A DNA stretch of 64,000 nucleotides from an uncultured Thermococci archaeon (GTDB taxonomy: Archaea; Methanobacteriota_B; Thermococci; Methanofastidiosales; B48-G16), in contig CAZQQT010000002.1 of NCBI GenBank assembly GCA_964595645.1, positions 32,001 through 96,000 on the forward strand, read 5' to 3'. Under the pieces are notes generated by a model that did not search any database, was not told the DNA's origin, and saw nothing but the letters and a program-made list of their open reading frames with translations. The translations under genes were made by a program, and so were the position numbers. Positions 1 through 64,000 of this stretch are shown in pieces; the first letter of the stretch is position 1, and each line of letters opens with the position of its first letter.

Positions 1-214
1 GGGGGACATACCCATAGGCCAGATATCGGATATCAGGGATGGGAAGAGATCCGTGATCCAGCATGTACTGTGCCATACAGATCCTGTACCACACATCCCC
101 GAGAAACGAAGGAAGGTGAGGGCTGACCGTTAATTTTGGATACAGCCGTATGATAAGACCTAGAAGATACACGCAGCTCAGGAATGCGATCTCAAATTTT
201 CTCTCTTTTTCCAT
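1..214 (-). CDS. Membrane glycosyltransferase-like protein (GT-C/STT3-like N-terminus), runs off window edge
   Basis: Hand translation MEKERKFEIAFLSCVYLLGLIIRLYPKLTVSPHLPSFLGDVWYRICMAQYMLDHGSLP...; TM helix + IRL then D-x-W-Y loop. Confidence 0.55.
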   Translation of the reverse strand, partial: MEKERKFEIAFLSCVYLLGLIIRLYPKLTVSPHLPSFLGDVWYRICMAQYMLDHGSLPIPDIRYLAYGYVP

Positions 215-286
215 ACCATAACATTAGATCGTTCTTTAAAAAAGTTACTAGGTAAATTATAAAAACATGAGAGGTGACCCTCTTGT

Positions 287-928
287 ATGAATATAGAAGA
301 GCGGGTACGTGAGATTGCGGGATCGGATTTTAAGACGCCCCTGATCATCGTACTTACCACAGGTGTGGTTGCAGGTGTTGTCGGCTGGGTAGTGTCGTTG
401 AAGATAGAGTATATATGGCCTGAGAGCCTGCCTTTTGGACAGCACTGGGAACTAATAATGGGGGGTTCTACATTATTTAGTGCGATTGTTACCTCTGTTG
501 TTACATGGCTGCTTATTTTCGGTGCAGTTCATGTGATTTCCGGATTTTTTGGAGGAAACGCCGAGGCACAGCAAATTTTTAAGGTGGGAGGCTACATATT
601 TCTGATACTCCTGATTGGAAACATTGTTGCTGCCGTTGCAGTGCCATTGATTCCCGAAACAACGATAGACCTCTCCCAGATAGAAGAGGAGGAAATGGCT
701 GTGAGCGAGGTGATAAAACAGACACAGGACTACCAGCGTTCATTTGGGTATCTCCTCTACGAGGCGATCATTACTATATTTAAAGGTGGCGCCATGATTG
801 CTACCATACTCGTTGCAGAAGTACTTTATGGGTACTCACGGAGTCGAGCGGCTATTGCCTGTGGAATCCCTTATATCGTCTATATACTGATACCAATTTT
901 CACAATAATGTTGACCCTGAGCCTCTAA
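287..928 (+). CDS. Yip1-family membrane protein
   Basis: 5 hydrophobic segments; W-L-L-x-x-x-x-x-H...FGG pattern. Confidence 0.7.
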   Translation: MNIEERVREIAGSDFKTPLIIVLTTGVVAGVVGWVVSLKIEYIWPESLPFGQHWELIMGGSTLFSAIVTSVVTWLLIFGAVHVISGFFGGNAEAQQIFKVGGYIFLILLIGNIVAAVAVPLIPETTIDLSQIEEEEMAVSEVIKQTQDYQRSFGYLLYEAIITIFKGGAMIATILVAEVLYGYSRSRAAIACGIPYIVYILIPIFTIMLTLSL

Positions 929-1596
929 TTATCATTATCTTCTTCAGCTTCTTCAAGGCTTTCCACAAACTCAACGTCTTTTATTTTAGGGATATACTTT
1001 TTTACAGCGTCTATGAGATTTTCTTTTTGTTTTTCTTCTATTTCTTCTCCCTCTTTTACTCTCAACGTTCCGTCCGTATATTGGTATTCCAACTCTGTAC
1101 CAATATTCAGTTTTATGAGGATTTCTATCTTTTCATCCAGATCTTCAATTTTTTCGTTGACTTTGATATTGTAAATCACTGTTTTTCCGGCTAAAAAATG
1201 ATTGAAATCTAGACTCACTCGTCCAGAGGTCACATTTCGGACTGTGGCCCATCGTCCATTTACCTCCATCCGTAATCCGGGTCGCGGTGTCACATCGTGT
1301 TTTTTAAACTCTTTCAGCGGCACTTTTACCATGAGTTTGGGGTCTCTTTTGCCGTATCCTTTCTCCGGTGGGACCTCTACCGTTTTTTCCTCTCCCACAT
1401 TTATATCGAGCAGTGCATCATCCATCCCTTCTACCACGTAGCCTGCACCGACCACTGTGTGTATTGGTTCATATATGTAATTTTCTTTGTAAATATCGTA
1501 CTCTTTCGCCTTTTCTTCCATTGTCGTGTCAAATACCTTGTCCTTTCCTGCCATCTTCGCGACATAGTCTATCTCTACGAAGTCTCCTTTCTGCAT
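925..1596 (-). CDS. slyD: FKBP-type peptidyl-prolyl isomerase (archaeal long SlyD type)
   Basis: GDFVEIDY, FDTT, VPPEKGYG, LDFNHFLAGK. Confidence 0.93.
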   Translation of the reverse strand: MQKGDFVEIDYVAKMAGKDKVFDTTMEEKAKEYDIYKENYIYEPIHTVVGAGYVVEGMDDALLDINVGEEKTVEVPPEKGYGKRDPKLMVKVPLKEFKKHDVTPRPGLRMEVNGRWATVRNVTSGRVSLDFNHFLAGKTVIYNIKVNEKIEDLDEKIEILIKLNIGTELEYQYTDGTLRVKEGEEIEEKQKENLIDAVKKYIPKIKDVEFVESLEEAEEDNDN

Positions 1597-1698
1597 ACAA
1601 CCACTCTATGTTTATGAGAACTTTTATGAGTATAAAAGGGTTTTGCCAGATACTTACCGAAAATATTTTTAAAGAGAATCTCCTCTACTCATATAGAG

Positions 1699-1772
<74 letters not shown>

Positions 1773-1844
1773 CTTACCTCGTTCATTTCTTTATGAAGAA
1801 GATCATGCATTGGAGCATATAATATTTTGGTCGAAACAAACAGG

Positions 1845-2276
1845 TTAGTTTGCGTTGTCCAAGTTCTCAAGCACCCTCTCTAGATAGCCTCTGAACTGTG
1901 CTTTTTCATCTTCATCAAACCCCCTCATCATCACTTTTTCAGCTCTTTCATCTATCTCCTCGATGATTTCTTCGATCTCCTTCTCTTTTTCAGTGAGGTA
2001 TATTCTCGTCACTCTCCTATCTTCTCGATCTTTTTCTTTCCTTACGTAACCCTTCTCGACCAGACTGTTGATTACCTTCGAGGTAGTTGATTTGGAGATG
2101 AATAACATCTCACATATCTCTTTCTGGGTCACGCCATCACCCTTCTTGATCAACTTGAAGAGGAGGGGGAACTCGCCGCGATTGAAGTCGTAAGGCCTCA
2201 ACTTCTCTTTGATAAACTTTATAAGTTTCTTGTGGGCAATCTGATACAATTTGTGTATGGTCTCTTTTTCACCCAT
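1845..2276 (-). CDS. MarR family regulator
   Basis: TQKEI..SKSTTSKVINSLVEKGYV..EDRRVTRIYLT. Confidence 0.93.
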   Translation of the reverse strand: MGEKETIHKLYQIAHKKLIKFIKEKLRPYDFNRGEFPLLFKLIKKGDGVTQKEICEMLFISKSTTSKVINSLVEKGYVRKEKDREDRRVTRIYLTEKEKEIEEIIEEIDERAEKVMMRGFDEDEKAQFRGYLERVLENLDNAN

Positions 2277-2312
2277 GGTATTCCCTCACTACATAGTATG
2301 TATACCTATCTA

Positions 2313-3770
2313 TTACTTAGTAACGGGCACTTTCGCCTTTTGTTCTATCACCTTTTCTTTCCACGACCCTAGTGAATATACGAATAGTGCGATACCAGCT
2401 GCGATTACATTACTCAGTGCCATTCCCAGCCATACACCCGTTGCGTTCATCTGGAGGTATATGGCAAATATGAAGATCAAGGGGAGTCTGATACCCCAGA
2501 GTCGACTAAGACTCAACGCCATCTGCTGCCGTGTATGTCCAGACCCTCCCAAGATAGAGGTGACACCTCTAAATATGCCGAAGAAGGGCATGGACAGAGC
2601 GAAGATGGTGAGGAAGGTGGCTCCTGCATCGATCACTTCCGTATTCCCCGGCATAAAAAGGCCGATGAGCACATTTCTCAACAGGAAGAGACCGATGGCA
2701 AAAACACCCATGAGTAGGGTGATAGATAAGAGGCCTTTCTTCGTGACGTCTACCGCTCTTTCTTTGTCATCGGCTCCTAAACTTTGACCCACCATAGTAC
2801 TCATCGCCATGGCTAGCCCCCCCATTACTAAAAAGGTGATATTCAAAATTCTGTTGCCAACGCTGTAGGCTCCACCTGCAACCTCTGGATTTGGTAACCT
2901 GTATATTATTGCCCATAGGATTATGAATCCTATCGAACTGCCAAAGCGTCCAGCTGATGCGGGGATACCAATATTAAGGAATTTCTTGATCTTGGATATA
3001 TCTGGTTTCAGATATGACAAATCCACACTTATACCTAGTTTTCCATTGAACAGCAGGTACAGTCCATATATGGTCCCTACTCCCCGGGTCGTTACCGTTG
3101 CGATTGCAGCACCTCGTATACCGAGCATTGGAAACGGCCCCATACCGAAGATGAGGATCGGGTCAACTATCATATTTAATATGACAGAGATGGCGGTGAT
3201 CTTCATTGGAGTGATGGTATCTCCCCAGCCCCTCAATACGAAGATGAACGCGAAGAACAGGAACATGAATGGAAGACCTAGAAAGATGATCTGGAGGTAC
3301 ATCGTTCCGTAATGTGCCAGTTCCTGGCCAGATTGACCAGATCCAGTGAGCAAATTAAGGAAATGGGGGGTCATGAAATATCCTATAATGCCGACTGTCA
3401 CCGAAAAAATAGTAGAGATAATCAATAACTGTCCGGCATCCCTTTCCGCTTCTTCGTAGTTCTTAGAGCCGGTATGTTGGGAGACAAGTGCGAGAGCTGC
3501 CACACCAAACCCTATCCCGATAGAGAGCATCATGAAAACGACGGTCCATGCTTGTCCTACTGCGGTCACAGATAACCGAGCAACATCCCTATCCGGGATA
3601 TGACCGAGCCAAAACGTATCTACAAGATTGTATAAGGTTCTCAACAGTGTGGCTATCATTATAGGCCAACCGAGTTTGAAAAGGATGGAAATGACATTCC
3701 CCTCTATTATCTCATCTTTCTCGGGTCGACCCATTTTTTCTTGTAAATACTCAACCAACTTTACAGCCAT
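2313..3770 (-). CDS. MATE family efflux transporter
   Basis: LYNLVDTFWLG, LRGWGDTITP, GIRGAAIAT, VGQSLGA; start moved to ATG 3770 next to TATA/operators. Confidence 0.93.
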   Translation of the reverse strand: MAVKLVEYLQEKMGRPEKDEIIEGNVISILFKLGWPIMIATLLRTLYNLVDTFWLGHIPDRDVARLSVTAVGQAWTVVFMMLSIGIGFGVAALALVSQHTGSKNYEEAERDAGQLLIISTIFSVTVGIIGYFMTPHFLNLLTGSGQSGQELAHYGTMYLQIIFLGLPFMFLFFAFIFVLRGWGDTITPMKITAISVILNMIVDPILIFGMGPFPMLGIRGAAIATVTTRGVGTIYGLYLLFNGKLGISVDLSYLKPDISKIKKFLNIGIPASAGRFGSSIGFIILWAIIYRLPNPEVAGGAYSVGNRILNITFLVMGGLAMAMSTMVGQSLGADDKERAVDVTKKGLLSITLLMGVFAIGLFLLRNVLIGLFMPGNTEVIDAGATFLTIFALSMPFFGIFRGVTSILGGSGHTRQQMALSLSRLWGIRLPLIFIFAIYLQMNATGVWLGMALSNVIAAGIALFVYSLGSWKEKVIEQKAKVPVTK

Positions 3771-3774
3771 TAGT

Positions 3775-3814
3775 AGTTTCAAATGAAACTTTATTAAATA
3801 GTTTCGGGTGAAAC
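3775..3814 (-). promoter_or_regulatory. Two GTTTC-N4-GAAAC inverted repeats flanking a TATA-like box; probable MarR operators
   Basis: agtttc-aaat-gaaact (3775-3790) and gtttc-gggt-gaaac (3801-3814). Confidence 0.7.
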
Positions 3815-3944
3815 AAATTGGTATTATCCCGAAGAAAAACAGATACTTTTTAAGAGAGGGCAGGTCACACACATACGAGGAGAAGCGATGACCATTCATA
3901 GTACTTTTTATACTCTTTCTCCGCATACTCTATCTGGTGTTACG

Positions 3945-5018
3945 ATGAAGACTCCAGAAGTAGGTATTACGATAGGGGCGTTTGATCATGGAGAGAGAAA
4001 TACCATCGCCGATGTTGCAGGGGTCAGAATTGGCCATGTCACATGCATAGAAGGCACAGGAAAACTTAATCCTGGAAAAGGACCTGTGAGGACAGGAGTA
4101 ACTGCAGTGCTTCCCCACCGTGGCAACATCTTTAAAGAAAAGCTCCTCGCCAATGCGCACGTAATAAATGGATACGCTAAACCCATAGGACTAATCCAGC
4201 TCTGGGAACACGGTGTGATAGAAACGCCAATTATTCTCACCAATACATTGAGTGTCGGGACAGCGGCAGAAGGACTAATTCGGTACATGATTACTCAGAA
4301 TGAAGAGATAGGGGCGGAGACGGGAACAGTGAATCCGGTAGTACTGGAGTGTAACGATGCATATCTGAATGATATCCGTGGATTGCATATCACTAAAGAC
4401 CATGTGCGAGAGGCAATAGAACGTGCGAGCAAGGATTTCGATGAAGGAGCAGTAGGCGCAGGGACGGGAATGAGTGCCTTTGAACTCAAGTCCGGGATCG
4501 GATCCTCCTCACGAATCGTTGAGATTGAGGGTAATAAGTATACCCTCGGTGCACTGGTACTGAGTAACTTTGGAAAACGGGAGGATCTTACCATTGCCGG
4601 CGTGCCTGTGGGGAAAGAGCTCATGCACATTCCTGGGGGAAGTGAAGTGAGCGATGGAAGTATCATTATGATAGTAGCAACGGATGCTCCTCTGAGTGTA
4701 CGGCAACTCGGGAGAGTTGCGAAACGATCTACAGCGGGATTGGCGCGCACGGGAGGGCACTCTTCTGATGGGAGCGGTGATATCGCGCTGGTGTTCTCCA
4801 CAGCACAGCAAATCCGTTATGAACGAAAAGCACCGTTTACAGTCAACATCCTACCAGATAGTACCCTCACTCCCTTATTCAAAGCGACGACGGATGTTAT
4901 TGAGGAGGCGATAGTGAACGCTCTTCTCGAAGCAGAGACTATGGAAGGGAGAGATTCTCATGTGAGGAACGCACTTCCTCTGGAGGAACTGAGAGAGATC
5001 CTGGATTTGAAGAGATAA
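3945..5018 (+). CDS. dmpA: P1/S58 family peptidase (DmpA-like)
   Basis: NTIADVAGVRIGH, PVVLECND, EGAVGAGTGM, GSIIM, GSGDIA. Confidence 0.9.
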   Translation: MKTPEVGITIGAFDHGERNTIADVAGVRIGHVTCIEGTGKLNPGKGPVRTGVTAVLPHRGNIFKEKLLANAHVINGYAKPIGLIQLWEHGVIETPIILTNTLSVGTAAEGLIRYMITQNEEIGAETGTVNPVVLECNDAYLNDIRGLHITKDHVREAIERASKDFDEGAVGAGTGMSAFELKSGIGSSSRIVEIEGNKYTLGALVLSNFGKREDLTIAGVPVGKELMHIPGGSEVSDGSIIMIVATDAPLSVRQLGRVAKRSTAGLARTGGHSSDGSGDIALVFSTAQQIRYERKAPFTVNILPDSTLTPLFKATTDVIEEAIVNALLEAETMEGRDSHVRNALPLEELREILDLKR

Positions 5019-5042
5019 AGAACCTCCTACTTTTTTATATCT

Positions 5043-5855
5043 ATGGAGAGACATGTACGTATGAAACTCGCACGGATCGTTCATCAGAGAGAGATAACTG
5101 TCGCTGTTGTAAAGGAAGGAAACGTATACCCAATCGATGTAGAAAGTGTATTGGATACAGCGCATGAAGATTTTGAAAGAGAAGTCTCAGTTGAACCCGA
5201 TAAATGGCTTCCACCGGTCAAGCCGAGTAAAATTATCTGTCTCGGATTAAACTATCGGGATCACGCCGAAGAGGTAGGGAAAGAGATACCGGATCATCCA
5301 ACACTTTTCTCTAAAGCGGTTTCCTCGCTGATAGGGCATAGAGATCCAATCATTCATCCGTTGGGAGATACCCAGGTGGATTATGAGGTCGAGCTTGCCC
5401 TTGTGATTGGAAAAAAAGGAAAGAAGATAGAAAGGGGCAATGCAATGGAGTATATCGGTGGGTACACGATTCTCAACGATGTATCAGAGAGAACAGCGCA
5501 GTTTGAGGATGGACAGTGGTTCCGGGGGAAGAGTTTCGATACGTTCTGTCCTCTGGGTCCGTATCTTGTGACGCCAGATGAACTCCCCGATCCGCACGAT
5601 CTGACAGTGGAAACACGGGTTAATGGTGAACTGCGGCAGTCCTCAACAACAAAAAATCTTATCGCCACCATTCCAGAGATTCTTTCCTTCTGTTCGGCGA
5701 GCATGACATTGTATCCCGGCGATGTCATCGCCACCGGCACACCTGGAGGCGTAGGCGTGTTCTACGATCCGCCTAAACTTCTGAAGCCCGGTGACACAGT
5801 GACACTGACGATAGAACGGATCGGTACGCTTGAGAACCCTGTCACCGCCGGATGA
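5043..5855 (+). CDS. Fumarylacetoacetate hydrolase family protein
   Basis: KIICLGLNYRDH, DYEVEL, NDVSER, GKSFDTFCPLGP, TGTPGGVG. Confidence 0.93.
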   Translation: MERHVRMKLARIVHQREITVAVVKEGNVYPIDVESVLDTAHEDFEREVSVEPDKWLPPVKPSKIICLGLNYRDHAEEVGKEIPDHPTLFSKAVSSLIGHRDPIIHPLGDTQVDYEVELALVIGKKGKKIERGNAMEYIGGYTILNDVSERTAQFEDGQWFRGKSFDTFCPLGPYLVTPDELPDPHDLTVETRVNGELRQSSTTKNLIATIPEILSFCSASMTLYPGDVIATGTPGGVGVFYDPPKLLKPGDTVTLTIERIGTLENPVTAG

Positions 5856-6825
5856 TTACGAGCCCGCTCGCGATGAGGACCAACGCTCCCCCGAAGATTG
5901 TGAGGGTGTCCACATACTCACCAAGAATGAAGTATCCGTAGATGACACCGGATATCGGCTCGATTAACATAATCACTCCTGTAGAGACAACGGACACGTG
6001 TTTTACCGAGGTGTAGAAAAGGATCATCCCTAAAAACATGGGAACAAATGCGAACAGAAGAATAAGTCCCCAGAGTTGTAAGGGAAGCGAAAGGGTGAAA
6101 CTCGTGATGATCTCGTTGTTCGTGATACTCCTTGAGAGATACCCGAACAGTACGGTGAATATACTCCTGAAGAGGTAAAACCAGAAAATTGAGATGAGAA
6201 AGTACCGTTTCTGGATAGAGAGTTCCCGTATCATGATGAACTCCACGGAGAGAAGGACACCGCAGATAAGGGAGAGTGAGACACCGACGTAGTTCAACGT
6301 GGAGACATTCCACACCTTGCTAATGAGAACAATCCCGAGAAAGGCGAGCGGCACAGCAATTTTTTTCAACGTGTTGATTCTCTCCGCGAAAAATACCTTT
6401 CCGAAGATGGTGGTCCAGATCGGCTGCGTGTACAGGAGGAGTACTACCACCGCCACCGGTGTCCCGACTGCCACAGCGGAATTCTCAAAGAATCCGAGTG
6501 CTCCCATCACAAGACCGAGAAGGGCGTAGTACCGCAATTCTCGGATATTTATCAAAAAATCCGTTTTTTTGTAGTAGAAAATTATTAAAATATATAACAG
6601 GGCGATAAAACATCGTAAAAATGATTGTTGGAATGAAGATACACCGTGATCCCGTAGCACTGCAGAGAAAGTAGAGATAGTACCAAAACAACATCCAGCG
6701 AGCATAAGAAGGATGTGGTGTTTCAGCGTGTCTGACATAGACATGGTAAGATCCTCGTCTTTATATGGATTTGCTAGAGAATTCATAATACTTATAAGAC
6801 TTTTAAGAGACGATAGTTTTTTCAT
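5842..6825 (-). CDS. DMT/EamA family transporter
   Basis: ~10 TM, LLYTQPIW, LIEPISG; start may be 6744. Confidence 0.88.
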   Translation of the reverse strand: MKKLSSLKSLISIMNSLANPYKDEDLTMSMSDTLKHHILLMLAGCCFGTISTFSAVLRDHGVSSFQQSFLRCFIALLYILIIFYYKKTDFLINIRELRYYALLGLVMGALGFFENSAVAVGTPVAVVVLLLYTQPIWTTIFGKVFFAERINTLKKIAVPLAFLGIVLISKVWNVSTLNYVGVSLSLICGVLLSVEFIMIRELSIQKRYFLISIFWFYLFRSIFTVLFGYLSRSITNNEIITSFTLSLPLQLWGLILLFAFVPMFLGMILFYTSVKHVSVVSTGVIMLIEPISGVIYGYFILGEYVDTLTIFGGALVLIASGLVIIRR

Positions 6826-6832
6826 TATAAAA

Positions 6833-7171
6833 TTATCTGATCATCGTCAAGAATATCTTGCATCGGGTTACTGCTTCTACTGCATGGGGAACATCAGCAG
6901 GCATGACGATAGTTTCGGCTTCTTGCAACTCGTATTTTTCACCATCAATTATCACATTTACAATTCCATCGAGGACCTGAAGAATTGCGTTGTGAGGTGT
7001 GGTGTGTTCACTCAGAGTTTGAGTTTCGTCGAATGCGAACACGGTCAGCGTAACCGTATCTTTGTCTACCAGTGTTCTGCTGACGATGGCTCCTTTCTGG
7101 TAGTCTATCAGTTCTTTCAGTTTGAAGACAGAGGTTTGAATTTCATCAAGATGATCTTTATCTTTCTTCAT
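6833..7171 (-). CDS. Cupin domain protein
   Basis: LSEHTTP...MPADVPHAV. Confidence 0.88.
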   Translation of the reverse strand: MKKDKDHLDEIQTSVFKLKELIDYQKGAIVSRTLVDKDTVTLTVFAFDETQTLSEHTTPHNAILQVLDGIVNVIIDGEKYELQEAETIVMPADVPHAVEAVTRCKIFLTMIR

Positions 7172-7334
7172 CGTACACCACTCTTATGTGGTAGATAAAA
7201 TGTTTTTCCGCCCTTTGTCAGTATACTCATTGAGTGGACAACTACAACTAGGCTTCCGCAGATGGGATTTCCTCTCTTGGTTTCCCTCACCTCATGTCTG
7301 TTTCTGGTCATGATACGCATAGATCGAAGGGAAG

Positions 7335-7365
7335 CTTTATAAAAGTAAGTGAACGTTAACTAACT
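7335..7365 (+). promoter_or_regulatory. TATA box plus imperfect 22-bp palindrome (probable TetR operator)
   Basis: ctttataaaa, then agtaagtgaacgttaactaact (18/22 self-complementary) abutting the ATG. Confidence 0.65.
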
Positions 7366-7965
7366 ATGGATAGGAATTGTTCGAGGTTAAACGAGAGGCA
7401 AAAAGGAATCCTCAACGCGTCCTTACAAATACTACAGAATGAAGCGTATACGAACTTGACGATCAGAAACATCAGTGAGAAAATCGGTCTATCTGAAGCA
7501 GCAATCTACAAACATTTTGATAGTAAGGAAGAACTCGTTCGTACTCTCGTGGAATGGATTGTAAAAGAGAATGAGGCATCTCTTAACTTCAGTGAAGAAG
7601 CCAATGAATTCGACATACTGGAAGCGGTCATGAAGAATACATTTACCATACTGGAAGTCCATCCTTCTTTTACCGCGGTCTTGTTCCACGATGAACTCTT
7701 TAGAGAGTACAGCTCAGTAAAAGATCTGTTCGATACTCATCGGAAGAAAAAAGAACAGTTTTTGACAACAATTGTAGAACGAGGAATTAAAAAAGGAATT
7801 TTTTCCAAAGATATAAATCCGCAAGTTTTTGTGTCGCTGTATATGGGCGCGGTACGTATCACAGTGTTAAACTGGAGATACAAGAATTTTTCCTTTTCTT
7901 TGACAGATCAAGCCGATCCTCTACTACAGGAGTTATTCAAACTTTTAAAGAGAGGTGATAAATAA
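7366..7965 (+). CDS. TetR/AcrR family regulator
   Basis: LTIRNISEKIGLSEAAIYKHFDSKEEL. Confidence 0.93.
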   Translation: MDRNCSRLNERQKGILNASLQILQNEAYTNLTIRNISEKIGLSEAAIYKHFDSKEELVRTLVEWIVKENEASLNFSEEANEFDILEAVMKNTFTILEVHPSFTAVLFHDELFREYSSVKDLFDTHRKKKEQFLTTIVERGIKKGIFSKDINPQVFVSLYMGAVRITVLNWRYKNFSFSLTDQADPLLQELFKLLKRGDK

Positions 7966-8591
7966 TGAAATCAAAAAAATATCTTCGAATGGGCAGTCAA
8001 CTATTTTTCTTCTCTCTATTTGCTACATTGATATATCTCAATAGACTGCAGTTATGGATACTGGTTTTCATTATTGGGGTGGTGGTATCCATCGGTTTCA
8101 GCAGATTTTATTGTGGCTGGGCATGTCCAATAACCACCCTGTCACGACCATTCATATGGTTAACGGACAAGTTTTCTATCGAGAGAGTGAATGTTCCAAA
8201 AAAATTACAATCAATGAAAATTCGACTAACAATCCTTATTCTGTTTTTGGGACTGATGATTGTTTTGAGAAGGTTAACCATAGACTTTCCAGTACTTCTT
8301 CTCATTGCTCTGATCGGTGTAGCCTTTATGTCGGTGTTCGATGAAGAGCTCTTTCATAAGTATCTCTGTCCTTACGGAGCTATACTGAGTTTTGTCTCTA
8401 AACGTGCGGTATACAGGCTTGTGATAGATCCTGAAGAATGTGTAGCGTGTGGAAAATGTCAAAGCGTATGTCCAAACAACACGATAGACACATTAAACTC
8501 TGGAAAAAGAAGCATTGTAAAGAAAGAGTGTCTTCATTGCTTTAAATGTCAAGACGTTTGTCCCGTCCAATGCATAGATTATAAAAAGTAA
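7965..8591 (+). CDS. Membrane 4Fe-4S binding protein (NapH/MauN-like)
   Basis: RFYCGWACP, YLCPYG, two CxxCxxCxxxCP motifs, TM segments. Confidence 0.85.
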   Translation: MKSKKYLRMGSQLFFFSLFATLIYLNRLQLWILVFIIGVVVSIGFSRFYCGWACPITTLSRPFIWLTDKFSIERVNVPKKLQSMKIRLTILILFLGLMIVLRRLTIDFPVLLLIALIGVAFMSVFDEELFHKYLCPYGAILSFVSKRAVYRLVIDPEECVACGKCQSVCPNNTIDTLNSGKRSIVKKECLHCFKCQDVCPVQCIDYKK

Positions 8592-8608
8592 AAAAGTTGT
8601 TGTACAAC

Positions 8609-9241
8609 ATGCCAAAAACAGCGGTGTTCGACAGGAATGTCAGGAGGTACGATTCGTGGTTTGAGCAGCACCGTGCGGTGTATGAATCGGAGGTACTCGC
8701 CGTCAGACGGATGCTACCGGGAGGAGTCGGCGTGGAAGTGGGCGTGGGCACAGGACGATTTGCGTCGCCGCTGAATATTCAGTATGGGATCGAGCCCTCA
8801 CTGGAAATGGGAAAGGTTGCCATGAGAAGGGGAGTCGCTGTGGTACGAGGCGTGGCCGAAAGACTCCCGCTCAAACACACACTGTTTGATTTTGTCGCAA
8901 TGATTGTCACTGTATGTTTTCTCGATGATATCCACGCATCGTTCCTGGAAGCGTACAGGGTCTTGAAGCCTTCAGGACATCTAATACTGGGAATCATTGA
9001 TAAAGAAAGTTTTCTCGGAAGAATATATCAGAAAAGCAGCAGTCCCTTTTACGAAGAAGCCACTTTTTACTCTCCCGATGAATTGATCACTCTTCTGAGA
9101 GACAGCGGCTTTACTCATTTTACCTATGTTCAGACGCTTTTTCACAAATTAGATGAGATTACCACCCCTGAGCAAGTGAAAGAAGGACACGGTGAGGGAT
9201 CTTTCGTGGTAATTGATGCTGTAAAAGAAGAGAAGACATGA
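8609..9241 (+). CDS. Class I SAM-dependent methyltransferase
   Basis: VEVGVGTGRF, GVAERLP, EAYRVLKPSG. Confidence 0.9.
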   Translation: MPKTAVFDRNVRRYDSWFEQHRAVYESEVLAVRRMLPGGVGVEVGVGTGRFASPLNIQYGIEPSLEMGKVAMRRGVAVVRGVAERLPLKHTLFDFVAMIVTVCFLDDIHASFLEAYRVLKPSGHLILGIIDKESFLGRIYQKSSSPFYEEATFYSPDELITLLRDSGFTHFTYVQTLFHKLDEITTPEQVKEGHGEGSFVVIDAVKEEKT

Positions 9242-9448
9242 GAGCGTTTGGTCCGCTCCATCACGTGTTTGGACAGAGCGTTGAAACTAATAACATTCCA
9301 TCAAAAAGAGTGTATCCTTCTCTGTCTACTGCATGGATCAATCAAACTTGTTTCAAACATTCTAGAACCACTTGCTGCCCCTTCTCCTCCGTTTTATCCG
9401 CTCCTTTTATAGCAATTGTCTGGGGCATATCCAAATCTCAATCTTTTT

Positions 9449-9985
9449 TCATGCGATACCCTCCCCACCTGTCTTCTCCATGATCAATTCTATGAGAAGG
9501 CCCATTACACCAACAAAAATGATGGTGAGAGATAACCTCGTCAGCATGAACGTTGGTCCTAGGAACTGGAGCTCCACCATCTCCTGCGGTATCTTGATGC
9601 AGGCCCACGCTGAAAGAAATACAACGATATTCGATATTCTGGCGCCTTTTTTTATTAAGGTTGATGCCATAGGGAAAGCGACATAGAGAGGGCCTGTAGG
9701 TAACGTACCGAATAGGAGTGCCAGGAAAAAACCTTTGACACCTGAGGCTTTCCCAAGGTGTTTTACCACTGTTTTTGAGGGGATGAAAACTGCGAAGAGG
9801 CCCATCAAGATCATTACTGCGGGGAGGATGTATATCATCTCATTTAGATAATCAAAGGATGCGGACATCACCGGTTCACGCTTTCCCGGATAAAAATAGA
9901 GCAGGACAGACGCCACCCCTAACACCACAAATAGTAATAACAAGTCTCTTATCATCTTCTTTTTCTGTTCTTCCTTTTTCTTCAC
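9449..9985 (-). CDS. Predicted permease (ArsP/DUF318-like half protein)
   Basis: TM-rich; GTLPTGPLYVAFP, SAWACIKIP. Confidence 0.75.
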   Translation of the reverse strand: MKKKEEQKKKMIRDLLLLFVVLGVASVLLYFYPGKREPVMSASFDYLNEMIYILPAVMILMGLFAVFIPSKTVVKHLGKASGVKGFFLALLFGTLPTGPLYVAFPMASTLIKKGARISNIVVFLSAWACIKIPQEMVELQFLGPTFMLTRLSLTIIFVGVMGLLIELIMEKTGGEGIA

Positions 9986-10464
9986 AGCAGCACCCCCATT
10001 ATGAGAGCTATAATCACTGCGATAACGAAACTTAGACCGTTCCTTAGAAGAGCGAATTTCTTACCGAGTTTCTTTATCTCTAGTGGTAAGGTGACCATAC
10101 CTATCATTGTCAAAGTGGTGATGAAGGCAGCCACTGCCGTGATCGTTGCACCGCTGTCTAATATCGAAGCCGCCAAAGGGAAGGAGATGAGTGCTGGGAT
10201 ATGCAGGATAGAGCCCACCACCGCCACCAAAAGAACCCCGAATATTCCTGATTGTTCTCCAATGAATCTAGAGATCTCTGCAGGAGGCACGAACCCAAGC
10301 ATCAATCCAATGATCACGATTATAATGAGGACTGTAGGCAATATCCTAACGAAGGAGACCGCGGCTTTCTTCAACGACTGGATAGCTTTCTTTTTGCTTT
10401 TGCAAAAAGCGTATATCAAGCACACCAGTGCGAAGAGATTGATAAAAATAGCTGTTATGCTCAT
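9982..10464 (-). CDS. Predicted permease (ArsP/DUF318-like half protein)
   Basis: TM-rich; GSILHIPALISFPLA, TLPLEIK; overlaps partner gene. Confidence 0.75.
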   Translation of the reverse strand: MSITAIFINLFALVCLIYAFCKSKKKAIQSLKKAAVSFVRILPTVLIIIVIIGLMLGFVPPAEISRFIGEQSGIFGVLLVAVVGSILHIPALISFPLAASILDSGATITAVAAFITTLTMIGMVTLPLEIKKLGKKFALLRNGLSFVIAVIIALIMGVLL

Positions 10465-10468
10465 CCAT

Positions 10469-10759
10469 TCACCCTGAGATCTGTATCCCTAACATTTTTA
10501 CGCCTTTTTTTGTCTTCATGGATAAGGTCGCCGGCGCTGTCACTAGGCACTGACCGTCCTTCAAATTTACTTCTTCATCGTTCACCGTTACGTCTACCTC
10601 TCCGTTGATGACGTTGAATATCACGTAAGAGGACATCTTGCAGGGCGGGATCTTCCCTTCTTCAGGGAGTTGAATATGTCTTATTTTGAACTCATCTCGT
10701 TCAAAGATCTGTTTTTTTCCTTCCATCTTTTTCAAATTGAATACTTCCATATTTCTCAT
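10469..10759 (-). CDS. Cupin-fold protein
   Basis: IPPC..YVIFNVINGE..V..L..GQCLV. Confidence 0.65.
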   Translation of the reverse strand: MRNMEVFNLKKMEGKKQIFERDEFKIRHIQLPEEGKIPPCKMSSYVIFNVINGEVDVTVNDEEVNLKDGQCLVTAPATLSMKTKKGVKMLGIQISG

Positions 10760-10764
10760 CTCCT

Positions 10765-11145
10765 TTATTCATTGTCTCCAAATTCTTCTTCATAAAAACT
10801 GGTCATCTTCTCCATCATCCTTTTTCGCTCTTTAATTATCTCCAACCAATTTTTTAGGTGTTCTCTTCCCTTTACAGTTATATCGTAAACCCTTTTATTT
10901 GGACCAGACTCACTTTCCCTCCACTCCGATTTTAAAAGCCCTTCTTTTTCCATTCTTCTGAGGGTGGTGTACATAGTTCCGGATTTAATTACGTGTCTTC
11001 CTTCACTCAACTCTTCGATTTTCTTCGTTATCCCATATCCGTGGATCGGTTCCTCACAGACAACACGCAGTATCAAGAACTGTATCCATCGGCGCTCTGG
11101 ATAACCTGAGTGGCTATGGCAGCCGGGCTCTGGTTTTCTGCACAT
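10765..11145 (-). CDS. PadR family regulator
   Basis: PIHGYGI, SGTMYTTLRRMEKEGLL, RVYDITVKG; start uncertain (11145/11151/11163). Confidence 0.9.
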   Translation of the reverse strand: MCRKPEPGCHSHSGYPERRWIQFLILRVVCEEPIHGYGITKKIEELSEGRHVIKSGTMYTTLRRMEKEGLLKSEWRESESGPNKRVYDITVKGREHLKNWLEIIKERKRMMEKMTSFYEEEFGDNE

Positions 11146-11271
11146 CACCATACTATGTAACATTGTTATATAAAAGGTTTTGGGAGGCAGAACTATCGAT
11201 GAAATAAAAAAAGTAAAAACATGCATAGTACGGGTAAACGATTTTTCATCTCAATTCTTCGATGTGTTCTT

Positions 11272-11592
11272 TTACTGCCACCTTTCAGGGCCTTTTTCTA
11301 ATTCTCTTTCTACTATCTCTTCTATCTTTTCCTTTGGAGGGACTTCGTCTGAAGTAACTTTCTTTCCGTTCACATAGGCGGACGGGACCTTACGTCTTTT
11401 ACCATCAGGGTCCTTCTGATATCCATCAGTCGGTACGTTACTCATCTTGGAGCCTGCATAATAAATATCAAGTCGGATCCTATCGGGAAACGATCCTACA
11501 AACTCTTCCATCATACTTATCAATTTCTTACATTTTGATGTGGGAGGTGAAGCAACCAACAGCTCTATCCTCATCATCTTGTCTTCACTCAT
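11272..11592 (-). CDS. Hypothetical thioredoxin-fold-like protein with single Cys
   Basis: IELLVASPPTSKC; VPSAYVNGK cis-Pro-like loop. Confidence 0.5.
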   Translation of the reverse strand: MSEDKMMRIELLVASPPTSKCKKLISMMEEFVGSFPDRIRLDIYYAGSKMSNVPTDGYQKDPDGKRRKVPSAYVNGKKVTSDEVPPKEKIEEIVERELEKGPERWQ

Positions 11593-12625
11593 ATCTTTCC
11601 ACCGCCTTATCTATCAGGTTTTTCAGATCTTCTTTTAGATGGTCTTCTAAGGAGCAATTCTCGATTATTTTGACACAACTAGAATATGTTGTATTAGAAA
11701 GAGCCCTCCTGACGCGATCAAGCTCTTTTTGATCCGCAACCAGAAAATCCCCTCTGATAGAAACATTTTTAAAGACATCTCCTTCTGTATCTGCTGAGAG
11801 GACTATAACTCCGCTTTTTCCTTTGGTGGATACGGTCATCGACCTGGATTCGTGTTCTTGGTAAGTCCATTTATCCAACGAATATTTATCTTCATACAGT
11901 TGTTCTGCTTCTTTCCTCTCATCGGCTGATAATACTCCTTCCTGGAACTCGATATTTAGACCACTTGATATATTGCTTTTCAAGTGTTCCATCACATCAT
12001 CAACTTTAACTGTATCATCGACCAACTCCGATAGATTCACGACTCTGTGCATTATATCGTTCTCTTCTTTGTCCTCAAATTTCAATTTTTTGGGGTTAAG
12101 AGTGTCATTAAGAGCATCTTTATCCACATCTATAAGGAACGTTCCGCTGTGTACCATACCAGAATACCATTCTATCTGGGCAGAACCGTATATCTTTTTA
12201 CCATTTACAGTAACATCGTTTGCTCCGCTGATCTCAGCCTTCACATCGTATTCTTTGAGTGTTTTTATGACCACCTCTCCCAATAATTCATACATCTCTG
12301 AAGGATTTTCTATATTCAATTTTGAAAAGAGAGGTTTCTTTCTGAAAAATAAGGAGTAACAAAATGTACCTTCATCCTGATAAACTGCACCACCGGGATT
12401 CGGTCTACGGATCACGGGGATGTCATTCTTATCACAGAACTCTAGGTCTACTTCCTCATCAGCATCCTGGTATATACCTATGAATACTGAGGGGTCTACC
12501 CTCCTCAATCTCAGGGTGTTTGGACTCCTACCCTCATCTACCCTCCTTAAAAGTGTTTCTTCCACTGCAAAATGCATCTTGGGTTCTTTGATATCCTCCT
12601 TCAGTGATCTCCAGATATCAGTCAT
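11585..12625 (-). CDS. lplA: Lipoate-protein ligase A family
   Basis: RRPNPGGAVYQD, NDVTVNGKKIYGSAQ, HSGTFL, C-terminal GDF domain. Confidence 0.85.
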   Translation of the reverse strand: MTDIWRSLKEDIKEPKMHFAVEETLLRRVDEGRSPNTLRLRRVDPSVFIGIYQDADEEVDLEFCDKNDIPVIRRPNPGGAVYQDEGTFCYSLFFRKKPLFSKLNIENPSEMYELLGEVVIKTLKEYDVKAEISGANDVTVNGKKIYGSAQIEWYSGMVHSGTFLIDVDKDALNDTLNPKKLKFEDKEENDIMHRVVNLSELVDDTVKVDDVMEHLKSNISSGLNIEFQEGVLSADERKEAEQLYEDKYSLDKWTYQEHESRSMTVSTKGKSGVIVLSADTEGDVFKNVSIRGDFLVADQKELDRVRRALSNTTYSSCVKIIENCSLEDHLKEDLKNLIDKAVERYE

Positions 12626-13301
12626 AAAAGGGGCACCTTTCTCCCTTACAATCCTCTACATCTTCGGAAAAAGGACATCTGTTATCGGTCAACTTTGGTA
12701 ATTTGTATCTCTCTTTTAATATGGAATATCCTTCCTCTATCGAGGCATATACGCTCTGTTTGCAGCACCGTGGACCCCCCATCTCAGCGATAGCTTTTAA
12801 AGAATTTGAAGTTGCTCTCAATGCGGCACTTCTTTCTTCATCGGATCGGAAAGTCGCATCGGTGATCAACGATACGGCAGTACCGGCTGATTCGCAGGCT
12901 CCACAAGCACCACGGCTCCCACATGCACCGTACGGTATATCTTTCACTCGGTTCATAGCAGTCTTTATCTTTTTTAAAGAGATATCAACACCCGAGTTCT
13001 TACATACAGTCAGAATAACCGGAGCAACCAAAAGATGGTGCTCTATACCGTGAGGATTGAAGGAAGAATGCTTCATTATCAGATCTGCCAGTTCAAAGGG
13101 ATCAGTTCCATCATGGTTATCGCATGTTCTTTCTATGATCTCCTGTGGATCAGATAATCTGCAGGATTCACACTGAAAGTGTCCTTCTGGACAGATGAAG
13201 TTAGTTTCTTCTTTTTTTCCACAGTACATACACTCAGCAGCAGTGGCATGCTTTTCCAATATAGTCCCACAGATAGGGCAGGGGAATTCTCTTTCGGTCA
13301 T
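12618..13301 (-). CDS. Cys-rich DUF5714-like protein with N-terminal zinc ribbon
   Basis: CPIC, CMYC, CPEGHFQCESC, HGIEHH, CGSRGACGA, GGPRCCK. Confidence 0.75.
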   Translation of the reverse strand: MTEREFPCPICGTILEKHATAAECMYCGKKEETNFICPEGHFQCESCRLSDPQEIIERTCDNHDGTDPFELADLIMKHSSFNPHGIEHHLLVAPVILTVCKNSGVDISLKKIKTAMNRVKDIPYGACGSRGACGACESAGTAVSLITDATFRSDEERSAALRATSNSLKAIAEMGGPRCCKQSVYASIEEGYSILKERYKLPKLTDNRCPFSEDVEDCKGERCPFYD

Positions 13302-13403
13302 CTCGTTATTCTCCGATATATCTTTTCGTTCCTTTTAATATCTGCTCTATCAACTATCCTACTTGAAGATGGAAGGCTTAATAGCAAAATAACTCTTCTA
13401 ATC

Positions 13404-13640
13404 CTACTCTTTCAACAGTTTTTTGATCTGTTCCGGATTCAGGACCTTTCCTGTAGCCTTCACTTCTCCATCCACTGCCAATCCAGGAGTACTCATGACT
13501 CCTCTTGAACTGATCTCCTGTAGATCCTGTACCTCTTCTACTTCTGCATCTATGCCCAATTCCTTAACAGCTTTCTTTGCGTTCTTTTCCAATCTCTGGC
13601 ATTTTGCACATCCGGTTCCCAATATCTCTATCTTTTTCAT
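13404..13640 (-). CDS. Small redox-active disulfide protein (Thioredoxin_3/MTH895-like)
   Basis: IEILGTGCAKC, GVMSTPGLAVDGEV. Confidence 0.92.
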   Translation of the reverse strand: MKKIEILGTGCAKCQRLEKNAKKAVKELGIDAEVEEVQDLQEISSRGVMSTPGLAVDGEVKATGKVLNPEQIKKLLKE

Positions 13641-13663
13641 ATATACTCACCTCTAAATTTCGT

Positions 13664-14035
13664 TTATTCTTTTTGAAGCCTATCCACTAAATCTTCAACA
13701 TCATCTATAATCTTATCTAATTTTTCTTCACTTTTAAAATCCTTATTCTTTTTTATATCGTATCTTTCAGATATAACGATTTCTTCATTCACAGGTATAT
13801 CAGCACTCTCAAGAGCTTTTGTTGCACACCTAACTTTACAGCCGTTCAGTCCGATATATCCATCGCTGCTTTTACCGTTCTCTATGATTCCTTCTATACC
13901 CAAAGGTAATCCGAGGGCACAAACGAAATCTGTGTTCTCCTTTTCCTCCAATGTGTTCACTACCGCTTTCGTCGAAAGCATTCCTACGTTACATGCCCCT
14001 GAGCAGGGCAATATTCCTATCTTTTTCATTTTCAT
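13664..14035 (-). CDS. DGC-domain putative zinc-binding protein
   Basis: PCSGACNVG, VCA, NGCKVRCA. Confidence 0.8.
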   Translation of the reverse strand: MKMKKIGILPCSGACNVGMLSTKAVVNTLEEKENTDFVCALGLPLGIEGIIENGKSSDGYIGLNGCKVRCATKALESADIPVNEEIVISERYDIKKNKDFKSEEKLDKIIDDVEDLVDRLQKE

Positions 14036-14054
14036 CCTTCTCCTATATTAATCT

Positions 14055-14801
14055 TTAATTTTCCATCCTTTCGCTTAACTCTTGAAACGCAACTTTACTC
14101 TTAGCTCGGGGAATAGCCTGTTGATCCAGCAATTCCAAATTATGGATTATTTTATTGAAACTCTTTTGAGGGATTCCTATCAATGCTTCTCCAGAGTTTA
14201 CATCTGTCGCTTCTCTACATCCAAAACAGCCTAAACTCGTGTTTATTTTTTTCGTTAAAAAAGGAACAACTGTAGAATCAACACATGTGGCTTGAAAGAT
14301 AGAAGAATTAAATTCAAGTCTACCACCTTCGTCATAATATGAAGCTAAAGCTAGCCACATAATATCTTCAACTTTAGATTCGATAACAATTACATCTACG
14401 GGATAATTCACATCATTCAAAGGTCCTAAAGCCACGCCTTGATATTTACCCAACTCTAACCTCGGGATCGCATCCATTGTATTACTAGCTGCATCTTTAT
14501 CTTTAAATAAACCCATCTTATCCAACACTTCGCCTGTTCGAAGTTTATCTGCTAAAGGCTTAAAACCAAAAGCAGCAGTTGATGCAGGACATGTGATATT
14601 TTCTTTAGTCAAAACTACTTTCTCTCCCTCTCCTGCTCTCATTAATGCTTGACAATACCTACCCCTAAAATCTCTGTCGTATCCCTCCTTAACTATTTTA
14701 GCTATTCTATCCTTTGACTCAAAGAACTTGATACCTACAGGTTTTCTTTCCAATTCAAGTATTTCCATCAAAGTATCTACCATATTTTTTAATTTTTTCA
14801 T
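14055..14801 (-). CDS. DUF169 family protein
   Basis: PVGIKF, RYCQ, CPA, QATCVD, SLGCFGCR. Confidence 0.85.
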   Translation of the reverse strand: MKKLKNMVDTLMEILELERKPVGIKFFESKDRIAKIVKEGYDRDFRGRYCQALMRAGEGEKVVLTKENITCPASTAAFGFKPLADKLRTGEVLDKMGLFKDKDAASNTMDAIPRLELGKYQGVALGPLNDVNYPVDVIVIESKVEDIMWLALASYYDEGGRLEFNSSIFQATCVDSTVVPFLTKKINTSLGCFGCREATDVNSGEALIGIPQKSFNKIIHNLELLDQQAIPRAKSKVAFQELSERMEN

Positions 14802-14817
14802 ATTGGTTGCCTCCCTA

Positions 14818-15897
14818 TCAAACTATCATTCCATATGTGAACCCCATCAAAGTTGAAAGTATCACAACGATCGCGATATAAGCGACCCACTGCTTGAATT
14901 TCATGATCCTGAACAGGACTATCATGTTGGGTAAGCTAAGCGATGGACCGGCGAGTAACAAACTCAAGGCTGGGGCGTCTCCCATGATACCCGCCGTATA
15001 ACCAAAAGTCGTTCCGATAATCGGGACCTCTAAAAGAGTGGGCATGTAGAGTATCGCTCCGATTATTGAACCTAGGAAGGATGCCAGTAGGCTATCGTTC
15101 CCAAGATATGGCCTAAAGGTCTCCGGAGGTAAAAAGTATGCTATCACTCCTACTATAAAGGTACCCACGATTAATATAGGAAATATCTTTTTCGTTAGAT
15201 CCCATGTTTCATATCCCCATTCCGTCACTTCACTTTTTTTGTAGTAATAGATGAGGACGGTAGCAAGGAAAACGGTTGCTATATATACGATTGCCAATTT
15301 TGGTACCCACGGAATACCAGCTGCTCCTACGACCAAGATTACTATCAACGATCCAAAGAACCCTAATTTCACCCATATAGACCTCTCAGGACTGTCATCG
15401 GGCATCGTATTGTCCATGTTATTCTTACTCGTCTCTTCATCATGTGTCTTGAATATAGTTGATATCACGAACGCTATCACGAATGCCATGGCAACGGCGG
15501 CGATCGCCCTAGCGAGCCCCAGTTCATAACCCAAAACGTTGGCAGTATACACGATGGCTAAAATATTGATAGCTGGCCCAGAATACAAGAAAGCGGTAGC
15601 CGGACCTACTCCACTCCCCTTTTTATACAATCCCGCGAACATGGGAAGTATCGTACAGCTGCACACCGCCAATATTGCACCGGAGACAGAAGCTATAGGA
15701 TAGGATATGGTTTTTTTAACATCCGGTCCGAGATACTCCAATATGGCATCTTTCTTGATGAAAGATGCGATAGCTCCAGCTATGAAGAATGCGGGCACCA
15801 AACATGTAAGAACATGTTCTGATAGGTAGCTATAGACGTTGAGCAGACCGCTCATCAGGACCTCGTAGAGTATTTCTATCATATCTTTCAACACCAT
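14818..15897 (-). CDS. ArsP/DUF318 family permease
   Basis: HVLTCLVPAFFIAG, LAVCSCTILP, FLYSGPAIN, MPTLLEVP, LLAGPSLSLP. Confidence 0.9.
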   Translation of the reverse strand: MVLKDMIEILYEVLMSGLLNVYSYLSEHVLTCLVPAFFIAGAIASFIKKDAILEYLGPDVKKTISYPIASVSGAILAVCSCTILPMFAGLYKKGSGVGPATAFLYSGPAINILAIVYTANVLGYELGLARAIAAVAMAFVIAFVISTIFKTHDEETSKNNMDNTMPDDSPERSIWVKLGFFGSLIVILVVGAAGIPWVPKLAIVYIATVFLATVLIYYYKKSEVTEWGYETWDLTKKIFPILIVGTFIVGVIAYFLPPETFRPYLGNDSLLASFLGSIIGAILYMPTLLEVPIIGTTFGYTAGIMGDAPALSLLLAGPSLSLPNMIVLFRIMKFKQWVAYIAIVVILSTLMGFTYGMIV

Positions 15898-15965
15898 TTC
15901 AACTTTTTTTGAAATGCATTATGTTGTACCTTTATAAAGGTTTCGGTTTCAAAAATATTTGAAAC
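15896..15965 (-). promoter_or_regulatory. Promoter with two TTTCAA-N6/8-TTGAAA inverted repeats around a palindromic TATA box
   Basis: atttcaa..ttgaaat (15896-15915), acctttataaaggt (15928-15941), gtttcaaa..tttgaaac (15946-15965). Confidence 0.6.
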
Positions 15966-16029
15966 ACTGGTATTAAGATACAACCTTTCTACAATATAAA
16001 AAATAAAATGCTTTTTCTATACTGGGGGC

Positions 16030-16170
16030 ATGGATGAATATCTGCTATTTTTGAATAAGGGGGGAGGATACATTATCTGTTATCGATATCAAAAATAAAA
16101 AGACCATAAGAAAACTGGAAACAGATCATAATTTTCTGATAAATAGCCTATTGAAGAAGTGATCTTGTGA
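16030..16170 (+). pseudogene. YVTN beta-propeller repeat remnant
   Basis: Removing one G from the G6 run gives MDEYLLFLNKGEDTLSVIDIKNKKTIRKLET. Confidence 0.35.
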
Positions 16171-16257
16171 GCTGCAGAAAACTAAATATAGATTTTAATT
16201 TATCATATGCCTCTCACTATGAATAAAATACTATTTCTCTTCCTAAAAAGTGATTGA

Positions 16258-16431
16258 ATGTTAAATATTATTAAAAAACTTAAGAATGAAGGAATATTCA
16301 TTCGGGATCTCTTTCATCATCTTCCATCCAGCTGGATTAGGGTATCCATTGGTACTAGGAATGAGAATGATCTTCTTTTATCAGCTCTCCGTACCCTTCA
16401 CCCATATGATAACCAAAACTCATTTAAGTAG
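16258..16431 (+). pseudogene. 3' fragment of HisC-like PLP aminotransferase
   Basis: LKNEGIFIRDL...WIRVSIGTRNENDLLLSAL. Confidence 0.55.
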
Positions 16432-16451
16432 TTATACCGTACCTATGGTAG

Positions 16452-17303
16452 ATGGTACTCATGAAGGAATCGGTTACTCAATCCAGAGAAGAGCGAGTTG
16501 AGAAGCTCAATGCGACTGCACGCACGATCCGACGACACATTATTCGCGACATTTACGAAGCAGGTTCAGGGCACCCAGGCGGTTCTCTTTCTTCAACGGA
16601 GATTATTACAGCTCTCTATTTTCATCTCATGAACCATGATCCCGATAACCCTGATTGGGAGGAGAGAGATCGGTTTGTGTTGAGTAAAGGACACAGCTGT
16701 CCGGCGCTGTATGCTGCATTAGCAGAGGCTGGGTATTTTAATGTGGACGATCTCTTGGCGCTGAGAAAGCTCGGTTCACATCTTCAGGGTCATCCCTCGA
16801 TGAGAACACCAGGCATCGATATCTGCACGGGTTCGTTGGGACAGGGACTCTCGATTGCCGTGGGCATGGCACTCGGCCTTCGTCTTGACAGCAAGCTCTC
16901 CAGAGTCTACGTGCTTTTGGGGGATGGAGAGATGCAGTGCGGCCAGGTGTGGGAAGCTGCGATGGCAGCTGCTCATTACAATTTGGGCAATATCACCGCC
17001 TTTATTGATAGGAACAGACTCCAGATCGATGGGAGCAGTGAGCGTGTCATGTCGTTAGAACCGTTAGGGTTTAAGCTGAAGTCATTCGGATGGCACGTGA
17101 CGGAGATCAACGGCCACAATTTCAATGAGATCATCGATGCTGTGGAGAAGGGGAAGAAGATCAATGGAGAACCAAAGGCGATAATCGCCCATACAACCAA
17201 AGGAAAGGGAGTTTCGTTCATGGAAGGATCCGTTGCCTTCCATGGGAAACCCCCGAACGATGAAGAATTCGAGCGGGCAATGAAGGAACTGGGAGGCGAG
17301 TGA
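16452..17303 (+). CDS. tktA: Transketolase N-terminal (TPP-binding) subunit
   Basis: [35 protein letters not shown]. Confidence 0.95.
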
Positions 17304-18248
17304 ATGTTTGACGAGTACAAGTATCCACGGGTAGCGTACGGAGAAACACTCCGCGAACTGGGGAGAGAAAGAAAGAATATCGTTGTACTTGATGCCGATC
17401 TTTCTGCATCCACAAAAACGAAGTTTTTTGGCAATATGTTTCCCGATAGATTCTTCAATATGGGTGTGGCTGAACAGAACATGATGTGTGTGGCAGCAGG
17501 TCTCGCTACCACAGGAAAAACGGTGTTTGCCTCGTCCTTTGCAATGTTTGCGACGGGTCGAGTGTACGATCAGATACGACAGTCCATTGCGTATCCGAAA
17601 CTCAATGTGAAGATTGTAACTACTCACGCAGGAATCACGGTGGGTGGCGATGGTGCGTCTCACCAGATGACCGAGGATATCGCCCTGATGTCTGCACTTC
17701 CCAATATGCGTGTCGTCGTTCCTGCAGATTATCAAGCCACAGGAAAGATCATCAGGACACTCGCGGACGAGGATGGACCAGCATACGTGCGAATGGGGAG
17801 AAGTAAGGTGCCTACCATCTACGATGATTCTTACGAGTTTTCTGTTGGGAATGCAACGGTGGTGAGGGAGGGTGACGACATCTCTCTTATCGCAATTGGC
17901 ATTATGGTTTCTGAGGCCCTTATCGCGGCGGAACAATTAAAAGAGAAGGATATCTCCGCACGCGTTATCGATATGAGCACGGTGAAACCCGTTGATCAGG
18001 CGTGCATTCTGGAGGCTGCCAGAGAAACAGGTGCCATTGTGACTGCAGAGGAACACAACACCACGATGGGCATGGGATCTATCATTTCCTCTGTACTTGC
18101 CGAGAACTACCCGGTGCCGCTGATTAAATGTGGCATTCCCGACGTGTTCGGTGAAAGCGGTGAGTATCGTGAGTTAATGGAAGCATACGGATTAACTGCG
18201 GATAATATTGTCACGCAGACCATGAAAATACTCAAACGAAAGGAGTGA
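17304..18248 (+). CDS. tktB: Transketolase C-terminal subunit
   Basis: DADLSAST, GVAEQN, GDGASHQ, AEEH. Confidence 0.95.
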   Translation: MFDEYKYPRVAYGETLRELGRERKNIVVLDADLSASTKTKFFGNMFPDRFFNMGVAEQNMMCVAAGLATTGKTVFASSFAMFATGRVYDQIRQSIAYPKLNVKIVTTHAGITVGGDGASHQMTEDIALMSALPNMRVVVPADYQATGKIIRTLADEDGPAYVRMGRSKVPTIYDDSYEFSVGNATVVREGDDISLIAIGIMVSEALIAAEQLKEKDISARVIDMSTVKPVDQACILEAARETGAIVTAEEHNTTMGMGSIISSVLAENYPVPLIKCGIPDVFGESGEYRELMEAYGLTADNIVTQTMKILKRKE

Positions 18249-18253
18249 GAAGC

Positions 18254-19147
18254 ATGAAAATTTTTATTGATACGGCAAAATTGGATGAAATCCAGGAGGC
18301 GAACTCATGGGGGATTGTGGATGGCGTGACCACTAATCCCTCATTGATTAAGAAGGCCATGGATGCACTGGACGAGCCGGTCGCCATGGAGGAGTATATC
18401 GCGTCGATATGCGCTGAAGTAGACGGGCCGGTGAGTCTGGAGACAATGAGCAGGACAACTGAGATGATGGTAGACGAAGCGGAAACGCTGTACGAGACGT
18501 TTAACGATGTGCACAACAACGTGGTGGTGAAGATCCCCGTGAACACTGCCATGGAAGAGGACCATGAGAACTACGAAGGAGTGAAGGCAATAAAAATCCT
18601 GGAAGACGAGGGAATCCCCATTAATGCCACGCTGGTGATGTCGCCGAACCAGGCACTGCTCGCCGCCAAGGCAGGTGCTTCCTACGTCAGTCCCTTCTTG
18701 GGAAGAGTCGATGACTATATACGGAGTAGAATGGGACTGGAACGTGGCGAGGACTACGCGAAGACGGCGTACTTCGATGAAGATATCTTTGAGACCATCA
18801 GGGTAGAAAAAAGACGGGATATGCTCCGAAAGAGACCTCACGAGCAGTTAGGGAAGTTATATCTCGATGAAAGGATTACCCCGCTTCCCACTGAGGTGAA
18901 CAGCGGTGTGGATCTCGTGCGAAAAACAAAAAGAATTTTTGAAAATTACGAATTTTCTACTGCCATCATTGCTGCGAGCATCCGGAACGCACGCCAGGTG
19001 GTGGAGGTTGCAGAAATCGGCGCCGAGATCGCGACCATCCCATTTAACGTGATCTCCGATATGATCTGGCACTACAAAACGAGGGAAGGAATGAAGGCAT
19101 TCACAGAGGATGTCATTCCCGAGTATAAAGTACTGTTCGAGGAATAA
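18254..19147 (+). CDS. tal: Transaldolase/FSA family with internal insertion
   Basis: IFIDTA, GVTTNPSL, VVKIP, YVSPFLGRVDD, AASIR. Confidence 0.9.
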   Translation: MKIFIDTAKLDEIQEANSWGIVDGVTTNPSLIKKAMDALDEPVAMEEYIASICAEVDGPVSLETMSRTTEMMVDEAETLYETFNDVHNNVVVKIPVNTAMEEDHENYEGVKAIKILEDEGIPINATLVMSPNQALLAAKAGASYVSPFLGRVDDYIRSRMGLERGEDYAKTAYFDEDIFETIRVEKRRDMLRKRPHEQLGKLYLDERITPLPTEVNSGVDLVRKTKRIFENYEFSTAIIAASIRNARQVVEVAEIGAEIATIPFNVISDMIWHYKTREGMKAFTEDVIPEYKVLFEE

Positions 19148-19148
19148 T

Positions 19149-19817
19149 ATGGTACAGATTGCTCCCTCTATCCTCTCTGCAGATTTCTCCCGTCTCGGCG
19201 ACGAGGTGAGAGACGCGGAGCGTGGAGGTGCGGACATGATCCACATCGACGTCATGGACGGTCACTTTGTCCCCAACCTCACCATCGGACCCGTGGTGGT
19301 AGAGGCCATTGCGCCTCTTGTTACTATTCCGATCGATATCCATCTTATGATCGAGCACCCGCAGAATACCATCGACGAGTTCATCGATGCATTGGGGGAC
19401 CGAGATGTGTCCAACGATTATCTCTCTATCCACGCGGAGTCGTGTATCCATCTGGACCGATTGGTGCACATGGTGAAGGATCGTGGGGTGAAGGTTGGTG
19501 TCGCGTTGAATCCGTCTACGTCGTTGTCAATGATCGAGTGGCTTCTCGACGAGATCGATCTCATCGTGATCATGACTGTCAACCCGGGGTACAGCGGACA
19601 GTCGTTCATTGAGGGGATGCTGCCGAAGATACGGAGAACGCGGGAACTCGTAGGAGATAAGGAGATCGAGATTCTTGTCGACGGAGGAGTGAAGGCCCAC
19701 AACGCGAAGCGTATCGTCGAGGCTGGCGCGTCGATTCTGGCCGCGGGCTCGGCAGTGTTTAACAAAGAAGCATCTGTAGAACATAATATCCGAGGAATCC
19801 GGGAAGCTGCGAAATAA
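19149..19817 (+). CDS. rpe: Ribulose-phosphate 3-epimerase
   Basis: IAPSILSADF, HIDVMDGHFVPN, MTVNPG, VDGG. Confidence 0.96.
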   Translation: MVQIAPSILSADFSRLGDEVRDAERGGADMIHIDVMDGHFVPNLTIGPVVVEAIAPLVTIPIDIHLMIEHPQNTIDEFIDALGDRDVSNDYLSIHAESCIHLDRLVHMVKDRGVKVGVALNPSTSLSMIEWLLDEIDLIVIMTVNPGYSGQSFIEGMLPKIRRTRELVGDKEIEILVDGGVKAHNAKRIVEAGASILAAGSAVFNKEASVEHNIRGIREAAK

Positions 19818-19992
19818 TTCTTCATCCAAGGAATATTTCTCTACGTGTTTCGAGGGACTTCAAAAATAAGAACCTTTTTTTTAGTTCACCACCCATAACC
19901 TTTCTTAACGATAGTATCTATGGGAGTACAAAAAGCTACGTTGGAAAAATATTTATAAATCGTGTCATCATAGAAGAAATGAGGAGACATGA

Positions 19993-20424
19993 ATGAATGA
20001 GAGCAGAATAAAACGATATAGAGATAAAATCAATCTTATTACAAAAAGACGTGAGGAGATAAACGAATGGATAGGGATAGGTTCCCACGACTTTGTGAAG
20101 GATGAAAAAACGAAACTCGCAACGTACAAGGCGTTCCAAGAAGCAGTTGAAGCATGCATGGACATCGTTGCAATGATGTGCAAAGATTCTGCTATCACAC
20201 CGAAAGATGATTATACCAACATTGATACCTTGGCAGAAGAAATGGATCTCTACAGCACGGAAAAATCACTGAAAGAGGCAAATGGGTTACGAAATAGACT
20301 TGTTCACAGGTACAATACAATGGATGACCTCCTCGCGTATGAGAGTATCAATAATCTTCTTCCAGAGATTGCACAATTTACTGAGCGGGTGTCACAATGG
20401 ATGAGAGAGAGATTGAACAAATAA
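19993..20424 (+). CDS. HepT-like HEPN RNase toxin (DUF86)
   Basis: RNRLVHRY (RX4HXY). Confidence 0.88.
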   Translation: MNESRIKRYRDKINLITKRREEINEWIGIGSHDFVKDEKTKLATYKAFQEAVEACMDIVAMMCKDSAITPKDDYTNIDTLAEEMDLYSTEKSLKEANGLRNRLVHRYNTMDDLLAYESINNLLPEIAQFTERVSQWMRERLNK

Positions 20425-20768
20425 AAGAGGATTTCGAGCTTTTATGTGAGAGCGTCCTCGGTATACTTATCTATGGCTCCAAGGCCACAGGAGAAGAGAC
20501 GGAGAGAAGCGATACTGATGTCTGTGTTGTGGCACCAGGCAAGGAACGAGAGATCTATCGGGAGACACTTTCTCTCCCCTACGATGTCAGGATATTCGAG
20601 CTCATGCCACTGTACTTACAAATCGAAGTGATAGAACACCACATCCTCCTCTGTACGACGGATCGCTATGAACTCTACGAGTACTTCTATTCTTTTAGAA
20701 AGCGCTGGAAGGACCAAGCACAGAGGCAGAAACTCACAACGAAAGAAGCGCTGGAACTCTTCAAATAA
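20397..20768 (+). CDS. Minimal nucleotidyltransferase antitoxin
   Basis: YGSKATGEETERSDTDV (GSX10DXD). Confidence 0.88.
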   Translation: MDEREIEQIKEDFELLCESVLGILIYGSKATGEETERSDTDVCVVAPGKEREIYRETLSLPYDVRIFELMPLYLQIEVIEHHILLCTTDRYELYEYFYSFRKRWKDQAQRQKLTTKEALELFK

Positions 20769-20867
20769 GATGACGTAGATGTAGTGCTCATGAACAACGC
20801 CCCTATTTTTTCTCGTGCATTAATTCAACTGAAAAATTATTTATATCCACAGAAAAAAAGTACAGTA

Positions 20868-21251
20868 ATGCACATACAGGAACGGTACAGAAAAGCGGTG
20901 GACGAGTTTGTGCGAAGGGCGAAAGAGCAGTATGGGGATAGAATAGAAAAAATCATCTTATTTGGATCTGTCGCACGAGCAGAGGCACGAGCAGAGTCTG
21001 ATATCGATCTACTAGTGATAGGCGATGTAAGTGTAGAGGAATTAGTAGATCTATCCTTTCCAATCTTACTAAAACATGGCGAATTTATCTCAGCAAAAGA
21101 TATGAAAAAAAATCAATTTGAATTGTTAGCGAGAGAAAAATACTCATTTGTAAAAAATATTTTGGAAGAGGGGGTAGTGTTGTATGAAAGAGTGGAAGAA
21201 GCATCTGGAGAGGGCAGAAGAGAAGCTAAGATCAGCAAATATTTTATTTGA
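20868..21251 (+). CDS. Minimal nucleotidyltransferase
   Basis: LFGSVARAEARAESDIDLL. Confidence 0.9.
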   Translation: MHIQERYRKAVDEFVRRAKEQYGDRIEKIILFGSVARAEARAESDIDLLVIGDVSVEELVDLSFPILLKHGEFISAKDMKKNQFELLAREKYSFVKNILEEGVVLYERVEEASGEGRREAKISKYFI

Positions 21252-21550
21252 GAACAATATGGCCACTGACTCTATAAGTGAGGCGTACTACGTTATGTTT
21301 CATGCTGCAAAAGCGTTACTCGCATTGAAAAACATTTATCCAAAAACACATAGGGAGAGGGTTACAATTTGTCACTGAGGGACTTATTGAGGAACTATAT
21401 GCAAAGAGCTTGACAAAGGCAGAAATAAAGCGTGAAAAAGCAGATTATAATATTTACTACGAGCCGTCTAAAGAAGAGGCAGCATCCGTTGTAGAAGATG
21501 CAGAGAGATTTTTAGAGAGGATAAAGAGAGCGATAGAGGAAATAGAATAA
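21184..21550 (+). pseudogene. Frameshifted HEPN domain gene
   Basis: AYYVMFHAAKALL..PKTHR, then other frame GLQFVTEGLIEELYAKSL..REKADY..AERFLERI*. Confidence 0.8.
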
Positions 21551-21757
21551 GTTTCAGTGACGAACTTACGTTACACGTTTCTCCATTCTTATGGCAGTGT
21601 GAGTTCGTGAGTGTGCATCTATTGGAAAAGCGGTGGAGTGATTATCTTTTCTTCCCCTTGTTCCACATCAAATCGAAGTACTGTTTGAACCCATAGGAGA
21701 GACTGTGGTTTCGTGAGAGTACTATGTACATGAAGACAAAAAGTTTCATGAAATGCT

Positions 21758-23299
21758 TTAAATTTCTTCTCTTTCTTTTAACCCATCTATCATTTCTTTG
21801 AGTTTCTCTTTCTCACTTTTCTTTCTATATTGTATTGCTTTTGTTGCGAATATCGAATCTCCCTTGAAAATTTCCATACGTACCCTCCCATCTATATATA
21901 AGGGGATAGGAACATCAAATATGTGGAGAATTGTGGGAACAATATCAACGATCTCTGCGGTAACCTCTCTTCCTTCCACAATCTCTTTTCCGTACGCGAA
22001 GAAGACACCATGTTGCCTATGACCCGGTTGCGCTATTAGGTTCTTTCTTTTTTCGCTAATACCGTGTTCTTTCACTGTTACTATCAGATCTGGAAGTGCA
22101 GGATTCTGAATTGAATATAGTTCTTCTTTAGAGAAAATTTCTTTTATACTTTCTTCTTCAGATAATTTTTCTATGATTTCATTTCTAATTTCTCTATACT
22201 CAGATGTATCATCCTTTATTACTTCTTTATTAATGTATATATAAGAAGGGAATCCAACAGAATACGCCTGGGTACGTGACCAGTCAATACTATCATAAGA
22301 GAGAGTAGTACGCGCAGTTGAGAATTTTTTTAATCTTTTTATAATTGTTCTGGGTAAAAGTTTTACCAACTGGTGCAACCTTAGCGTTGTAGAGAGTTTT
22401 AACATAGTAGATTTATCAAGTCGAGATGTTTTCTCTTCTTTACTTTTTAAAAATCCATTTTCTGACAGCCATTTATTAAATGAAGGTATGAGTTCTAGAA
22501 GCCCGAACCCATGATCGGATACGATAAACAGTATCGTCTCTTCATCGATGTGCCGGAGGATCTGCCCCACAATATCATCTATTTTCATATATAGTCGTTC
22601 AATAGAATTGTTCAAGGTATTATTTTTTTCATATCCTATGTAGCGATCGTCCCAAAAACACCAGAAATTATGCTGGATCTTATCTGGATTTTGAAACTGA
22701 ACGATGTAGATATCACATTCCTTTTCTTCTAACACATGGAGGAATATCTCTTTCCTCTTCTCCATCGCCTGTAAAAGATGATCAAAAGAATAGATATTCA
22801 ACTGTTCCATTCCTTCTCCGTGGATCCCCTCATGCTCATGAAATGGATATTTTCCACAATTTTTTTCGATTTCCTCCAATAACGAAGAGGGATAGAACGC
22901 TTTACGTTTATCAGCGGTGAAGGGAAATCCGCTTATAAAGTAGCCGTTTATTTTCGGTGCGGGAAAGGACATTGGCAGGTTCATGACACATGACCTATAG
23001 TTGCTTAACAGATCCCACAGTGGAGGAACCTTGGAATCTTTCAATGTGCAGAGTCTCGTGCCACCATGATCTTTTTTTTCCTTTACGAAATCGTGAATCC
23101 TATGTTTATCTGAGTACACGCCGGTAAAAAAAGAGGGCCATGCAGGAGCTGTAAACGGGGGAATGGTCGATCGGAGAGGACCACTCACACCACCTTTCAT
23201 CACCTTTTCGAAATTTTTTAGCAGTCCCTTTGACACGAAATGGTGTATCAATTCAATATCTGCCGCATCTACTCCGATGACGACCACTCTTTTTTTCAT
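21758..23299 (-). CDS. AlkP-superfamily protein (NPP/type I phosphodiesterase-like)
   Basis: VIGVDA, STIPPFTAPAW..TG, DKIQH, SDHGF, GHRQHG. Confidence 0.88.
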   Translation of the reverse strand: MKKRVVVIGVDAADIELIHHFVSKGLLKNFEKVMKGGVSGPLRSTIPPFTAPAWPSFFTGVYSDKHRIHDFVKEKKDHGGTRLCTLKDSKVPPLWDLLSNYRSCVMNLPMSFPAPKINGYFISGFPFTADKRKAFYPSSLLEEIEKNCGKYPFHEHEGIHGEGMEQLNIYSFDHLLQAMEKRKEIFLHVLEEKECDIYIVQFQNPDKIQHNFWCFWDDRYIGYEKNNTLNNSIERLYMKIDDIVGQILRHIDEETILFIVSDHGFGLLELIPSFNKWLSENGFLKSKEEKTSRLDKSTMLKLSTTLRLHQLVKLLPRTIIKRLKKFSTARTTLSYDSIDWSRTQAYSVGFPSYIYINKEVIKDDTSEYREIRNEIIEKLSEEESIKEIFSKEELYSIQNPALPDLIVTVKEHGISEKRKNLIAQPGHRQHGVFFAYGKEIVEGREVTAEIVDIVPTILHIFDVPIPLYIDGRVRMEIFKGDSIFATKAIQYRKKSEKEKLKEMIDGLKEREEI

Positions 23300-23387
23300 A
23301 GTGTTCCCTTCATTCTTTTCTTTTTAATGATATCCTTACTGTGATAAGAGAAATCCTTAAAAACATGTGAGTATAGAACGACAATAC

Positions 23388-24641
23388 ATGAACATCTCAA
23401 TCATTGGTACAGGCTACGTCGGGCTCGTGACGGGAGCGTGTCTTGCCAATCTCGGCCATACCGTAATCTGTGTTGATATCATACAAGAGAAGGTGGATCT
23501 TATTAATGATAAACAGTCACCAATTTACGAAGAGGGACTGGAGGAAATCCTGCAGGAGACAGTAGGGACAACGCTGTCAGCCACCACGGACCTCAAAAAA
23601 GCTGTCCTTCAGTCTGATATCACGTTTATTTGTGTAGGCACGCCCTCAAAGGAAGATGGATCCATCGATGTCACGGATGTAGCACGCGCTGCAGGGCAGG
23701 TAGGTGCTGCACTCACAGAAAAGAAGAAATACCATCTTGTTGTGGCAAAATCCACGGTTGTTCCGGGAACAACAGAGAAAATAAAAAAAATCATAGAAGA
23801 AACCTCAGGAAACCAACACTTCGGCATCTGTATGAATCCCGAGTTTCTTAGAGAGGGAAAAGCAGTCCACGATTTTATGCATCCCGATCGGATTATAATC
23901 GGCGCCGATGAGAAAAAAAGCGGCGATATGCTCGGCGAACTCTACAAAGATTTTTCATGCCCGATCCTCCGCGTTGATATACGAACGGCAGAGATGATAA
24001 AGTACGCGTCCAACGCGTTTCTCGCAACGAAAATCTCGTTTATCAATGAGATCGGGAACATCTGCAAGAAACTTGGTATTGAAGTGTACGATGTCGCCGA
24101 AGGTATGGGGTTAGACTCGCGGATCTCGCCGAAGTTCCTCCGAGCGGGCTGTGGATTCGGTGGATCATGTTTTCCTAAGGATGTGAAGGCACTGATCGCG
24201 AGAGCGAAGGAGCTGAACTACGATCCCACGCTCCTCGAAAGTGTGATGGACGTGAATGAACGGCAGCCGTTGCGCATGATCGAGCTGCTGAAAAAGAAAA
24301 TTGGATCGCTTGAACATAAAAATATCGGTGTGTTGGGCCTCGCTTTCAAGCCCGAGAGCGACGATATCAGAGAATCCCCCGCGATCCCAATCATCCAGAA
24401 GTTAATAGGCGAACATGCGAATGTCTACGCGTACGATCCTAAAGCGATGGACAATATGAAGGAATATTTCCCAAACATCATGTATAAAGAGAACGCGCAG
24501 AGCGTGATAAACAAAACTGAGGATGTGTTAATAGTTACAGCATGGCAGGAGTTTAAAAATCTCGATTATAAAAAGAAAATAGTAATCGATGGTAGAAAAG
24601 TCCTCGAGAAAAGAAACAACTACGAGGGGATATGTTGGTGA
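23388..24641 (+). CDS. ugd: UDP-glucose 6-dehydrogenase
   Basis: GTGYVG, CVGTP, KSTV, NPEFLREG, GFGGSCFPKD. Confidence 0.95.
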   Translation: MNISIIGTGYVGLVTGACLANLGHTVICVDIIQEKVDLINDKQSPIYEEGLEEILQETVGTTLSATTDLKKAVLQSDITFICVGTPSKEDGSIDVTDVARAAGQVGAALTEKKKYHLVVAKSTVVPGTTEKIKKIIEETSGNQHFGICMNPEFLREGKAVHDFMHPDRIIIGADEKKSGDMLGELYKDFSCPILRVDIRTAEMIKYASNAFLATKISFINEIGNICKKLGIEVYDVAEGMGLDSRISPKFLRAGCGFGGSCFPKDVKALIARAKELNYDPTLLESVMDVNERQPLRMIELLKKKIGSLEHKNIGVLGLAFKPESDDIRESPAIPIIQKLIGEHANVYAYDPKAMDNMKEYFPNIMYKENAQSVINKTEDVLIVTAWQEFKNLDYKKKIVIDGRKVLEKRNNYEGICW

Positions 24642-24645
24642 GACG

Positions 24646-25500
24646 ATGAAAGCGGTCATTCCTGCGGCGGGGCTGGGCACGCGGTTTCTTCCCGCAACAA
24701 AGGCAATGCCCAAGGAGATGCTCCCTGTGGTGGACAAACCGACGATCCAGTACGTGGTAGAGGAGGCCATCGCCTCGGACATTGGGGATATCCTCATTAT
24801 CACGGGGAGAGGGAAACGGGCCATCGAGGATCACTTCGATAAAAGCTTTGAGCTGGAGTATATTCTTGGGGAGAGAAACGAGATCGATCTGTTAACCAAA
24901 GTAAAAAATATCTCAGATCTCGCAGATATCCACTACATCCGACAGAAAGAACAGAAAGGCTTAGGAGATGCGGTCTACTGTGCACGGAAGTTCATCGATA
25001 ACGAACCCTTCGCCGTCCTCCTCGGTGATGATATCGTCCACGCTCCAACACCGTGCACACATCAATTGCTGGATGTATACAGGAAGTACCACACGTCAGT
25101 GGTAGCGCTGGAGGAAGTACCGAAGGAGCAAGTATCACAGTATGGAATAGTACAAGCTGAGAAGGTAAACGATAGACTCTACAAGCTTCAGGATGTAATA
25201 GAGAAACCTACCATGGAAGAAGCGCCGTCCACGCTCTCCGTTCCTGGACGTTACATCCTCACACCCACAATTTTTGAGTGCATCGAGAAAACGACCCCGG
25301 GGAAAGGCAATGAGATCCAGCTCACCGATGCATTGCGATTATTGCTGGATCAGGAAGAGATCTATGGATACACATTTGAGGGAAGACGGTACGACGTGGG
25401 AAATAAGGTTGGGTATATCAAAGCGACACTCGAACTCGCGCTGGAACGGGAGGAGTTAGGAGAAAAGGTAAGAGAGTATTTGGAGGAAATAAAAAAGTAG
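24646..25500 (+). CDS. galU: UTP--glucose-1-phosphate uridylyltransferase
   Basis: AAGLGTRFLPATKAMPKEMLP, GLGDAV, EIQLTDA. Confidence 0.95.
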   Translation: MKAVIPAAGLGTRFLPATKAMPKEMLPVVDKPTIQYVVEEAIASDIGDILIITGRGKRAIEDHFDKSFELEYILGERNEIDLLTKVKNISDLADIHYIRQKEQKGLGDAVYCARKFIDNEPFAVLLGDDIVHAPTPCTHQLLDVYRKYHTSVVALEEVPKEQVSQYGIVQAEKVNDRLYKLQDVIEKPTMEEAPSTLSVPGRYILTPTIFECIEKTTPGKGNEIQLTDALRLLLDQEEIYGYTFEGRRYDVGNKVGYIKATLELALEREELGEKVREYLEEIKK

Positions 25501-25515
25501 GATTTTATTGAAGGA

Positions 25516-26586
25516 TCACAACTCTACTTGAGAATTATCCCCTAGTATCAACTTATGCCCCTTTGGGAGAGTATTGGATGAAGAGTTGATCTCACACCCG
25601 CTTCCAATCAAACTATCAAAAATTCGTTTGCCATCAATGATTTTTGTGTTATTCATCACGATTGACGATTCAACTTCAGTCTCTTGTATCGTCACGTTGT
25701 TGCCGATGGAAGTATATGGGCCAATGTATGCGTTAGGACCAACAGTACAATTTTTCCCAATAACACACGGGCCGCTCAGCACGCACCCCTCTTTTATCAC
25801 GCTTCCTTTTCCTAGGGATACTCTTCCCCTTATTTTTACTCCTTCTTCTACCATCCCATTATTAGTTGTCGAAATCCCATCCAGTATCAAATGATTTGCC
25901 TCCAGAATATCCTCAGGTTTGCCAGTGTCTTTCCACCAGTGTTCTGTGATAGACGCATTGATACTATGACCATGATCCATCAGCCACTGGATTGCATCGG
26001 TAATTTCTAACTCATCGCGCCATGAGGGGGAGATATTGTTTACCGCCTCGAAAACAGGTGCTCGGAATGCGTAGATCCCCACCAACGCTAAATCTGAAGG
26101 AGGGTCCTTCGGTTTCTCGATGAGTTGGACAACATTTCCATTATCATCTAGCTTTGCGACGCCGAACTGCTGCGGATTTCTCACATGGGTGAGAAGAATG
26201 TTCGCTGCACATCCTGAACGCTCAAACTCCTGCACGAACTGTTGGATTCCCTCTTTCAGTAAGTTATCGCCTAGGTACATCACGAAGGGATCGTCTTGGA
26301 TAAATTCTTGTGAGATTAACACTGCATGAGCCAGTCCCTTCGGGTATTTCTGTTCGATGTACGTGATACTCACTCCCCATCGTTCTCCATTGCCGATAGT
26401 CTCCATCACCTGCTCCTTGTTGGGGCCGTATACAACGCCAATATCGGTGATTCCAGCCTCGACAAGATCTTCTATTGCGTAGAATACTATTGGTTTGTTG
26501 GCGACCGGTATCAGCTGTTTTTGACTTGTGTGTGTGATCGGTCGTAGTCGTGTACCAAATCCTCCTGTGAGTACTAACCCTTTCAT
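25516..26586 (-). CDS. rmlA: Glucose-1-phosphate thymidylyltransferase, long form
   Basis: GGFGTRLRPIT..KQLIPVANKP, ELEITDA, WKDTG, C-terminal hexapeptide repeats. Confidence 0.92.
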   Translation of the reverse strand: MKGLVLTGGFGTRLRPITHTSQKQLIPVANKPIVFYAIEDLVEAGITDIGVVYGPNKEQVMETIGNGERWGVSITYIEQKYPKGLAHAVLISQEFIQDDPFVMYLGDNLLKEGIQQFVQEFERSGCAANILLTHVRNPQQFGVAKLDDNGNVVQLIEKPKDPPSDLALVGIYAFRAPVFEAVNNISPSWRDELEITDAIQWLMDHGHSINASITEHWWKDTGKPEDILEANHLILDGISTTNNGMVEEGVKIRGRVSLGKGSVIKEGCVLSGPCVIGKNCTVGPNAYIGPYTSIGNNVTIQETEVESSIVMNNTKIIDGKRIFDSLIGSGCEINSSSNTLPKGHKLILGDNSQVEL

Positions 26587-27401
26587 GCTCTCATCCTCTG
26601 TAATCCTTTCTCTATCCCTACTAGATCTGTGTCTATTTTATTTTTAATTTTTTCTATCGAAAGTGACGAGTCCCGTGGTCTTCTTGCTATTTGATCTAAC
26701 TCTTCACTGATAATAGGTGTAATTAAACCTTTATCTAGGTCAAAAACTTCGGCAATTTTTAACGTGAAATCGTGTCTATTAACTCTTTCACTTCCTGCAG
26801 TGTGGTGCACACCGTGGAGGTTGTTCTCAGCGATTTCTAATAATACTTCCGCTAGATTATCTGCCGATGTGGGCGAGGTGTACTGATCTGTTACAATTTG
26901 TATCTTGTCATTCTTTTTTAGTTGTTTGATAACCCATGTGACGAAGTTCAGTCGTTCATGCCATCCATAGAGGACACTCGTCCGTGCGATCACATAGTCT
27001 TCACAAATTTCTTTGACTTTACGTTCTCCTTCTAGTTTCGTCTTTCCGTAGTAGTTGATAGGATGTGGTTCATCCGTTTCTTTGTACATCCCATTCTCCC
27101 CATCGAAAACGTAGTCTGTGGAGACGTAGATCATTCTAGCATCTACTTCCTGGCACGCCTTCGCAACATTCTCGGTTCCCTTCACGTTGACGTTCCACGC
27201 CTTTTCTTTCTCTACCTCACACCCATCGACATCTGTGAAGGCAGCACAGTGAATCACGACATCAGGGTTACTCCTACGAATGGATCTTCTAATTTTTTCT
27301 GTTGTAATGTCCACCCATCCCTGTGGGTAGACTTTACTATTCGAACAGTGAACAATTTTACTTCCTAAAAGTCCTGTCTGCCCAGTAACGAAGAGCTTCA
27401 A
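26583..27401 (-). CDS. rmlD: dTDP-4-dehydrorhamnose reductase
   Basis: TGQTGLLG, HCAAFTDVD, STDYVFDG, YGKTKLEGE. Confidence 0.93.
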   Translation of the reverse strand: MKLFVTGQTGLLGSKIVHCSNSKVYPQGWVDITTEKIRRSIRRSNPDVVIHCAAFTDVDGCEVEKEKAWNVNVKGTENVAKACQEVDARMIYVSTDYVFDGENGMYKETDEPHPINYYGKTKLEGERKVKEICEDYVIARTSVLYGWHERLNFVTWVIKQLKKNDKIQIVTDQYTSPTSADNLAEVLLEIAENNLHGVHHTAGSERVNRHDFTLKIAEVFDLDKGLITPIISEELDQIARRPRDSSLSIEKIKNKIDTDLVGIEKGLQRMRA

Positions 27402-27467
27402 TTGATCACCTACAATACTATGAGAGTAAAATATTTAAGTATTATCTCATTGTATATAGTGATTTTT

Positions 27468-27935
27468 ATGATAGAAGGTGTTGAAACAAAGAAATTAAAG
27501 GTAATTCCTGATGAACGCGGTTGGCTCATGGAGATTTTACGCTGTGATGATGATCTTTTCGAGAAGTTCGGCCAGGTGTACATTACCACTGCGTACCCTG
27601 GCATAGTCAAAGCGTGGCACTACCATAAGAAGCAGACCGACAACTTCACCTGTGTAAAGGGAATGATGAAGGTCGCCCTTTGCGATGGACGGGAGGATTC
27701 ATCCACATACAACGAGGTAAACGAGTTCTTTGTGGGAGAGAAAAATCCTCTGATGATAAAAGTTCCGCCCTTTGTGTACCATGGATTCAAAGCTATTGGA
27801 AATGAGACTGCGTATTTCTTAAGCGTCCCCACACTTCCGTACAACTACGAGGAGCCAGATGAGTACAGACTACCTCCCGACACCGATGAGATCCCCTACA
27901 ACTGGATCCTAGATCCCCATAAAAAACACGGGTGA
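27468..27935 (+). CDS. rmlC: dTDP-4-dehydrorhamnose 3,5-epimerase
   Basis: DERGWL, KAWHYHKKQ, HGF cupin. Confidence 0.9.
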   Translation: MIEGVETKKLKVIPDERGWLMEILRCDDDLFEKFGQVYITTAYPGIVKAWHYHKKQTDNFTCVKGMMKVALCDGREDSSTYNEVNEFFVGEKNPLMIKVPPFVYHGFKAIGNETAYFLSVPTLPYNYEEPDEYRLPPDTDEIPYNWILDPHKKHG

Positions 27936-27939
27936 GACG

Positions 27940-28893
27940 GTGAAGCTTTTAGTGACTGGTGGCGCAGGATTTATCGGGAGTAATTTCATCCGATACATGC
28001 TCGATACGTATCCTGATTATGAAATCATCAATTTGGATAAGCTCACCTACGCAGGGAACCTGGACAACTTACGGGATGTGGAGGATGATCCACGGTACAC
28101 GTTCATTAAAGGCGATATCTGTGATAAAACAGTTGTGAAGAAAGCAATGAGAGATTGCGATGTTGCGATCAATTTCGCTGCTGAAAGCCATGTCGATAGG
28201 AGCATTGAAGGACCAGAGCCATTTATCAACACAGACGTCTTCGGTACCTTCGTCTTACTCGAAATGGCAAAAAAGTATGAACTAGAAAAATACGTTCAAA
28301 TTTCTACTGATGAAGTCTACGGTTCGATTCGAGAAGGATCCTTTAAAGAAACGGATCCACTCAAACCAAACTCACCATACTCGGCCTCAAAGGCTTCCGC
28401 CGATCTCTTGGCGAGGTCGTACTATGAAACCTACGGACTACCCGTAGTAATCACTCGTTCCAGCAACAACTACGGTCCGTACCAGTATCCAGAAAAGCTG
28501 ATCCCTTTGTTCACGATCAACGCGCTGAATAATGAGCCACTCCCTGTGTACGGTACCGGAGAGAACGTGAGGGACTGGCTCTACGTTCTTGATAATTGTT
28601 CGGGAATTGATACCGTTTTACATAAGGGAAAAGTTGGCGAAGTATATAATATCGGAGGCAACACAGAAAAAACGAACTTTGAAATCACTCGCTTCATTCT
28701 CGAAGAATTGGATAAACCCGAATCACTGATAGAGTTTGTGGAGGATAGACAGGGGCATGACTTCCGCTATGCGCTCGATACAACAAAAATCGAGCACATA
28801 GGGTGGGAACAGAAACATGAATTTGAAGATGCGATAAAGGAGACCATCGAGTGGTACAAAGCGAACGAGTGGTGGTGGAGAAAGGTAGTATAG
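27940..28893 (+). CDS. rmlB: dTDP-glucose 4,6-dehydratase
   Basis: TGGAGFIG, AAESHVDRSI, STDEVYG, YSASK. Confidence 0.96.
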   Translation: MKLLVTGGAGFIGSNFIRYMLDTYPDYEIINLDKLTYAGNLDNLRDVEDDPRYTFIKGDICDKTVVKKAMRDCDVAINFAAESHVDRSIEGPEPFINTDVFGTFVLLEMAKKYELEKYVQISTDEVYGSIREGSFKETDPLKPNSPYSASKASADLLARSYYETYGLPVVITRSSNNYGPYQYPEKLIPLFTINALNNEPLPVYGTGENVRDWLYVLDNCSGIDTVLHKGKVGEVYNIGGNTEKTNFEITRFILEELDKPESLIEFVEDRQGHDFRYALDTTKIEHIGWEQKHEFEDAIKETIEWYKANEWWWRKVV

Positions 28894-28899
28894 GGATTT

Positions 28900-30300
28900 T
28901 CATAATTTCCCTTGCTTTTTCAGCTGCTCAATTTTTCCTCCGATCTTAATTTTCTCTATTTCTAATTTTTTTCCTGTTTCAAGATCTTCTAATTTTTTTA
29001 ATAGCTCTTTTCTAAGTTTTTCTACCTTTCCCATTCTTTCTGAGGATATATCTCTAATTTCTCTTGGATCTTCTTTTAAATCATAAAGTTCCATCTTTTT
29101 ACCCTTACAAATTAGTTTATAACGATCTGTTCTGTAACAATGCAACGTTATACCATTTTTAAAGGATTTTTTCTGATTGGGGTATGTACATTGAATTCCT
29201 TGAGAAAGCACAGTAGTTTTAGAAGAATTTTTTGATACAGAATTACCCATAAAATCAGATGATTTTTCTATATCAAGTATATCCATAAGTGTGGGAGCTA
29301 TATCAATCAGTCCAACTTGGGTTTTGAATTCTCTTTCATTCGAAATACGAGTTAGAATGTCTTTTGACTTACTCCAAAAAATTAAGGGGATATGTATTAG
29401 TTCATCAAAGAAATTAATTGGCATGTTTCTACCACCGTGACCATAATATTCTCTTTCACCTAGTGCTTGACCGTGATCTGCTGTAATAATTAGGAGGGTT
29501 TTCTTAAGATCACATAATTTCTCTAATTTTTCCATTAGTTCTCTTATTTTTTCATTTACACACCTAATTTCATTATCATAGAGATCAATGATCTTTTTTC
29601 TTCCTTTCAACGATAGACTATTAGGATCGTGTATTGTTTTATCCATAAGCTCTTTAATTTTCTCTTTCGGAATTTTTTCCCCAAAAAAAATCTTTTTAGG
29701 GATATATGGTTCGTGCACATCCATGTAATGGATCCAAAGGTAGAATCTTTTTTTTAATCGGTTTTCTAGAGAAGAAATAACTTCTTCATTAATTCTATCG
29801 GCACTGCTATATGGAGGGACTATCTTTTTTTCTCTAAAAACATCATATGCATTTTTAATAATATTATAAAATAAAGAATCTTTTTTAGTGTATCTCGTGA
29901 ATATTTTCTTTATTTTTGCCACACTCTTTCTTCGTACTCCAGTAATCAATGGATCTGTAAAAATTTCAAATCCCTTACTATAATTATACAGAGAAAAAAA
30001 GGGATTGGAATGAACTCCTATTGTGGAAAATCCTTCTTTATTTAGAGTTTCTGCGAGAGTAGTCCGTGTAGAAAGATCTGTATAATCACCTCCTCGAGTC
30101 AAAGGATACGTTGATGTTTGAAGGGAGGTAATTGATGCGGTGGTATAAGGGGCACTTGCTATAGCTTTTTTGAAAATAATACCCTCTCTAGCTAATCTAT
30201 CGATTGTTGGGCTAGTATTTCTTTTATAACCGTAGCAGCTCAGGTGATCTGCTCTTAAAGCGTCAATTGTGATCAAAATTATGTTTTCTATATCTTTCAC
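28900..30300 (-). CDS. Sulfatase-like AlkP protein lacking CxPxR
   Basis: ITIDALRADHL, PYTTASI, HYMDVHEPY, ADHG. Confidence 0.88.
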   Translation of the reverse strand: MKDIENIILITIDALRADHLSCYGYKRNTSPTIDRLAREGIIFKKAIASAPYTTASITSLQTSTYPLTRGGDYTDLSTRTTLAETLNKEGFSTIGVHSNPFFSLYNYSKGFEIFTDPLITGVRRKSVAKIKKIFTRYTKKDSLFYNIIKNAYDVFREKKIVPPYSSADRINEEVISSLENRLKKRFYLWIHYMDVHEPYIPKKIFFGEKIPKEKIKELMDKTIHDPNSLSLKGRKKIIDLYDNEIRCVNEKIRELMEKLEKLCDLKKTLLIITADHGQALGEREYYGHGGRNMPINFFDELIHIPLIFWSKSKDILTRISNEREFKTQVGLIDIAPTLMDILDIEKSSDFMGNSVSKNSSKTTVLSQGIQCTYPNQKKSFKNGITLHCYRTDRYKLICKGKKMELYDLKEDPREIRDISSERMGKVEKLRKELLKKLEDLETGKKLEIEKIKIGGKIEQLKKQGKL

Positions 30301-30327
30301 TTTTACACCTATTATGTAGAGGTTTCA

Positions 30328-31728
30328 TCAAATTTTTCCCTCTCTTTTTAGCTTGTTTATCCCTGCACTGATCAATGATTTTTCTCCCTTTCTTTTTAAA
30401 TTGCTTACAAAATTAAGTAGGTCATTCTTATATCTATCGGCCAATCTAGGTTTTTCTTTCACAATGTTTTCCATTTCTTTCGGATCGCTTCCTAAGTCAT
30501 AAAGTTCTTCTCTTCCACCGTGGATCTTACCACAATATCTACAAAATGCCTTTTCGTCAGACTTTGAATAAATATACTTATGAGTTTTTGTACGTATGCA
30601 CATTTTTTTCTCTGTGTACGCTTCTTCTGCAAATATAAAGTCTCTAATTTTTTCTTTCCTTTTGATTAGGGGAAGCAAAGAAATTCCATCGACATTATTA
30701 CTTTTTCGTAGTCCCAGTATCTCCAAAATAGTTGGAAAAATATCCACGTGCTGGACGAATTCCTCTATTTCCATAGGATCAAATTTTTTTGGGCAAGAAA
30801 AAATCAAAGGTACCTTAATGCTTTCATCATAGAGCCCGTGGTGATCAAAATAAATACCATGTTCTGTCAGGCTTTCTCCATGATCTGAGGTTAGTATCAT
30901 AAGTGTATCATCAAAAATGTTGCAATTTTTTAGAGTTACCATTATTTCTTCGATTTTTTTGTCTATATACTTAATACACCCATCATATCTGGCCAACATT
31001 TCTGTAGTACTCTCTATTTCTTCTGTAAATTTTTTTAAGCGTTTTTTCCATTCACCATCTATTTCTTTTAGGATTTCATTTATATTGCGCTGTTCACGAT
31101 ATTTCGCTTTCAAAAAATTTCTAAAAAATTTTTTTGGAGGAGTATATGGAATGTGAGTATCCCAGTAATGGATAAAAAGAAAAAATGGATTTTCTCTGGT
31201 AGAGTGTTCCTTTATTTTGTTTATGGCAATCTTAGTATACATTTCCCCTAATTTTCTTCTTTTAGGAAAAATTTTTTTGTAGATTCTTCTTTCTATTTCC
31301 TTTAGAATTTGGGGTGATTTTTTATATACATTTTTGATAAAAGTCGAAAGGGTCTTTTCCTTGGGTAAATATTCCTTATAACCTTTTTTATGCCATCTAT
31401 TCAAAAAATCGATTCCTATTGTCTCGTATCCCTTTCTCTTGAGAATTTCTTGTAATAATACTGCTCCAGATCTTTCAAAAGTATTTATATGTTCCTTCCT
31501 TACTTTCTCTCCGTGAGTTTTTATACCGTGTGTGGAAGGATATTCTCCTGACAATATTGAAGTTATAGAAGAATCAGTTGCATTGGTAGTAGAAAAAGCA
31601 TTTTTAAAAAGAACTCCATTTTTAGCAAGTTCATCTATATTAGAACTCGTTGCTTTATCATATCCATAACAACCTAAATTTTTAGACCTTAAAGCATCTA
31701 TAATTATAATAATAATGTTCGGTCTCAT
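30328..31728 (-). CDS. Sulfatase-like AlkP protein lacking CxPxR
   Basis: IIDALR, NATDSSI, HYWDTHIPY, SDHGE, FDHHGLY. Confidence 0.88.
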   Translation of the reverse strand: MRPNIIIIIIDALRSKNLGCYGYDKATSSNIDELAKNGVLFKNAFSTTNATDSSITSILSGEYPSTHGIKTHGEKVRKEHINTFERSGAVLLQEILKRKGYETIGIDFLNRWHKKGYKEYLPKEKTLSTFIKNVYKKSPQILKEIERRIYKKIFPKRRKLGEMYTKIAINKIKEHSTRENPFFLFIHYWDTHIPYTPPKKFFRNFLKAKYREQRNINEILKEIDGEWKKRLKKFTEEIESTTEMLARYDGCIKYIDKKIEEIMVTLKNCNIFDDTLMILTSDHGESLTEHGIYFDHHGLYDESIKVPLIFSCPKKFDPMEIEEFVQHVDIFPTILEILGLRKSNNVDGISLLPLIKRKEKIRDFIFAEEAYTEKKMCIRTKTHKYIYSKSDEKAFCRYCGKIHGGREELYDLGSDPKEMENIVKEKPRLADRYKNDLLNFVSNLKRKGEKSLISAGINKLKREGKI

Positions 31729-31819
31729 TTTTTTTACCTCTAAAATCTACACCTACATGTTTTTCTGTTAGATTTAAATATATTTCTAACTTCAAATTTT
31801 AAATTAAAATGGAAACAAT

Positions 31820-32752
31820 TTAATTAAATCTCAGATTATCATTGTTTATTTTATTTCTAAACAAAAAATTAATTCCGTCAAGAACACCACTTAGATACAT
31901 TTTAATTCCTTTTGAGTTCTCTATATTGATGAGGTGATATATCAATCTGAAGGTAAATTGCCCAAACATATATTCTAGAAGTTTTAATCCTGTTAATCTT
32001 TTCGCTGCGAATATAATTCCATTTCTCGCTTTTAAATAAGCTTGAAGATTACTTATTTGATCACTCCCTATAGTTCCAGCTGTTGCAGATTTTTTATGAT
32101 AAATAATAGAATTAGGCACGACTCTTATACCATATCCTCTTCTCTTGGTCCTCAAAGAAAAATCGACATCTTCACAATAGGCGAAGTACGTCGGATCTAA
32201 CATTCCAACCTTTTTTATCACTTCTGTCCGTATTAGCATCGCACAACCACTCGCAAACTCTGGTTCAAGAGGAGAGGTATAATTTTCTGAATTTTTACCC
32301 TTTCCTATGTTTTTAAAGAGGCCTAAGGGATATAGTATTTTTCCCCCCATTGAATGTATTTTATCAGACTTATAGTATAAAATTTTCGGATTTAATATTC
32401 CAACATTAGAATGGATCTCTGCGTATTCAATAAGCACATTTAAAAAACTAGCCTTTACCACTGTGTCATTATTGAGAAGAAGAACATAATCAGCATTTTC
32501 TTCCATTGCTAACTTTATGCCTTGATTGTTGGCTTTACAATATCCCAAATTCTTTTTATTTTCAATAACACTCACAGATTTGAAATTTTTAGAAATATAA
32601 GTTGATTCATCTTTTTCCGATCCGTTATCTACCACTACTATTTTATAATTTTCATATCCTAGCCTTTGGAGCGAATAAAGGCATTCTATTGTATCTTCTA
32701 ATCCATTCCAATTGAGAATTATTACATACACCAATGGATCTTTATTTTCCAT
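31820..32752 (-). CDS. GT2 glycosyltransferase (rhamnosyltransferase-like)
   Basis: ILNWN, VDNGS, LLNND, YCEDVD. Confidence 0.9.
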   Translation of the reverse strand: MENKDPLVYVIILNWNGLEDTIECLYSLQRLGYENYKIVVVDNGSEKDESTYISKNFKSVSVIENKKNLGYCKANNQGIKLAMEENADYVLLLNNDTVVKASFLNVLIEYAEIHSNVGILNPKILYYKSDKIHSMGGKILYPLGLFKNIGKGKNSENYTSPLEPEFASGCAMLIRTEVIKKVGMLDPTYFAYCEDVDFSLRTKRRGYGIRVVPNSIIYHKKSATAGTIGSDQISNLQAYLKARNGIIFAAKRLTGLKLLEYMFGQFTFRLIYHLINIENSKGIKMYLSGVLDGINFLFRNKINNDNLRFN

Positions 32753-32789
32753 AATGAAACTCCTTTTTCTCTTTATATCATGATTTTTA

Positions 32790-34313
32790 TCATTTTTCTA
32801 GCACTTCTTGAAGAACTTTCCCATCCATATCTTTTGGTGGTTCAATATTCATGAGAGAAAGGATAGTAGGCGCTAAATCAATAATTTCAACGTTTTTTAC
32901 TACATTTCCCCTTTTTATTCCATTGCCATATATAATGAATGTACCATAGAGCCTATGTTCTCCCGATTTCAATGTCTTAGGATCAGAAAAAATGTTTCCC
33001 GACGGAAACGCAAATGTCATAGAACTTGCATAAGAGAAGTTCTTCATCGAAAAGCTTATATCAGGTAAAAGATTTGTTTTTTTCCCTTTGTATATATCTT
33101 CTTTAAACCAGATCTCATCCACTACTTTTTCATCAGTTTCAGGATCTTTTAGTTCTTGAAGCTGTTCATTTATTTCCTTTCTTACCAAATCATGCTCATT
33201 TTTATTTTTAGTAATTTTAAGATTCTCTTTATTCAAAAATATTGAGCCATAATATCCAAATGAGTATGCCTTTGTTTTTTTCCAGTTTATATCCTTCCAT
33301 GTATAACTTGTAGCATCCAAAACTTTTTTCTTTAGATCAAAAGGCAATATATCCGATAATTTAGCTCCACCTATCTTTAAAGCAATTTTTATCAATCTAT
33401 CAGTATCTATTCCGAGAGAAATTAAAATTTTTTTCATTTTGGCAGAGTGCGATGTTTTTATTTTAAGATACTCTTTTTGTTTTAACCATTCATTGATATT
33501 CACATCTTTAAGATACTTTCCAAACCCGTGATCGGACATGATAATTATCACTGTTTCTTCTGGCATATAATCCATCATTCTTCCTAAAATACCATCTATT
33601 TTTGAATAGACATTGTATATAGCACTAGAAAACGTTTCATGGTCTTCGTACTGAGGGTGTGTCTCGTCCATGTATTTCCAGTACCAATGTTGCATATGGT
33701 CTGCCCCCATGAAAGTTACCATAAAAAAATCCCAATTTTCTTTTTTGTAGAGGTATTCAGCTATATTTCCGTGAAGATCAGTTAATTCTAATATATCGTT
33801 CATATAAGATTCTCTATCTTTATTTCTATCGCTGTATCTTGTTTTTTCTGTCAGTCGAAATCTAGGAAATTTTTTTATAAGCTCATTCTTCAATTTCACT
33901 GGATATGTAAAATTATTTTCAAGGGAAGGAGTCATAAACCCAGAGATTAGATATCCATTAACTTTTTCTGGGGGATATGTAAAAGGAACGTTCATTACAC
34001 AGCATTTTTTTCCATGATCGGACAAAATTTTCCAGATGGCTTTCTCTGTTCTGTGCTCTCCCCAATTAATATCTAGCTCATATTTTTCATTAAGTTTATA
34101 AAAACTAAATTGACCGTGTTTTCCAGGATTTTTTCCTGTCATGAAAGAAGACCACGCACAGGGAGTAAGAGGGGGAATGGTAGATTTCATTTTCCCCCAC
34201 GATCCCTCCTTTAGAAGCTTTTGAAAATGAGGAAGTTTATCTCTCTCAGTCCATCTTCGGATTAACTCTAACTCTGCACCATCTATACCTAAAATGAATA
34301 CTTTTCTTTTCAT
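32790..34313 (-). CDS. AlkP-superfamily protein (NPP-like)
   Basis: ILGIDG, STIPPLTPCAW..TGKNPGKHG, DHMQH, SDHGF, SGEHR. Confidence 0.88.
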   Translation of the reverse strand: MKRKVFILGIDGAELELIRRWTERDKLPHFQKLLKEGSWGKMKSTIPPLTPCAWSSFMTGKNPGKHGQFSFYKLNEKYELDINWGEHRTEKAIWKILSDHGKKCCVMNVPFTYPPEKVNGYLISGFMTPSLENNFTYPVKLKNELIKKFPRFRLTEKTRYSDRNKDRESYMNDILELTDLHGNIAEYLYKKENWDFFMVTFMGADHMQHWYWKYMDETHPQYEDHETFSSAIYNVYSKIDGILGRMMDYMPEETVIIIMSDHGFGKYLKDVNINEWLKQKEYLKIKTSHSAKMKKILISLGIDTDRLIKIALKIGGAKLSDILPFDLKKKVLDATSYTWKDINWKKTKAYSFGYYGSIFLNKENLKITKNKNEHDLVRKEINEQLQELKDPETDEKVVDEIWFKEDIYKGKKTNLLPDISFSMKNFSYASSMTFAFPSGNIFSDPKTLKSGEHRLYGTFIIYGNGIKRGNVVKNVEIIDLAPTILSLMNIEPPKDMDGKVLQEVLEK

Positions 34314-34340
34314 TTAATTTCACTCTTACATTTGCGTTGA

Positions 34341-35894
34341 TCAAACTGTATTTCGAATATGACTATTTATCTTCAACTTATAAAAAGGAAATTCTTCTAT
34401 ATCTATTAACGTAATATCATGTTTAACAAGTTCTTTAGTTAAATTTTCCAGATTTTCAGAAAAATATATAGTATATCCGTCTTTTTTCAATAAATTTATT
34501 ACCCTGAGAAGTTCATCAATATCTCTTTTTCCGTTCTCAAAATCTTGACAAAGAAAAATAGGCCTTGCATCTATTATGATTTTATCACTCATTTTTACCA
34601 AAAATACACTTTTTTCATGTGTATTTTTTATCTTCAATTTCGTTTCTTGGGCTTCATTCATATAAGTTTTAATGTCTACTATCCCTCTAGTACCTGTATC
34701 GAAAGAGAATAAAAAAATAAATACTATTAAAACAGTAATTAGTGGTATTCTTATATACTTTCTTTTTTTAAATAAATAATAGAAGGCATAAGAAGTTCCT
34801 ATTACTAGTAAAACATGTATAGGAAGAAAATACCTCGAATAAGAGGATTGAATAGCGGTAGTACCAAATCCACAACCACCAGATGTTCTACCATGGATTA
34901 AAAATAGATATACGCTCAATAAGATGAGACTTAATATCCATAACCTTAGATATTTTCTCTTTAGGACGATACTAAAAATACCTAACACACCAATCGAGGA
35001 GATAATTGGACAGTATTTTAAAAAATATGTAGTAAAGTTTGTCATCATTGGTTCTAATCGGATTTTTGGGATCATGAACGTTTTTGCCAAGCTTTTTTCA
35101 TGTGACAAACTGAAGTTTGTGGTTCTCCCCGTTTCTACAAAAGAACCAAATATTTCTCTATAAATACCTAAATAAAGGAGTACTAAAAGGAAAACTGTTG
35201 CGCTAATCACGATCACTGCTTTATAATTTAAAAATTTTTTGAAATGGACCAATGTTGGAAAGAGAAAGGACAGACCTGCAATTATAAGAGGCGTTCGTAT
35301 CACTACCGTAAGAGTAAAAAATACCATGCTTAGTACTAAATATCTTAATTTATTATCTTTTAGAAATCTATTAAAACAGAAGAGAGCGCCAAACCAGAAA
35401 GATATAGCGGGGATGATGTCCATGTGCACTTGGGAATACAACATGTAGGAAGGGAAGATTCCTAACAATAATGTTCCAATTATACCAATTTTTTCTGTAA
35501 AAAGGTCTTTTAGAAACATATAGAAGAACACCAATCCCATAAAAGAAATCATAGGGATTAAGAACATATTAAACGAAAAAATGAATGATAGAGATGACAA
35601 AATAGAGAAATATACAGAATATTTTGTTATATATGTATTTTTCCGAGTTTCTAACATCCCTCTAGGATGAAAATACGATGTAGCATACTTTTCATTCAAT
35701 TCCGAACTCCAGAAAATTTCACCGTTTTGTTCTATGTTTTTTGCTGTAAAAATTAAGCTACTCTCATCGGGATTAAAGGAAACGGAGTTGTCCATATTTA
35801 AAGGCGAACGAATTGTTGTATAGAAAAATAGTGTATATATTATTACAATACTGAAGAAAAGTATCCTTTGGTCAATTTTCAAGTTCTTAAACAT
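34341..35894 (-). CDS. Multi-pass GT-C-like membrane glycosyltransferase
   Basis: PDE in first loop, ~11 TM, late RYFLP. Confidence 0.65.
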   Translation of the reverse strand: MFKNLKIDQRILFFSIVIIYTLFFYTTIRSPLNMDNSVSFNPDESSLIFTAKNIEQNGEIFWSSELNEKYATSYFHPRGMLETRKNTYITKYSVYFSILSSLSFIFSFNMFLIPMISFMGLVFFYMFLKDLFTEKIGIIGTLLLGIFPSYMLYSQVHMDIIPAISFWFGALFCFNRFLKDNKLRYLVLSMVFFTLTVVIRTPLIIAGLSFLFPTLVHFKKFLNYKAVIVISATVFLLVLLYLGIYREIFGSFVETGRTTNFSLSHEKSLAKTFMIPKIRLEPMMTNFTTYFLKYCPIISSIGVLGIFSIVLKRKYLRLWILSLILLSVYLFLIHGRTSGGCGFGTTAIQSSYSRYFLPIHVLLVIGTSYAFYYLFKKRKYIRIPLITVLIVFIFLFSFDTGTRGIVDIKTYMNEAQETKLKIKNTHEKSVFLVKMSDKIIIDARPIFLCQDFENGKRDIDELLRVINLLKKDGYTIYFSENLENLTKELVKHDITLIDIEEFPFYKLKINSHIRNTV

Positions 35895-36993
35895 TACCCC
35901 TCACCTTTTCCAATATTCTAACAATTTCATTAGCGGGACTGCAATTTTTAGCTCTCTTGAGAATTTTTTCAGCTTCATATCCTTCATAATTCTTAACAAA
36001 ATAAATTATTTTTTTCTTATTAAATCCCGCTAAAAAAATGTTGGAATGAACTGTTCGCTCAGTATACTCTCTCAATACACAACAAGGGACACCTAGATAA
36101 TAACTTTCTTCTTGCGGTCCCCCCCCATCTGTTATAAGACAAACAGAATTATTTAAAAACCTGACAAATGAGAAATAATCTAGGATATCCATAATTTTTA
36201 TATTATTCTTCTGTTCCAGTAAATGAAGCAAGTTAAAAGATTTTAGTTTTACTTTTGTAGATTCATGTAGAGGAAATATAATTAATTTATCTTTTGATAT
36301 TTCATTTAATACAGAGATAATGGATTCCATTCTTTTTTTTGATGAAATGGTTTCAAAACGGTGAATAGAAACTAATATATATTCTCTTGAAGGTGGGACA
36401 AGACCTTTTTTACTTGATATAGCTATTTTAACTGCATTAAAAAGAGTATTTAAACTAGTATCGTAAACTTTTCCGTTTATTTTTTCCTTTAATAAGTTTT
36501 GATAACCATTATTAATACCATCTGTAAATAAGTAATCAGAACTCCTATCAACTATTTTTCTTATTAGTTCCTCTGGAAATGGTTGAAATATATTATGAGA
36601 GCGTAGTCCAGCTTCTACATGTGCTATTCTAAGCTTGTCCAATTTTCCAAGAATAAGGCCAAGTAAAGCTGGCGGAGCATCTCCATGAACCAAGAGGATG
36701 TTAGTATCTTCATTGCCCTTTTTAAATATATTATACTTCTTGAGAAGACCGTATTTACAAATATTTTTGTTCATCCACCATATAACTTCTTTAACGTTTG
36801 TTATATTTTTTCCAACACCTTCTAAAGTAAAATCTGGATCTTTTAGAGCGAATAATTTAGATATTTCATCTAGAATTTTTGTATGTTGATTAGCATTAAT
36901 AAAATTATACTCTATCTCTCTTTTATCCATCTCTTTCATTATAGGAGCCATTTTTATAAGTTGTCCTTTCGTCCCTATTAATATATTAATCAT
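35887..36993 (-). CDS. wecB: UDP-GlcNAc 2-epimerase (divergent)
   Basis: GTKGQLIKMAP, VHGD, HVEAGLRS, PFPEE, TDGGGPQEE. Confidence 0.85.
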   Translation of the reverse strand: MINILIGTKGQLIKMAPIMKEMDKREIEYNFINANQHTKILDEISKLFALKDPDFTLEGVGKNITNVKEVIWWMNKNICKYGLLKKYNIFKKGNEDTNILLVHGDAPPALLGLILGKLDKLRIAHVEAGLRSHNIFQPFPEELIRKIVDRSSDYLFTDGINNGYQNLLKEKINGKVYDTSLNTLFNAVKIAISSKKGLVPPSREYILVSIHRFETISSKKRMESIISVLNEISKDKLIIFPLHESTKVKLKSFNLLHLLEQKNNIKIMDILDYFSFVRFLNNSVCLITDGGGPQEESYYLGVPCCVLREYTERTVHSNIFLAGFNKKKIIYFVKNYEGYEAEKILKRAKNCSPANEIVRILEKVRGNV

Positions 36994-37234
36994 CTTTTCT
37001 ACCTGTTATAACTTTACTCAAACTGAACCTAGTAATTTATACTTTAGCCAATGTATATATTGGTACAGTAATAAGTTTCTGTCAAGTTAACCTATATTGG
37101 GAGATCTCCTCAATTTCACTTATCTTACCTATATCTACCACTCCAAATATTACTATTAAGAACCTGAATGTCTTCATGTGTAATACTGTCCGATCTTTTT
37201 CCATTTTTTTTACTCCTACAATCATATTTTCAAA

Positions 37235-38112
37235 TTATTTATTGCAATACATTTCTATGAAGTACCCTATTAAGTTTAAAAAATATTGTATAAAAAAGAG
37301 AAGTAATATCATTGGAAAATATTTTGTAGACGAAGATTCACTTATGATGCATTTAAAAGATTTTAAGCGTCCTTCTATATGTTTTTTCTTTAAGTTCTTT
37401 GATTTCTCAAATTCATATGCTGATTTTCCTCTCCTAATTTGCCATTCAATGAATTCTTTTATACTGTCTCTACATTCATGATAGACTGTAGCATGATCTA
37501 TATATCTTATTTTTATAGATTTTTCTTTTAATCTTTCAGCTAACTCAATATCTTCTGTTCCAAACTTTAAATCTTCACTAAAATACCCAATTTCTTTAAT
37601 AAAGATCCTCTAATAGCAAAATTTCCAGTACATAAATGGGAGGTGTACCCATTTTCATCTACCTTCCACATGGTTTTAAATCCTATATACCCCCCTCCGG
37701 GAAATCCAAGATAACTAATAGAATCTGCCAAATAACCTTGGCCCAAAGGTATTCTAACTCCGGCAGTTGTAACTAATTCCTTTTTTTCAATTATTGGAAG
37801 AGTAAGATTTCTGAGCCAGTGTTTGTTAATAGGTTCTTCATCGTCATCTATGAAAACAATAATTTCCCCTTCGCTATGTCTAATACCTACATTTCTATAG
37901 TAAGAAATCCCTTTCCCCTTTGGTTTATAGTATATTTTTATTCTTTTGTTTTTCAGTAAATTTTCCTTTAATGGATTTTGAGTTACCAATACTATTTCAT
38001 ATTCGTAGTTAATTTTTTGGGCCAATAGCTTTTCAATCAGTTTGTACAATGTTGATCTACCTAAGGTAATAATAACAACTGATATTTTGCAATGGGCCTT
38101 GTCATCGCTCAT
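37235..38112 (-). pseudogene. Frameshifted GT2 glycosyltransferase
   Basis: N-half with FIDDD stops at 37567; adjacent frame continues KEIGYFSEDLKFGTEDIELAERL...WQIRRG to stop at 37235. Confidence 0.8.
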
Positions 38113-38197
38113 GAATTTATCACCTTTAATTGGCAATTTACTCAATTGACACATTATGGTTCTCTATTAATTTTCACTTTTAATATATCTCTATTAT

Positions 38198-38479
38198 TCA
38201 TTTTCTTTGTATTTTCATATAAACTAGGCCTATAGCTATCCCTATCAACGCCGATGTAATTAAAGTTACATTTATGAGTGTTATTTGTATCTCAAAAATC
38301 CAATGAACCCAGAAAACAACTAATGGTACAATTGCTACAGACATCCCTATAGATAACGCCATTCTTTCTATCGCCTCTATCTCTCCTTTGTCAAAAAATA
38401 CGTAACTCCACACAAGTCCAGGAAGAAACAATACAAACATTAAACCAAAAATCATTTTTAATATTTCATCAATTCCCAT
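38198..38479 (-). CDS. DUF1616-like small membrane protein
   Basis: FVLFLPG..F..EI..IERMALSIGMS. Confidence 0.75.
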   Translation of the reverse strand: MGIDEILKMIFGLMFVLFLPGLVWSYVFFDKGEIEAIERMALSIGMSVAIVPLVVFWVHWIFEIQITLINVTLITSALIGIAIGLVYMKIQRK

Positions 38480-39414
38480 TATTTTCTCCCTTTTAACTTA
38501 TATAAAATCTCTTCTTGGAGCTCACGGTGAGTTCTTAACATATCTGCGAGCAGCCCGAAGATCATAAACTGCACTCCTACAAAGATGAAGAGAAGAGTGA
38601 GTAGTCCTCTTCCAGTATATCCTGCGAATGTACCTTTAATAAGATAATTCCTGAGAACCGCAAATCCTGGGATAAAACTGAGAAAGATAAATACAATACC
38701 CAATCCTGTGAAAACTTTTACTGGATTGTAGTCTCTATATGTCCTAAGGATTGTAACGGCGGCATTTTTAGCGTAGTGAAACACATTTGGTATTAGTCGC
38801 GATTTTCCTTCTCGTTTGCGGAAAGTCACTGGTACTTCTTTGATTTTGAGATTTTTGTGTGCCGCTTGGATGATTGTCTCCTGTACATACGTGTACCCTC
38901 CAAGAATATTTATTTTCAACGCTGCTTCCCGGGAAAATGCGCGGAATCCTGTTTGAGCATCTTTCACCGGATATCCTGCTACTCTTCGGGTGATCCATGT
39001 GGCAATTTTGTTTCCCTGCCTTTTTTGCCATGGCATGTGATCGAGTTCATTGATTTGTCTAGTTCCCAACACGATATCTGCCGTTCCATTGAGGATTGGA
39101 GCAATAAGCAGTGGCATTTCATGGGGATCATACTGCCCATCAGCATCAATATTGACAAAAATATCCGCATTCATTCCCAATGCTTCACTCATTCCTCTTT
39201 TGAACGTTTGTGCCAGCCCAAGGTTCTTTTTGTTGGAGAATACGTGATCTGCTCCTGCTAGTTTCGCCTGTTCCACAGTGTTATCGTTGGAACCGTCATC
39301 TATTACTATCACCTGAATCTCATCTATTCCTTCTATACTTTGAGGTATTTCCTCTATCACAGTACCAATATTCTGTTCCTCGTTGTACGCGGGAATCATT
39401 ATAACTAGTTTCAT
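38479..39414 (-). CDS. GT2 polyprenol-phosphate glycosyltransferase (DPM1-like, 2 C-terminal TM)
   Basis: IPAYNEE, DDGSND, DADGQY, DAQTGFRA. Confidence 0.9.
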   Translation of the reverse strand: MKLVIMIPAYNEEQNIGTVIEEIPQSIEGIDEIQVIVIDDGSNDNTVEQAKLAGADHVFSNKKNLGLAQTFKRGMSEALGMNADIFVNIDADGQYDPHEMPLLIAPILNGTADIVLGTRQINELDHMPWQKRQGNKIATWITRRVAGYPVKDAQTGFRAFSREAALKINILGGYTYVQETIIQAAHKNLKIKEVPVTFRKREGKSRLIPNVFHYAKNAAVTILRTYRDYNPVKVFTGLGIVFIFLSFIPGFAVLRNYLIKGTFAGYTGRGLLTLLFIFVGVQFMIFGLLADMLRTHRELQEEILYKLKGRK

Positions 39415-39478
39415 TATACCGCCTTGGCTATATAGTTTCTCTGAATATTTTTCTACAGTATAAATATAAAAACTTTCC

Positions 39479-41233
39479 TTATTTCTTTTCTTTTATCTTC
39501 CATACTCTATGACCATCTGAAGAGAAAACAAGTTCGAATCTCTCTGCATCATGAGCGATGGTTGCAAAAATTTCTTCGTATCTTCCCTTTTCTGGAGAAT
39601 CATATACGTACTGAGCACTTATATCCGTAAACATGGTGTAATAATACGTTGAACTTTCATGAAGCGGTAGCCCCTTTTTAATCTTGGCTTTAAAATTTCT
39701 CCATTTGAAGGGCATCACAGTATTTTCTCCGTACCATGAGAGCACACCGTTATACTCTCCTACTACCACTGTATCTCTCACTCCTCTATGTATAATATCA
39801 AATTCATTAGGCCATTTTTTCCCCGGCGTTTCTATATAGAGAGGATTCAATGAATCCATCTCCAGTTCTGATGGGATCGGTTCGCCACTTTCTGTGGCTG
39901 CTCCAAAAATAACGAAAATTAATGCTATCAGGAACAAGAATTGTGTCATTATCTCCTTCTCTTTGAAAATTTTATTCCAGAGCTTCGAGATTTCTATTCC
40001 TGCGAACAATGCGAATACCCCATAGAATGATGCGAAGTATCGTACGTGAAAATGGCCAAAGGCAGATAAAAATATAAAAAAATACGTGACAAAGGAAAAA
40101 AGAACAAAATTCGCAAAAAGATCCTTTCTATTTCTTATAAAGTATACTACTACAAATATCAGCGCAGGGAAGAGAACAAAGAACCTCAATGTCACTGAAA
40201 ATATCGTTAAATCTTCTATATTCGTTGGGATGGTCCATGCCATATTGAATCTTACTATCTCATAAATTTCGCCCTTAAATAAACCTGAAAGTAGCGGAGG
40301 GAATGGGTTCCCATAGTATACAAGATTTTTTAAATACCAGAAAGCCGCTGGTATGAAAAGTGGCAATCTATACATTGTTTTTGTAGCATATCTTTTATAC
40401 AAGAGCAACAAAACTATTAGAAGTGCTATCACGCCGCCACTATACTTTGTGAGCATGCACAGACAGCAGGAGATGAAAAGGAGTGTCAGGGTAAACTCTT
40501 CTTTCTTTTTCAAATATCTATACAATAGATAGAAAGAGAGTGTAGAAAAAAAGATCAATGGTCCCTCCTGGAGTAGCATGGTAGTGTGCACGATCCCTAT
40601 GGACATCACGAAAGAGATAAGTACAAAATATTTTGTTTCTTCTTTGTTAGAATACTCTTTTGACCAGTATATCAATACGAAAAATGTTAACATCGTGTAA
40701 AAAATCGGTATTCCTACCGTTGTAGTATCAAAGAAATTGTTAAACATGCCAAATAACAACGCAATTTTCGTGTAGAGCAAGGGAGGATACGCAAACACGT
40801 ACCGGATATTGGAGAGATCATAGCGAGGAAGTTCTCCGTTCTCGACAATAGTTCTTCCATAATGGAGGTATGTGGAGAATGAGTCCGGCCAGAAAGGAGG
40901 GAACCTATTTTTTACTATAAAAAGTACGAATACAAAAAGCACAGCTAGGAGCATATATTCTTTTTTCATGTTTTTGGGCGGGATCTTCATTCTATATCTC
41001 AATAGATATCCAGATACCAGAATTGCGATAAGCGTTACTACTAGAATTATCTCCGCATTAAAATAGAAAAGAGAAAAAATTTCCAAAAAAGAACACAGAA
41101 TAAATTCAGAGATGAGTATCGATGTCACTATACTCATAAATTCAATTTTTTTACCGAATGTCACTATATGAAACAACACAGGAAAAAAGATCATTGCTGC
41201 CAGACTAAAAAATATATATTGTGGATGTATCAT
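39479..41233 (-). CDS. Multi-pass GT-C-like membrane protein
   Basis: Many TM, PDSFSTYL, YPPL, LTKYSG, YGNPFPP, VRYF. Confidence 0.65.
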   Translation of the reverse strand: MIHPQYIFFSLAAMIFFPVLFHIVTFGKKIEFMSIVTSILISEFILCSFLEIFSLFYFNAEIILVVTLIAILVSGYLLRYRMKIPPKNMKKEYMLLAVLFVFVLFIVKNRFPPFWPDSFSTYLHYGRTIVENGELPRYDLSNIRYVFAYPPLLYTKIALLFGMFNNFFDTTTVGIPIFYTMLTFFVLIYWSKEYSNKEETKYFVLISFVMSIGIVHTTMLLQEGPLIFFSTLSFYLLYRYLKKKEEFTLTLLFISCCLCMLTKYSGGVIALLIVLLLLYKRYATKTMYRLPLFIPAAFWYLKNLVYYGNPFPPLLSGLFKGEIYEIVRFNMAWTIPTNIEDLTIFSVTLRFFVLFPALIFVVVYFIRNRKDLFANFVLFSFVTYFFIFLSAFGHFHVRYFASFYGVFALFAGIEISKLWNKIFKEKEIMTQFLFLIALIFVIFGAATESGEPIPSELEMDSLNPLYIETPGKKWPNEFDIIHRGVRDTVVVGEYNGVLSWYGENTVMPFKWRNFKAKIKKGLPLHESSTYYYTMFTDISAQYVYDSPEKGRYEEIFATIAHDAERFELVFSSDGHRVWKIKEKK

Positions 41234-41751
41234 GGTGCTTCCTTACTTTTTCTCTCATTATATATCTTCTTCCCATACAGGATCAGCGCGTTTATTACCA
41301 CCGCAAGTACAATATACACATAGTAGTTTTGGTAGTGGAGAATCAGTTGCACTTCCTCACTTTTACCCCCTTCGTACTCAATCCATATAGTGATCGTGTA
41401 CGTGCCCGGGGCTGTATAAAGTGGAAGATCCATCTTATGCGTGCCTTCGTGGATTTCAGAGGGATACAGATCCTCCTCCCATTCGATAGAAGTTCTGTTG
41501 ACTACAAAGTTTCCCAGCGTGGTATATTTTACTCTGCTTTTGATTGATTTTGTCTGTACTATCGCAGATGAAACGTTTTTCACTGTCATATCCATTACTA
41601 ACTTTTCTCCAGATTTTATTGAGAGTTCATCATTCATCAATTTCAGCTCTAGAGTGGATTTTTCTTCTGTTTTTGAGATTTCCCCGTATACTACGGTGAA
41701 AAATAATGCTACGAGCAGACAGAGAGCGAGGCACCTCTTCTCCATATGCAC
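41230..41751 (-). CDS. Exported Ig-like protein with C-terminal anchor
   Basis: Signal-like N-terminus, APGTYTITIWIEY, C-terminal TM. Confidence 0.55.
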   Translation of the reverse strand: MHMEKRCLALCLLVALFFTVVYGEISKTEEKSTLELKLMNDELSIKSGEKLVMDMTVKNVSSAIVQTKSIKSRVKYTTLGNFVVNRTSIEWEEDLYPSEIHEGTHKMDLPLYTAPGTYTITIWIEYEGGKSEEVQLILHYQNYYVYIVLAVVINALILYGKKIYNERKSKEAP

Positions 41752-41823
41752 ACTTCCAAAAGAAGGTATATAAAATTTTCTAAATCACAACTTTTTTATG
41801 CTGTCTACTAATATAGAGAAGCA

Positions 41824-42291
41824 ATGGATATATTAATGAAACCCTCCGCAATTACCGTTTTATATACTCTTTCTACAGTGACACTTGTAGTTCCTGTTCT
41901 AATTTTTGATTTGATAGATTATAGGTTCGCAGAAGTAGCTGTAGTTATTTCTTTACTTTTATATATAGTGTACTCTGTTTTAGAAAAATATCTGGAGGCA
42001 AAAGAAGAACTACTACTCTATCAGGCGTCTTTCTTTCTCCTCATCGGAGCTTTTTTGTCACTGGGAGAAACATTATATTATTTCCCTCTCTTCCTTTTTC
42101 CTTACACCGTAATAATGAGAAAGGAGATTGATTTTAATTCGAACGAACTGCTGAAAGTAGGTTTTTCCGTGCTTGCGTTTTGGATACTTCTCATACAATT
42201 CAACGATCTTGGATATTTTGGGCTTTTTCTTGCTATCAGCGCTGGACTTCTCATATACCTTCTGAATGATGTTATAGAAAGCAAAGAATAA
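41824..42291 (+). CDS. Hypothetical membrane protein
   Basis: Hydrophobic ORF filling the intergenic gap. Confidence 0.6.
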   Translation: MDILMKPSAITVLYTLSTVTLVVPVLIFDLIDYRFAEVAVVISLLLYIVYSVLEKYLEAKEELLLYQASFFLLIGAFLSLGETLYYFPLFLFPYTVIMRKEIDFNSNELLKVGFSVLAFWILLIQFNDLGYFGLFLAISAGLLIYLLNDVIESKE

Positions 42292-42295
42292 GTTA

Positions 42296-43834
42296 TCACA
42301 CAAAGAATCTCTTAAATATTTTTTTCGCCCACTTAAAGTTTAGTCCGTACTTTTTTCCGAAAGCTATCAAAATATCTAGATCTTCTTCTTTCAGTGCTCT
42401 CGTTACAAGGATAAAGAATCCGTAAATAATACCATAAATAATGCTTTTTAGTAAGAATGTATACGTATTTGCAGGAATAATCTGATTCAGCATGAAAAAA
42501 ATAAAAAGAGAGATAAATGCACTCCCAGCATACTTTAGATAATATGCAAGATGAAAGTCTGTCGGCAGCAGTGTTCTAAGCTTCAAAAAGTTGATAATGT
42601 TCCAGAGCGCCATGCAAAACGATGTGGCAAAAGCAGCACCTTCTATTCCAAATCTTGGAATGAGAAGTATATTCATTGCAATATTCAGAAGGACCACACA
42701 TGATTGGACTTTAAAAATGAAGTTTTGTTTTTCATACACTTGCAGTAGTATACCTACAGCACCGACAATGGCGTTAATAAATGTACCGAAGGATAAAATA
42801 ATCAATGCCATGTATGCAGGTTTATATTCCGCTCCAAAAAAGAGAAAAATAAAATTTTCGGGGAAAAATACAAAGAGGAGAAAGAGAGGAAAGGTGAAGA
42901 GAAAAATCCATCGTGTCACTGTCCCATATGTTTCTTTTAAATCATTAAACTGTTTTTTTGTGTATAATTCAGACGCAATAGAGTAGAATAATTGATTGAA
43001 AGACATCAAAACTAAGATCAGGATAAACGCCAACGGATATGCTGCGTTGTACAGTCCAACGTAGTACTCTTTCATGAAATATCCTATGAGAAAACTGTCA
43101 CTTCGTCTGAGTACAGTACCGAGAAGACCAACGAACAATAAAGGGATAGAGAAAGAAAGTACTCTTCCTCGATCGATTGTTTCGATTTTATTTTTAAAGA
43201 TCGAGAATATCTTTGTTTCCAAAATGAGAAAAGTTAATACTGAAGAGATAACAAAAGAGAATAAGTACACGTAACTCACATCGATGAGCGTACCTCCCAT
43301 AAAAAGCACGATAAATGTCAACACAAAGATCAATGCTCCTCTCCCAAAAGTTTCTATCAACACTTTCTCTTTCGGTCGTTTAAAAGACAAAAAAACATAT
43401 AAAAGAAGATAAAAAATAGTATAAAATGGTATTACAAATGAAAATATCTTTAAAACAGATATTAATTGCTCTGATCCAAAAAAAGCACTTATAGTTTCAG
43501 TAAAAAAGTAAATAATAGACGCAATAATTGATCCTGCCACGAATGATAATCCCAACCCGAAGACGAGAAGATGCTTTATTTTGCCAGTTTCTTCCTTCGT
43601 ATTATACTCGGGGATAAACTTTCTAAAAGCCTGTGCGAACCCGAGACATGAGAGAGTCATTGAAACCCCTACAACAATAAGCGCCAACGAAAGTACGCCG
43701 TAGTCTTCTGGAGACAAGTAGCGCGCAACCAGTACTTTATAGAAGAAATCGAAGGCTCCAAGCAGCGCATACCCAACAAATATGATGCTTCCACCTTTCG
43801 CTATCTGTCGGAGCGCGATCTGTTTCTCGTCCAT
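42296..43834 (-). CDS. Oligosaccharide flippase (Wzx/AglR-like)
   Basis: ARYLSPEDYG, VGLYNAA, LIPRFGIEGAA. Confidence 0.92.
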   Translation of the reverse strand: MDEKQIALRQIAKGGSIIFVGYALLGAFDFFYKVLVARYLSPEDYGVLSLALIVVGVSMTLSCLGFAQAFRKFIPEYNTKEETGKIKHLLVFGLGLSFVAGSIIASIIYFFTETISAFFGSEQLISVLKIFSFVIPFYTIFYLLLYVFLSFKRPKEKVLIETFGRGALIFVLTFIVLFMGGTLIDVSYVYLFSFVISSVLTFLILETKIFSIFKNKIETIDRGRVLSFSIPLLFVGLLGTVLRRSDSFLIGYFMKEYYVGLYNAAYPLAFILILVLMSFNQLFYSIASELYTKKQFNDLKETYGTVTRWIFLFTFPLFLLFVFFPENFIFLFFGAEYKPAYMALIILSFGTFINAIVGAVGILLQVYEKQNFIFKVQSCVVLLNIAMNILLIPRFGIEGAAFATSFCMALWNIINFLKLRTLLPTDFHLAYYLKYAGSAFISLFIFFMLNQIIPANTYTFLLKSIIYGIIYGFFILVTRALKEEDLDILIAFGKKYGLNFKWAKKIFKRFFV

Positions 43835-43884
43835 GAACTTACCAAGCGAGTATAATTTATAAATCTACCAGTAGGACACGAGAA

Positions 43885-44901
43885 CTATTCGCTCAGGTTC
43901 TCACAGAAAAATTCTAGCTTTTTATAGTCGGGTTCAACGCTATCTGTATAGAAGTCAAGTCCAAAATCAGCTGCTACTTTCATTATTCTCTCGATTTGAT
44001 CACTTTTAAGATTTTCCTTCCATTTACGCAATTGATAGTCTTTTTTCACTACTTTTTGGACATCTCCTTGTGTGACCTTACTTGGAATAGTAAGGTGTTT
44101 TACCGCGTTGTTTGGCACAGGTTCACCTACAAAATCATAGAGTCGTTGCAGTTCGTCCACTCCTTCAGCTACAAGTTTTTCATAGGGCACGATATACCAA
44201 TTTTTAGCGTACTTCGATGTGAGTGGAATATATGTATCGAGAGACCACACAGCAGCTAATATCTCTTCTTTATATTCCAAACCTTTAATTTTTTCACGAA
44301 ATTGAGGATAATCGGATTCAAGTTCTCGAACCTCTTTTTCCAATTGTTCTTTATGAGGTCGTTTTTCATCGAAGGTGGGCGTGAGATGATTGTATCCGTA
44401 ATAGCCACTTTTTAACTGGGAAGCGATTGTTGCGCAAGGATGCCGTACCACTAGGACCACACTTCGCACAGCAAGATGGTTGTGTATCCATGGCAAAAGC
44501 CTGTTTGCACGGATCGTCTTCACGACGATTTTCGTACTCAGCACACGATGAAGGAGGAAATGAGGTTCAACACGGATGTACGGGCTCTGACTGATGGTCT
44601 TTCCAGAGAATGCCGTTTCAAGATATTTTTTCCCGCGTCCCCATCGTTCTTCTGGCGGTATGTATGTTCTCGATTGAAATCCGACCTTATACGACTCTGG
44701 AAACCATTTTGGATGGAGGGGTTCAAACAGTGTCGTGTAGTGAGGCAACCACCCAAGGAGCTCCATTACCCACGTACTACCCGATCGAGGAGTGCTAGCA
44801 ACAAGAATTGTATCCTCTATCCTCATATCCTTGCTCTTTATGGCTATCGTATCAAATAGACATGCACCCTTTCTTCTAATCCCGTATAGGATACCTCTCA
44901 C
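43885..44901 (-). CDS. PAPS-dependent sulfotransferase
   Basis: STPRSGSTW, LFEPL, VRHPCA..S, YEKLV; GTG start overlapping upstream stop. Confidence 0.85.
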   Translation of the reverse strand: MRGILYGIRRKGACLFDTIAIKSKDMRIEDTILVASTPRSGSTWVMELLGWLPHYTTLFEPLHPKWFPESYKVGFQSRTYIPPEERWGRGKKYLETAFSGKTISQSPYIRVEPHFLLHRVLSTKIVVKTIRANRLLPWIHNHLAVRSVVLVVRHPCATIASQLKSGYYGYNHLTPTFDEKRPHKEQLEKEVRELESDYPQFREKIKGLEYKEEILAAVWSLDTYIPLTSKYAKNWYIVPYEKLVAEGVDELQRLYDFVGEPVPNNAVKHLTIPSKVTQGDVQKVVKKDYQLRKWKENLKSDQIERIMKVAADFGLDFYTDSVEPDYKKLEFFCENLSE

Positions 44902-45761
44902 CTCGTAAAGAGAGACACAAGCACACCGACACTCCATCCGATGTTTATGAGGATTAATACAATAAAGCCGTATAATCTATATGAGTTCAAACTCAGAACA
45001 ACGGACAGCATGTGCACAAAAAACAGGATCAGTGTAATTTTCCAACTGAGAATTATCAACAGCAAAAGGACCAATGGCACGAACCGTAACCAAAAGGACA
45101 TGTCGAAATATTTCCCGTGAGAAAAGAACGTTTTTCTGCTTCTTTTCCCTATCTTGTACTCTTTTTTCATTACACCTCGTACAGTTTTAGGGTCTTTATG
45201 ATACGCAACAGCGTCATTATCAATTTTTACTATGTACCCTTGCTCTTCTATTTGCCATGAGAGATCAACATCTTCTCCAACTTCCCCCTTACTCAAAAGA
45301 TCGCGAAATTTTTTCCGGAATGCCATTGTCCCGCCGGAAGCCCAGTCTCTCCTTTTATAGAACAGTCCTCTCAATGAATCAAGACCCTTCGCGATCCAGT
45401 TGTTCCCGTAGGATTGGATATAACCTCCAACTATCCCGACGTGTTCATCATCAAAGTGGTTGATGATATTCTCAATAAATTTCTCATCGAAAATCTCGTC
45501 GGCGTCTACTGTAATGATTATCTCGCCCTGTACCTTAGACACACCGAAATGTCGGGCATTTCGGAGACCGCGGTGATCTCTTTCAAAAATTGTCATATCG
45601 AAATCATTTTCATAATTTTTCACTATCTCTATAGTGTTATCAGTGGAGCCGTCATCCACCACTATAAGTTCAAAATTCTTATATGTCTGGTTTTTTAACG
45701 ACTCTAAGCACTCTTCTATATTTTTTTCTTCGTTGTACACACAGAGCACTACAGAGTTCAT
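44898..45761 (-). CDS. GT2 glycosyltransferase
   Basis: VYNEE, DDGSTD, DAD, GEDVDL. Confidence 0.9.
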   Translation of the reverse strand: MNSVVLCVYNEEKNIEECLESLKNQTYKNFELIVVDDGSTDNTIEIVKNYENDFDMTIFERDHRGLRNARHFGVSKVQGEIIITVDADEIFDEKFIENIINHFDDEHVGIVGGYIQSYGNNWIAKGLDSLRGLFYKRRDWASGGTMAFRKKFRDLLSKGEVGEDVDLSWQIEEQGYIVKIDNDAVAYHKDPKTVRGVMKKEYKIGKRSRKTFFSHGKYFDMSFWLRFVPLVLLLLIILSWKITLILFFVHMLSVVLSLNSYRLYGFIVLILINIGWSVGVLVSLFTR

Positions 45762-45802
45762 TGTGATACCATATGGAGAGAATTTAAATTAGTTTCCTTT
45801 CA

Positions 45803-46780
45803 CTACCTAGAAATTCCATATACACATCCCATCCCGTAACAGATGACACTCGTTATGTACGTAATGAAGATACGTCCCACATAGTTGATTTTCTTGTGTT
45901 TTGGATAGGTAGAAAGCGAAAAAATGAGAGAAGATGCCACGAAGAAAAGAAGTATCAACAATAATAAACGGAATAGAGTGAATGATATAACATAAGAAGG
46001 AATCAAAAAGATCATTGAGATAATATAGGCTATAGGAATTGAATAGAGCGCTTTAAACGATTTCGGATGTTTTTTTACTATCTCTGCCCTTGCTTTTCCA
46101 TACTCCCACATTCGGTTTCCCCATTGTGATAAACTTGATCTCATTTTGTGATACACCACAGCCTCAGGCGTATACAATAGTGTATAGCCTTGCTTTCTTA
46201 TTCTATGGTTGAGTTCAGCATCCTGTCCTGTGGCAAACACTTCGTCATACGTAAGATTTCTTAAAATCTCTTTTTTGTAGAGCGCATTGCAGTTGGGAAT
46301 ACTCTCAACTACTTTTTCCTCTTCAAAATGACCTCCTTGAGTAGACCCCAATCCTCCCCACCATGTGTCCACCATATATCCTAGAGCCTCTACAAAAGCA
46401 GATGCGTTTTTTGGTATCCTTGTGTCCCCGCCAATGCCTGCAACTTCGTTATTTTTCCTCAAAATTGTTGAAACTAATGATTCAAGCCAGGTTTCTTCAA
46501 CTTCTACGTCAGCATCGGTCAGCGCAATATACTCTCCTTCGGCGTGTTCTACGCCAATGTTTCTTCCAGTAGCGGCATTTTTCTTTGGATTGTTTAACAG
46601 TGTTACCGCATCATACTGTTCCACAACCTCTCTGGTGCTGTCGGTGGATCCGCCGTCTACCACAATGATCTTATACTTTTCTTTGGGGTACGTTTGGTCA
46701 ATGAGAGAATCTAAGCACTCTTCTATATTTTTTTCTTCATTATAGGTTGGTACCACCACAGACACAGCAGGATATCCCAT
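45803..46780 (-). CDS. GT2 glycosyltransferase with C-terminal TMs
   Basis: VVVPTYNEE, DGGSTD, TDAD, QDAEL. Confidence 0.9.
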   Translation of the reverse strand: MGYPAVSVVVPTYNEEKNIEECLDSLIDQTYPKEKYKIIVVDGGSTDSTREVVEQYDAVTLLNNPKKNAATGRNIGVEHAEGEYIALTDADVEVEETWLESLVSTILRKNNEVAGIGGDTRIPKNASAFVEALGYMVDTWWGGLGSTQGGHFEEEKVVESIPNCNALYKKEILRNLTYDEVFATGQDAELNHRIRKQGYTLLYTPEAVVYHKMRSSLSQWGNRMWEYGKARAEIVKKHPKSFKALYSIPIAYIISMIFLIPSYVISFTLFRLLLLILLFFVASSLIFSLSTYPKHKKINYVGRIFITYITSVICYGMGCVYGISR

Positions 46781-46852
46781 TCCAATTCCTTCTCTATAAA
46801 AACTATAATACCTGATTCTAATAAGTCTTGCTCTTATAAACCTCACCCAACC

Positions 46853-46881
46853 TTTTTAAATAATGACATATAACGATATGT
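46853..46881 (+). promoter_or_regulatory. TATA-like box plus ACATAT-N4-ATATGT inverted repeat upstream of RHH-sat operon
   Basis: tttttaaat then acatat-aacg-atatgt (46866-46881). Confidence 0.45.
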
Positions 46882-46904
46882 AATTGAAATATATTGGTGA
46901 TAGA

Positions 46905-47132
46905 ATGCCGAAGGAAAAAAAGTACACAACGGTGTCAATTCCAAAACAGCTGGCAGAGAAGATAGAGGGAAGAATAGAGGACACAGGATTCAACTCCGTG
47001 TCCAGCTACGTCACGTACGTTCTACGAGAAGTGCTCTCAAGCCTCGAGGAAGAGAAAAAGGAAGAAGTATTCAGCAAAGAGGAAGAAGAAAAGGTGAAAG
47101 AGAGACTGCGATCACTGGGATACCTCGACTGA
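46905..47132 (+). CDS. Ribbon-helix-helix (CopG-like) protein with acidic ERLRSLGY tail
   Basis: YTTVSIP..L..KI..GFNSVSSYVTYVLREVL; tail EEEEKVKERLRSLGYLD; GGTGA RBS. Confidence 0.85.
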   Translation: MPKEKKYTTVSIPKQLAEKIEGRIEDTGFNSVSSYVTYVLREVLSSLEEEKKEEVFSKEEEEKVKERLRSLGYLD

Positions 47133-47142
47133 GGAGATACCA

Positions 47143-48270
47143 ATGAATGAACCCCACGGCGGTCGGTTAGTGCGTCGTATCCTCCCGGAAAAAAATAAAG
47201 AGAAAATTTTAGAACAAAAAGAAGAGTTTCAAAAAACACAGTTAACCGATGAACAGGTAAAAGACGTAAAAAACATTGGCTTCGGTGTGTACTCTCCATT
47301 GAAGGGATTTTTGCATGAACAGGAGTTTGAAAGTGTTGTAAACGGCATGCGGCTCCCCAACGAGCTCGCTTGGTCCGTTCCTATCGTGCTAGACACGGAT
47401 AAAGACGTCGACGATGAGATACTCCTGACCGATAAACGAGGAAAGGTGATTGCACTGATGGAGGTAGAGGATCGGTACACCTACAACAAACACCATGTCG
47501 TGAAGAACGTGTTCAACACGAAGGAAAAGGATCATCCCGGCGTGGCCGATGTCTACGAGATGGGTGACACACTTCTCGGCGGTGACATCCAGCTTATCGA
47601 CACGGAGAAAACGCCGTTTTACCAGATGTACCTCGAACCGAAGGAAACACGAATCCTCTTTAAAGAGCTGGGGTGGGATACTATTGTTGCATTCCAGACG
47701 AGAAATGCGCCCCATCGAGGGCATGAGTACCTCCAGAAGTCCGCGCTGGAGATTGTGGATGGCCTCTTCATCAACCCGGTGATCGGCAAAAAGAAGCCGG
47801 GAGATTTTACGGATGAGGTCATCCTCACCGCGTACAAGATCCTCATGGAGCACTACTTCCCGAAGAATCGTGTAGTCATGAGTATTCTCCCAACGAAAAT
47901 GCGGTACGCGGGGCCGAGAGAGGCAATTTTCCATGCCATCGTACGAAAAAACTATGGATGCACCCATTTTATTGTGGGCCGTGACCATGCGGGGGTAGGC
48001 GACTACTACGGCACGTATGACGCACAGAAAATCTTTGAGAAGTTTGACTACGAGGAGCTGGAGATTACCCCGTTGAAGTTCGAACATGCCGGCTACTGTG
48101 AGAAGTGTGGGGGATACGTCTCCATGAAGACCTGTCCGCACGAAAAAATACCGCCGAGCGGGACGAAAATACGGAAGATGCTCCAGGCCAAGGAACTCCC
48201 GCCGGAGGAGCTCATGCGGAAGGAAGTTGCCCAGTACATTGTGGGCGTAGAGAACCCATTCGTGATGTAG
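47143..48270 (+). CDS. sat: Sulfate adenylyltransferase
   Basis: FQTRNAPHRGHE, MRYAGPREA, GRDHAG. Confidence 0.96.
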   Translation: MNEPHGGRLVRRILPEKNKEKILEQKEEFQKTQLTDEQVKDVKNIGFGVYSPLKGFLHEQEFESVVNGMRLPNELAWSVPIVLDTDKDVDDEILLTDKRGKVIALMEVEDRYTYNKHHVVKNVFNTKEKDHPGVADVYEMGDTLLGGDIQLIDTEKTPFYQMYLEPKETRILFKELGWDTIVAFQTRNAPHRGHEYLQKSALEIVDGLFINPVIGKKKPGDFTDEVILTAYKILMEHYFPKNRVVMSILPTKMRYAGPREAIFHAIVRKNYGCTHFIVGRDHAGVGDYYGTYDAQKIFEKFDYEELEITPLKFEHAGYCEKCGGYVSMKTCPHEKIPPSGTKIRKMLQAKELPPEELMRKEVAQYIVGVENPFVM

Positions 48271-49167
48271 ATGATCGTGCACCACTGGGACTGTGACGGG
48301 ATCTGTTCGGCGGCGTTACTGAAGGCCATTGAGGACGGAGAGCTATTCGTTCCGCGAAATTTCTTCCTGACGAACAACGAGAAACAGATCCTTACAAAGA
48401 AGGAGCCAGAGACTATCTACCTCGTCGATATCGCCCTCCCCAGTGAGGATATTCAGTTCCTCAGGGAGTTAGCGGAGCTGCATATCTTCGATCACCACAA
48501 GCGAGAGGAGCAAGAGGAACACTTCCACGTCGATGAGAATGCGCCGGCGACAGCAGTGATTATTCACGACTACTACGACCTTTCCAATGATCTTCTGCCC
48601 GTACTTGGTGCCGTCGGGGATGAAGAGGAGGCAATTCTTGACACACCATATAAAGAAACAGTGGAGTATGTGATGGAGGAGTACAGTCTCACCTTCGATC
48701 AACTCCTGCGAATCACTGAGCTCCTCGACTCACACTACATCCTCAACGATTTCGACGCCGTGAAAAAAAGCGTGGATTTTGTATTACGACATGGGGATGA
48801 TCCACACAGTATTCTGGAGAGCCCCACACTAAACGAGAACGTGAAAACAATAGAGCACACGATTGAAAACGGTATCGAAGACCACACCGTTGAGAATGCG
48901 TATGTGCTGTGTGAGATCGATACGCCGTACAGGATTATCTCACAGGTTACCAGAAGACTCTTTAAAAGGTATCCTCAGAAAACGGTGATTGTGGTGAACA
49001 GGAAGAAGGGAAATATCTACGTGCGATCACACAACGATCTCTCCCCGCTTATTACTCACGCGAAGGAACGATACTGCGCAGGCGGAAAAACGCATGTATG
49101 CGGTATTATTTTACCAGAAAAGGATATAAACGACTATATAGAAACAATAAAAGAACTCACAGGGTGA
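48271..49167 (+). CDS. DHH phosphoesterase (probable PAP phosphatase)
   Basis: HHWDCDGI, DHH, GGK..CG; lies between sat and sulfotransferase. Confidence 0.8.
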   Translation: MIVHHWDCDGICSAALLKAIEDGELFVPRNFFLTNNEKQILTKKEPETIYLVDIALPSEDIQFLRELAELHIFDHHKREEQEEHFHVDENAPATAVIIHDYYDLSNDLLPVLGAVGDEEEAILDTPYKETVEYVMEEYSLTFDQLLRITELLDSHYILNDFDAVKKSVDFVLRHGDDPHSILESPTLNENVKTIEHTIENGIEDHTVENAYVLCEIDTPYRIISQVTRRLFKRYPQKTVIVVNRKKGNIYVRSHNDLSPLITHAKERYCAGGKTHVCGIILPEKDINDYIETIKELTG

Positions 49168-49171
49168 GAAA

Positions 49172-49723
49172 ATGGTAAATTATATTGTGTCGGGCATTGA
49201 ACGATCAGGGACTTCAATGATGATGCAGATTCTCGATAGAGGAGGAGCTCCCGTGGCGTACGACGAGTCCCGGGAACCGGACTACCACAATCCAAAGGGC
49301 TACTACGAATTGGAAGGTGGCAAGGTCATTGAGAAACTCAAGGATGGTACCTTCTCCTTCGACAAGTATGAGGACAAAGTGGTGAAAATCACCGCCTACG
49401 GACTCAAGTTCCTCCCGGAACGAACGTACAAAGTGGTCTACATGACACGGGATCTCGATGAGGTGATGGATTCCATGGAAAAAATGGCGGGATCCGTCGA
49501 TAGAGAGAAAGAGAAGCCACTGTTTCAAAAGTTGCACGAGTTTTCACTGGATCTCATGGAAGATCGGGATGACATCGACTACCTCGTAGTGAACCACAGG
49601 GATGTCATCGAGAATCCAGTAGAGGAGACGAAGCGAGTCAATGACTTTTTGGGGGGAATGCTTGACGTGGAGACAGGAGCAGAAGCGGTGGATCCCGATC
49701 TCCATCGAAACGTACGAGAATGA
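49172..49723 (+). CDS. Small sulfotransferase-family protein
   Basis: VSGIERSGTSMMMQIL, NPKGYYE, YMTRD..S. Confidence 0.82.
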   Translation: MVNYIVSGIERSGTSMMMQILDRGGAPVAYDESREPDYHNPKGYYELEGGKVIEKLKDGTFSFDKYEDKVVKITAYGLKFLPERTYKVVYMTRDLDEVMDSMEKMAGSVDREKEKPLFQKLHEFSLDLMEDRDDIDYLVVNHRDVIENPVEETKRVNDFLGGMLDVETGAEAVDPDLHRNVRE

Positions 49724-49732
49724 GGTGAAGGC

Positions 49733-50263
49733 ATGACAGGATTTGTACTATGGTTTACTGGATTATCAGCGTCGGGGAAGTCCGCGGTCGCTGATAGGGT
49801 TGCGGAGCGATTGAAGAAACGGGGACTCAAGATAGAACGGCTCGACGGCGATATCGTGCGGAAAAGTCTTACCAAGGATCTCGGGTTTACCGAGGAGGAT
49901 CGCAATGAGAATATCAAACGGGTGACCTTCGTTGCCAAGTTGTTATCGAGGAACGATGTAGGCGTCATCGCCTCCTTTATCTCGCCCTACCGCGCAGTAC
50001 GGGATCATGTGCGAGAAGAGGTCACGAACTTCGTGGAGATATTCGCCCACTGTCCTCTCGAGGTATGCATTGAGCGGGATCCGAAGGGCCTCTATAAAAA
50101 GGCATTGAACGGGGAGGTAGACAATTTCACCGGCATTTCTCATCCGTATGAAGAGCCAAAGGATCCGGACATACGACTGGAGACGCACAAGGAGAGCATC
50201 GAAGAAAGTACGGAAAAAGTCATTAAAAAAATCGAAGCAATGGGTCTTATTTCTTCGGATTGA
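49733..50263 (+). CDS. cysC: Adenylyl-sulfate kinase
   Basis: WFTGLSASGKS, LDGD, RDPKGLY, FTGIS.PYE. Confidence 0.96.
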   Translation: MTGFVLWFTGLSASGKSAVADRVAERLKKRGLKIERLDGDIVRKSLTKDLGFTEEDRNENIKRVTFVAKLLSRNDVGVIASFISPYRAVRDHVREEVTNFVEIFAHCPLEVCIERDPKGLYKKALNGEVDNFTGISHPYEEPKDPDIRLETHKESIEESTEKVIKKIEAMGLISSD

Positions 50264-50417
50264 AGTGTTCTTTTCTCATTTTTCTTTTCTCATACTATTT
50301 TTACCCTATACCATATTTTCTCCGATATACTTTTTCTTCCGGTTTCTTTTAATTCAATAAGGATAAAATATTTAAATATACAAAATATATCGTAATGTGT
50401 AATAAGGAGGATGTAAC

Positions 50418-50981
50418 ATGAAAAAGAAATTGGTAGTATTTTTGATAGCAACAATGATGTTTACGCTGTTTAGCGGCTGCTCAGACGAAGAGTCCACGAC
50501 GACAACCCCCGCACCTACCACGACACCACCGAACTTCGTGACGTACGAGAGCGCACCGGACAATGTCCGCATCATGTACCCCAAGGAGTGGGAGAAAATG
50601 GAGGACTACCAGAACACCGTGGTGCTGTTCCGGTCACCCCCGGAAGATGACACCGATGTTTTCCAGGAAAACCTCAATATCGTGGTGGGAACGTCATCGT
50701 CTACGGATTTAGAGAAGTTCACCGATGCGAACATTGAAGAGATTGAGAAATCCTTTACCGACGTGAAACTGGTGAGTAACACGTCCACGACCCTCGCAGG
50801 AGTCGCTGCACGTGAGGTCGTCTTTACCCTCGAGCAAAAGGATTACACGATTAAACTGATGCAAATCTACGCGCTTAAGGAGGGCAATGCGTACGTCATT
50901 ACCTACACAGCAGAAGAAGATGCATATTCAGAGTATCTCACGACAGCACGCGCAATGATCGCTACATTCGAAATTCTTTAA
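50418..50981 (+). CDS. Lipoprotein, PsbP/DcrB-like
   Basis: Lipobox FSGC, Thr/Pro linker, YPKEW, FQENLNI, AYVITYT. Confidence 0.75.
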   Translation: MKKKLVVFLIATMMFTLFSGCSDEESTTTTPAPTTTPPNFVTYESAPDNVRIMYPKEWEKMEDYQNTVVLFRSPPEDDTDVFQENLNIVVGTSSSTDLEKFTDANIEEIEKSFTDVKLVSNTSTTLAGVAAREVVFTLEQKDYTIKLMQIYALKEGNAYVITYTAEEDAYSEYLTTARAMIATFEIL

Positions 50982-50986
50982 CGGTG

Positions 50987-51562
50987 TCACTCCACCGTTT
51001 TTCTTTTTTTCCATGCAGTAACCACCATTTCCACAAGAGAAACGGGATCGTCACTTCTGTGTATCGTTGCATTACTGGATTTTTCAATGTCTCGAAGGAG
51101 AATGTCAATTGTGTTTTTCGTGATTCCTCCGCTCCCGTCGAGAATTCCAATCGGTTTTCCTAGATCGTAGGCGATAGTGAACTCGTTCATTGTCCCCGTT
51201 CGACCATCGATGAGAATACAGGCGTCACAGGCAGTGACAGAAGACACATTCCTATATTTTTTACATACTAACGGCTTGTCTGCGTGCATATAGTTCTTCG
51301 GAATAAACACGAAATCGGTGAACCCTTCGACAGGGTAGTTGTAGACATGAACATGATCGTTTAGGCTGGTGGCAGGAGAGTATCCGACGGTAATGCCTCC
51401 TCGTCGGTACGCTTCCTGTACTGCCTCGTACGGGAGCCCTGGACAGCCGCCGGTGATTACTGTGTGTCCTCGTTCTGCAATCTCTCCTCCCACTACCCGT
51501 GCGTTCTTTGCAATCTCTTCTCGGATATCAGAAGATGCCGATCCGTACACACCAATCTTCAT
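50987..51562 (-). CDS. SLOG/LOG-family nucleotide-binding protein
   Basis: IGVYGS, ITGGCPG, RN, GTMNE. Confidence 0.8.
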   Translation of the reverse strand: MKIGVYGSASSDIREEIAKNARVVGGEIAERGHTVITGGCPGLPYEAVQEAYRRGGITVGYSPATSLNDHVHVYNYPVEGFTDFVFIPKNYMHADKPLVCKKYRNVSSVTACDACILIDGRTGTMNEFTIAYDLGKPIGILDGSGGITKNTIDILLRDIEKSSNATIHRSDDPVSLVEMVVTAWKKRKTVE

Positions 51563-51629
51563 ACCGTATTTCTACTACTTCTCTTGAAATACGTTATGCA
51601 GAAACGTAGTAGGAGGGTACCGAGAGGGT

Positions 51630-51758
51630 ATTGAAGAACTTCTCAACAAGGTACAAGAGTACCTCAACAATGCCAATACCACGAACAACACAATCTACGC
51701 GAACAACGAGCTGCTGAATGCGATTGAGTTACTAGAAAAGATATTAAACATGCTTTAA
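51630..51758 (+). repeat. 129-bp direct repeat copy 1 (orphan gene 3' end)
   Basis: 108/129 identical to 52734-52862; encodes IEELLNKVQEYLNNANTTNNTIYANNELL...; no in-frame start. Confidence 0.9.
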
Positions 51759-51891
51759 TTTTTCTTTTTCTTCTGTCTTTAGAGTAAATCAAATAGTAAC
51801 CCCCCTGTTCGGAGAAAGCGAGATTACCTGTAAGACCTCAGCGAAAACATGAAGATACATATTTAAATCTTGCAACGGGATAAATGTACTA

Positions 51892-52194
51892 ATGAACCAT
51901 AGTAGAAAAATGGATAAACAGCACATCTATCAAATGATTGCTCGATACCTCAAGAAAAAAGGAGCGAAAAAAGTGGCAATCTTTGGATCGTACGTACACG
52001 ATGAAGAGGAGGTAGGGAGCGATATCGATGTGCTGGTGACATTCTCCGACACAAAGAGCCTTCTTGAATTGGTCAGGATGGAGAGAGAACTCTCAGAAAA
52101 AATAGGGATACCAATTGATTTGTTAACTGAAAATTCGTTAAGTCCATATATCAAAGATCGTATCCATAAAGAGATGAAAGAGGTATACGGATGA
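51892..52194 (+). CDS. MNT antitoxin
   Basis: FGSYVHDEEEVGSDIDVLV. Confidence 0.9.
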   Translation: MNHSRKMDKQHIYQMIARYLKKKGAKKVAIFGSYVHDEEEVGSDIDVLVTFSDTKSLLELVRMERELSEKIGIPIDLLTENSLSPYIKDRIHKEMKEVYG

Positions 52195-52529
52195 GTAAGG
52201 ATGATGAGGTCTACCTACAGCACATTCTCGATTCTATTGTGCTCATAGAAGAATTCACTGAAGAGATAGAGAAAAATGAGTTTACACGTAACGAACTGGT
52301 CCAATCCGCTGTGATTAGACAGATAGAGATAATCGGTGAAGCTACCAAACGACTCTCCAATAAAACAAGAGATGAATATCCCAACATACCATGGAAAGAT
52401 ATGGCAGGCATGAGAGATAAACTGATCCATGGATATTTTGGTGTAGATATAGACGCAGTATGGGACACAGTGCAACGAGATATACCCAAACTTGAAAAAG
52501 ATATTGAAAACGTTTTAAAAACGGATTGA
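52191..52529 (+). CDS. HepT-like DUF86 RNase toxin
   Basis: EIIGEA, IPWKDMAGMRDKLIHGYFGVD. Confidence 0.92.
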   Translation: MSKDDEVYLQHILDSIVLIEEFTEEIEKNEFTRNELVQSAVIRQIEIIGEATKRLSNKTRDEYPNIPWKDMAGMRDKLIHGYFGVDIDAVWDTVQRDIPKLEKDIENVLKTD

Positions 52530-52733
52530 ATTAACTGAATGTTTGTTTTTCTTTCCAGTAGTTCATCTCAGCATTCCTTTATGACACCATTAGTAACTCT
52601 CTATGACAGAGGAATGGAGACTTCTACCTATGGATCATCCGTCGACAGGTTAACCCGGTACAGGCTTCGCTCAAGTGAATGCACTGCTTTTCGAAATAGG
52701 AGGAAAGAGCTCCCTAGCGATGTTCCGAAGGAC

Positions 52734-52862
52734 ATTGAGGAATTTCTCAATAAAGTGCAAGAACACCTCAACAACGCTAATACCACGAACAACACAATCT
52801 ACGCGAATAATGAGCTGCTGAAAGTAATCAAGCTATTGGAAAAAATATTAAACATGTTTTAA
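52734..52862 (+). repeat. 129-bp direct repeat copy 2 (orphan gene 3' end)
   Basis: Encodes IEEFLNKVQEHLNNANTTNNTIYANNELLKVIKLLEKILNMF*, followed by T-rich tract. Confidence 0.9.
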
Positions 52863-53065
52863 CTTTTTTCTGTTTTCCCCGCTTTTCTACCACCGATGGA
52901 TAAATTAGGAAAAATTCTCTTAATCTCATTGAGCGAACTAAAACATAATAAGATTTGAGCATGCCATATCAAACTGTATAATTCGTCGTATCTACCCACT
53001 TTATAGTTGTCTGACTACTGGAAATAACCGAAAGGTTAATAAATAGGATAAAAAATCTTTAAACG

Positions 53066-53257
53066 GTGATGATAATGCCGGCTGTATTAGTTGATAAGGA
53101 AGCATGTACAGGTTGCGGAACATGCGTTGAGAACTGTCCTTCCGATGTGTTTGAAATCCAGGAAGGAATCGCTGTTCCCGTCGAGGAAGAGGCCTGTATC
53201 GGATGCAGGCTCTGCGAGTCGCAGTGTCCGGAAGGTGCGATTACTGTAGAAGATTAA
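53066..53257 (+). CDS. 2[4Fe-4S] ferredoxin
   Basis: CTGCGTCVENCP and CIGCRLCESQCP. Confidence 0.95.
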   Translation: MMIMPAVLVDKEACTGCGTCVENCPSDVFEIQEGIAVPVEEEACIGCRLCESQCPEGAITVED

Positions 53258-53420
53258 CCTCTTTTTCTTTTTTTCATTTATTTATTTCATGTTTGTTTGC
53301 ACAACTCCTTAGATTATTTTTCTTTTTTCAACTCTCTTCTTTTAGCTGAAGAACTTATCAATGATCCATGGTGGTGTTTTGCGCTACTATCCAAACCCAA
53401 AACGAAGTTTTGTGATTTAA

Positions 53421-53974
53421 ATCGCAGAACTTCTGTTCTTCGATCTGACCACAGAGCCGCCGGAACAAGATTCGGATGGCGATGGCGTGCCAGATCACAA
53501 TGACAACTGTCCGAATAACGCCAACCCAAACCAGTACGACAAGGATAACGATGGGTTCGGAAACGTATGCGATACTGTATTCATCTGGATGGAAGTACTG
53601 GAGAAATAGACAACGGATGCCCGTGTGATCGTGAAAAAGCAGGAAAGTACAGGCAAGAGGCTGAGGATATGATAGATGAGGCGAAGAGATTGAGGAGTTT
53701 AGCTGATACCACGAATACCGCAGAATATAGAAGTTATTTGATTGGGGCAGGTACAGCTGTGGGAGGATTTATAGGAAGCTATTTAGCTCCAGGGCCTGGT
53801 ACTGTGGTAGGAATGAAGGTTGGTGCGTTTGGTGTCGGATTAATAGTGGGGTACATAGGATTTGAGCAGGGTGAATATGAAGATGAGTGTATTGAAAGAG
53901 CTCACGATCTTGAAATTAGCGCAGAATATTTAGATCAAAAGGCAGAAGTATGGACACGAGGGGGCAGTGGATGA
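53421..53974 (+). pseudogene. Truncated, frameshifted TSP3-repeat protein with glycine-zipper C-terminal domain
   Basis: DSDGDGVPDHNDNCPNNANPNQYDKDNDGFGNVCD, -1 shift near 53573 into ORF 53567-53974 (GAGTAVGGFIG..PGPGTVVG). Confidence 0.7.
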
Positions 53975-54390
53975 GCATCATGAAAAAACTATCTGGGTTG
54001 AACAGAGAAACAAAAATCTTTTTTGTTATTTTGTTTTTTGGTTCTTTGATTGGTCTTTTTTTGGATCATTTTTTCCTCTACCCCGTAGTTGGTGCCTTAA
54101 TAGGATTTGGTTATCTCTGTAACACTGGAAGGCTTGTTATTTGCAAAGAGAAAGAGTATAAATCAAAAGATCATTTTCTTTCCCACAAAGTAGACAATAA
54201 GATAAAGATATACCCCTTAACACTATTATCAATTCTTTTCGCATCATTAGTAGTTATGCATATCGCAGATGATCCTCCTCATTTTATATTAGCTGCAGTA
54301 ATTGGAGCTAGTTTTACTTTTTTCTATTTTGAAGGGGAGGGCAGACTCAACATCCACAAGAAAAATATTCCGATCTGGCCTCGGCACTAA
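53971..54390 (+). CDS. Small 4-TM membrane protein with internal duplication
   Basis: ATGA overlap; two halves KI..DHF..G....TGRL / KI..PHF..G....EGRL. Confidence 0.65.
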   Translation: MSIMKKLSGLNRETKIFFVILFFGSLIGLFLDHFFLYPVVGALIGFGYLCNTGRLVICKEKEYKSKDHFLSHKVDNKIKIYPLTLLSILFASLVVMHIADDPPHFILAAVIGASFTFFYFEGEGRLNIHKKNIPIWPRH

Positions 54391-54681
54391 ATTCCCATCG
54401 TCTCTTTCACAACTAACAGAGTATTATACAATAAAGATTGACGATGGCAAAAGTACTTCAGCCAGATTAAAACATAGTTTGATGTTTTTTATACCAAAAT
54501 TCCACTTTTTTTGAGTTCTACGACCTACATCAATTCGTCTCTACACCTTTTTCAGTTATTTCGAGAGGAGAAAATCTGGGACAGCAGTGAAAGAAGAATA
54601 ACAGTAGGGGATCTCAGAATGAGTTATGCAACCAAGCATTATTTTACATAAATTTATAAACTCTCGTCGTAAAGTAGTACT

Positions 54682-55521
54682 ATGCTGAGAAAAAGCACTG
54701 TAGCTGGTAGATTTTACCCATCCAATCCGGATAGATTGAAAGGTCAAATACGAGATTTTTTCGATGAAAAACCAAAAATAAAGAGTTACACGGGAAAAAT
54801 AGGCGTGCTATCCCCTCACGCAGGATACGCATTTTCTGGAAAAACGGCAAGTTACAGCTACAAAGCGCTTGCCGAAACGTTTCCTGAAACCGTTATCATC
54901 ATCGGTCCTAACCATACAGGGATGGGATCGCCGCTGGCTATGATGACGAAGGGAGCGTGGGAAACACCGCTGGGAAATGTGGAGATCGACTCACAGCTCG
55001 CGGACACACTCCTCGATGAATGTGAGGTGCTGGACGCCGATGACACAGCCCACAGACACGAGCACTCAATCGAGGTACAGCTTCCCTTTCTTCAGTACCT
55101 CTCACCCGATATACAGTTCGTTCCTATCTCCATGAGCATGCAGGATCAGGATACCGCACAGGAACTCGGAGAGGCCATCGCTTATGTGATAGAGGATGAG
55201 AAAGTGGGAATCATCGCGAGCAGCGATCTCATGCACTACGGTCGGAGTTACGGTTACGTTCCGTTCAGGAATAACGTGATTGAACAGATGAAGGACATGG
55301 ATCTCACCGCATTGAACGCAGTAGTGGATCGTGCGCCGGAAGCGTTGTACGAACTCGCAGATAAAGGCTACACGATGTGCGGATACGGCTGTGTGTCCGC
55401 CATGATCTACGCGTTAGAGGAGTATGTAACGGAAGGCGAGATCCTCGATTACTCTACCTCCTCCGAGGTTTCTGGAGATACGAGTACTGTGGTGGGCTAC
55501 GGTTCTGTTGTCTTACAATAA
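54682..55521 (+). CDS. amrB: MEMO1/AmmeMemoRadiSam protein B
   Basis: VAGRFYP, PHAGY, GPNHTG, EHSIEVQLPF, SSDLMHY, MCGYG. Confidence 0.93.
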   Translation: MLRKSTVAGRFYPSNPDRLKGQIRDFFDEKPKIKSYTGKIGVLSPHAGYAFSGKTASYSYKALAETFPETVIIIGPNHTGMGSPLAMMTKGAWETPLGNVEIDSQLADTLLDECEVLDADDTAHRHEHSIEVQLPFLQYLSPDIQFVPISMSMQDQDTAQELGEAIAYVIEDEKVGIIASSDLMHYGRSYGYVPFRNNVIEQMKDMDLTALNAVVDRAPEALYELADKGYTMCGYGCVSAMIYALEEYVTEGEILDYSTSSEVSGDTSTVVGYGSVVLQ

Positions 55522-55573
55522 ATTTAATAAGTAGATATTCATATAGTATCTATGGACATGAAGGAGGGATTAT

Positions 55574-56500
55574 ATGGGTTTTGGAAAAGGATACGGAAAA
55601 GTAATTCTGTTTAATGAACATTTTGTTGTACACGGTGTTCCGGCAATCGCCTCTGCCATCGGTCTGACAACAGATGCAGATGTGACCACACACAGCGGAA
55701 AGGGTATTAAACTGATCGATAATAGAAAAGGAACAGAGGGATACACTGAAGAGAAACATGAGCACCAGATGGAAGCGTTAAAAAGAGTAACGGAGTATAT
55801 GAACTTTGATCCAGAGGAAAATCCGATTAAAATAACACTTGGAGGAGATCTCCCCACATTTTCTGGTATTGGTGCGAGTGCTGCAAATCTAGTTGCCATT
55901 GTGCGAGGAATCAACGATGAGTTCAACTTAGGATTCTCTGATGAAGAGGTAAATAAAGCCGCATATGAGGGGGAACGAGCATTCGCAGGCACACCCTCTG
56001 GTATCGATAACACCGCGGCCACGTTTGGAGGGCTTATCTGGTTCAAGAGAGGAGAAAAGAATGTGATAGAGAGACTCAACATTAAAAAGCCGGTAGAGAT
56101 CGTCATGGGGAATACCGGTGTAGTGGCAAATACAAAGGAGGTTGTTGCCGGTGTGAGAGAGAGGAAGGAGAAATACCCGGACAAATATAACAAAATATTC
56201 AACGATGCAGAAAAACTCGTGTATAAAGCGCGAGACGCACTTATGGACTACGATCTGGAGCGCGTCGGAAAGTTCATGAATGAGAATCATACACAGCTTC
56301 AGGATATAGAAGTCGATGGAGAGGAGCTTAACTTCCTCGTTGATCTTGCCCGGAACAATGGCGCCCTCGGTGCAAAGCTCACAGGAGGAGGCGTCGGCGG
56401 CTGTATGGTCGCGTTGACCCCCGGTAAGAAACTCCAGGAGACCGTTGCATCTGCGATGGAAGAGGAAGGATTCCAGGTATTAAGAACACAGATACGGTGA
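55574..56500 (+). CDS. mvk: Mevalonate kinase
   Basis: GKVILFNEHFVVHG, SGIGASAA, PSGID, GAKLTGGG.GG. Confidence 0.9.
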   Translation: MGFGKGYGKVILFNEHFVVHGVPAIASAIGLTTDADVTTHSGKGIKLIDNRKGTEGYTEEKHEHQMEALKRVTEYMNFDPEENPIKITLGGDLPTFSGIGASAANLVAIVRGINDEFNLGFSDEEVNKAAYEGERAFAGTPSGIDNTAATFGGLIWFKRGEKNVIERLNIKKPVEIVMGNTGVVANTKEVVAGVRERKEKYPDKYNKIFNDAEKLVYKARDALMDYDLERVGKFMNENHTQLQDIEVDGEELNFLVDLARNNGALGAKLTGGGVGGCMVALTPGKKLQETVASAMEEEGFQVLRTQIR

Positions 56501-56504
56501 TCCC

Positions 56505-57815
56505 ATGAATCTGCGCGATTTTCTCACGACGTTGGAGAAGGAAGGAACACTTTCCCGGATTACGAAGGAGGTCTCCATACACCATGAGATAGCAAATATA
56601 CTCTACTCTCTCAACGAGAAACCTACACTCTTTGAAAACGTTGAGGGATACGAATTTCCGGTGTTTGGGGGGATCACATCGGATAGAGATATAATCGCAA
56701 AGGCACTGGGAACTACAAAGGACCAACTGCTTTTCAAACTTGTTGATGCTCTTCGACACCCAAAAAAGCCGGAAATGGTAGAAAATGCCCCCTGCCAAGA
56801 GGAAATTGTTCGGGATCCGGATCTCGATACACTTCCCATACTCCACCATCTCCCTGGCGATGGCGGGAGGTATACCTCGGCCTCTGTGGCTATCATAAAG
56901 GATCCAGAGACGGGCAGAAACGCCTGTTACCATCGGATGATGCAGGTAGGGAAAGATAGGTTCACGGCACGACTGATCAAAAAGAGGCAGACGAGAACTA
57001 CCTACGATAACACAGAGGGAGAACTGGAGATGGCTGTCTGTCTCGGAAACTCGGTCCCTGTGATGGTGGCTGCTTCGCTCGGTCCTCCACCGGGTGTCGA
57101 CGAGTTGTCCCTTGCCAACGCCCTTGATGAGACGCCGCTCGTGAAATGTGTCACAAAGGATCTGGAGGTCCCCGCAGAATCCGAGTTCGTACTTGAAGGA
57201 AGAATCACACGAGAGTTAGATCGTGAGGGTCCCTTTGTTGATCTCACAGAGACACGAGATTTTGAACGGCAGGAACCGGTCTTCGTCGTTGACTGCATCA
57301 CCCACAGGAAGGATGCCATGTACCAGGCACTGCTTCCTGGACGACGTGAGCACAAGATGCTCATGGGCATGCCCAAAGAGCCTACGATATATGACGAGGT
57401 AAGCAAGGTAGTGACCTGTAACAATGTACTCGTCACCATGGGAGGCGGCTCGTGGTTACATGGCGTTGTTCAGATAGAAAAAGAAACCGAGGAGGACCCT
57501 AAAAAAGCGATAGAGGCAGCATTTAGAGGACATGGAAGTATGAAGCACGTCATCATTGTTGAGGAGGATGTGGATATATACGATCCGAATGCACTGGAAT
57601 GGGCAATCGCCACACGATTCCAAGCAGATAAGGATCTCTATATATACCCAGATCAGCCGGGGAGCTCCTTGGATCCTTCCGGAAAGCATGTGCCCGGGAA
57701 AAAGACGAGAACGACAAAGGTTGGCGTCGATGCCACGATACCGCCTGATGTCGATCCGAGTAATTATGAACGGGTGAGTTATACAAAGGTCGATCTCGAT
57801 GATTACCTCGGGTGA
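56505..57815 (+). CDS. UbiD-family decarboxylase (probable anhydromevalonate 5-phosphate decarboxylase)
   Basis: EGPFVD, WAIATRFQ, SSLDPS, KVGVDAT; context with mvk and AcnX. Confidence 0.88.
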   Translation: MNLRDFLTTLEKEGTLSRITKEVSIHHEIANILYSLNEKPTLFENVEGYEFPVFGGITSDRDIIAKALGTTKDQLLFKLVDALRHPKKPEMVENAPCQEEIVRDPDLDTLPILHHLPGDGGRYTSASVAIIKDPETGRNACYHRMMQVGKDRFTARLIKKRQTRTTYDNTEGELEMAVCLGNSVPVMVAASLGPPPGVDELSLANALDETPLVKCVTKDLEVPAESEFVLEGRITRELDREGPFVDLTETRDFERQEPVFVVDCITHRKDAMYQALLPGRREHKMLMGMPKEPTIYDEVSKVVTCNNVLVTMGGGSWLHGVVQIEKETEEDPKKAIEAAFRGHGSMKHVIIVEEDVDIYDPNALEWAIATRFQADKDLYIYPDQPGSSLDPSGKHVPGKKTRTTKVGVDATIPPDVDPSNYERVSYTKVDLDDYLG

Positions 57816-58116
57816 GGGAAAGTACGCAGTATGGCTTGAAGAGAAAAAGATCGGGAAGGATAGAGTGTATCTCTTAGGGGGAGGAGAAAAATCCCACATA
57901 GGAGGAGTCGTGATCTGCAGACCAAACGAGCAACCGCAGGTCATCGGACTGGAGGGGCACCGTGACACCGTTGTACTCACACCGATCGCTGAGAGAGCAT
58001 CGAAGAAGTACGGTACAACGGCAGTCGCGATTGGGGGAGTGCATATAGATAATGCGAAAAAAGAGGAGATAGAGAAGATTGTAAAGAATTGTAGGAGCAT
58101 GATATCATGTATCTGA
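57799..58116 (+). CDS. LpdD-like prenyl-flavin chaperone (PAC4-like)
   Basis: GGGEKSHIGGV, GHRD, GGVHIDNA.KEEI; coupled to UbiD gene. Confidence 0.65.
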   Translation: MITSGEGKYAVWLEEKKIGKDRVYLLGGGEKSHIGGVVICRPNEQPQVIGLEGHRDTVVLTPIAERASKKYGTTAVAIGGVHIDNAKKEEIEKIVKNCRSMISCI

Positions 58117-59291
58117 CAAAGGAAGAGGAAGCCATTTTGAATGGTGAGAAAGGAGAAGCGTATGAGAAGCTATTCCGTCTGCTTGTACGACTTGGCGATA
58201 TCTACGGAGCAGACAAGATGATTCCTGTAGGATCCGTGCAGGTGGCAGGAGTCTCGTATAAATCCATTGGAGACCCCGGAAGGGATTTTCTTGAGGATTT
58301 TGCGAAGAAGGGAGCAAAGGCAAAGGTGTTAACATTTTTAAATCCCGCCGGCATGGACATGGAAAACTGGAAAGAGATAGGATTCCCAGAGAAGTTTGCT
58401 GAAAGCCAGATGAGGATCATCAACGCGTTCAAAAAGATGGGAATCGTTGTGACAGCGACGTGCACGCCGTACCTTGCCGGAAACTTACCACGGTTTAGAG
58501 AGCATATTGCATGGTCGGAGTCCTCGGCAGTCTCCTTTGCAAACTCTGTGATCGGTGCGAGAACAAACAGAGAAGGGGGACCATCCGCGCTAGCCGCATC
58601 CCTCTGTGGTGTGACACCGAACTACGGACTGCACCTCGATGAGAACCGATCCCCTAATATGGTGATTCACGTCGATGCAGAGCTTACCACGAGCTCAGAT
58701 TTCGGTGCGTTGGGATATCACGTTGGAAAAATTGTAGAGGATAAAATTCCATATTATACAGGAATCAATGATGCAAATACAGATAATTTAAAAGCACTGG
58801 GTGCTGCAATGGCAGCATCGGGAGCCGTGGCACTGTACCATGCAGAGGGTCTCACACCTGAAGCACATCTCATGGATCCAGAAGGATTAGAGACTATCGA
58901 GGTCACGGAGAACGACCTGAAGGAGACCTATGAGGAGGTAACTACTGGTAAAGATCCAGATATCGTGATTCTCGGATGTCCTCACGCGTCTCTCCGCGAG
59001 ATTGCAGAGGTAGCTGGGAAGCTTCACGGGAAAAAACTCTCAAAGCCTCTCTGGATATGCACCTCAAAAACCATGAAAGAGACGGCAACAGCGATGGGCT
59101 ATACAGAAACAATTGAGAAGGCAGGAGGACGAGTTGTGGCAGATACGTGTATGGTCGTGTCACCAATCGAACAGATGGGATACAAAACCACAGCTGTGAA
59201 CTCGGGGAAGGCGGCGAACTATCTCCCTGGATTCTGTAACCAGAAGGTAGTTTTTAATCACATCGATAAGCTCATAGAGGAGGCGATCTGA
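58107..59291 (+). CDS. Aconitase X large subunit (phosphomevalonate dehydratase)
   Basis: MYLTKEEE, GVSYK, TCTPY, WSESSA..ANS, GCPH, DTCMVV. Confidence 0.92.
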   Translation: MYLTKEEEAILNGEKGEAYEKLFRLLVRLGDIYGADKMIPVGSVQVAGVSYKSIGDPGRDFLEDFAKKGAKAKVLTFLNPAGMDMENWKEIGFPEKFAESQMRIINAFKKMGIVVTATCTPYLAGNLPRFREHIAWSESSAVSFANSVIGARTNREGGPSALAASLCGVTPNYGLHLDENRSPNMVIHVDAELTTSSDFGALGYHVGKIVEDKIPYYTGINDANTDNLKALGAAMAASGAVALYHAEGLTPEAHLMDPEGLETIEVTENDLKETYEEVTTGKDPDIVILGCPHASLREIAEVAGKLHGKKLSKPLWICTSKTMKETATAMGYTETIEKAGGRVVADTCMVVSPIEQMGYKTTAVNSGKAANYLPGFCNQKVVFNHIDKLIEEAI

Positions 59292-59674
59292 TGAAAGGAA
59301 GAATGATCAATCCTGGAACTACAGAAGGTGAGGCGATTGTCTCACGAGAACCCATTGGATTTTATGGTGGAATCGATGCAAAAACGGGAATTGTCATAGA
59401 AAAAGGCCATGAACTCGAAGGAGAGTCTGTGAAGGATAAAATATTGGTATTCCCCCGTGGGAAGGGATCCACCGTTGGATCGTATGTCATATACGGGTTA
59501 AAGATGAACGGCGTCGCGCCGAAGGCAATCATCAACGAGGAGACAGAGACCATCGTTGCCACCGGTGCGATACTTGCTGGTATCCCGTGTGTCGATGGGA
59601 TCGATATCAGTGATATCACCACGGGAGAAACACTGAAGGTGGATGCAGACAACGGGACCGTAGAGAAGCGTTAG
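59291..59674 (+). CDS. Aconitase X small swivel subunit (DUF126)
   Basis: FYGGID, FPRGKGSTVGS, IVATGA. Confidence 0.92.
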   Translation: MKGRMINPGTTEGEAIVSREPIGFYGGIDAKTGIVIEKGHELEGESVKDKILVFPRGKGSTVGSYVIYGLKMNGVAPKAIINEETETIVATGAILAGIPCVDGIDISDITTGETLKVDADNGTVEKR

Positions 59675-59976
59675 CGTGGCTTTATTTTCTTGAGCGTCAA
59701 AATCGCTCGTCCAATTTTTTCTATCTCCTCTACAGTGTCTGCTGTTTGGAGTTTATTGTAGAGAAACGCTATCTTCTGATCCACGACATCCTTACTTTCT
59801 GTAGAGACGAACTCCGCAGCTTTTTTGTCTTCTTCTTTTTCCTGCGTACTACAGTTTACGCAAAATAGTTTCCCATCTTTCTCAAACAGTGGGTAGTAAC
59901 ACTTTTCACAGTGTTTGTTCGTCATTTTGGCTCCGGAAAGAAGTAACCGGGCCATCTTCTCACCATTAATTTCCAT
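59671..59976 (-). CDS. UPF0148/autoantigen p27-like zinc-ribbon protein
   Basis: MARLLLSGAKM..HCEKC..PLF..FCVNC. Confidence 0.85.
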   Translation of the reverse strand: MEINGEKMARLLLSGAKMTNKHCEKCYYPLFEKDGKLFCVNCSTQEKEEDKKAAEFVSTESKDVVDQKIAFLYNKLQTADTVEEIEKIGRAILTLKKIKPR

Positions 59977-60613
59977 CGTAGTAACTCTCGATTAAAAATT
60001 TTATAAATTTTATCGTATCACTGACATTTTTTATATGGCTTTTCTCACCGGCGTAGATCGTTTCTATTGGGACATGACCGATTTTGCAGTCTGCCCGCAC
60101 TAACAGTTCCGACTCCAGGGTGAACCCGCGGGTCGTAAACTCAATTCCTTCCAGCACCTCCGTTTTTATCAACCGGTACCCCGATTGGCTGTCGCCGATA
60201 GGCTGGTGTGTTCTCCACGAGAGGAGGAGGGTCGTGAGTTTATTGGAGATCTCCCGTAGGGGCGGCATTTTCTCAAAATCTCGTGCTCCTATTACAATGC
60301 CGTAGCTCTCCTCCGCCTTTTCCAAGAATTTTGGGATCGCTGCAGGATGATGCTGTCCGTCGGCATCCAGCGTGATCACCGCATCGTAGCCATGTTCCAA
60401 CGCATAGGTAAACCCCGTGATCAACGCGTCTCCCTTCCCCTTGTTCTGTGCGTGCCGTACTACGGACGCCCCCTGTCTTTCTGCAATGTTTCCAGTATTA
60501 TCGATGGATCCGTCATCCACCACGAGCACATCACAGTACTTCAGCGTATCCTCTACGACTGTTCCTATCTTTTTTCCTTCGTTGTACGCCGGAATTACTG
60601 CCAGTACCTTCAT
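59966..60613 (-). CDS. GT2 DPM1-like glycosyltransferase
   Basis: IPAYNE, DDGS, GKG, DADGQH, DSQSGYR. Confidence 0.9.
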   Translation of the reverse strand: MKVLAVIPAYNEGKKIGTVVEDTLKYCDVLVVDDGSIDNTGNIAERQGASVVRHAQNKGKGDALITGFTYALEHGYDAVITLDADGQHHPAAIPKFLEKAEESYGIVIGARDFEKMPPLREISNKLTTLLLSWRTHQPIGDSQSGYRLIKTEVLEGIEFTTRGFTLESELLVRADCKIGHVPIETIYAGEKSHIKNVSDTIKFIKFLIESYYDGN

Positions 60614-60622
60614 TACCGTTCC

Positions 60623-60898
60623 TTACTCTTTCTTCTTATAAAGTTTTATTCCTTCAGTACAGATCCGTGAGGAGATGCTTCCCATTATCCAGAGGCTCCC
60701 GATGTAGACAATCGATTTTATGATATTCTCAAAAAGTGTGGGGAACGTATCTTCCTCCCCCATCTTCTCTGGAAATTCAAGGTTCAGCATAGTAGGGTCC
60801 TGAAATATCCTGTACGCGGTGATAAAGACAACGCCAAGGAGTATCAACCCAATAAAAAATATTGCAAGCCCCATGTTGCGGACAGATCCTTCTTCCAT
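60623..60898 (-). CDS. Small 2-TM hypothetical protein
   Basis: Two hydrophobic helices, in operon orientation. Confidence 0.6.
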   Translation of the reverse strand: MEEGSVRNMGLAIFFIGLILLGVVFITAYRIFQDPTMLNLEFPEKMGEEDTFPTLFENIIKSIVYIGSLWIMGSISSRICTEGIKLYKKKE

Positions 60899-60983
60899 AG
60901 TCTGTAAAGGAATAACTAGTTAATAAAACTAGTGTTTGTCACGTCTCCCTTACATTTTTATATCGACAGCGAGAATACATCTC

Positions 60984-63167
60984 ATGCCGTATATTGATCA
61001 TCCTCTTGTCACAAAAAATAAAATAGACGCCAGAAAGTATCAGGAGATGATTGTTGACAGCTGTAGGGAGAAAAACTCTCTCATTGTGCTCCCTACGGGT
61101 TTGGGAAAGACGATTATCGCTGCCTTGCTGGCAGTCTATCGGCTTCAGAAGTACGACGGCAAAGTTGTATTTCTGGCACCCACAAAGCCCCTGGTGATGC
61201 AGCACTACGAGACGTTCTCCCAGGTACTCAACGTTGAAGACATGAATGTGTTTACCGGGGCGGTCTCTCCCTCCGAACGAAATGAACGGTATGAAGATAC
61301 CACCATCGTGTTTGCCACTCCGCAGGTGATAGAAAATGATATTATCTCCCGTCGACTCGATCTCAGCGATGTATCGATGGTGATCTTCGATGAAGCCCAC
61401 AGGGCAGTGGGAGATTACGCGTACGTTTTCATTGCAGAGAGGTATATGGGAACTGGGACAGATCCACTCATCACAGGACTTACAGCTTCTCCAGGCAGCG
61501 AGAAGAAAAAAATTGAGGAAGTCCTCGACAACCTCTATATTGAGAACATTGAAGTACGAACGGAGGAATCTCCCGATATCAAAGAGTATATCCAGGATAT
61601 CGACGTTCAATGGATTGAGGTGGAATTTCCACAGGAGTATGAGAAAATTCGCGATTATCTCGAGAAATATTTTAAAAGTAAGTTGAAAATCCTGAACAAC
61701 ATCGGCTTTTTAAACACTACATCCACAAACATATCTAAAAAGGCGCTTCTGGATATAGGACGAAGGATACGGAAAAAAATGAATAACCCCTATGGGAAAA
61801 AGAACAAACGGTACTTCATCGGGATTATGGCGCAGGCATCGGCTATCAAGATTCACCACGCCATGGAGCTTCTCGAGACGCAGGGTGTAATTCCCTTCTT
61901 AGATTATATTGATCGGCTCAAGAATCAGAGCGCCAAGTCCGCGAAGAACATTATCAACTCCCCTTTCGTAAAAAAAGCGGTCCATCTGGCGAAAACAATT
62001 GAAATGAAACATCCAAAGTACAAAAAACTGCGAGAAATCGTGGAAAATGAGATCCCCCACTGTAAGAACATCATTGTCTTCTCCCAGTACCGGGACTCCG
62101 CCCAGAAGATCGTTGACATGTTAACTGAGATTGACGGCGTGAGGCCGGTGCGGTTTGTGGGACAGAGCTCGAAGGAGAAAGATAAGGGACTGACACAGAA
62201 AAAACAGAAGGAGATCCTGGAGAAATTTCGCGCACAGGAGTACAATACGCTGGTAGCAACCTCTATAGCAGAGGAGGGGCTGGACATTCCGAGCGTGGAT
62301 CTCGTGATCTTTTTTGAGCCGGTACCTTCAGAGATACGGACGATCCAGCGGCGGGGAAGAACGGGACGGAGAAGGGCGGGGCGGGTGATCGTTCTCTATA
62401 CTGGAGACACGCGGGATGAGGCGTACTTCTGGGTCTCCAAACGAAAGGAAAAAAAGATGCATAAAATCCTCACGCAGATGAAAAACAAGCTTGAGAAAAA
62501 GGAACAGATAGAAAAACAAACGAAAATCGATGATTTTATAAAGATACTGGTAGACCATAGAGAAAAAGGTCCGGTGGTGAAACACCTCTCCTCCCGCTGT
62601 GCCGTAGAACAGAAGGATCTTCCCGTCGGCGACTACGTCCTTTCCGAGCGGGTATGCGTTGAAAGAAAGAGCACAGAAGATTTTCTTCGAAGTTTGGTGG
62701 ACAGGAAGATATTTCAACAGGTTAAAGGCATTGCTGAGAACTACGAGATACCGATTCTCATTATTGAAGGGGAGGATCTCTACACACAGCATGATATCTC
62801 ATCAAAGTCTATTTTGAACGCGATAATATCAATCATCGTTGATTTCAACGTGTTTGTACTGTTCACGAAGGATGCCTATGAGACAATGCTCATGCTGGTA
62901 GACATCGCACAACGGGAACAGAAACACGAGAGAAAGGAAATTCCAGTGCGAGGAAGTAAACAATCGATGAACTTGAAGGACAACCAGCGTTACGTGATTG
63001 AAGGGCTCCCCAATATCTCCGCTACCCTGGCGCAACGTCTTCTCCGTCACTTTGGCAATGTCAAAGCCGTGTTCAACGCGTCAAAAGATGAGTTGATGGA
63101 GGTCAGAGGCATCGGGGAGAAAACTGCCGAAGGAATTCTGCAGGTGATCGAGGAGGAGTACGAGTGA
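60984..63167 (+). CDS. hef: Hef (SF2 helicase + ERCC4 nuclease + HhH)
   Basis: PTGLGKT, DEAH, TAS, QRRGRTGR, DHRE, GDY..ERKS..DF, GIGEKTA. Confidence 0.95.
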   Translation: MPYIDHPLVTKNKIDARKYQEMIVDSCREKNSLIVLPTGLGKTIIAALLAVYRLQKYDGKVVFLAPTKPLVMQHYETFSQVLNVEDMNVFTGAVSPSERNERYEDTTIVFATPQVIENDIISRRLDLSDVSMVIFDEAHRAVGDYAYVFIAERYMGTGTDPLITGLTASPGSEKKKIEEVLDNLYIENIEVRTEESPDIKEYIQDIDVQWIEVEFPQEYEKIRDYLEKYFKSKLKILNNIGFLNTTSTNISKKALLDIGRRIRKKMNNPYGKKNKRYFIGIMAQASAIKIHHAMELLETQGVIPFLDYIDRLKNQSAKSAKNIINSPFVKKAVHLAKTIEMKHPKYKKLREIVENEIPHCKNIIVFSQYRDSAQKIVDMLTEIDGVRPVRFVGQSSKEKDKGLTQKKQKEILEKFRAQEYNTLVATSIAEEGLDIPSVDLVIFFEPVPSEIRTIQRRGRTGRRRAGRVIVLYTGDTRDEAYFWVSKRKEKKMHKILTQMKNKLEKKEQIEKQTKIDDFIKILVDHREKGPVVKHLSSRCAVEQKDLPVGDYVLSERVCVERKSTEDFLRSLVDRKIFQQVKGIAENYEIPILIIEGEDLYTQHDISSKSILNAIISIIVDFNVFVLFTKDAYETMLMLVDIAQREQKHERKEIPVRGSKQSMNLKDNQRYVIEGLPNISATLAQRLLRHFGNVKAVFNASKDELMEVRGIGEKTAEGILQVIEEEYE

Positions 63168-63185
63168 AGGGGAGATAAGGCGAAG

Positions 63186-63527
63186 TTAGTCTCTTGGCTC
63201 AAGCAAGAATGTCAATCCCTCTTTTTTGCGCTGTATTACTTCCTTGCTCCTCAAGGATTTTACAATTCTGCAGATCTTATATTTACTAAATCCTGTAATT
63301 TCCGGTAGATCAGACTGGTAGATTCCTTCTGATTTTCTGATAAGATCGAAGATGAGTTCTTCATCTTCATTTAGATCGCTCATATCCGTACTTTCTTCTT
63401 GGAGTATCTTTTCTTTGTCGATGATACCTTCGATTTTTCCAATGAGAATTTTGTTTTTGAGATCAATAACGATATTACACTCATTCAGTTCTACTTTTTC
63501 TTTACCCTCTTCTTCTATGTCCCCCAT
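63186..63527 (-). CDS. Winged-helix DNA-binding protein
   Basis: LIFDLI..EGIYQSDL..TGFSK.KI.RIVKSL..I.RKKEG. Confidence 0.75.
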   Translation of the reverse strand: MGDIEEEGKEKVELNECNIVIDLKNKILIGKIEGIIDKEKILQEESTDMSDLNEDEELIFDLIRKSEGIYQSDLPEITGFSKYKICRIVKSLRSKEVIQRKKEGLTFLLEPRD

Positions 63528-63573
63528 GCAGTAGTATCTATTTGAATGTTTATAAATGTTATCTTAATAATAG

Positions 63574-63599
63574 GTGCAACTATTTATAAATAGTTGCAC
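63574..63599. promoter_or_regulatory. Perfect 26-bp palindrome centred on a TATA box
   Basis: gtgcaactatttataaatagttgcac equals its own reverse complement. Confidence 0.85.
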
Positions 63600-63678
63600 A
63601 AAGTTAACAGAAAATTACTTATATTGTTGCAATATAGTAAAAGTAACGAATACAAAATAGGGGAGGAATAGAAAAAAA

Positions 63679-64000
63679 ATGAGAATTAGACGTGTGGGAG
63701 AGCATGCCGTTATAGAAAAAGGTAGTACTTTACTGTTGTTCAACACTATAGACTCAGGATTATACAAGATAAAACCCATTACCGAAAAATTATTCAATCT
63801 CGTACAAAAACATGGTATAGAAACCGCAAAGAAACTGATGAAGGAAGGAGATGTAGAGGACATTGCGGAAGAAAAAATTACAGAATTAACAGAAAATGGG
63901 TTTTTAGATCAAGAGCCAGATTTTACCCCTCCCACAACGTTCCCTATTACAGGCATGTCTCTCAATGTGTCTCACGACTGCAACCTCAACTGTCGGTACT
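63679..64000 (+). CDS. Radical SAM enzyme with ~90-aa N-terminal extension (partial)
   Basis: Hand translation MRIRRVGEH...ITELTENGFL...MSLNVSHDCNLNCRY (window ends within CxxxCxxC). Confidence 0.8.
   Translation, partial: MRIRRVGEHAVIEKGSTLLLFNTIDSGLYKIKPITEKLFNLVQKHGIETAKKLMKEGDVEDIAEEKITELTENGFLDQEPDFTPPTTFPITGMSLNVSHDCNLNCRY

Follow-up and report, generated by a model that had tools for sequence, protein, structure and literature searches.

The window analysed here is a 64,000-nt stretch from an uncultured Thermococci archaeon. It holds a glycosylation locus next to a PAPS operon, and all genes that the initial annotation had claimed for it are present and correctly placed. The features are as follows (proteins are named by the first coordinate of their genes):

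21758-23299, minus strand: NPP-fold protein with Thr50 and a degenerate tail at the LGY-arm position of a bacterial fusion
23367-28893, no strand assigned: nucleotide-sugar genes (UDP-glucose dehydrogenase, GalU, RmlA/D/C/B-like), named by sequence reading rather than a family-model scan
28900-30300, minus strand: sulfatase-fold protein with Thr53 and a basic tail without Tyr
30328-31728, minus strand: sulfatase-fold protein with Thr51 and a basic tail without Tyr; probable glycan sulfotransferase
31820-46846, minus strand: GT2 glycosyltransferases, two PMT-type membrane glycosyltransferases, UDP-GlcNAc 2-epimerase and a flippase (42296-43834)
32790-34313, minus strand: NPP-fold protein with Thr50, tail absent
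43885-44937, minus strand: classical 350-aa sulfotransferase, which can use PAPS directly
46853-46890, plus strand: TATA-like box, then three tandem 10-bp boxes, the best such array in the genome; probable RHH operator
46905-47132, plus strand: RHH (CopG-like) protein with an acidic helix and an LGY tail, whose Tyr73 is encoded at 47121-47123
47143-48270, plus strand: ATP sulfurylase (sat), above NCBIfam cut-offs
48271-49167, plus strand: DHH-family PAP phosphatase (E 3e-24 to PDB 8A8K)
49172-49723, plus strand: minimal P-loop sulfotransferase that is proposed to load the tyrosine of LGY
49733-50263, plus strand: APS kinase (cysC)

An AglB-like gene follows 13 kb past the window end, and the gene content suggests that a surface glycan carrying sulfate is made by this locus. 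A putative frameshift lies at about 37570.

The RHH, sat, DHH, small sulfotransferase and cysC genes are separated by 10, 0, 4 and 9 bp and keep the CopG, sat, DHH, cysC order of the thermococcal PAPS operon. Family assignment, together with homology to a characterised enzyme, shows Sat and CysC to be the makers of PAPS and the DHH enzyme to remove PAP. The operon itself is not new: the regulator-sat-DHH-cysC arrangement of Pyrococcus yayanosii is already published as a sulfate-activation cluster (PYCH_17520-17560, PMC8268124). In the excerpt of that account considered here, the cluster consists of a CopG protein, sat, a DHH PAP phosphatase, one more enzyme and cysC. The additional slot is filled there by an NPP, published as a possible pyrophosphatase, whereas our window has a P-loop sulfotransferase; the same excerpt makes no mention of a CopG tail. 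Across genomes, RHH adjoins sat in 71 of 80 loci, which is above chance, and the slot is occupied by an NPP-fold clade in 34 loci and by the sulfotransferase in 28, never by both. Such mutual exclusion suggests that the two do the same job.

A second compared system is the ATPS/APSK/PAPP set of M. thermolithotrophicus (PMC10322725); a difference from these systems is that the window genome lacks reduction genes. The absence of sulfate-reduction and formylglycine-generating genes, which had been noted for the window, extends to the whole near-complete genome (99.96% completeness): a profile search returned no FGE, no NIR/SIR domain was detected and no anSME scored above cut-off, while the three PF01507 matches are GMP-synthase/TtuA-like by sequence. 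Assimilatory or dissimilatory sulfate reduction is therefore ruled out.

The four AlkP proteins had been grouped as Thr-type enzymes. Thr is indeed found in all of them, but they belong to two different families: 28900 and 30328 to PF00884, with Thr53 and Thr51 at the nucleophile position, and 21758 and 32790 to PF01663 (above cut-off), with Thr50. As annotated, they have no signal peptides or membrane anchors, judged by hydropathy only (no hydrophobic segment above 1.5). 28900 and 30328 adopt the sulfatase fold, matching S1 sulfatases with a TM of about 0.7, but differ from the S1 formylglycine enzymes in lacking the C/S-x-P/A-x-R signature (PMC6189696), in which Thr takes the nucleophile position and Ile replaces Arg, and in having no maturase. 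The nucleophile is Thr in 119 of 120 relatives. Given the Thr and the absence of FGE and anSME, the pair cannot be classical formylglycine sulfatases; Thr is in any case not convertible by these maturases.

AlkP/sulfatase-fold proteins within a glycosylation cluster are also known from haloarchaea, and their addition of sulfate is not undescribed. Knock-outs of Agl30 and Agl31 in Halobacterium salinarum (PMC11980604) and of Agl7 in Haloferax volcanii (PMC3892788) lose glycan sulfate, the donor and mechanism being left open by the authors. The likeness to the window consists of the AlkP core and the glycosylation cluster rather than a direct sequence comparison. 28900 matches 43 plasmid records, at least 39 of them haloarchaeal, with up to 38% identity, and its nearest plasmid relatives are haloarchaeal glycan-locus 'sulfatases'. 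Primer ends revealed LGY tails on Agl30, Agl31 and VNG1063H; in contrast, the window enzymes have no tail Tyr, and the window is further set apart by sat, cysC, the small sulfotransferase and a regulator that bears a free-standing LGY tail. That the AlkP proteins add rather than remove sulfate, as the initial annotation held for all four, has good support for the sulfatase-fold pair from the Agl7, Agl30 and Agl31 knock-outs, and we regard it as very probable for these two. For the NPP-fold enzymes, transfer of phosphate groups is a possible alternative.

Alternatively, all four could be hydrolases or phospho-group transferases acting in NDP-sugar turnover, phosphodiester or phosphonate decoration or transient desulfation, with sulfation left to the classical sulfotransferase 43885. 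PF01663 members are nucleotide pyrophosphatases, 21758 adjoins nucleotide-sugar genes and VNG1063H showed no role in sulfation; the Thr-type enzymes LtaS and EptA, which share nucleophile and fold with the sulfatase-fold pair, move phosphate esters, though 28900 and 30328 differ from them by having neither membrane domain nor lipid donor. By eye, apparent phosphonate and LicD genes stand close to a third NPP, which is encoded on contig C4; this setting would also fit. On the other hand, Agl7, Agl30 and Agl31 knock-outs lose sulfate and Agl30/31 expression adds it, control searches of H. volcanii gave neither a PF13469 nor an FGE match, and the AlkP genes co-occur with the PAPS operon. We therefore consider this explanation improbable for the set, and likelier, at roughly one chance in three, for the two NPP-fold proteins alone. 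Nor does the tree support the latter as operon-type loaders: they lie outside the sat operon and outside the 100%-supported clade of operon-type (PYCH_17550-like) NPPs, to which 32790 is 31% identical, their best E value being 4e-65 versus 1e-165 or better for members.

The RHH protein comprises 75 aa, ends in LGYLD and carries the sole clear acidic LxxLGY tail among the ORFs of the genome. Its Tyr is found in 231 of 231 RHH tails and is never Phe, nor is it in sulfatase-type LGY tails (n=36), while a similar helix on CysC has 7 Phe plus other residues at this position. The helix is portable over unrelated folds (AlkP, CysD-like, CysC, sulfotransferase). Since Tyr-less tails stay conserved and occur on a sulfotransferase too (loci L174 and L175), it must have a job without Tyr. 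The RHH recognition strand is conserved, and the putative operator lies at its own promoter, as expected of an RHH/CopG regulator. Upstream regions (n=111) contained 115 exact 10-bp boxes versus 5.1 in shuffles, spaced by 10 or 20 bp; a sigma-70 promoter scan is inapplicable to archaeal DNA. From these boxes we predict that RHH is most likely a true autoregulator and working repressor, and the idea that it is nothing but a carrier, its DNA-binding part being vestigial, was discarded. The picture drawn by the initial annotation was incomplete, overlooking the operator boxes, the published operon and the capacity of 43885 for direct sulfation.

In 49172, R11-S12-G13-T14-S15, R93 and S101 are invariant among 126 relatives; we take them to be the 5'-phosphosulfate loop and the 3'-phosphate Arg/Ser, roles assigned by known family chemistry, that is, the hallmarks of a P-loop PAPS sulfotransferase. 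A PDB sequence search found nothing relevant. Foldseek placed TPST on top (E 1.7e-5, TM 0.56), with the phenol sulfotransferases Teg12, StaL and SULT1 ranking level, so that this rank does not discriminate for a Tyr acceptor. 49172 resembles TPST1/2 in its fold and its proposed protein-Tyr acceptor, but is only about 13% identical, 183 aa long, cytoplasmic and would act on a helical substrate. TPST products are end products, not donors. The level ranking would equally suit a shuttle in which 49172 sulfates a diffusible phenol as donor for the AlkP enzymes, as Cpz8/Cpz4 reportedly do in the two-step sulfation of caprazamycin. However, the part of the window close to the operon showed no recognisable gene for making a shuttle, and the invariant Tyr and the fused linker described below would be left unexplained, which makes such a shuttle very unlikely.

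Among full-length bacterial relatives of 49172, 101 of 103 are fusions of an NPP-type AlkP, an acidic LxxLGY linker, TPR and the sulfotransferase. The linker Tyr is present in 101 of 101, and the motif occurs elsewhere in these proteins 4 times. Acceptor-side residues differ at several contact positions between archaeal and fused sulfotransferases. In a complex model, the RHH tail docked on 49172 with a score of 0.77 (best control 0.08). Of 80 solved complexes, 58 attained the docking mark, compared with 2 among 110 mismatched pairs, a rough calibration (own alignments, ADP riding along). Runs shared at least 84% of contacts with a partner pLDDT of at least 68, and the predicted position of Tyr73 touches residues 10, 74 and 76, which lie next to the PAPS loop; the contacts listed do not include Glu46, the presumed catalytic residue. 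Solved TPST-peptide structures exist, and the docking pass may in part reflect the model's prior exposure to them. Together, fusion and model lend real support to one step of the relay that the initial annotation had proposed, the transfer from the small sulfotransferase to the RHH Tyr.

Most of the modelled contacts are helix packing, which would also be expected if the unmodified LGY helix were a tag that binds partners, either to bring a sulfation complex together or to draw the repressor away from DNA by titration, with PAPS used directly. Its portability, its survival without Tyr and the finding that C-terminally tagged Agl30/31 still function in H. volcanii fit this explanation. The strict Tyr-not-Phe invariance across 368 tails and linkers does not, nor does the modelled Tyr73 at the PAPS loop, and we judge it rather improbable. 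Somewhat less so, though still unlikely, is a role in sensing only: since RHH is most likely an autoregulator, 49172 could sulfate the repressor tail as a read-out of PAPS level, while the AlkP Thr takes sulfate from PAPS. The operator boxes are conserved, RHH stands first in the operon, RHH and the small sulfotransferase persist in genomes in which no AlkP was found, and the docking model fits equally. Moreover, the NPP-fold clade replacing the sulfotransferase in the operon slot implies that the AlkP fold may use PAPS itself. But sensing gives no account of the same arm being fused to acceptor enzymes, and leaves the AlkP-LGY-sulfotransferase fusions, in which scans detected no RHH or other DNA-binding domain, unexplained.

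We favour a relay in which 49172 would move the sulfo group from PAPS to Tyr73 of the RHH tail, as fusion, invariance and complex model suggest. The aryl sulfate would then be cleaved by 28900 and 30328. Because the formylglycine route of sulfate release is closed to a Thr nucleophile, sulfo-Thr would pass the sulfate to a sugar hydroxyl, probably of a lipid-linked glycan before flipping, as Agl7, Agl30, Agl31 and the enzyme chemistry indicate. In relatives whose own chain includes the LGY arm, these steps would run in cis. The NPP-fold pair are possible further acceptors, the weakest part of the proposal. Since RHH probably acts at its own promoter as well, how far the tail is loaded may at the same time feed back on the PAPS operon. 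We put the probability of the full relay at about 0.5. Its step from Tyr to the AlkP Thr is suggested by fusion and distribution patterns only. Against the relay stands that RHH has a probable operator, and a scarce regulator is a poor carrier; regulators usually are scarce.

By analogy, the RHH tail might work like the tyrosine shuttles DltX and PatA, whose invariant C-terminal Tyr, fused or on a separate small protein, hands its group to an enzyme Ser/Thr (PMC12148441). These differ in carrying an acyl instead of a sulfo group, in using membrane MBOAT/SGNH enzymes and in crossing the membrane, and there is no homology; neither an MBOAT-SGNH pair among the scanned genes nor an FxYxxF motif on the RHH tail was found. 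A literature search for the motif, a sulfate relay, the fusion and a sulfotyrosine carrier, covering journals other than subscription ones, returned nothing relevant. That is, we found no description of the relay itself, while its sulfatase-fold and operon parts are published.

More tentatively, the relay could be one case of a widespread sulfo-tyrosine carrier, hitherto undescribed, in which a loader, either a minimal P-loop sulfotransferase or an NPP-fold enzyme, would sulfate a portable LGY arm. Thr/Ser AlkP enzymes now annotated as sulfatases or phosphodiesterases would then transfer the sulfate from the arm to glycans, and in many archaea a DNA-binding repressor would bear the arm and be both carrier and sensor. 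The relay would bear on how Agl7, Agl30 and Agl31 obtain their sulfate, H. volcanii having no detectable classical PF13469 sulfotransferase. If the relay is right, glycan loci would hold many transferases among their 'sulfatase-like' and 'phosphodiesterase' genes, and the thermococcal PAPS operon without known consumer would gain one. A sulfotyrosine donor that is bound to protein and carried by a transcription factor would then represent a new cofactor logic.

Co-occurrence was the check suggested in the initial annotation. Of 133 genomes, 29 encode sulfatase-type AlkP proteins; RHH is present in 26 of these, mostly with less than 35 kb between the AlkP genes and the operon, kin not being independent. 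Among the 26 genomes with an RHH operon of the small-sulfotransferase type (fragmented assemblies), only 4 have a sulfatase-type AlkP and 7 have neither AlkP type, and all 26 match the classical sulfotransferase family; the same-genus genome G005 shows no AlkP. Across the Thermococci search and the RHH-operon genomes, the tail Tyr is absent in 42 of 43 Thr-type sulfatase-fold proteins and in 25 of 25 glycan-locus NPPs, while it is present in 11 of 11 haloarchaeal-plasmid and Bathyarchaeia-like contig proteins. Where the canonical RHH operon occurs, AlkP tails thus appear to be nearly always without Tyr, which haloarchaeal tails keep, a pattern confounded with lineage. The family tree, with the same 78 core residues, has about six tail-state changes, 2 of them forced by strong branches. 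A strict rule that the free tail occurs only where the enzymes lack one was abandoned: at loci L177 and L192 RHH-LGY stands beside AlkP proteins keeping their own LGY, and genomes G030 and G032 encode both.

The gene set that the initial annotation had described was confirmed in place by gene calls and family scans of the window. The genes that matter most here, by start or range in the window, are:

21758, NPP-fold AlkP protein (PF01663), Thr nucleophile
28900, sulfatase-fold AlkP protein (PF00884), Thr nucleophile
30328-31728, sulfatase-fold AlkP protein (PF00884), Thr nucleophile
32790, NPP-fold AlkP protein (PF01663), Thr nucleophile
43885, classical large sulfotransferase
46905, RHH, a CopG-like regulator with acidic helix and LGY tail (Tyr73)
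49172-49723, small sulfotransferase

The glycosylation region (29-37% GC versus about 43%) comprises GT2 and PMT-type transferases, a flippase, the classical sulfotransferase and the four AlkP proteins; an AglB-like gene lies 13 kb beyond the window end. The five-gene PAPS operon (RHH, sat, DHH, small sulfotransferase, cysC) is oriented away from this region, and its DHH product is similar to a PAP phosphatase that has been characterised. The lack of sulfate-reduction and formylglycine-generating genes, claimed for the window, extends to the whole archaeal genome (1.97 Mb, 99.96% complete): no FGE, sulfite-reductase domain or true PAPS reductase was found, and no anSME over the cut-off. PAPS is therefore usable for group transfer only. 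Judging by the composition of its phylum and the names of close hits, the genome probably belongs to class Thermococci but not to the Thermococcaceae. On the minus strand at 37237-38154, a GT2 gene ends at 37567 but stays readable in a second frame as far as about 37237; this frameshift is either real or an assembly artefact. By eye, a nucleotidyltransferase gene paired with a HEPN/DUF86-like gene stands at either side of the locus (19993-21378 and 51892-52529), and one HEPN-like gene appears broken. A second glycan locus outside the window (contig C4 of the same genome, 152030-171463) holds a third NPP-fold protein, whose tail lacks Tyr (163076-164641); nearby genes resemble, by eye, PEP mutase, phosphonopyruvate decarboxylase and LicD.

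The system had been proposed as undescribed, but the reaction direction and the operon were both known already, since Agl7/Agl30/Agl31 knock-outs and the Pyrococcus yayanosii operon have been published. Deletion of the sulfatase-fold genes agl30 and agl31 in Halobacterium salinarum deprives the N-glycan of sulfate, and Haloferax volcanii made to express them gains it; how they act was left open by the authors (PMC11980604). Deletion of agl7 yields a lipid-linked glycan without sulfate (PMC3892788). For P. yayanosii the operon has been described with CopG interpreted as a regulator and an NPP tentatively as a pyrophosphatase, and the authors note the lack of any sulfotransferase hit (PMC8268124). 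The mechanism of sulfate transfer is probably new here, within an already known kind of sulfation system.

The claim that the AlkP proteins add sulfate stood best for 28900 and 30328, for which Agl genetics, fold and Thr make it very likely. Both have the S1 sulfatase fold (predicted structure of 30328: pLDDT 93, TM about 0.7 to that fold), carry Thr where formylglycine needs Cys or Ser, and lack the signature Arg. In Ser-substituted sulfatases, as Recksiek is said to have reported in 1998, the hydroxyl nucleophile traps the sulfo-enzyme, which favours transfer over hydrolysis for these two. The substrate is less certain for 21758 and 32790, divergent NPP-fold proteins that the tree places outside the conserved operon-NPP clade; their predicted sulfo transfer is only slightly favoured. 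Residues C396, C399 and H403 do not vary within the 30328 family and may form a metal site outside the sulfatase core. Nearly all matches to 28900 on 72,556 plasmids were haloarchaeal, and wherever the neighbourhood was inspected they lay in glycan loci.

Within the phylum, sulfatase-type AlkP is present in 29 of 133 genomes, usually less than 35 kb from the PAPS operon, and 26 of these 29 are RHH-positive versus 72 of all 133, counts that kinship of the genomes inflates. The expected co-occurrence appeared in this set, but among 26 genomes whose RHH operon is of the small-sulfotransferase type only 4 carried a sulfatase-type enzyme and 7 neither AlkP type; the classical sulfotransferase family was matched in all 26.

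The proposed structure-model check, run for 49172 with ADP and RHH residues 45-75, gave a score of 0.77 versus 0.08 for the best control; 58 of 80 solved complexes attain the score mark, as do 2 of 110 mismatched pairs, figures that apply only approximately to the present case. The runs shared at least 84% of contacts (partner pLDDT at least 68). In the model, the tail helix packs against residues 102-127 of 49172, and Tyr73 contacts residues 10, 74 and 76, next to the PAPS loop. Glu46 of 49172, the likely base, is invariant, yet missing from the listed contacts. TPST-peptide complexes have solved structures, so memory may contribute to the score. The model supports binding of the RHH tail by 49172 but does not show it, and we consider action on the RHH Tyr reasonably probable. 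Some atlas clusters similar to 49172-49723 are virus-dominated, a lead only.

Longer relatives of 49172, nearly all bacterial and about 845 aa, combine an NPP-type AlkP that has Ser as nucleophile, an acidic linker whose LxxLGY motif lies around residue 400, TPR repeats, and a sulfotransferase 35-45% identical to 49172. The linker motif occurs in 101 of 103 full-length fusions, with Tyr in every one of these. The three proposed relay parts thus share a single chain in an independent lineage, our strongest evidence for functional coupling, though the fusion does not reveal which way the transfer runs. Upstream of three fusion genes lies a conserved micro-ORF of 47-88 aa whose Gly/Leu-rich stretch ends in WR (L256:9857-10000, L257:9735-10001, L259:9832-10008). 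These fusion genes adjoin genes for secreted proteins (T9SS tail, Calx-beta giant) that may be substrates.

Across 80 loci, RHH lies directly 5' of sat in 71, and the slot near cysC is occupied by the small sulfotransferase in 28 and by an NPP in 34, never by both. The operon NPP occurs in 65 genomes, 63 of them RHH-positive; the three genomes with the small sulfotransferase carry none. In the largest family, 48 of 62 RHH-positive genomes have no PF13469 sulfotransferase. Two genomes with neither sulfotransferase nor NPP in the operon carry a Ser-type NPP, sister in the tree to the tail-less NPP of a Halopiger sulfation locus. We infer three interchangeable loaders using PAPS or APS: small sulfotransferase, operon NPP and Ser-type NPP. 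Two glycan loci with no sat or cysC nearby (L191:10011-13622, L036:1566-3380) hold a tail-less NPP and a CysD-like protein ending LGYM.

Of the 1,870 members of the RHH family, 231 were examined; all of these end in LGY, none with Phe. Acidic helix and LGY also terminate haloarchaeal and Bathyarchaeia-like AlkP proteins, CysD-like proteins and, as read from published primers, Agl30, Agl31 and VNG1063H. Three window AlkP enzymes keep a Tyr-less helix at the tail position and one has no helix; in sampled Thermococci and other RHH-operon genomes, Tyr is missing from 42 of 43 sulfatase-fold proteins of the Thr type and from all 25 NPP proteins of glycan loci. Within the 30328 family, the tail state changes about six times while the core stays the same, and in three loci (L177, L192, L193) stand-alone RHH-LGY genes adjoin tail-less or Tyr-less AlkP genes. 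The pattern has exceptions and is confounded with lineage. A 237-aa sulfotransferase (L174:1018-1731, L175:1015-1725) terminates in the same Tyr-less basic helix as the window AlkP proteins. RHH-LGY genes occur in pairs in G009, G013 and G133 (L194:1495-1916), the last labelled Chloroflexota, where the pair lies 5' of a TauE-like transporter and CysD. One CysC (L006:10206-10814) bears an additional fused acidic LGY tail.

The scarcity of the sulfatase-type enzyme in the 26 genomes, all of which match the classical sulfotransferase family, and the Tyr-less helix, itself conserved and present also on a sulfotransferase, count against the relay. We give the full path, including the putative Tyr-to-Thr step, a probability of about 0.5; it turns an open question into a testable one.

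RHH is most likely a working autoregulator, judging from conserved, regularly spaced boxes upstream that form a predicted operator, and this keeps a reading of it as a sensor alive. In 111 upstream regions (Thermococci, Thermoplasmata, Asgard, other archaea) there were 115 exact 10-bp boxes versus 5.1 in shuffles, with a pattern derived from these same regions; the spacing of 10 or 20 bp is independent of that choice. The window array (46861-46890), adjoining a TATA-like box, is the genome's best match, and the second-best lies on contig C8 near 30736, minus strand.
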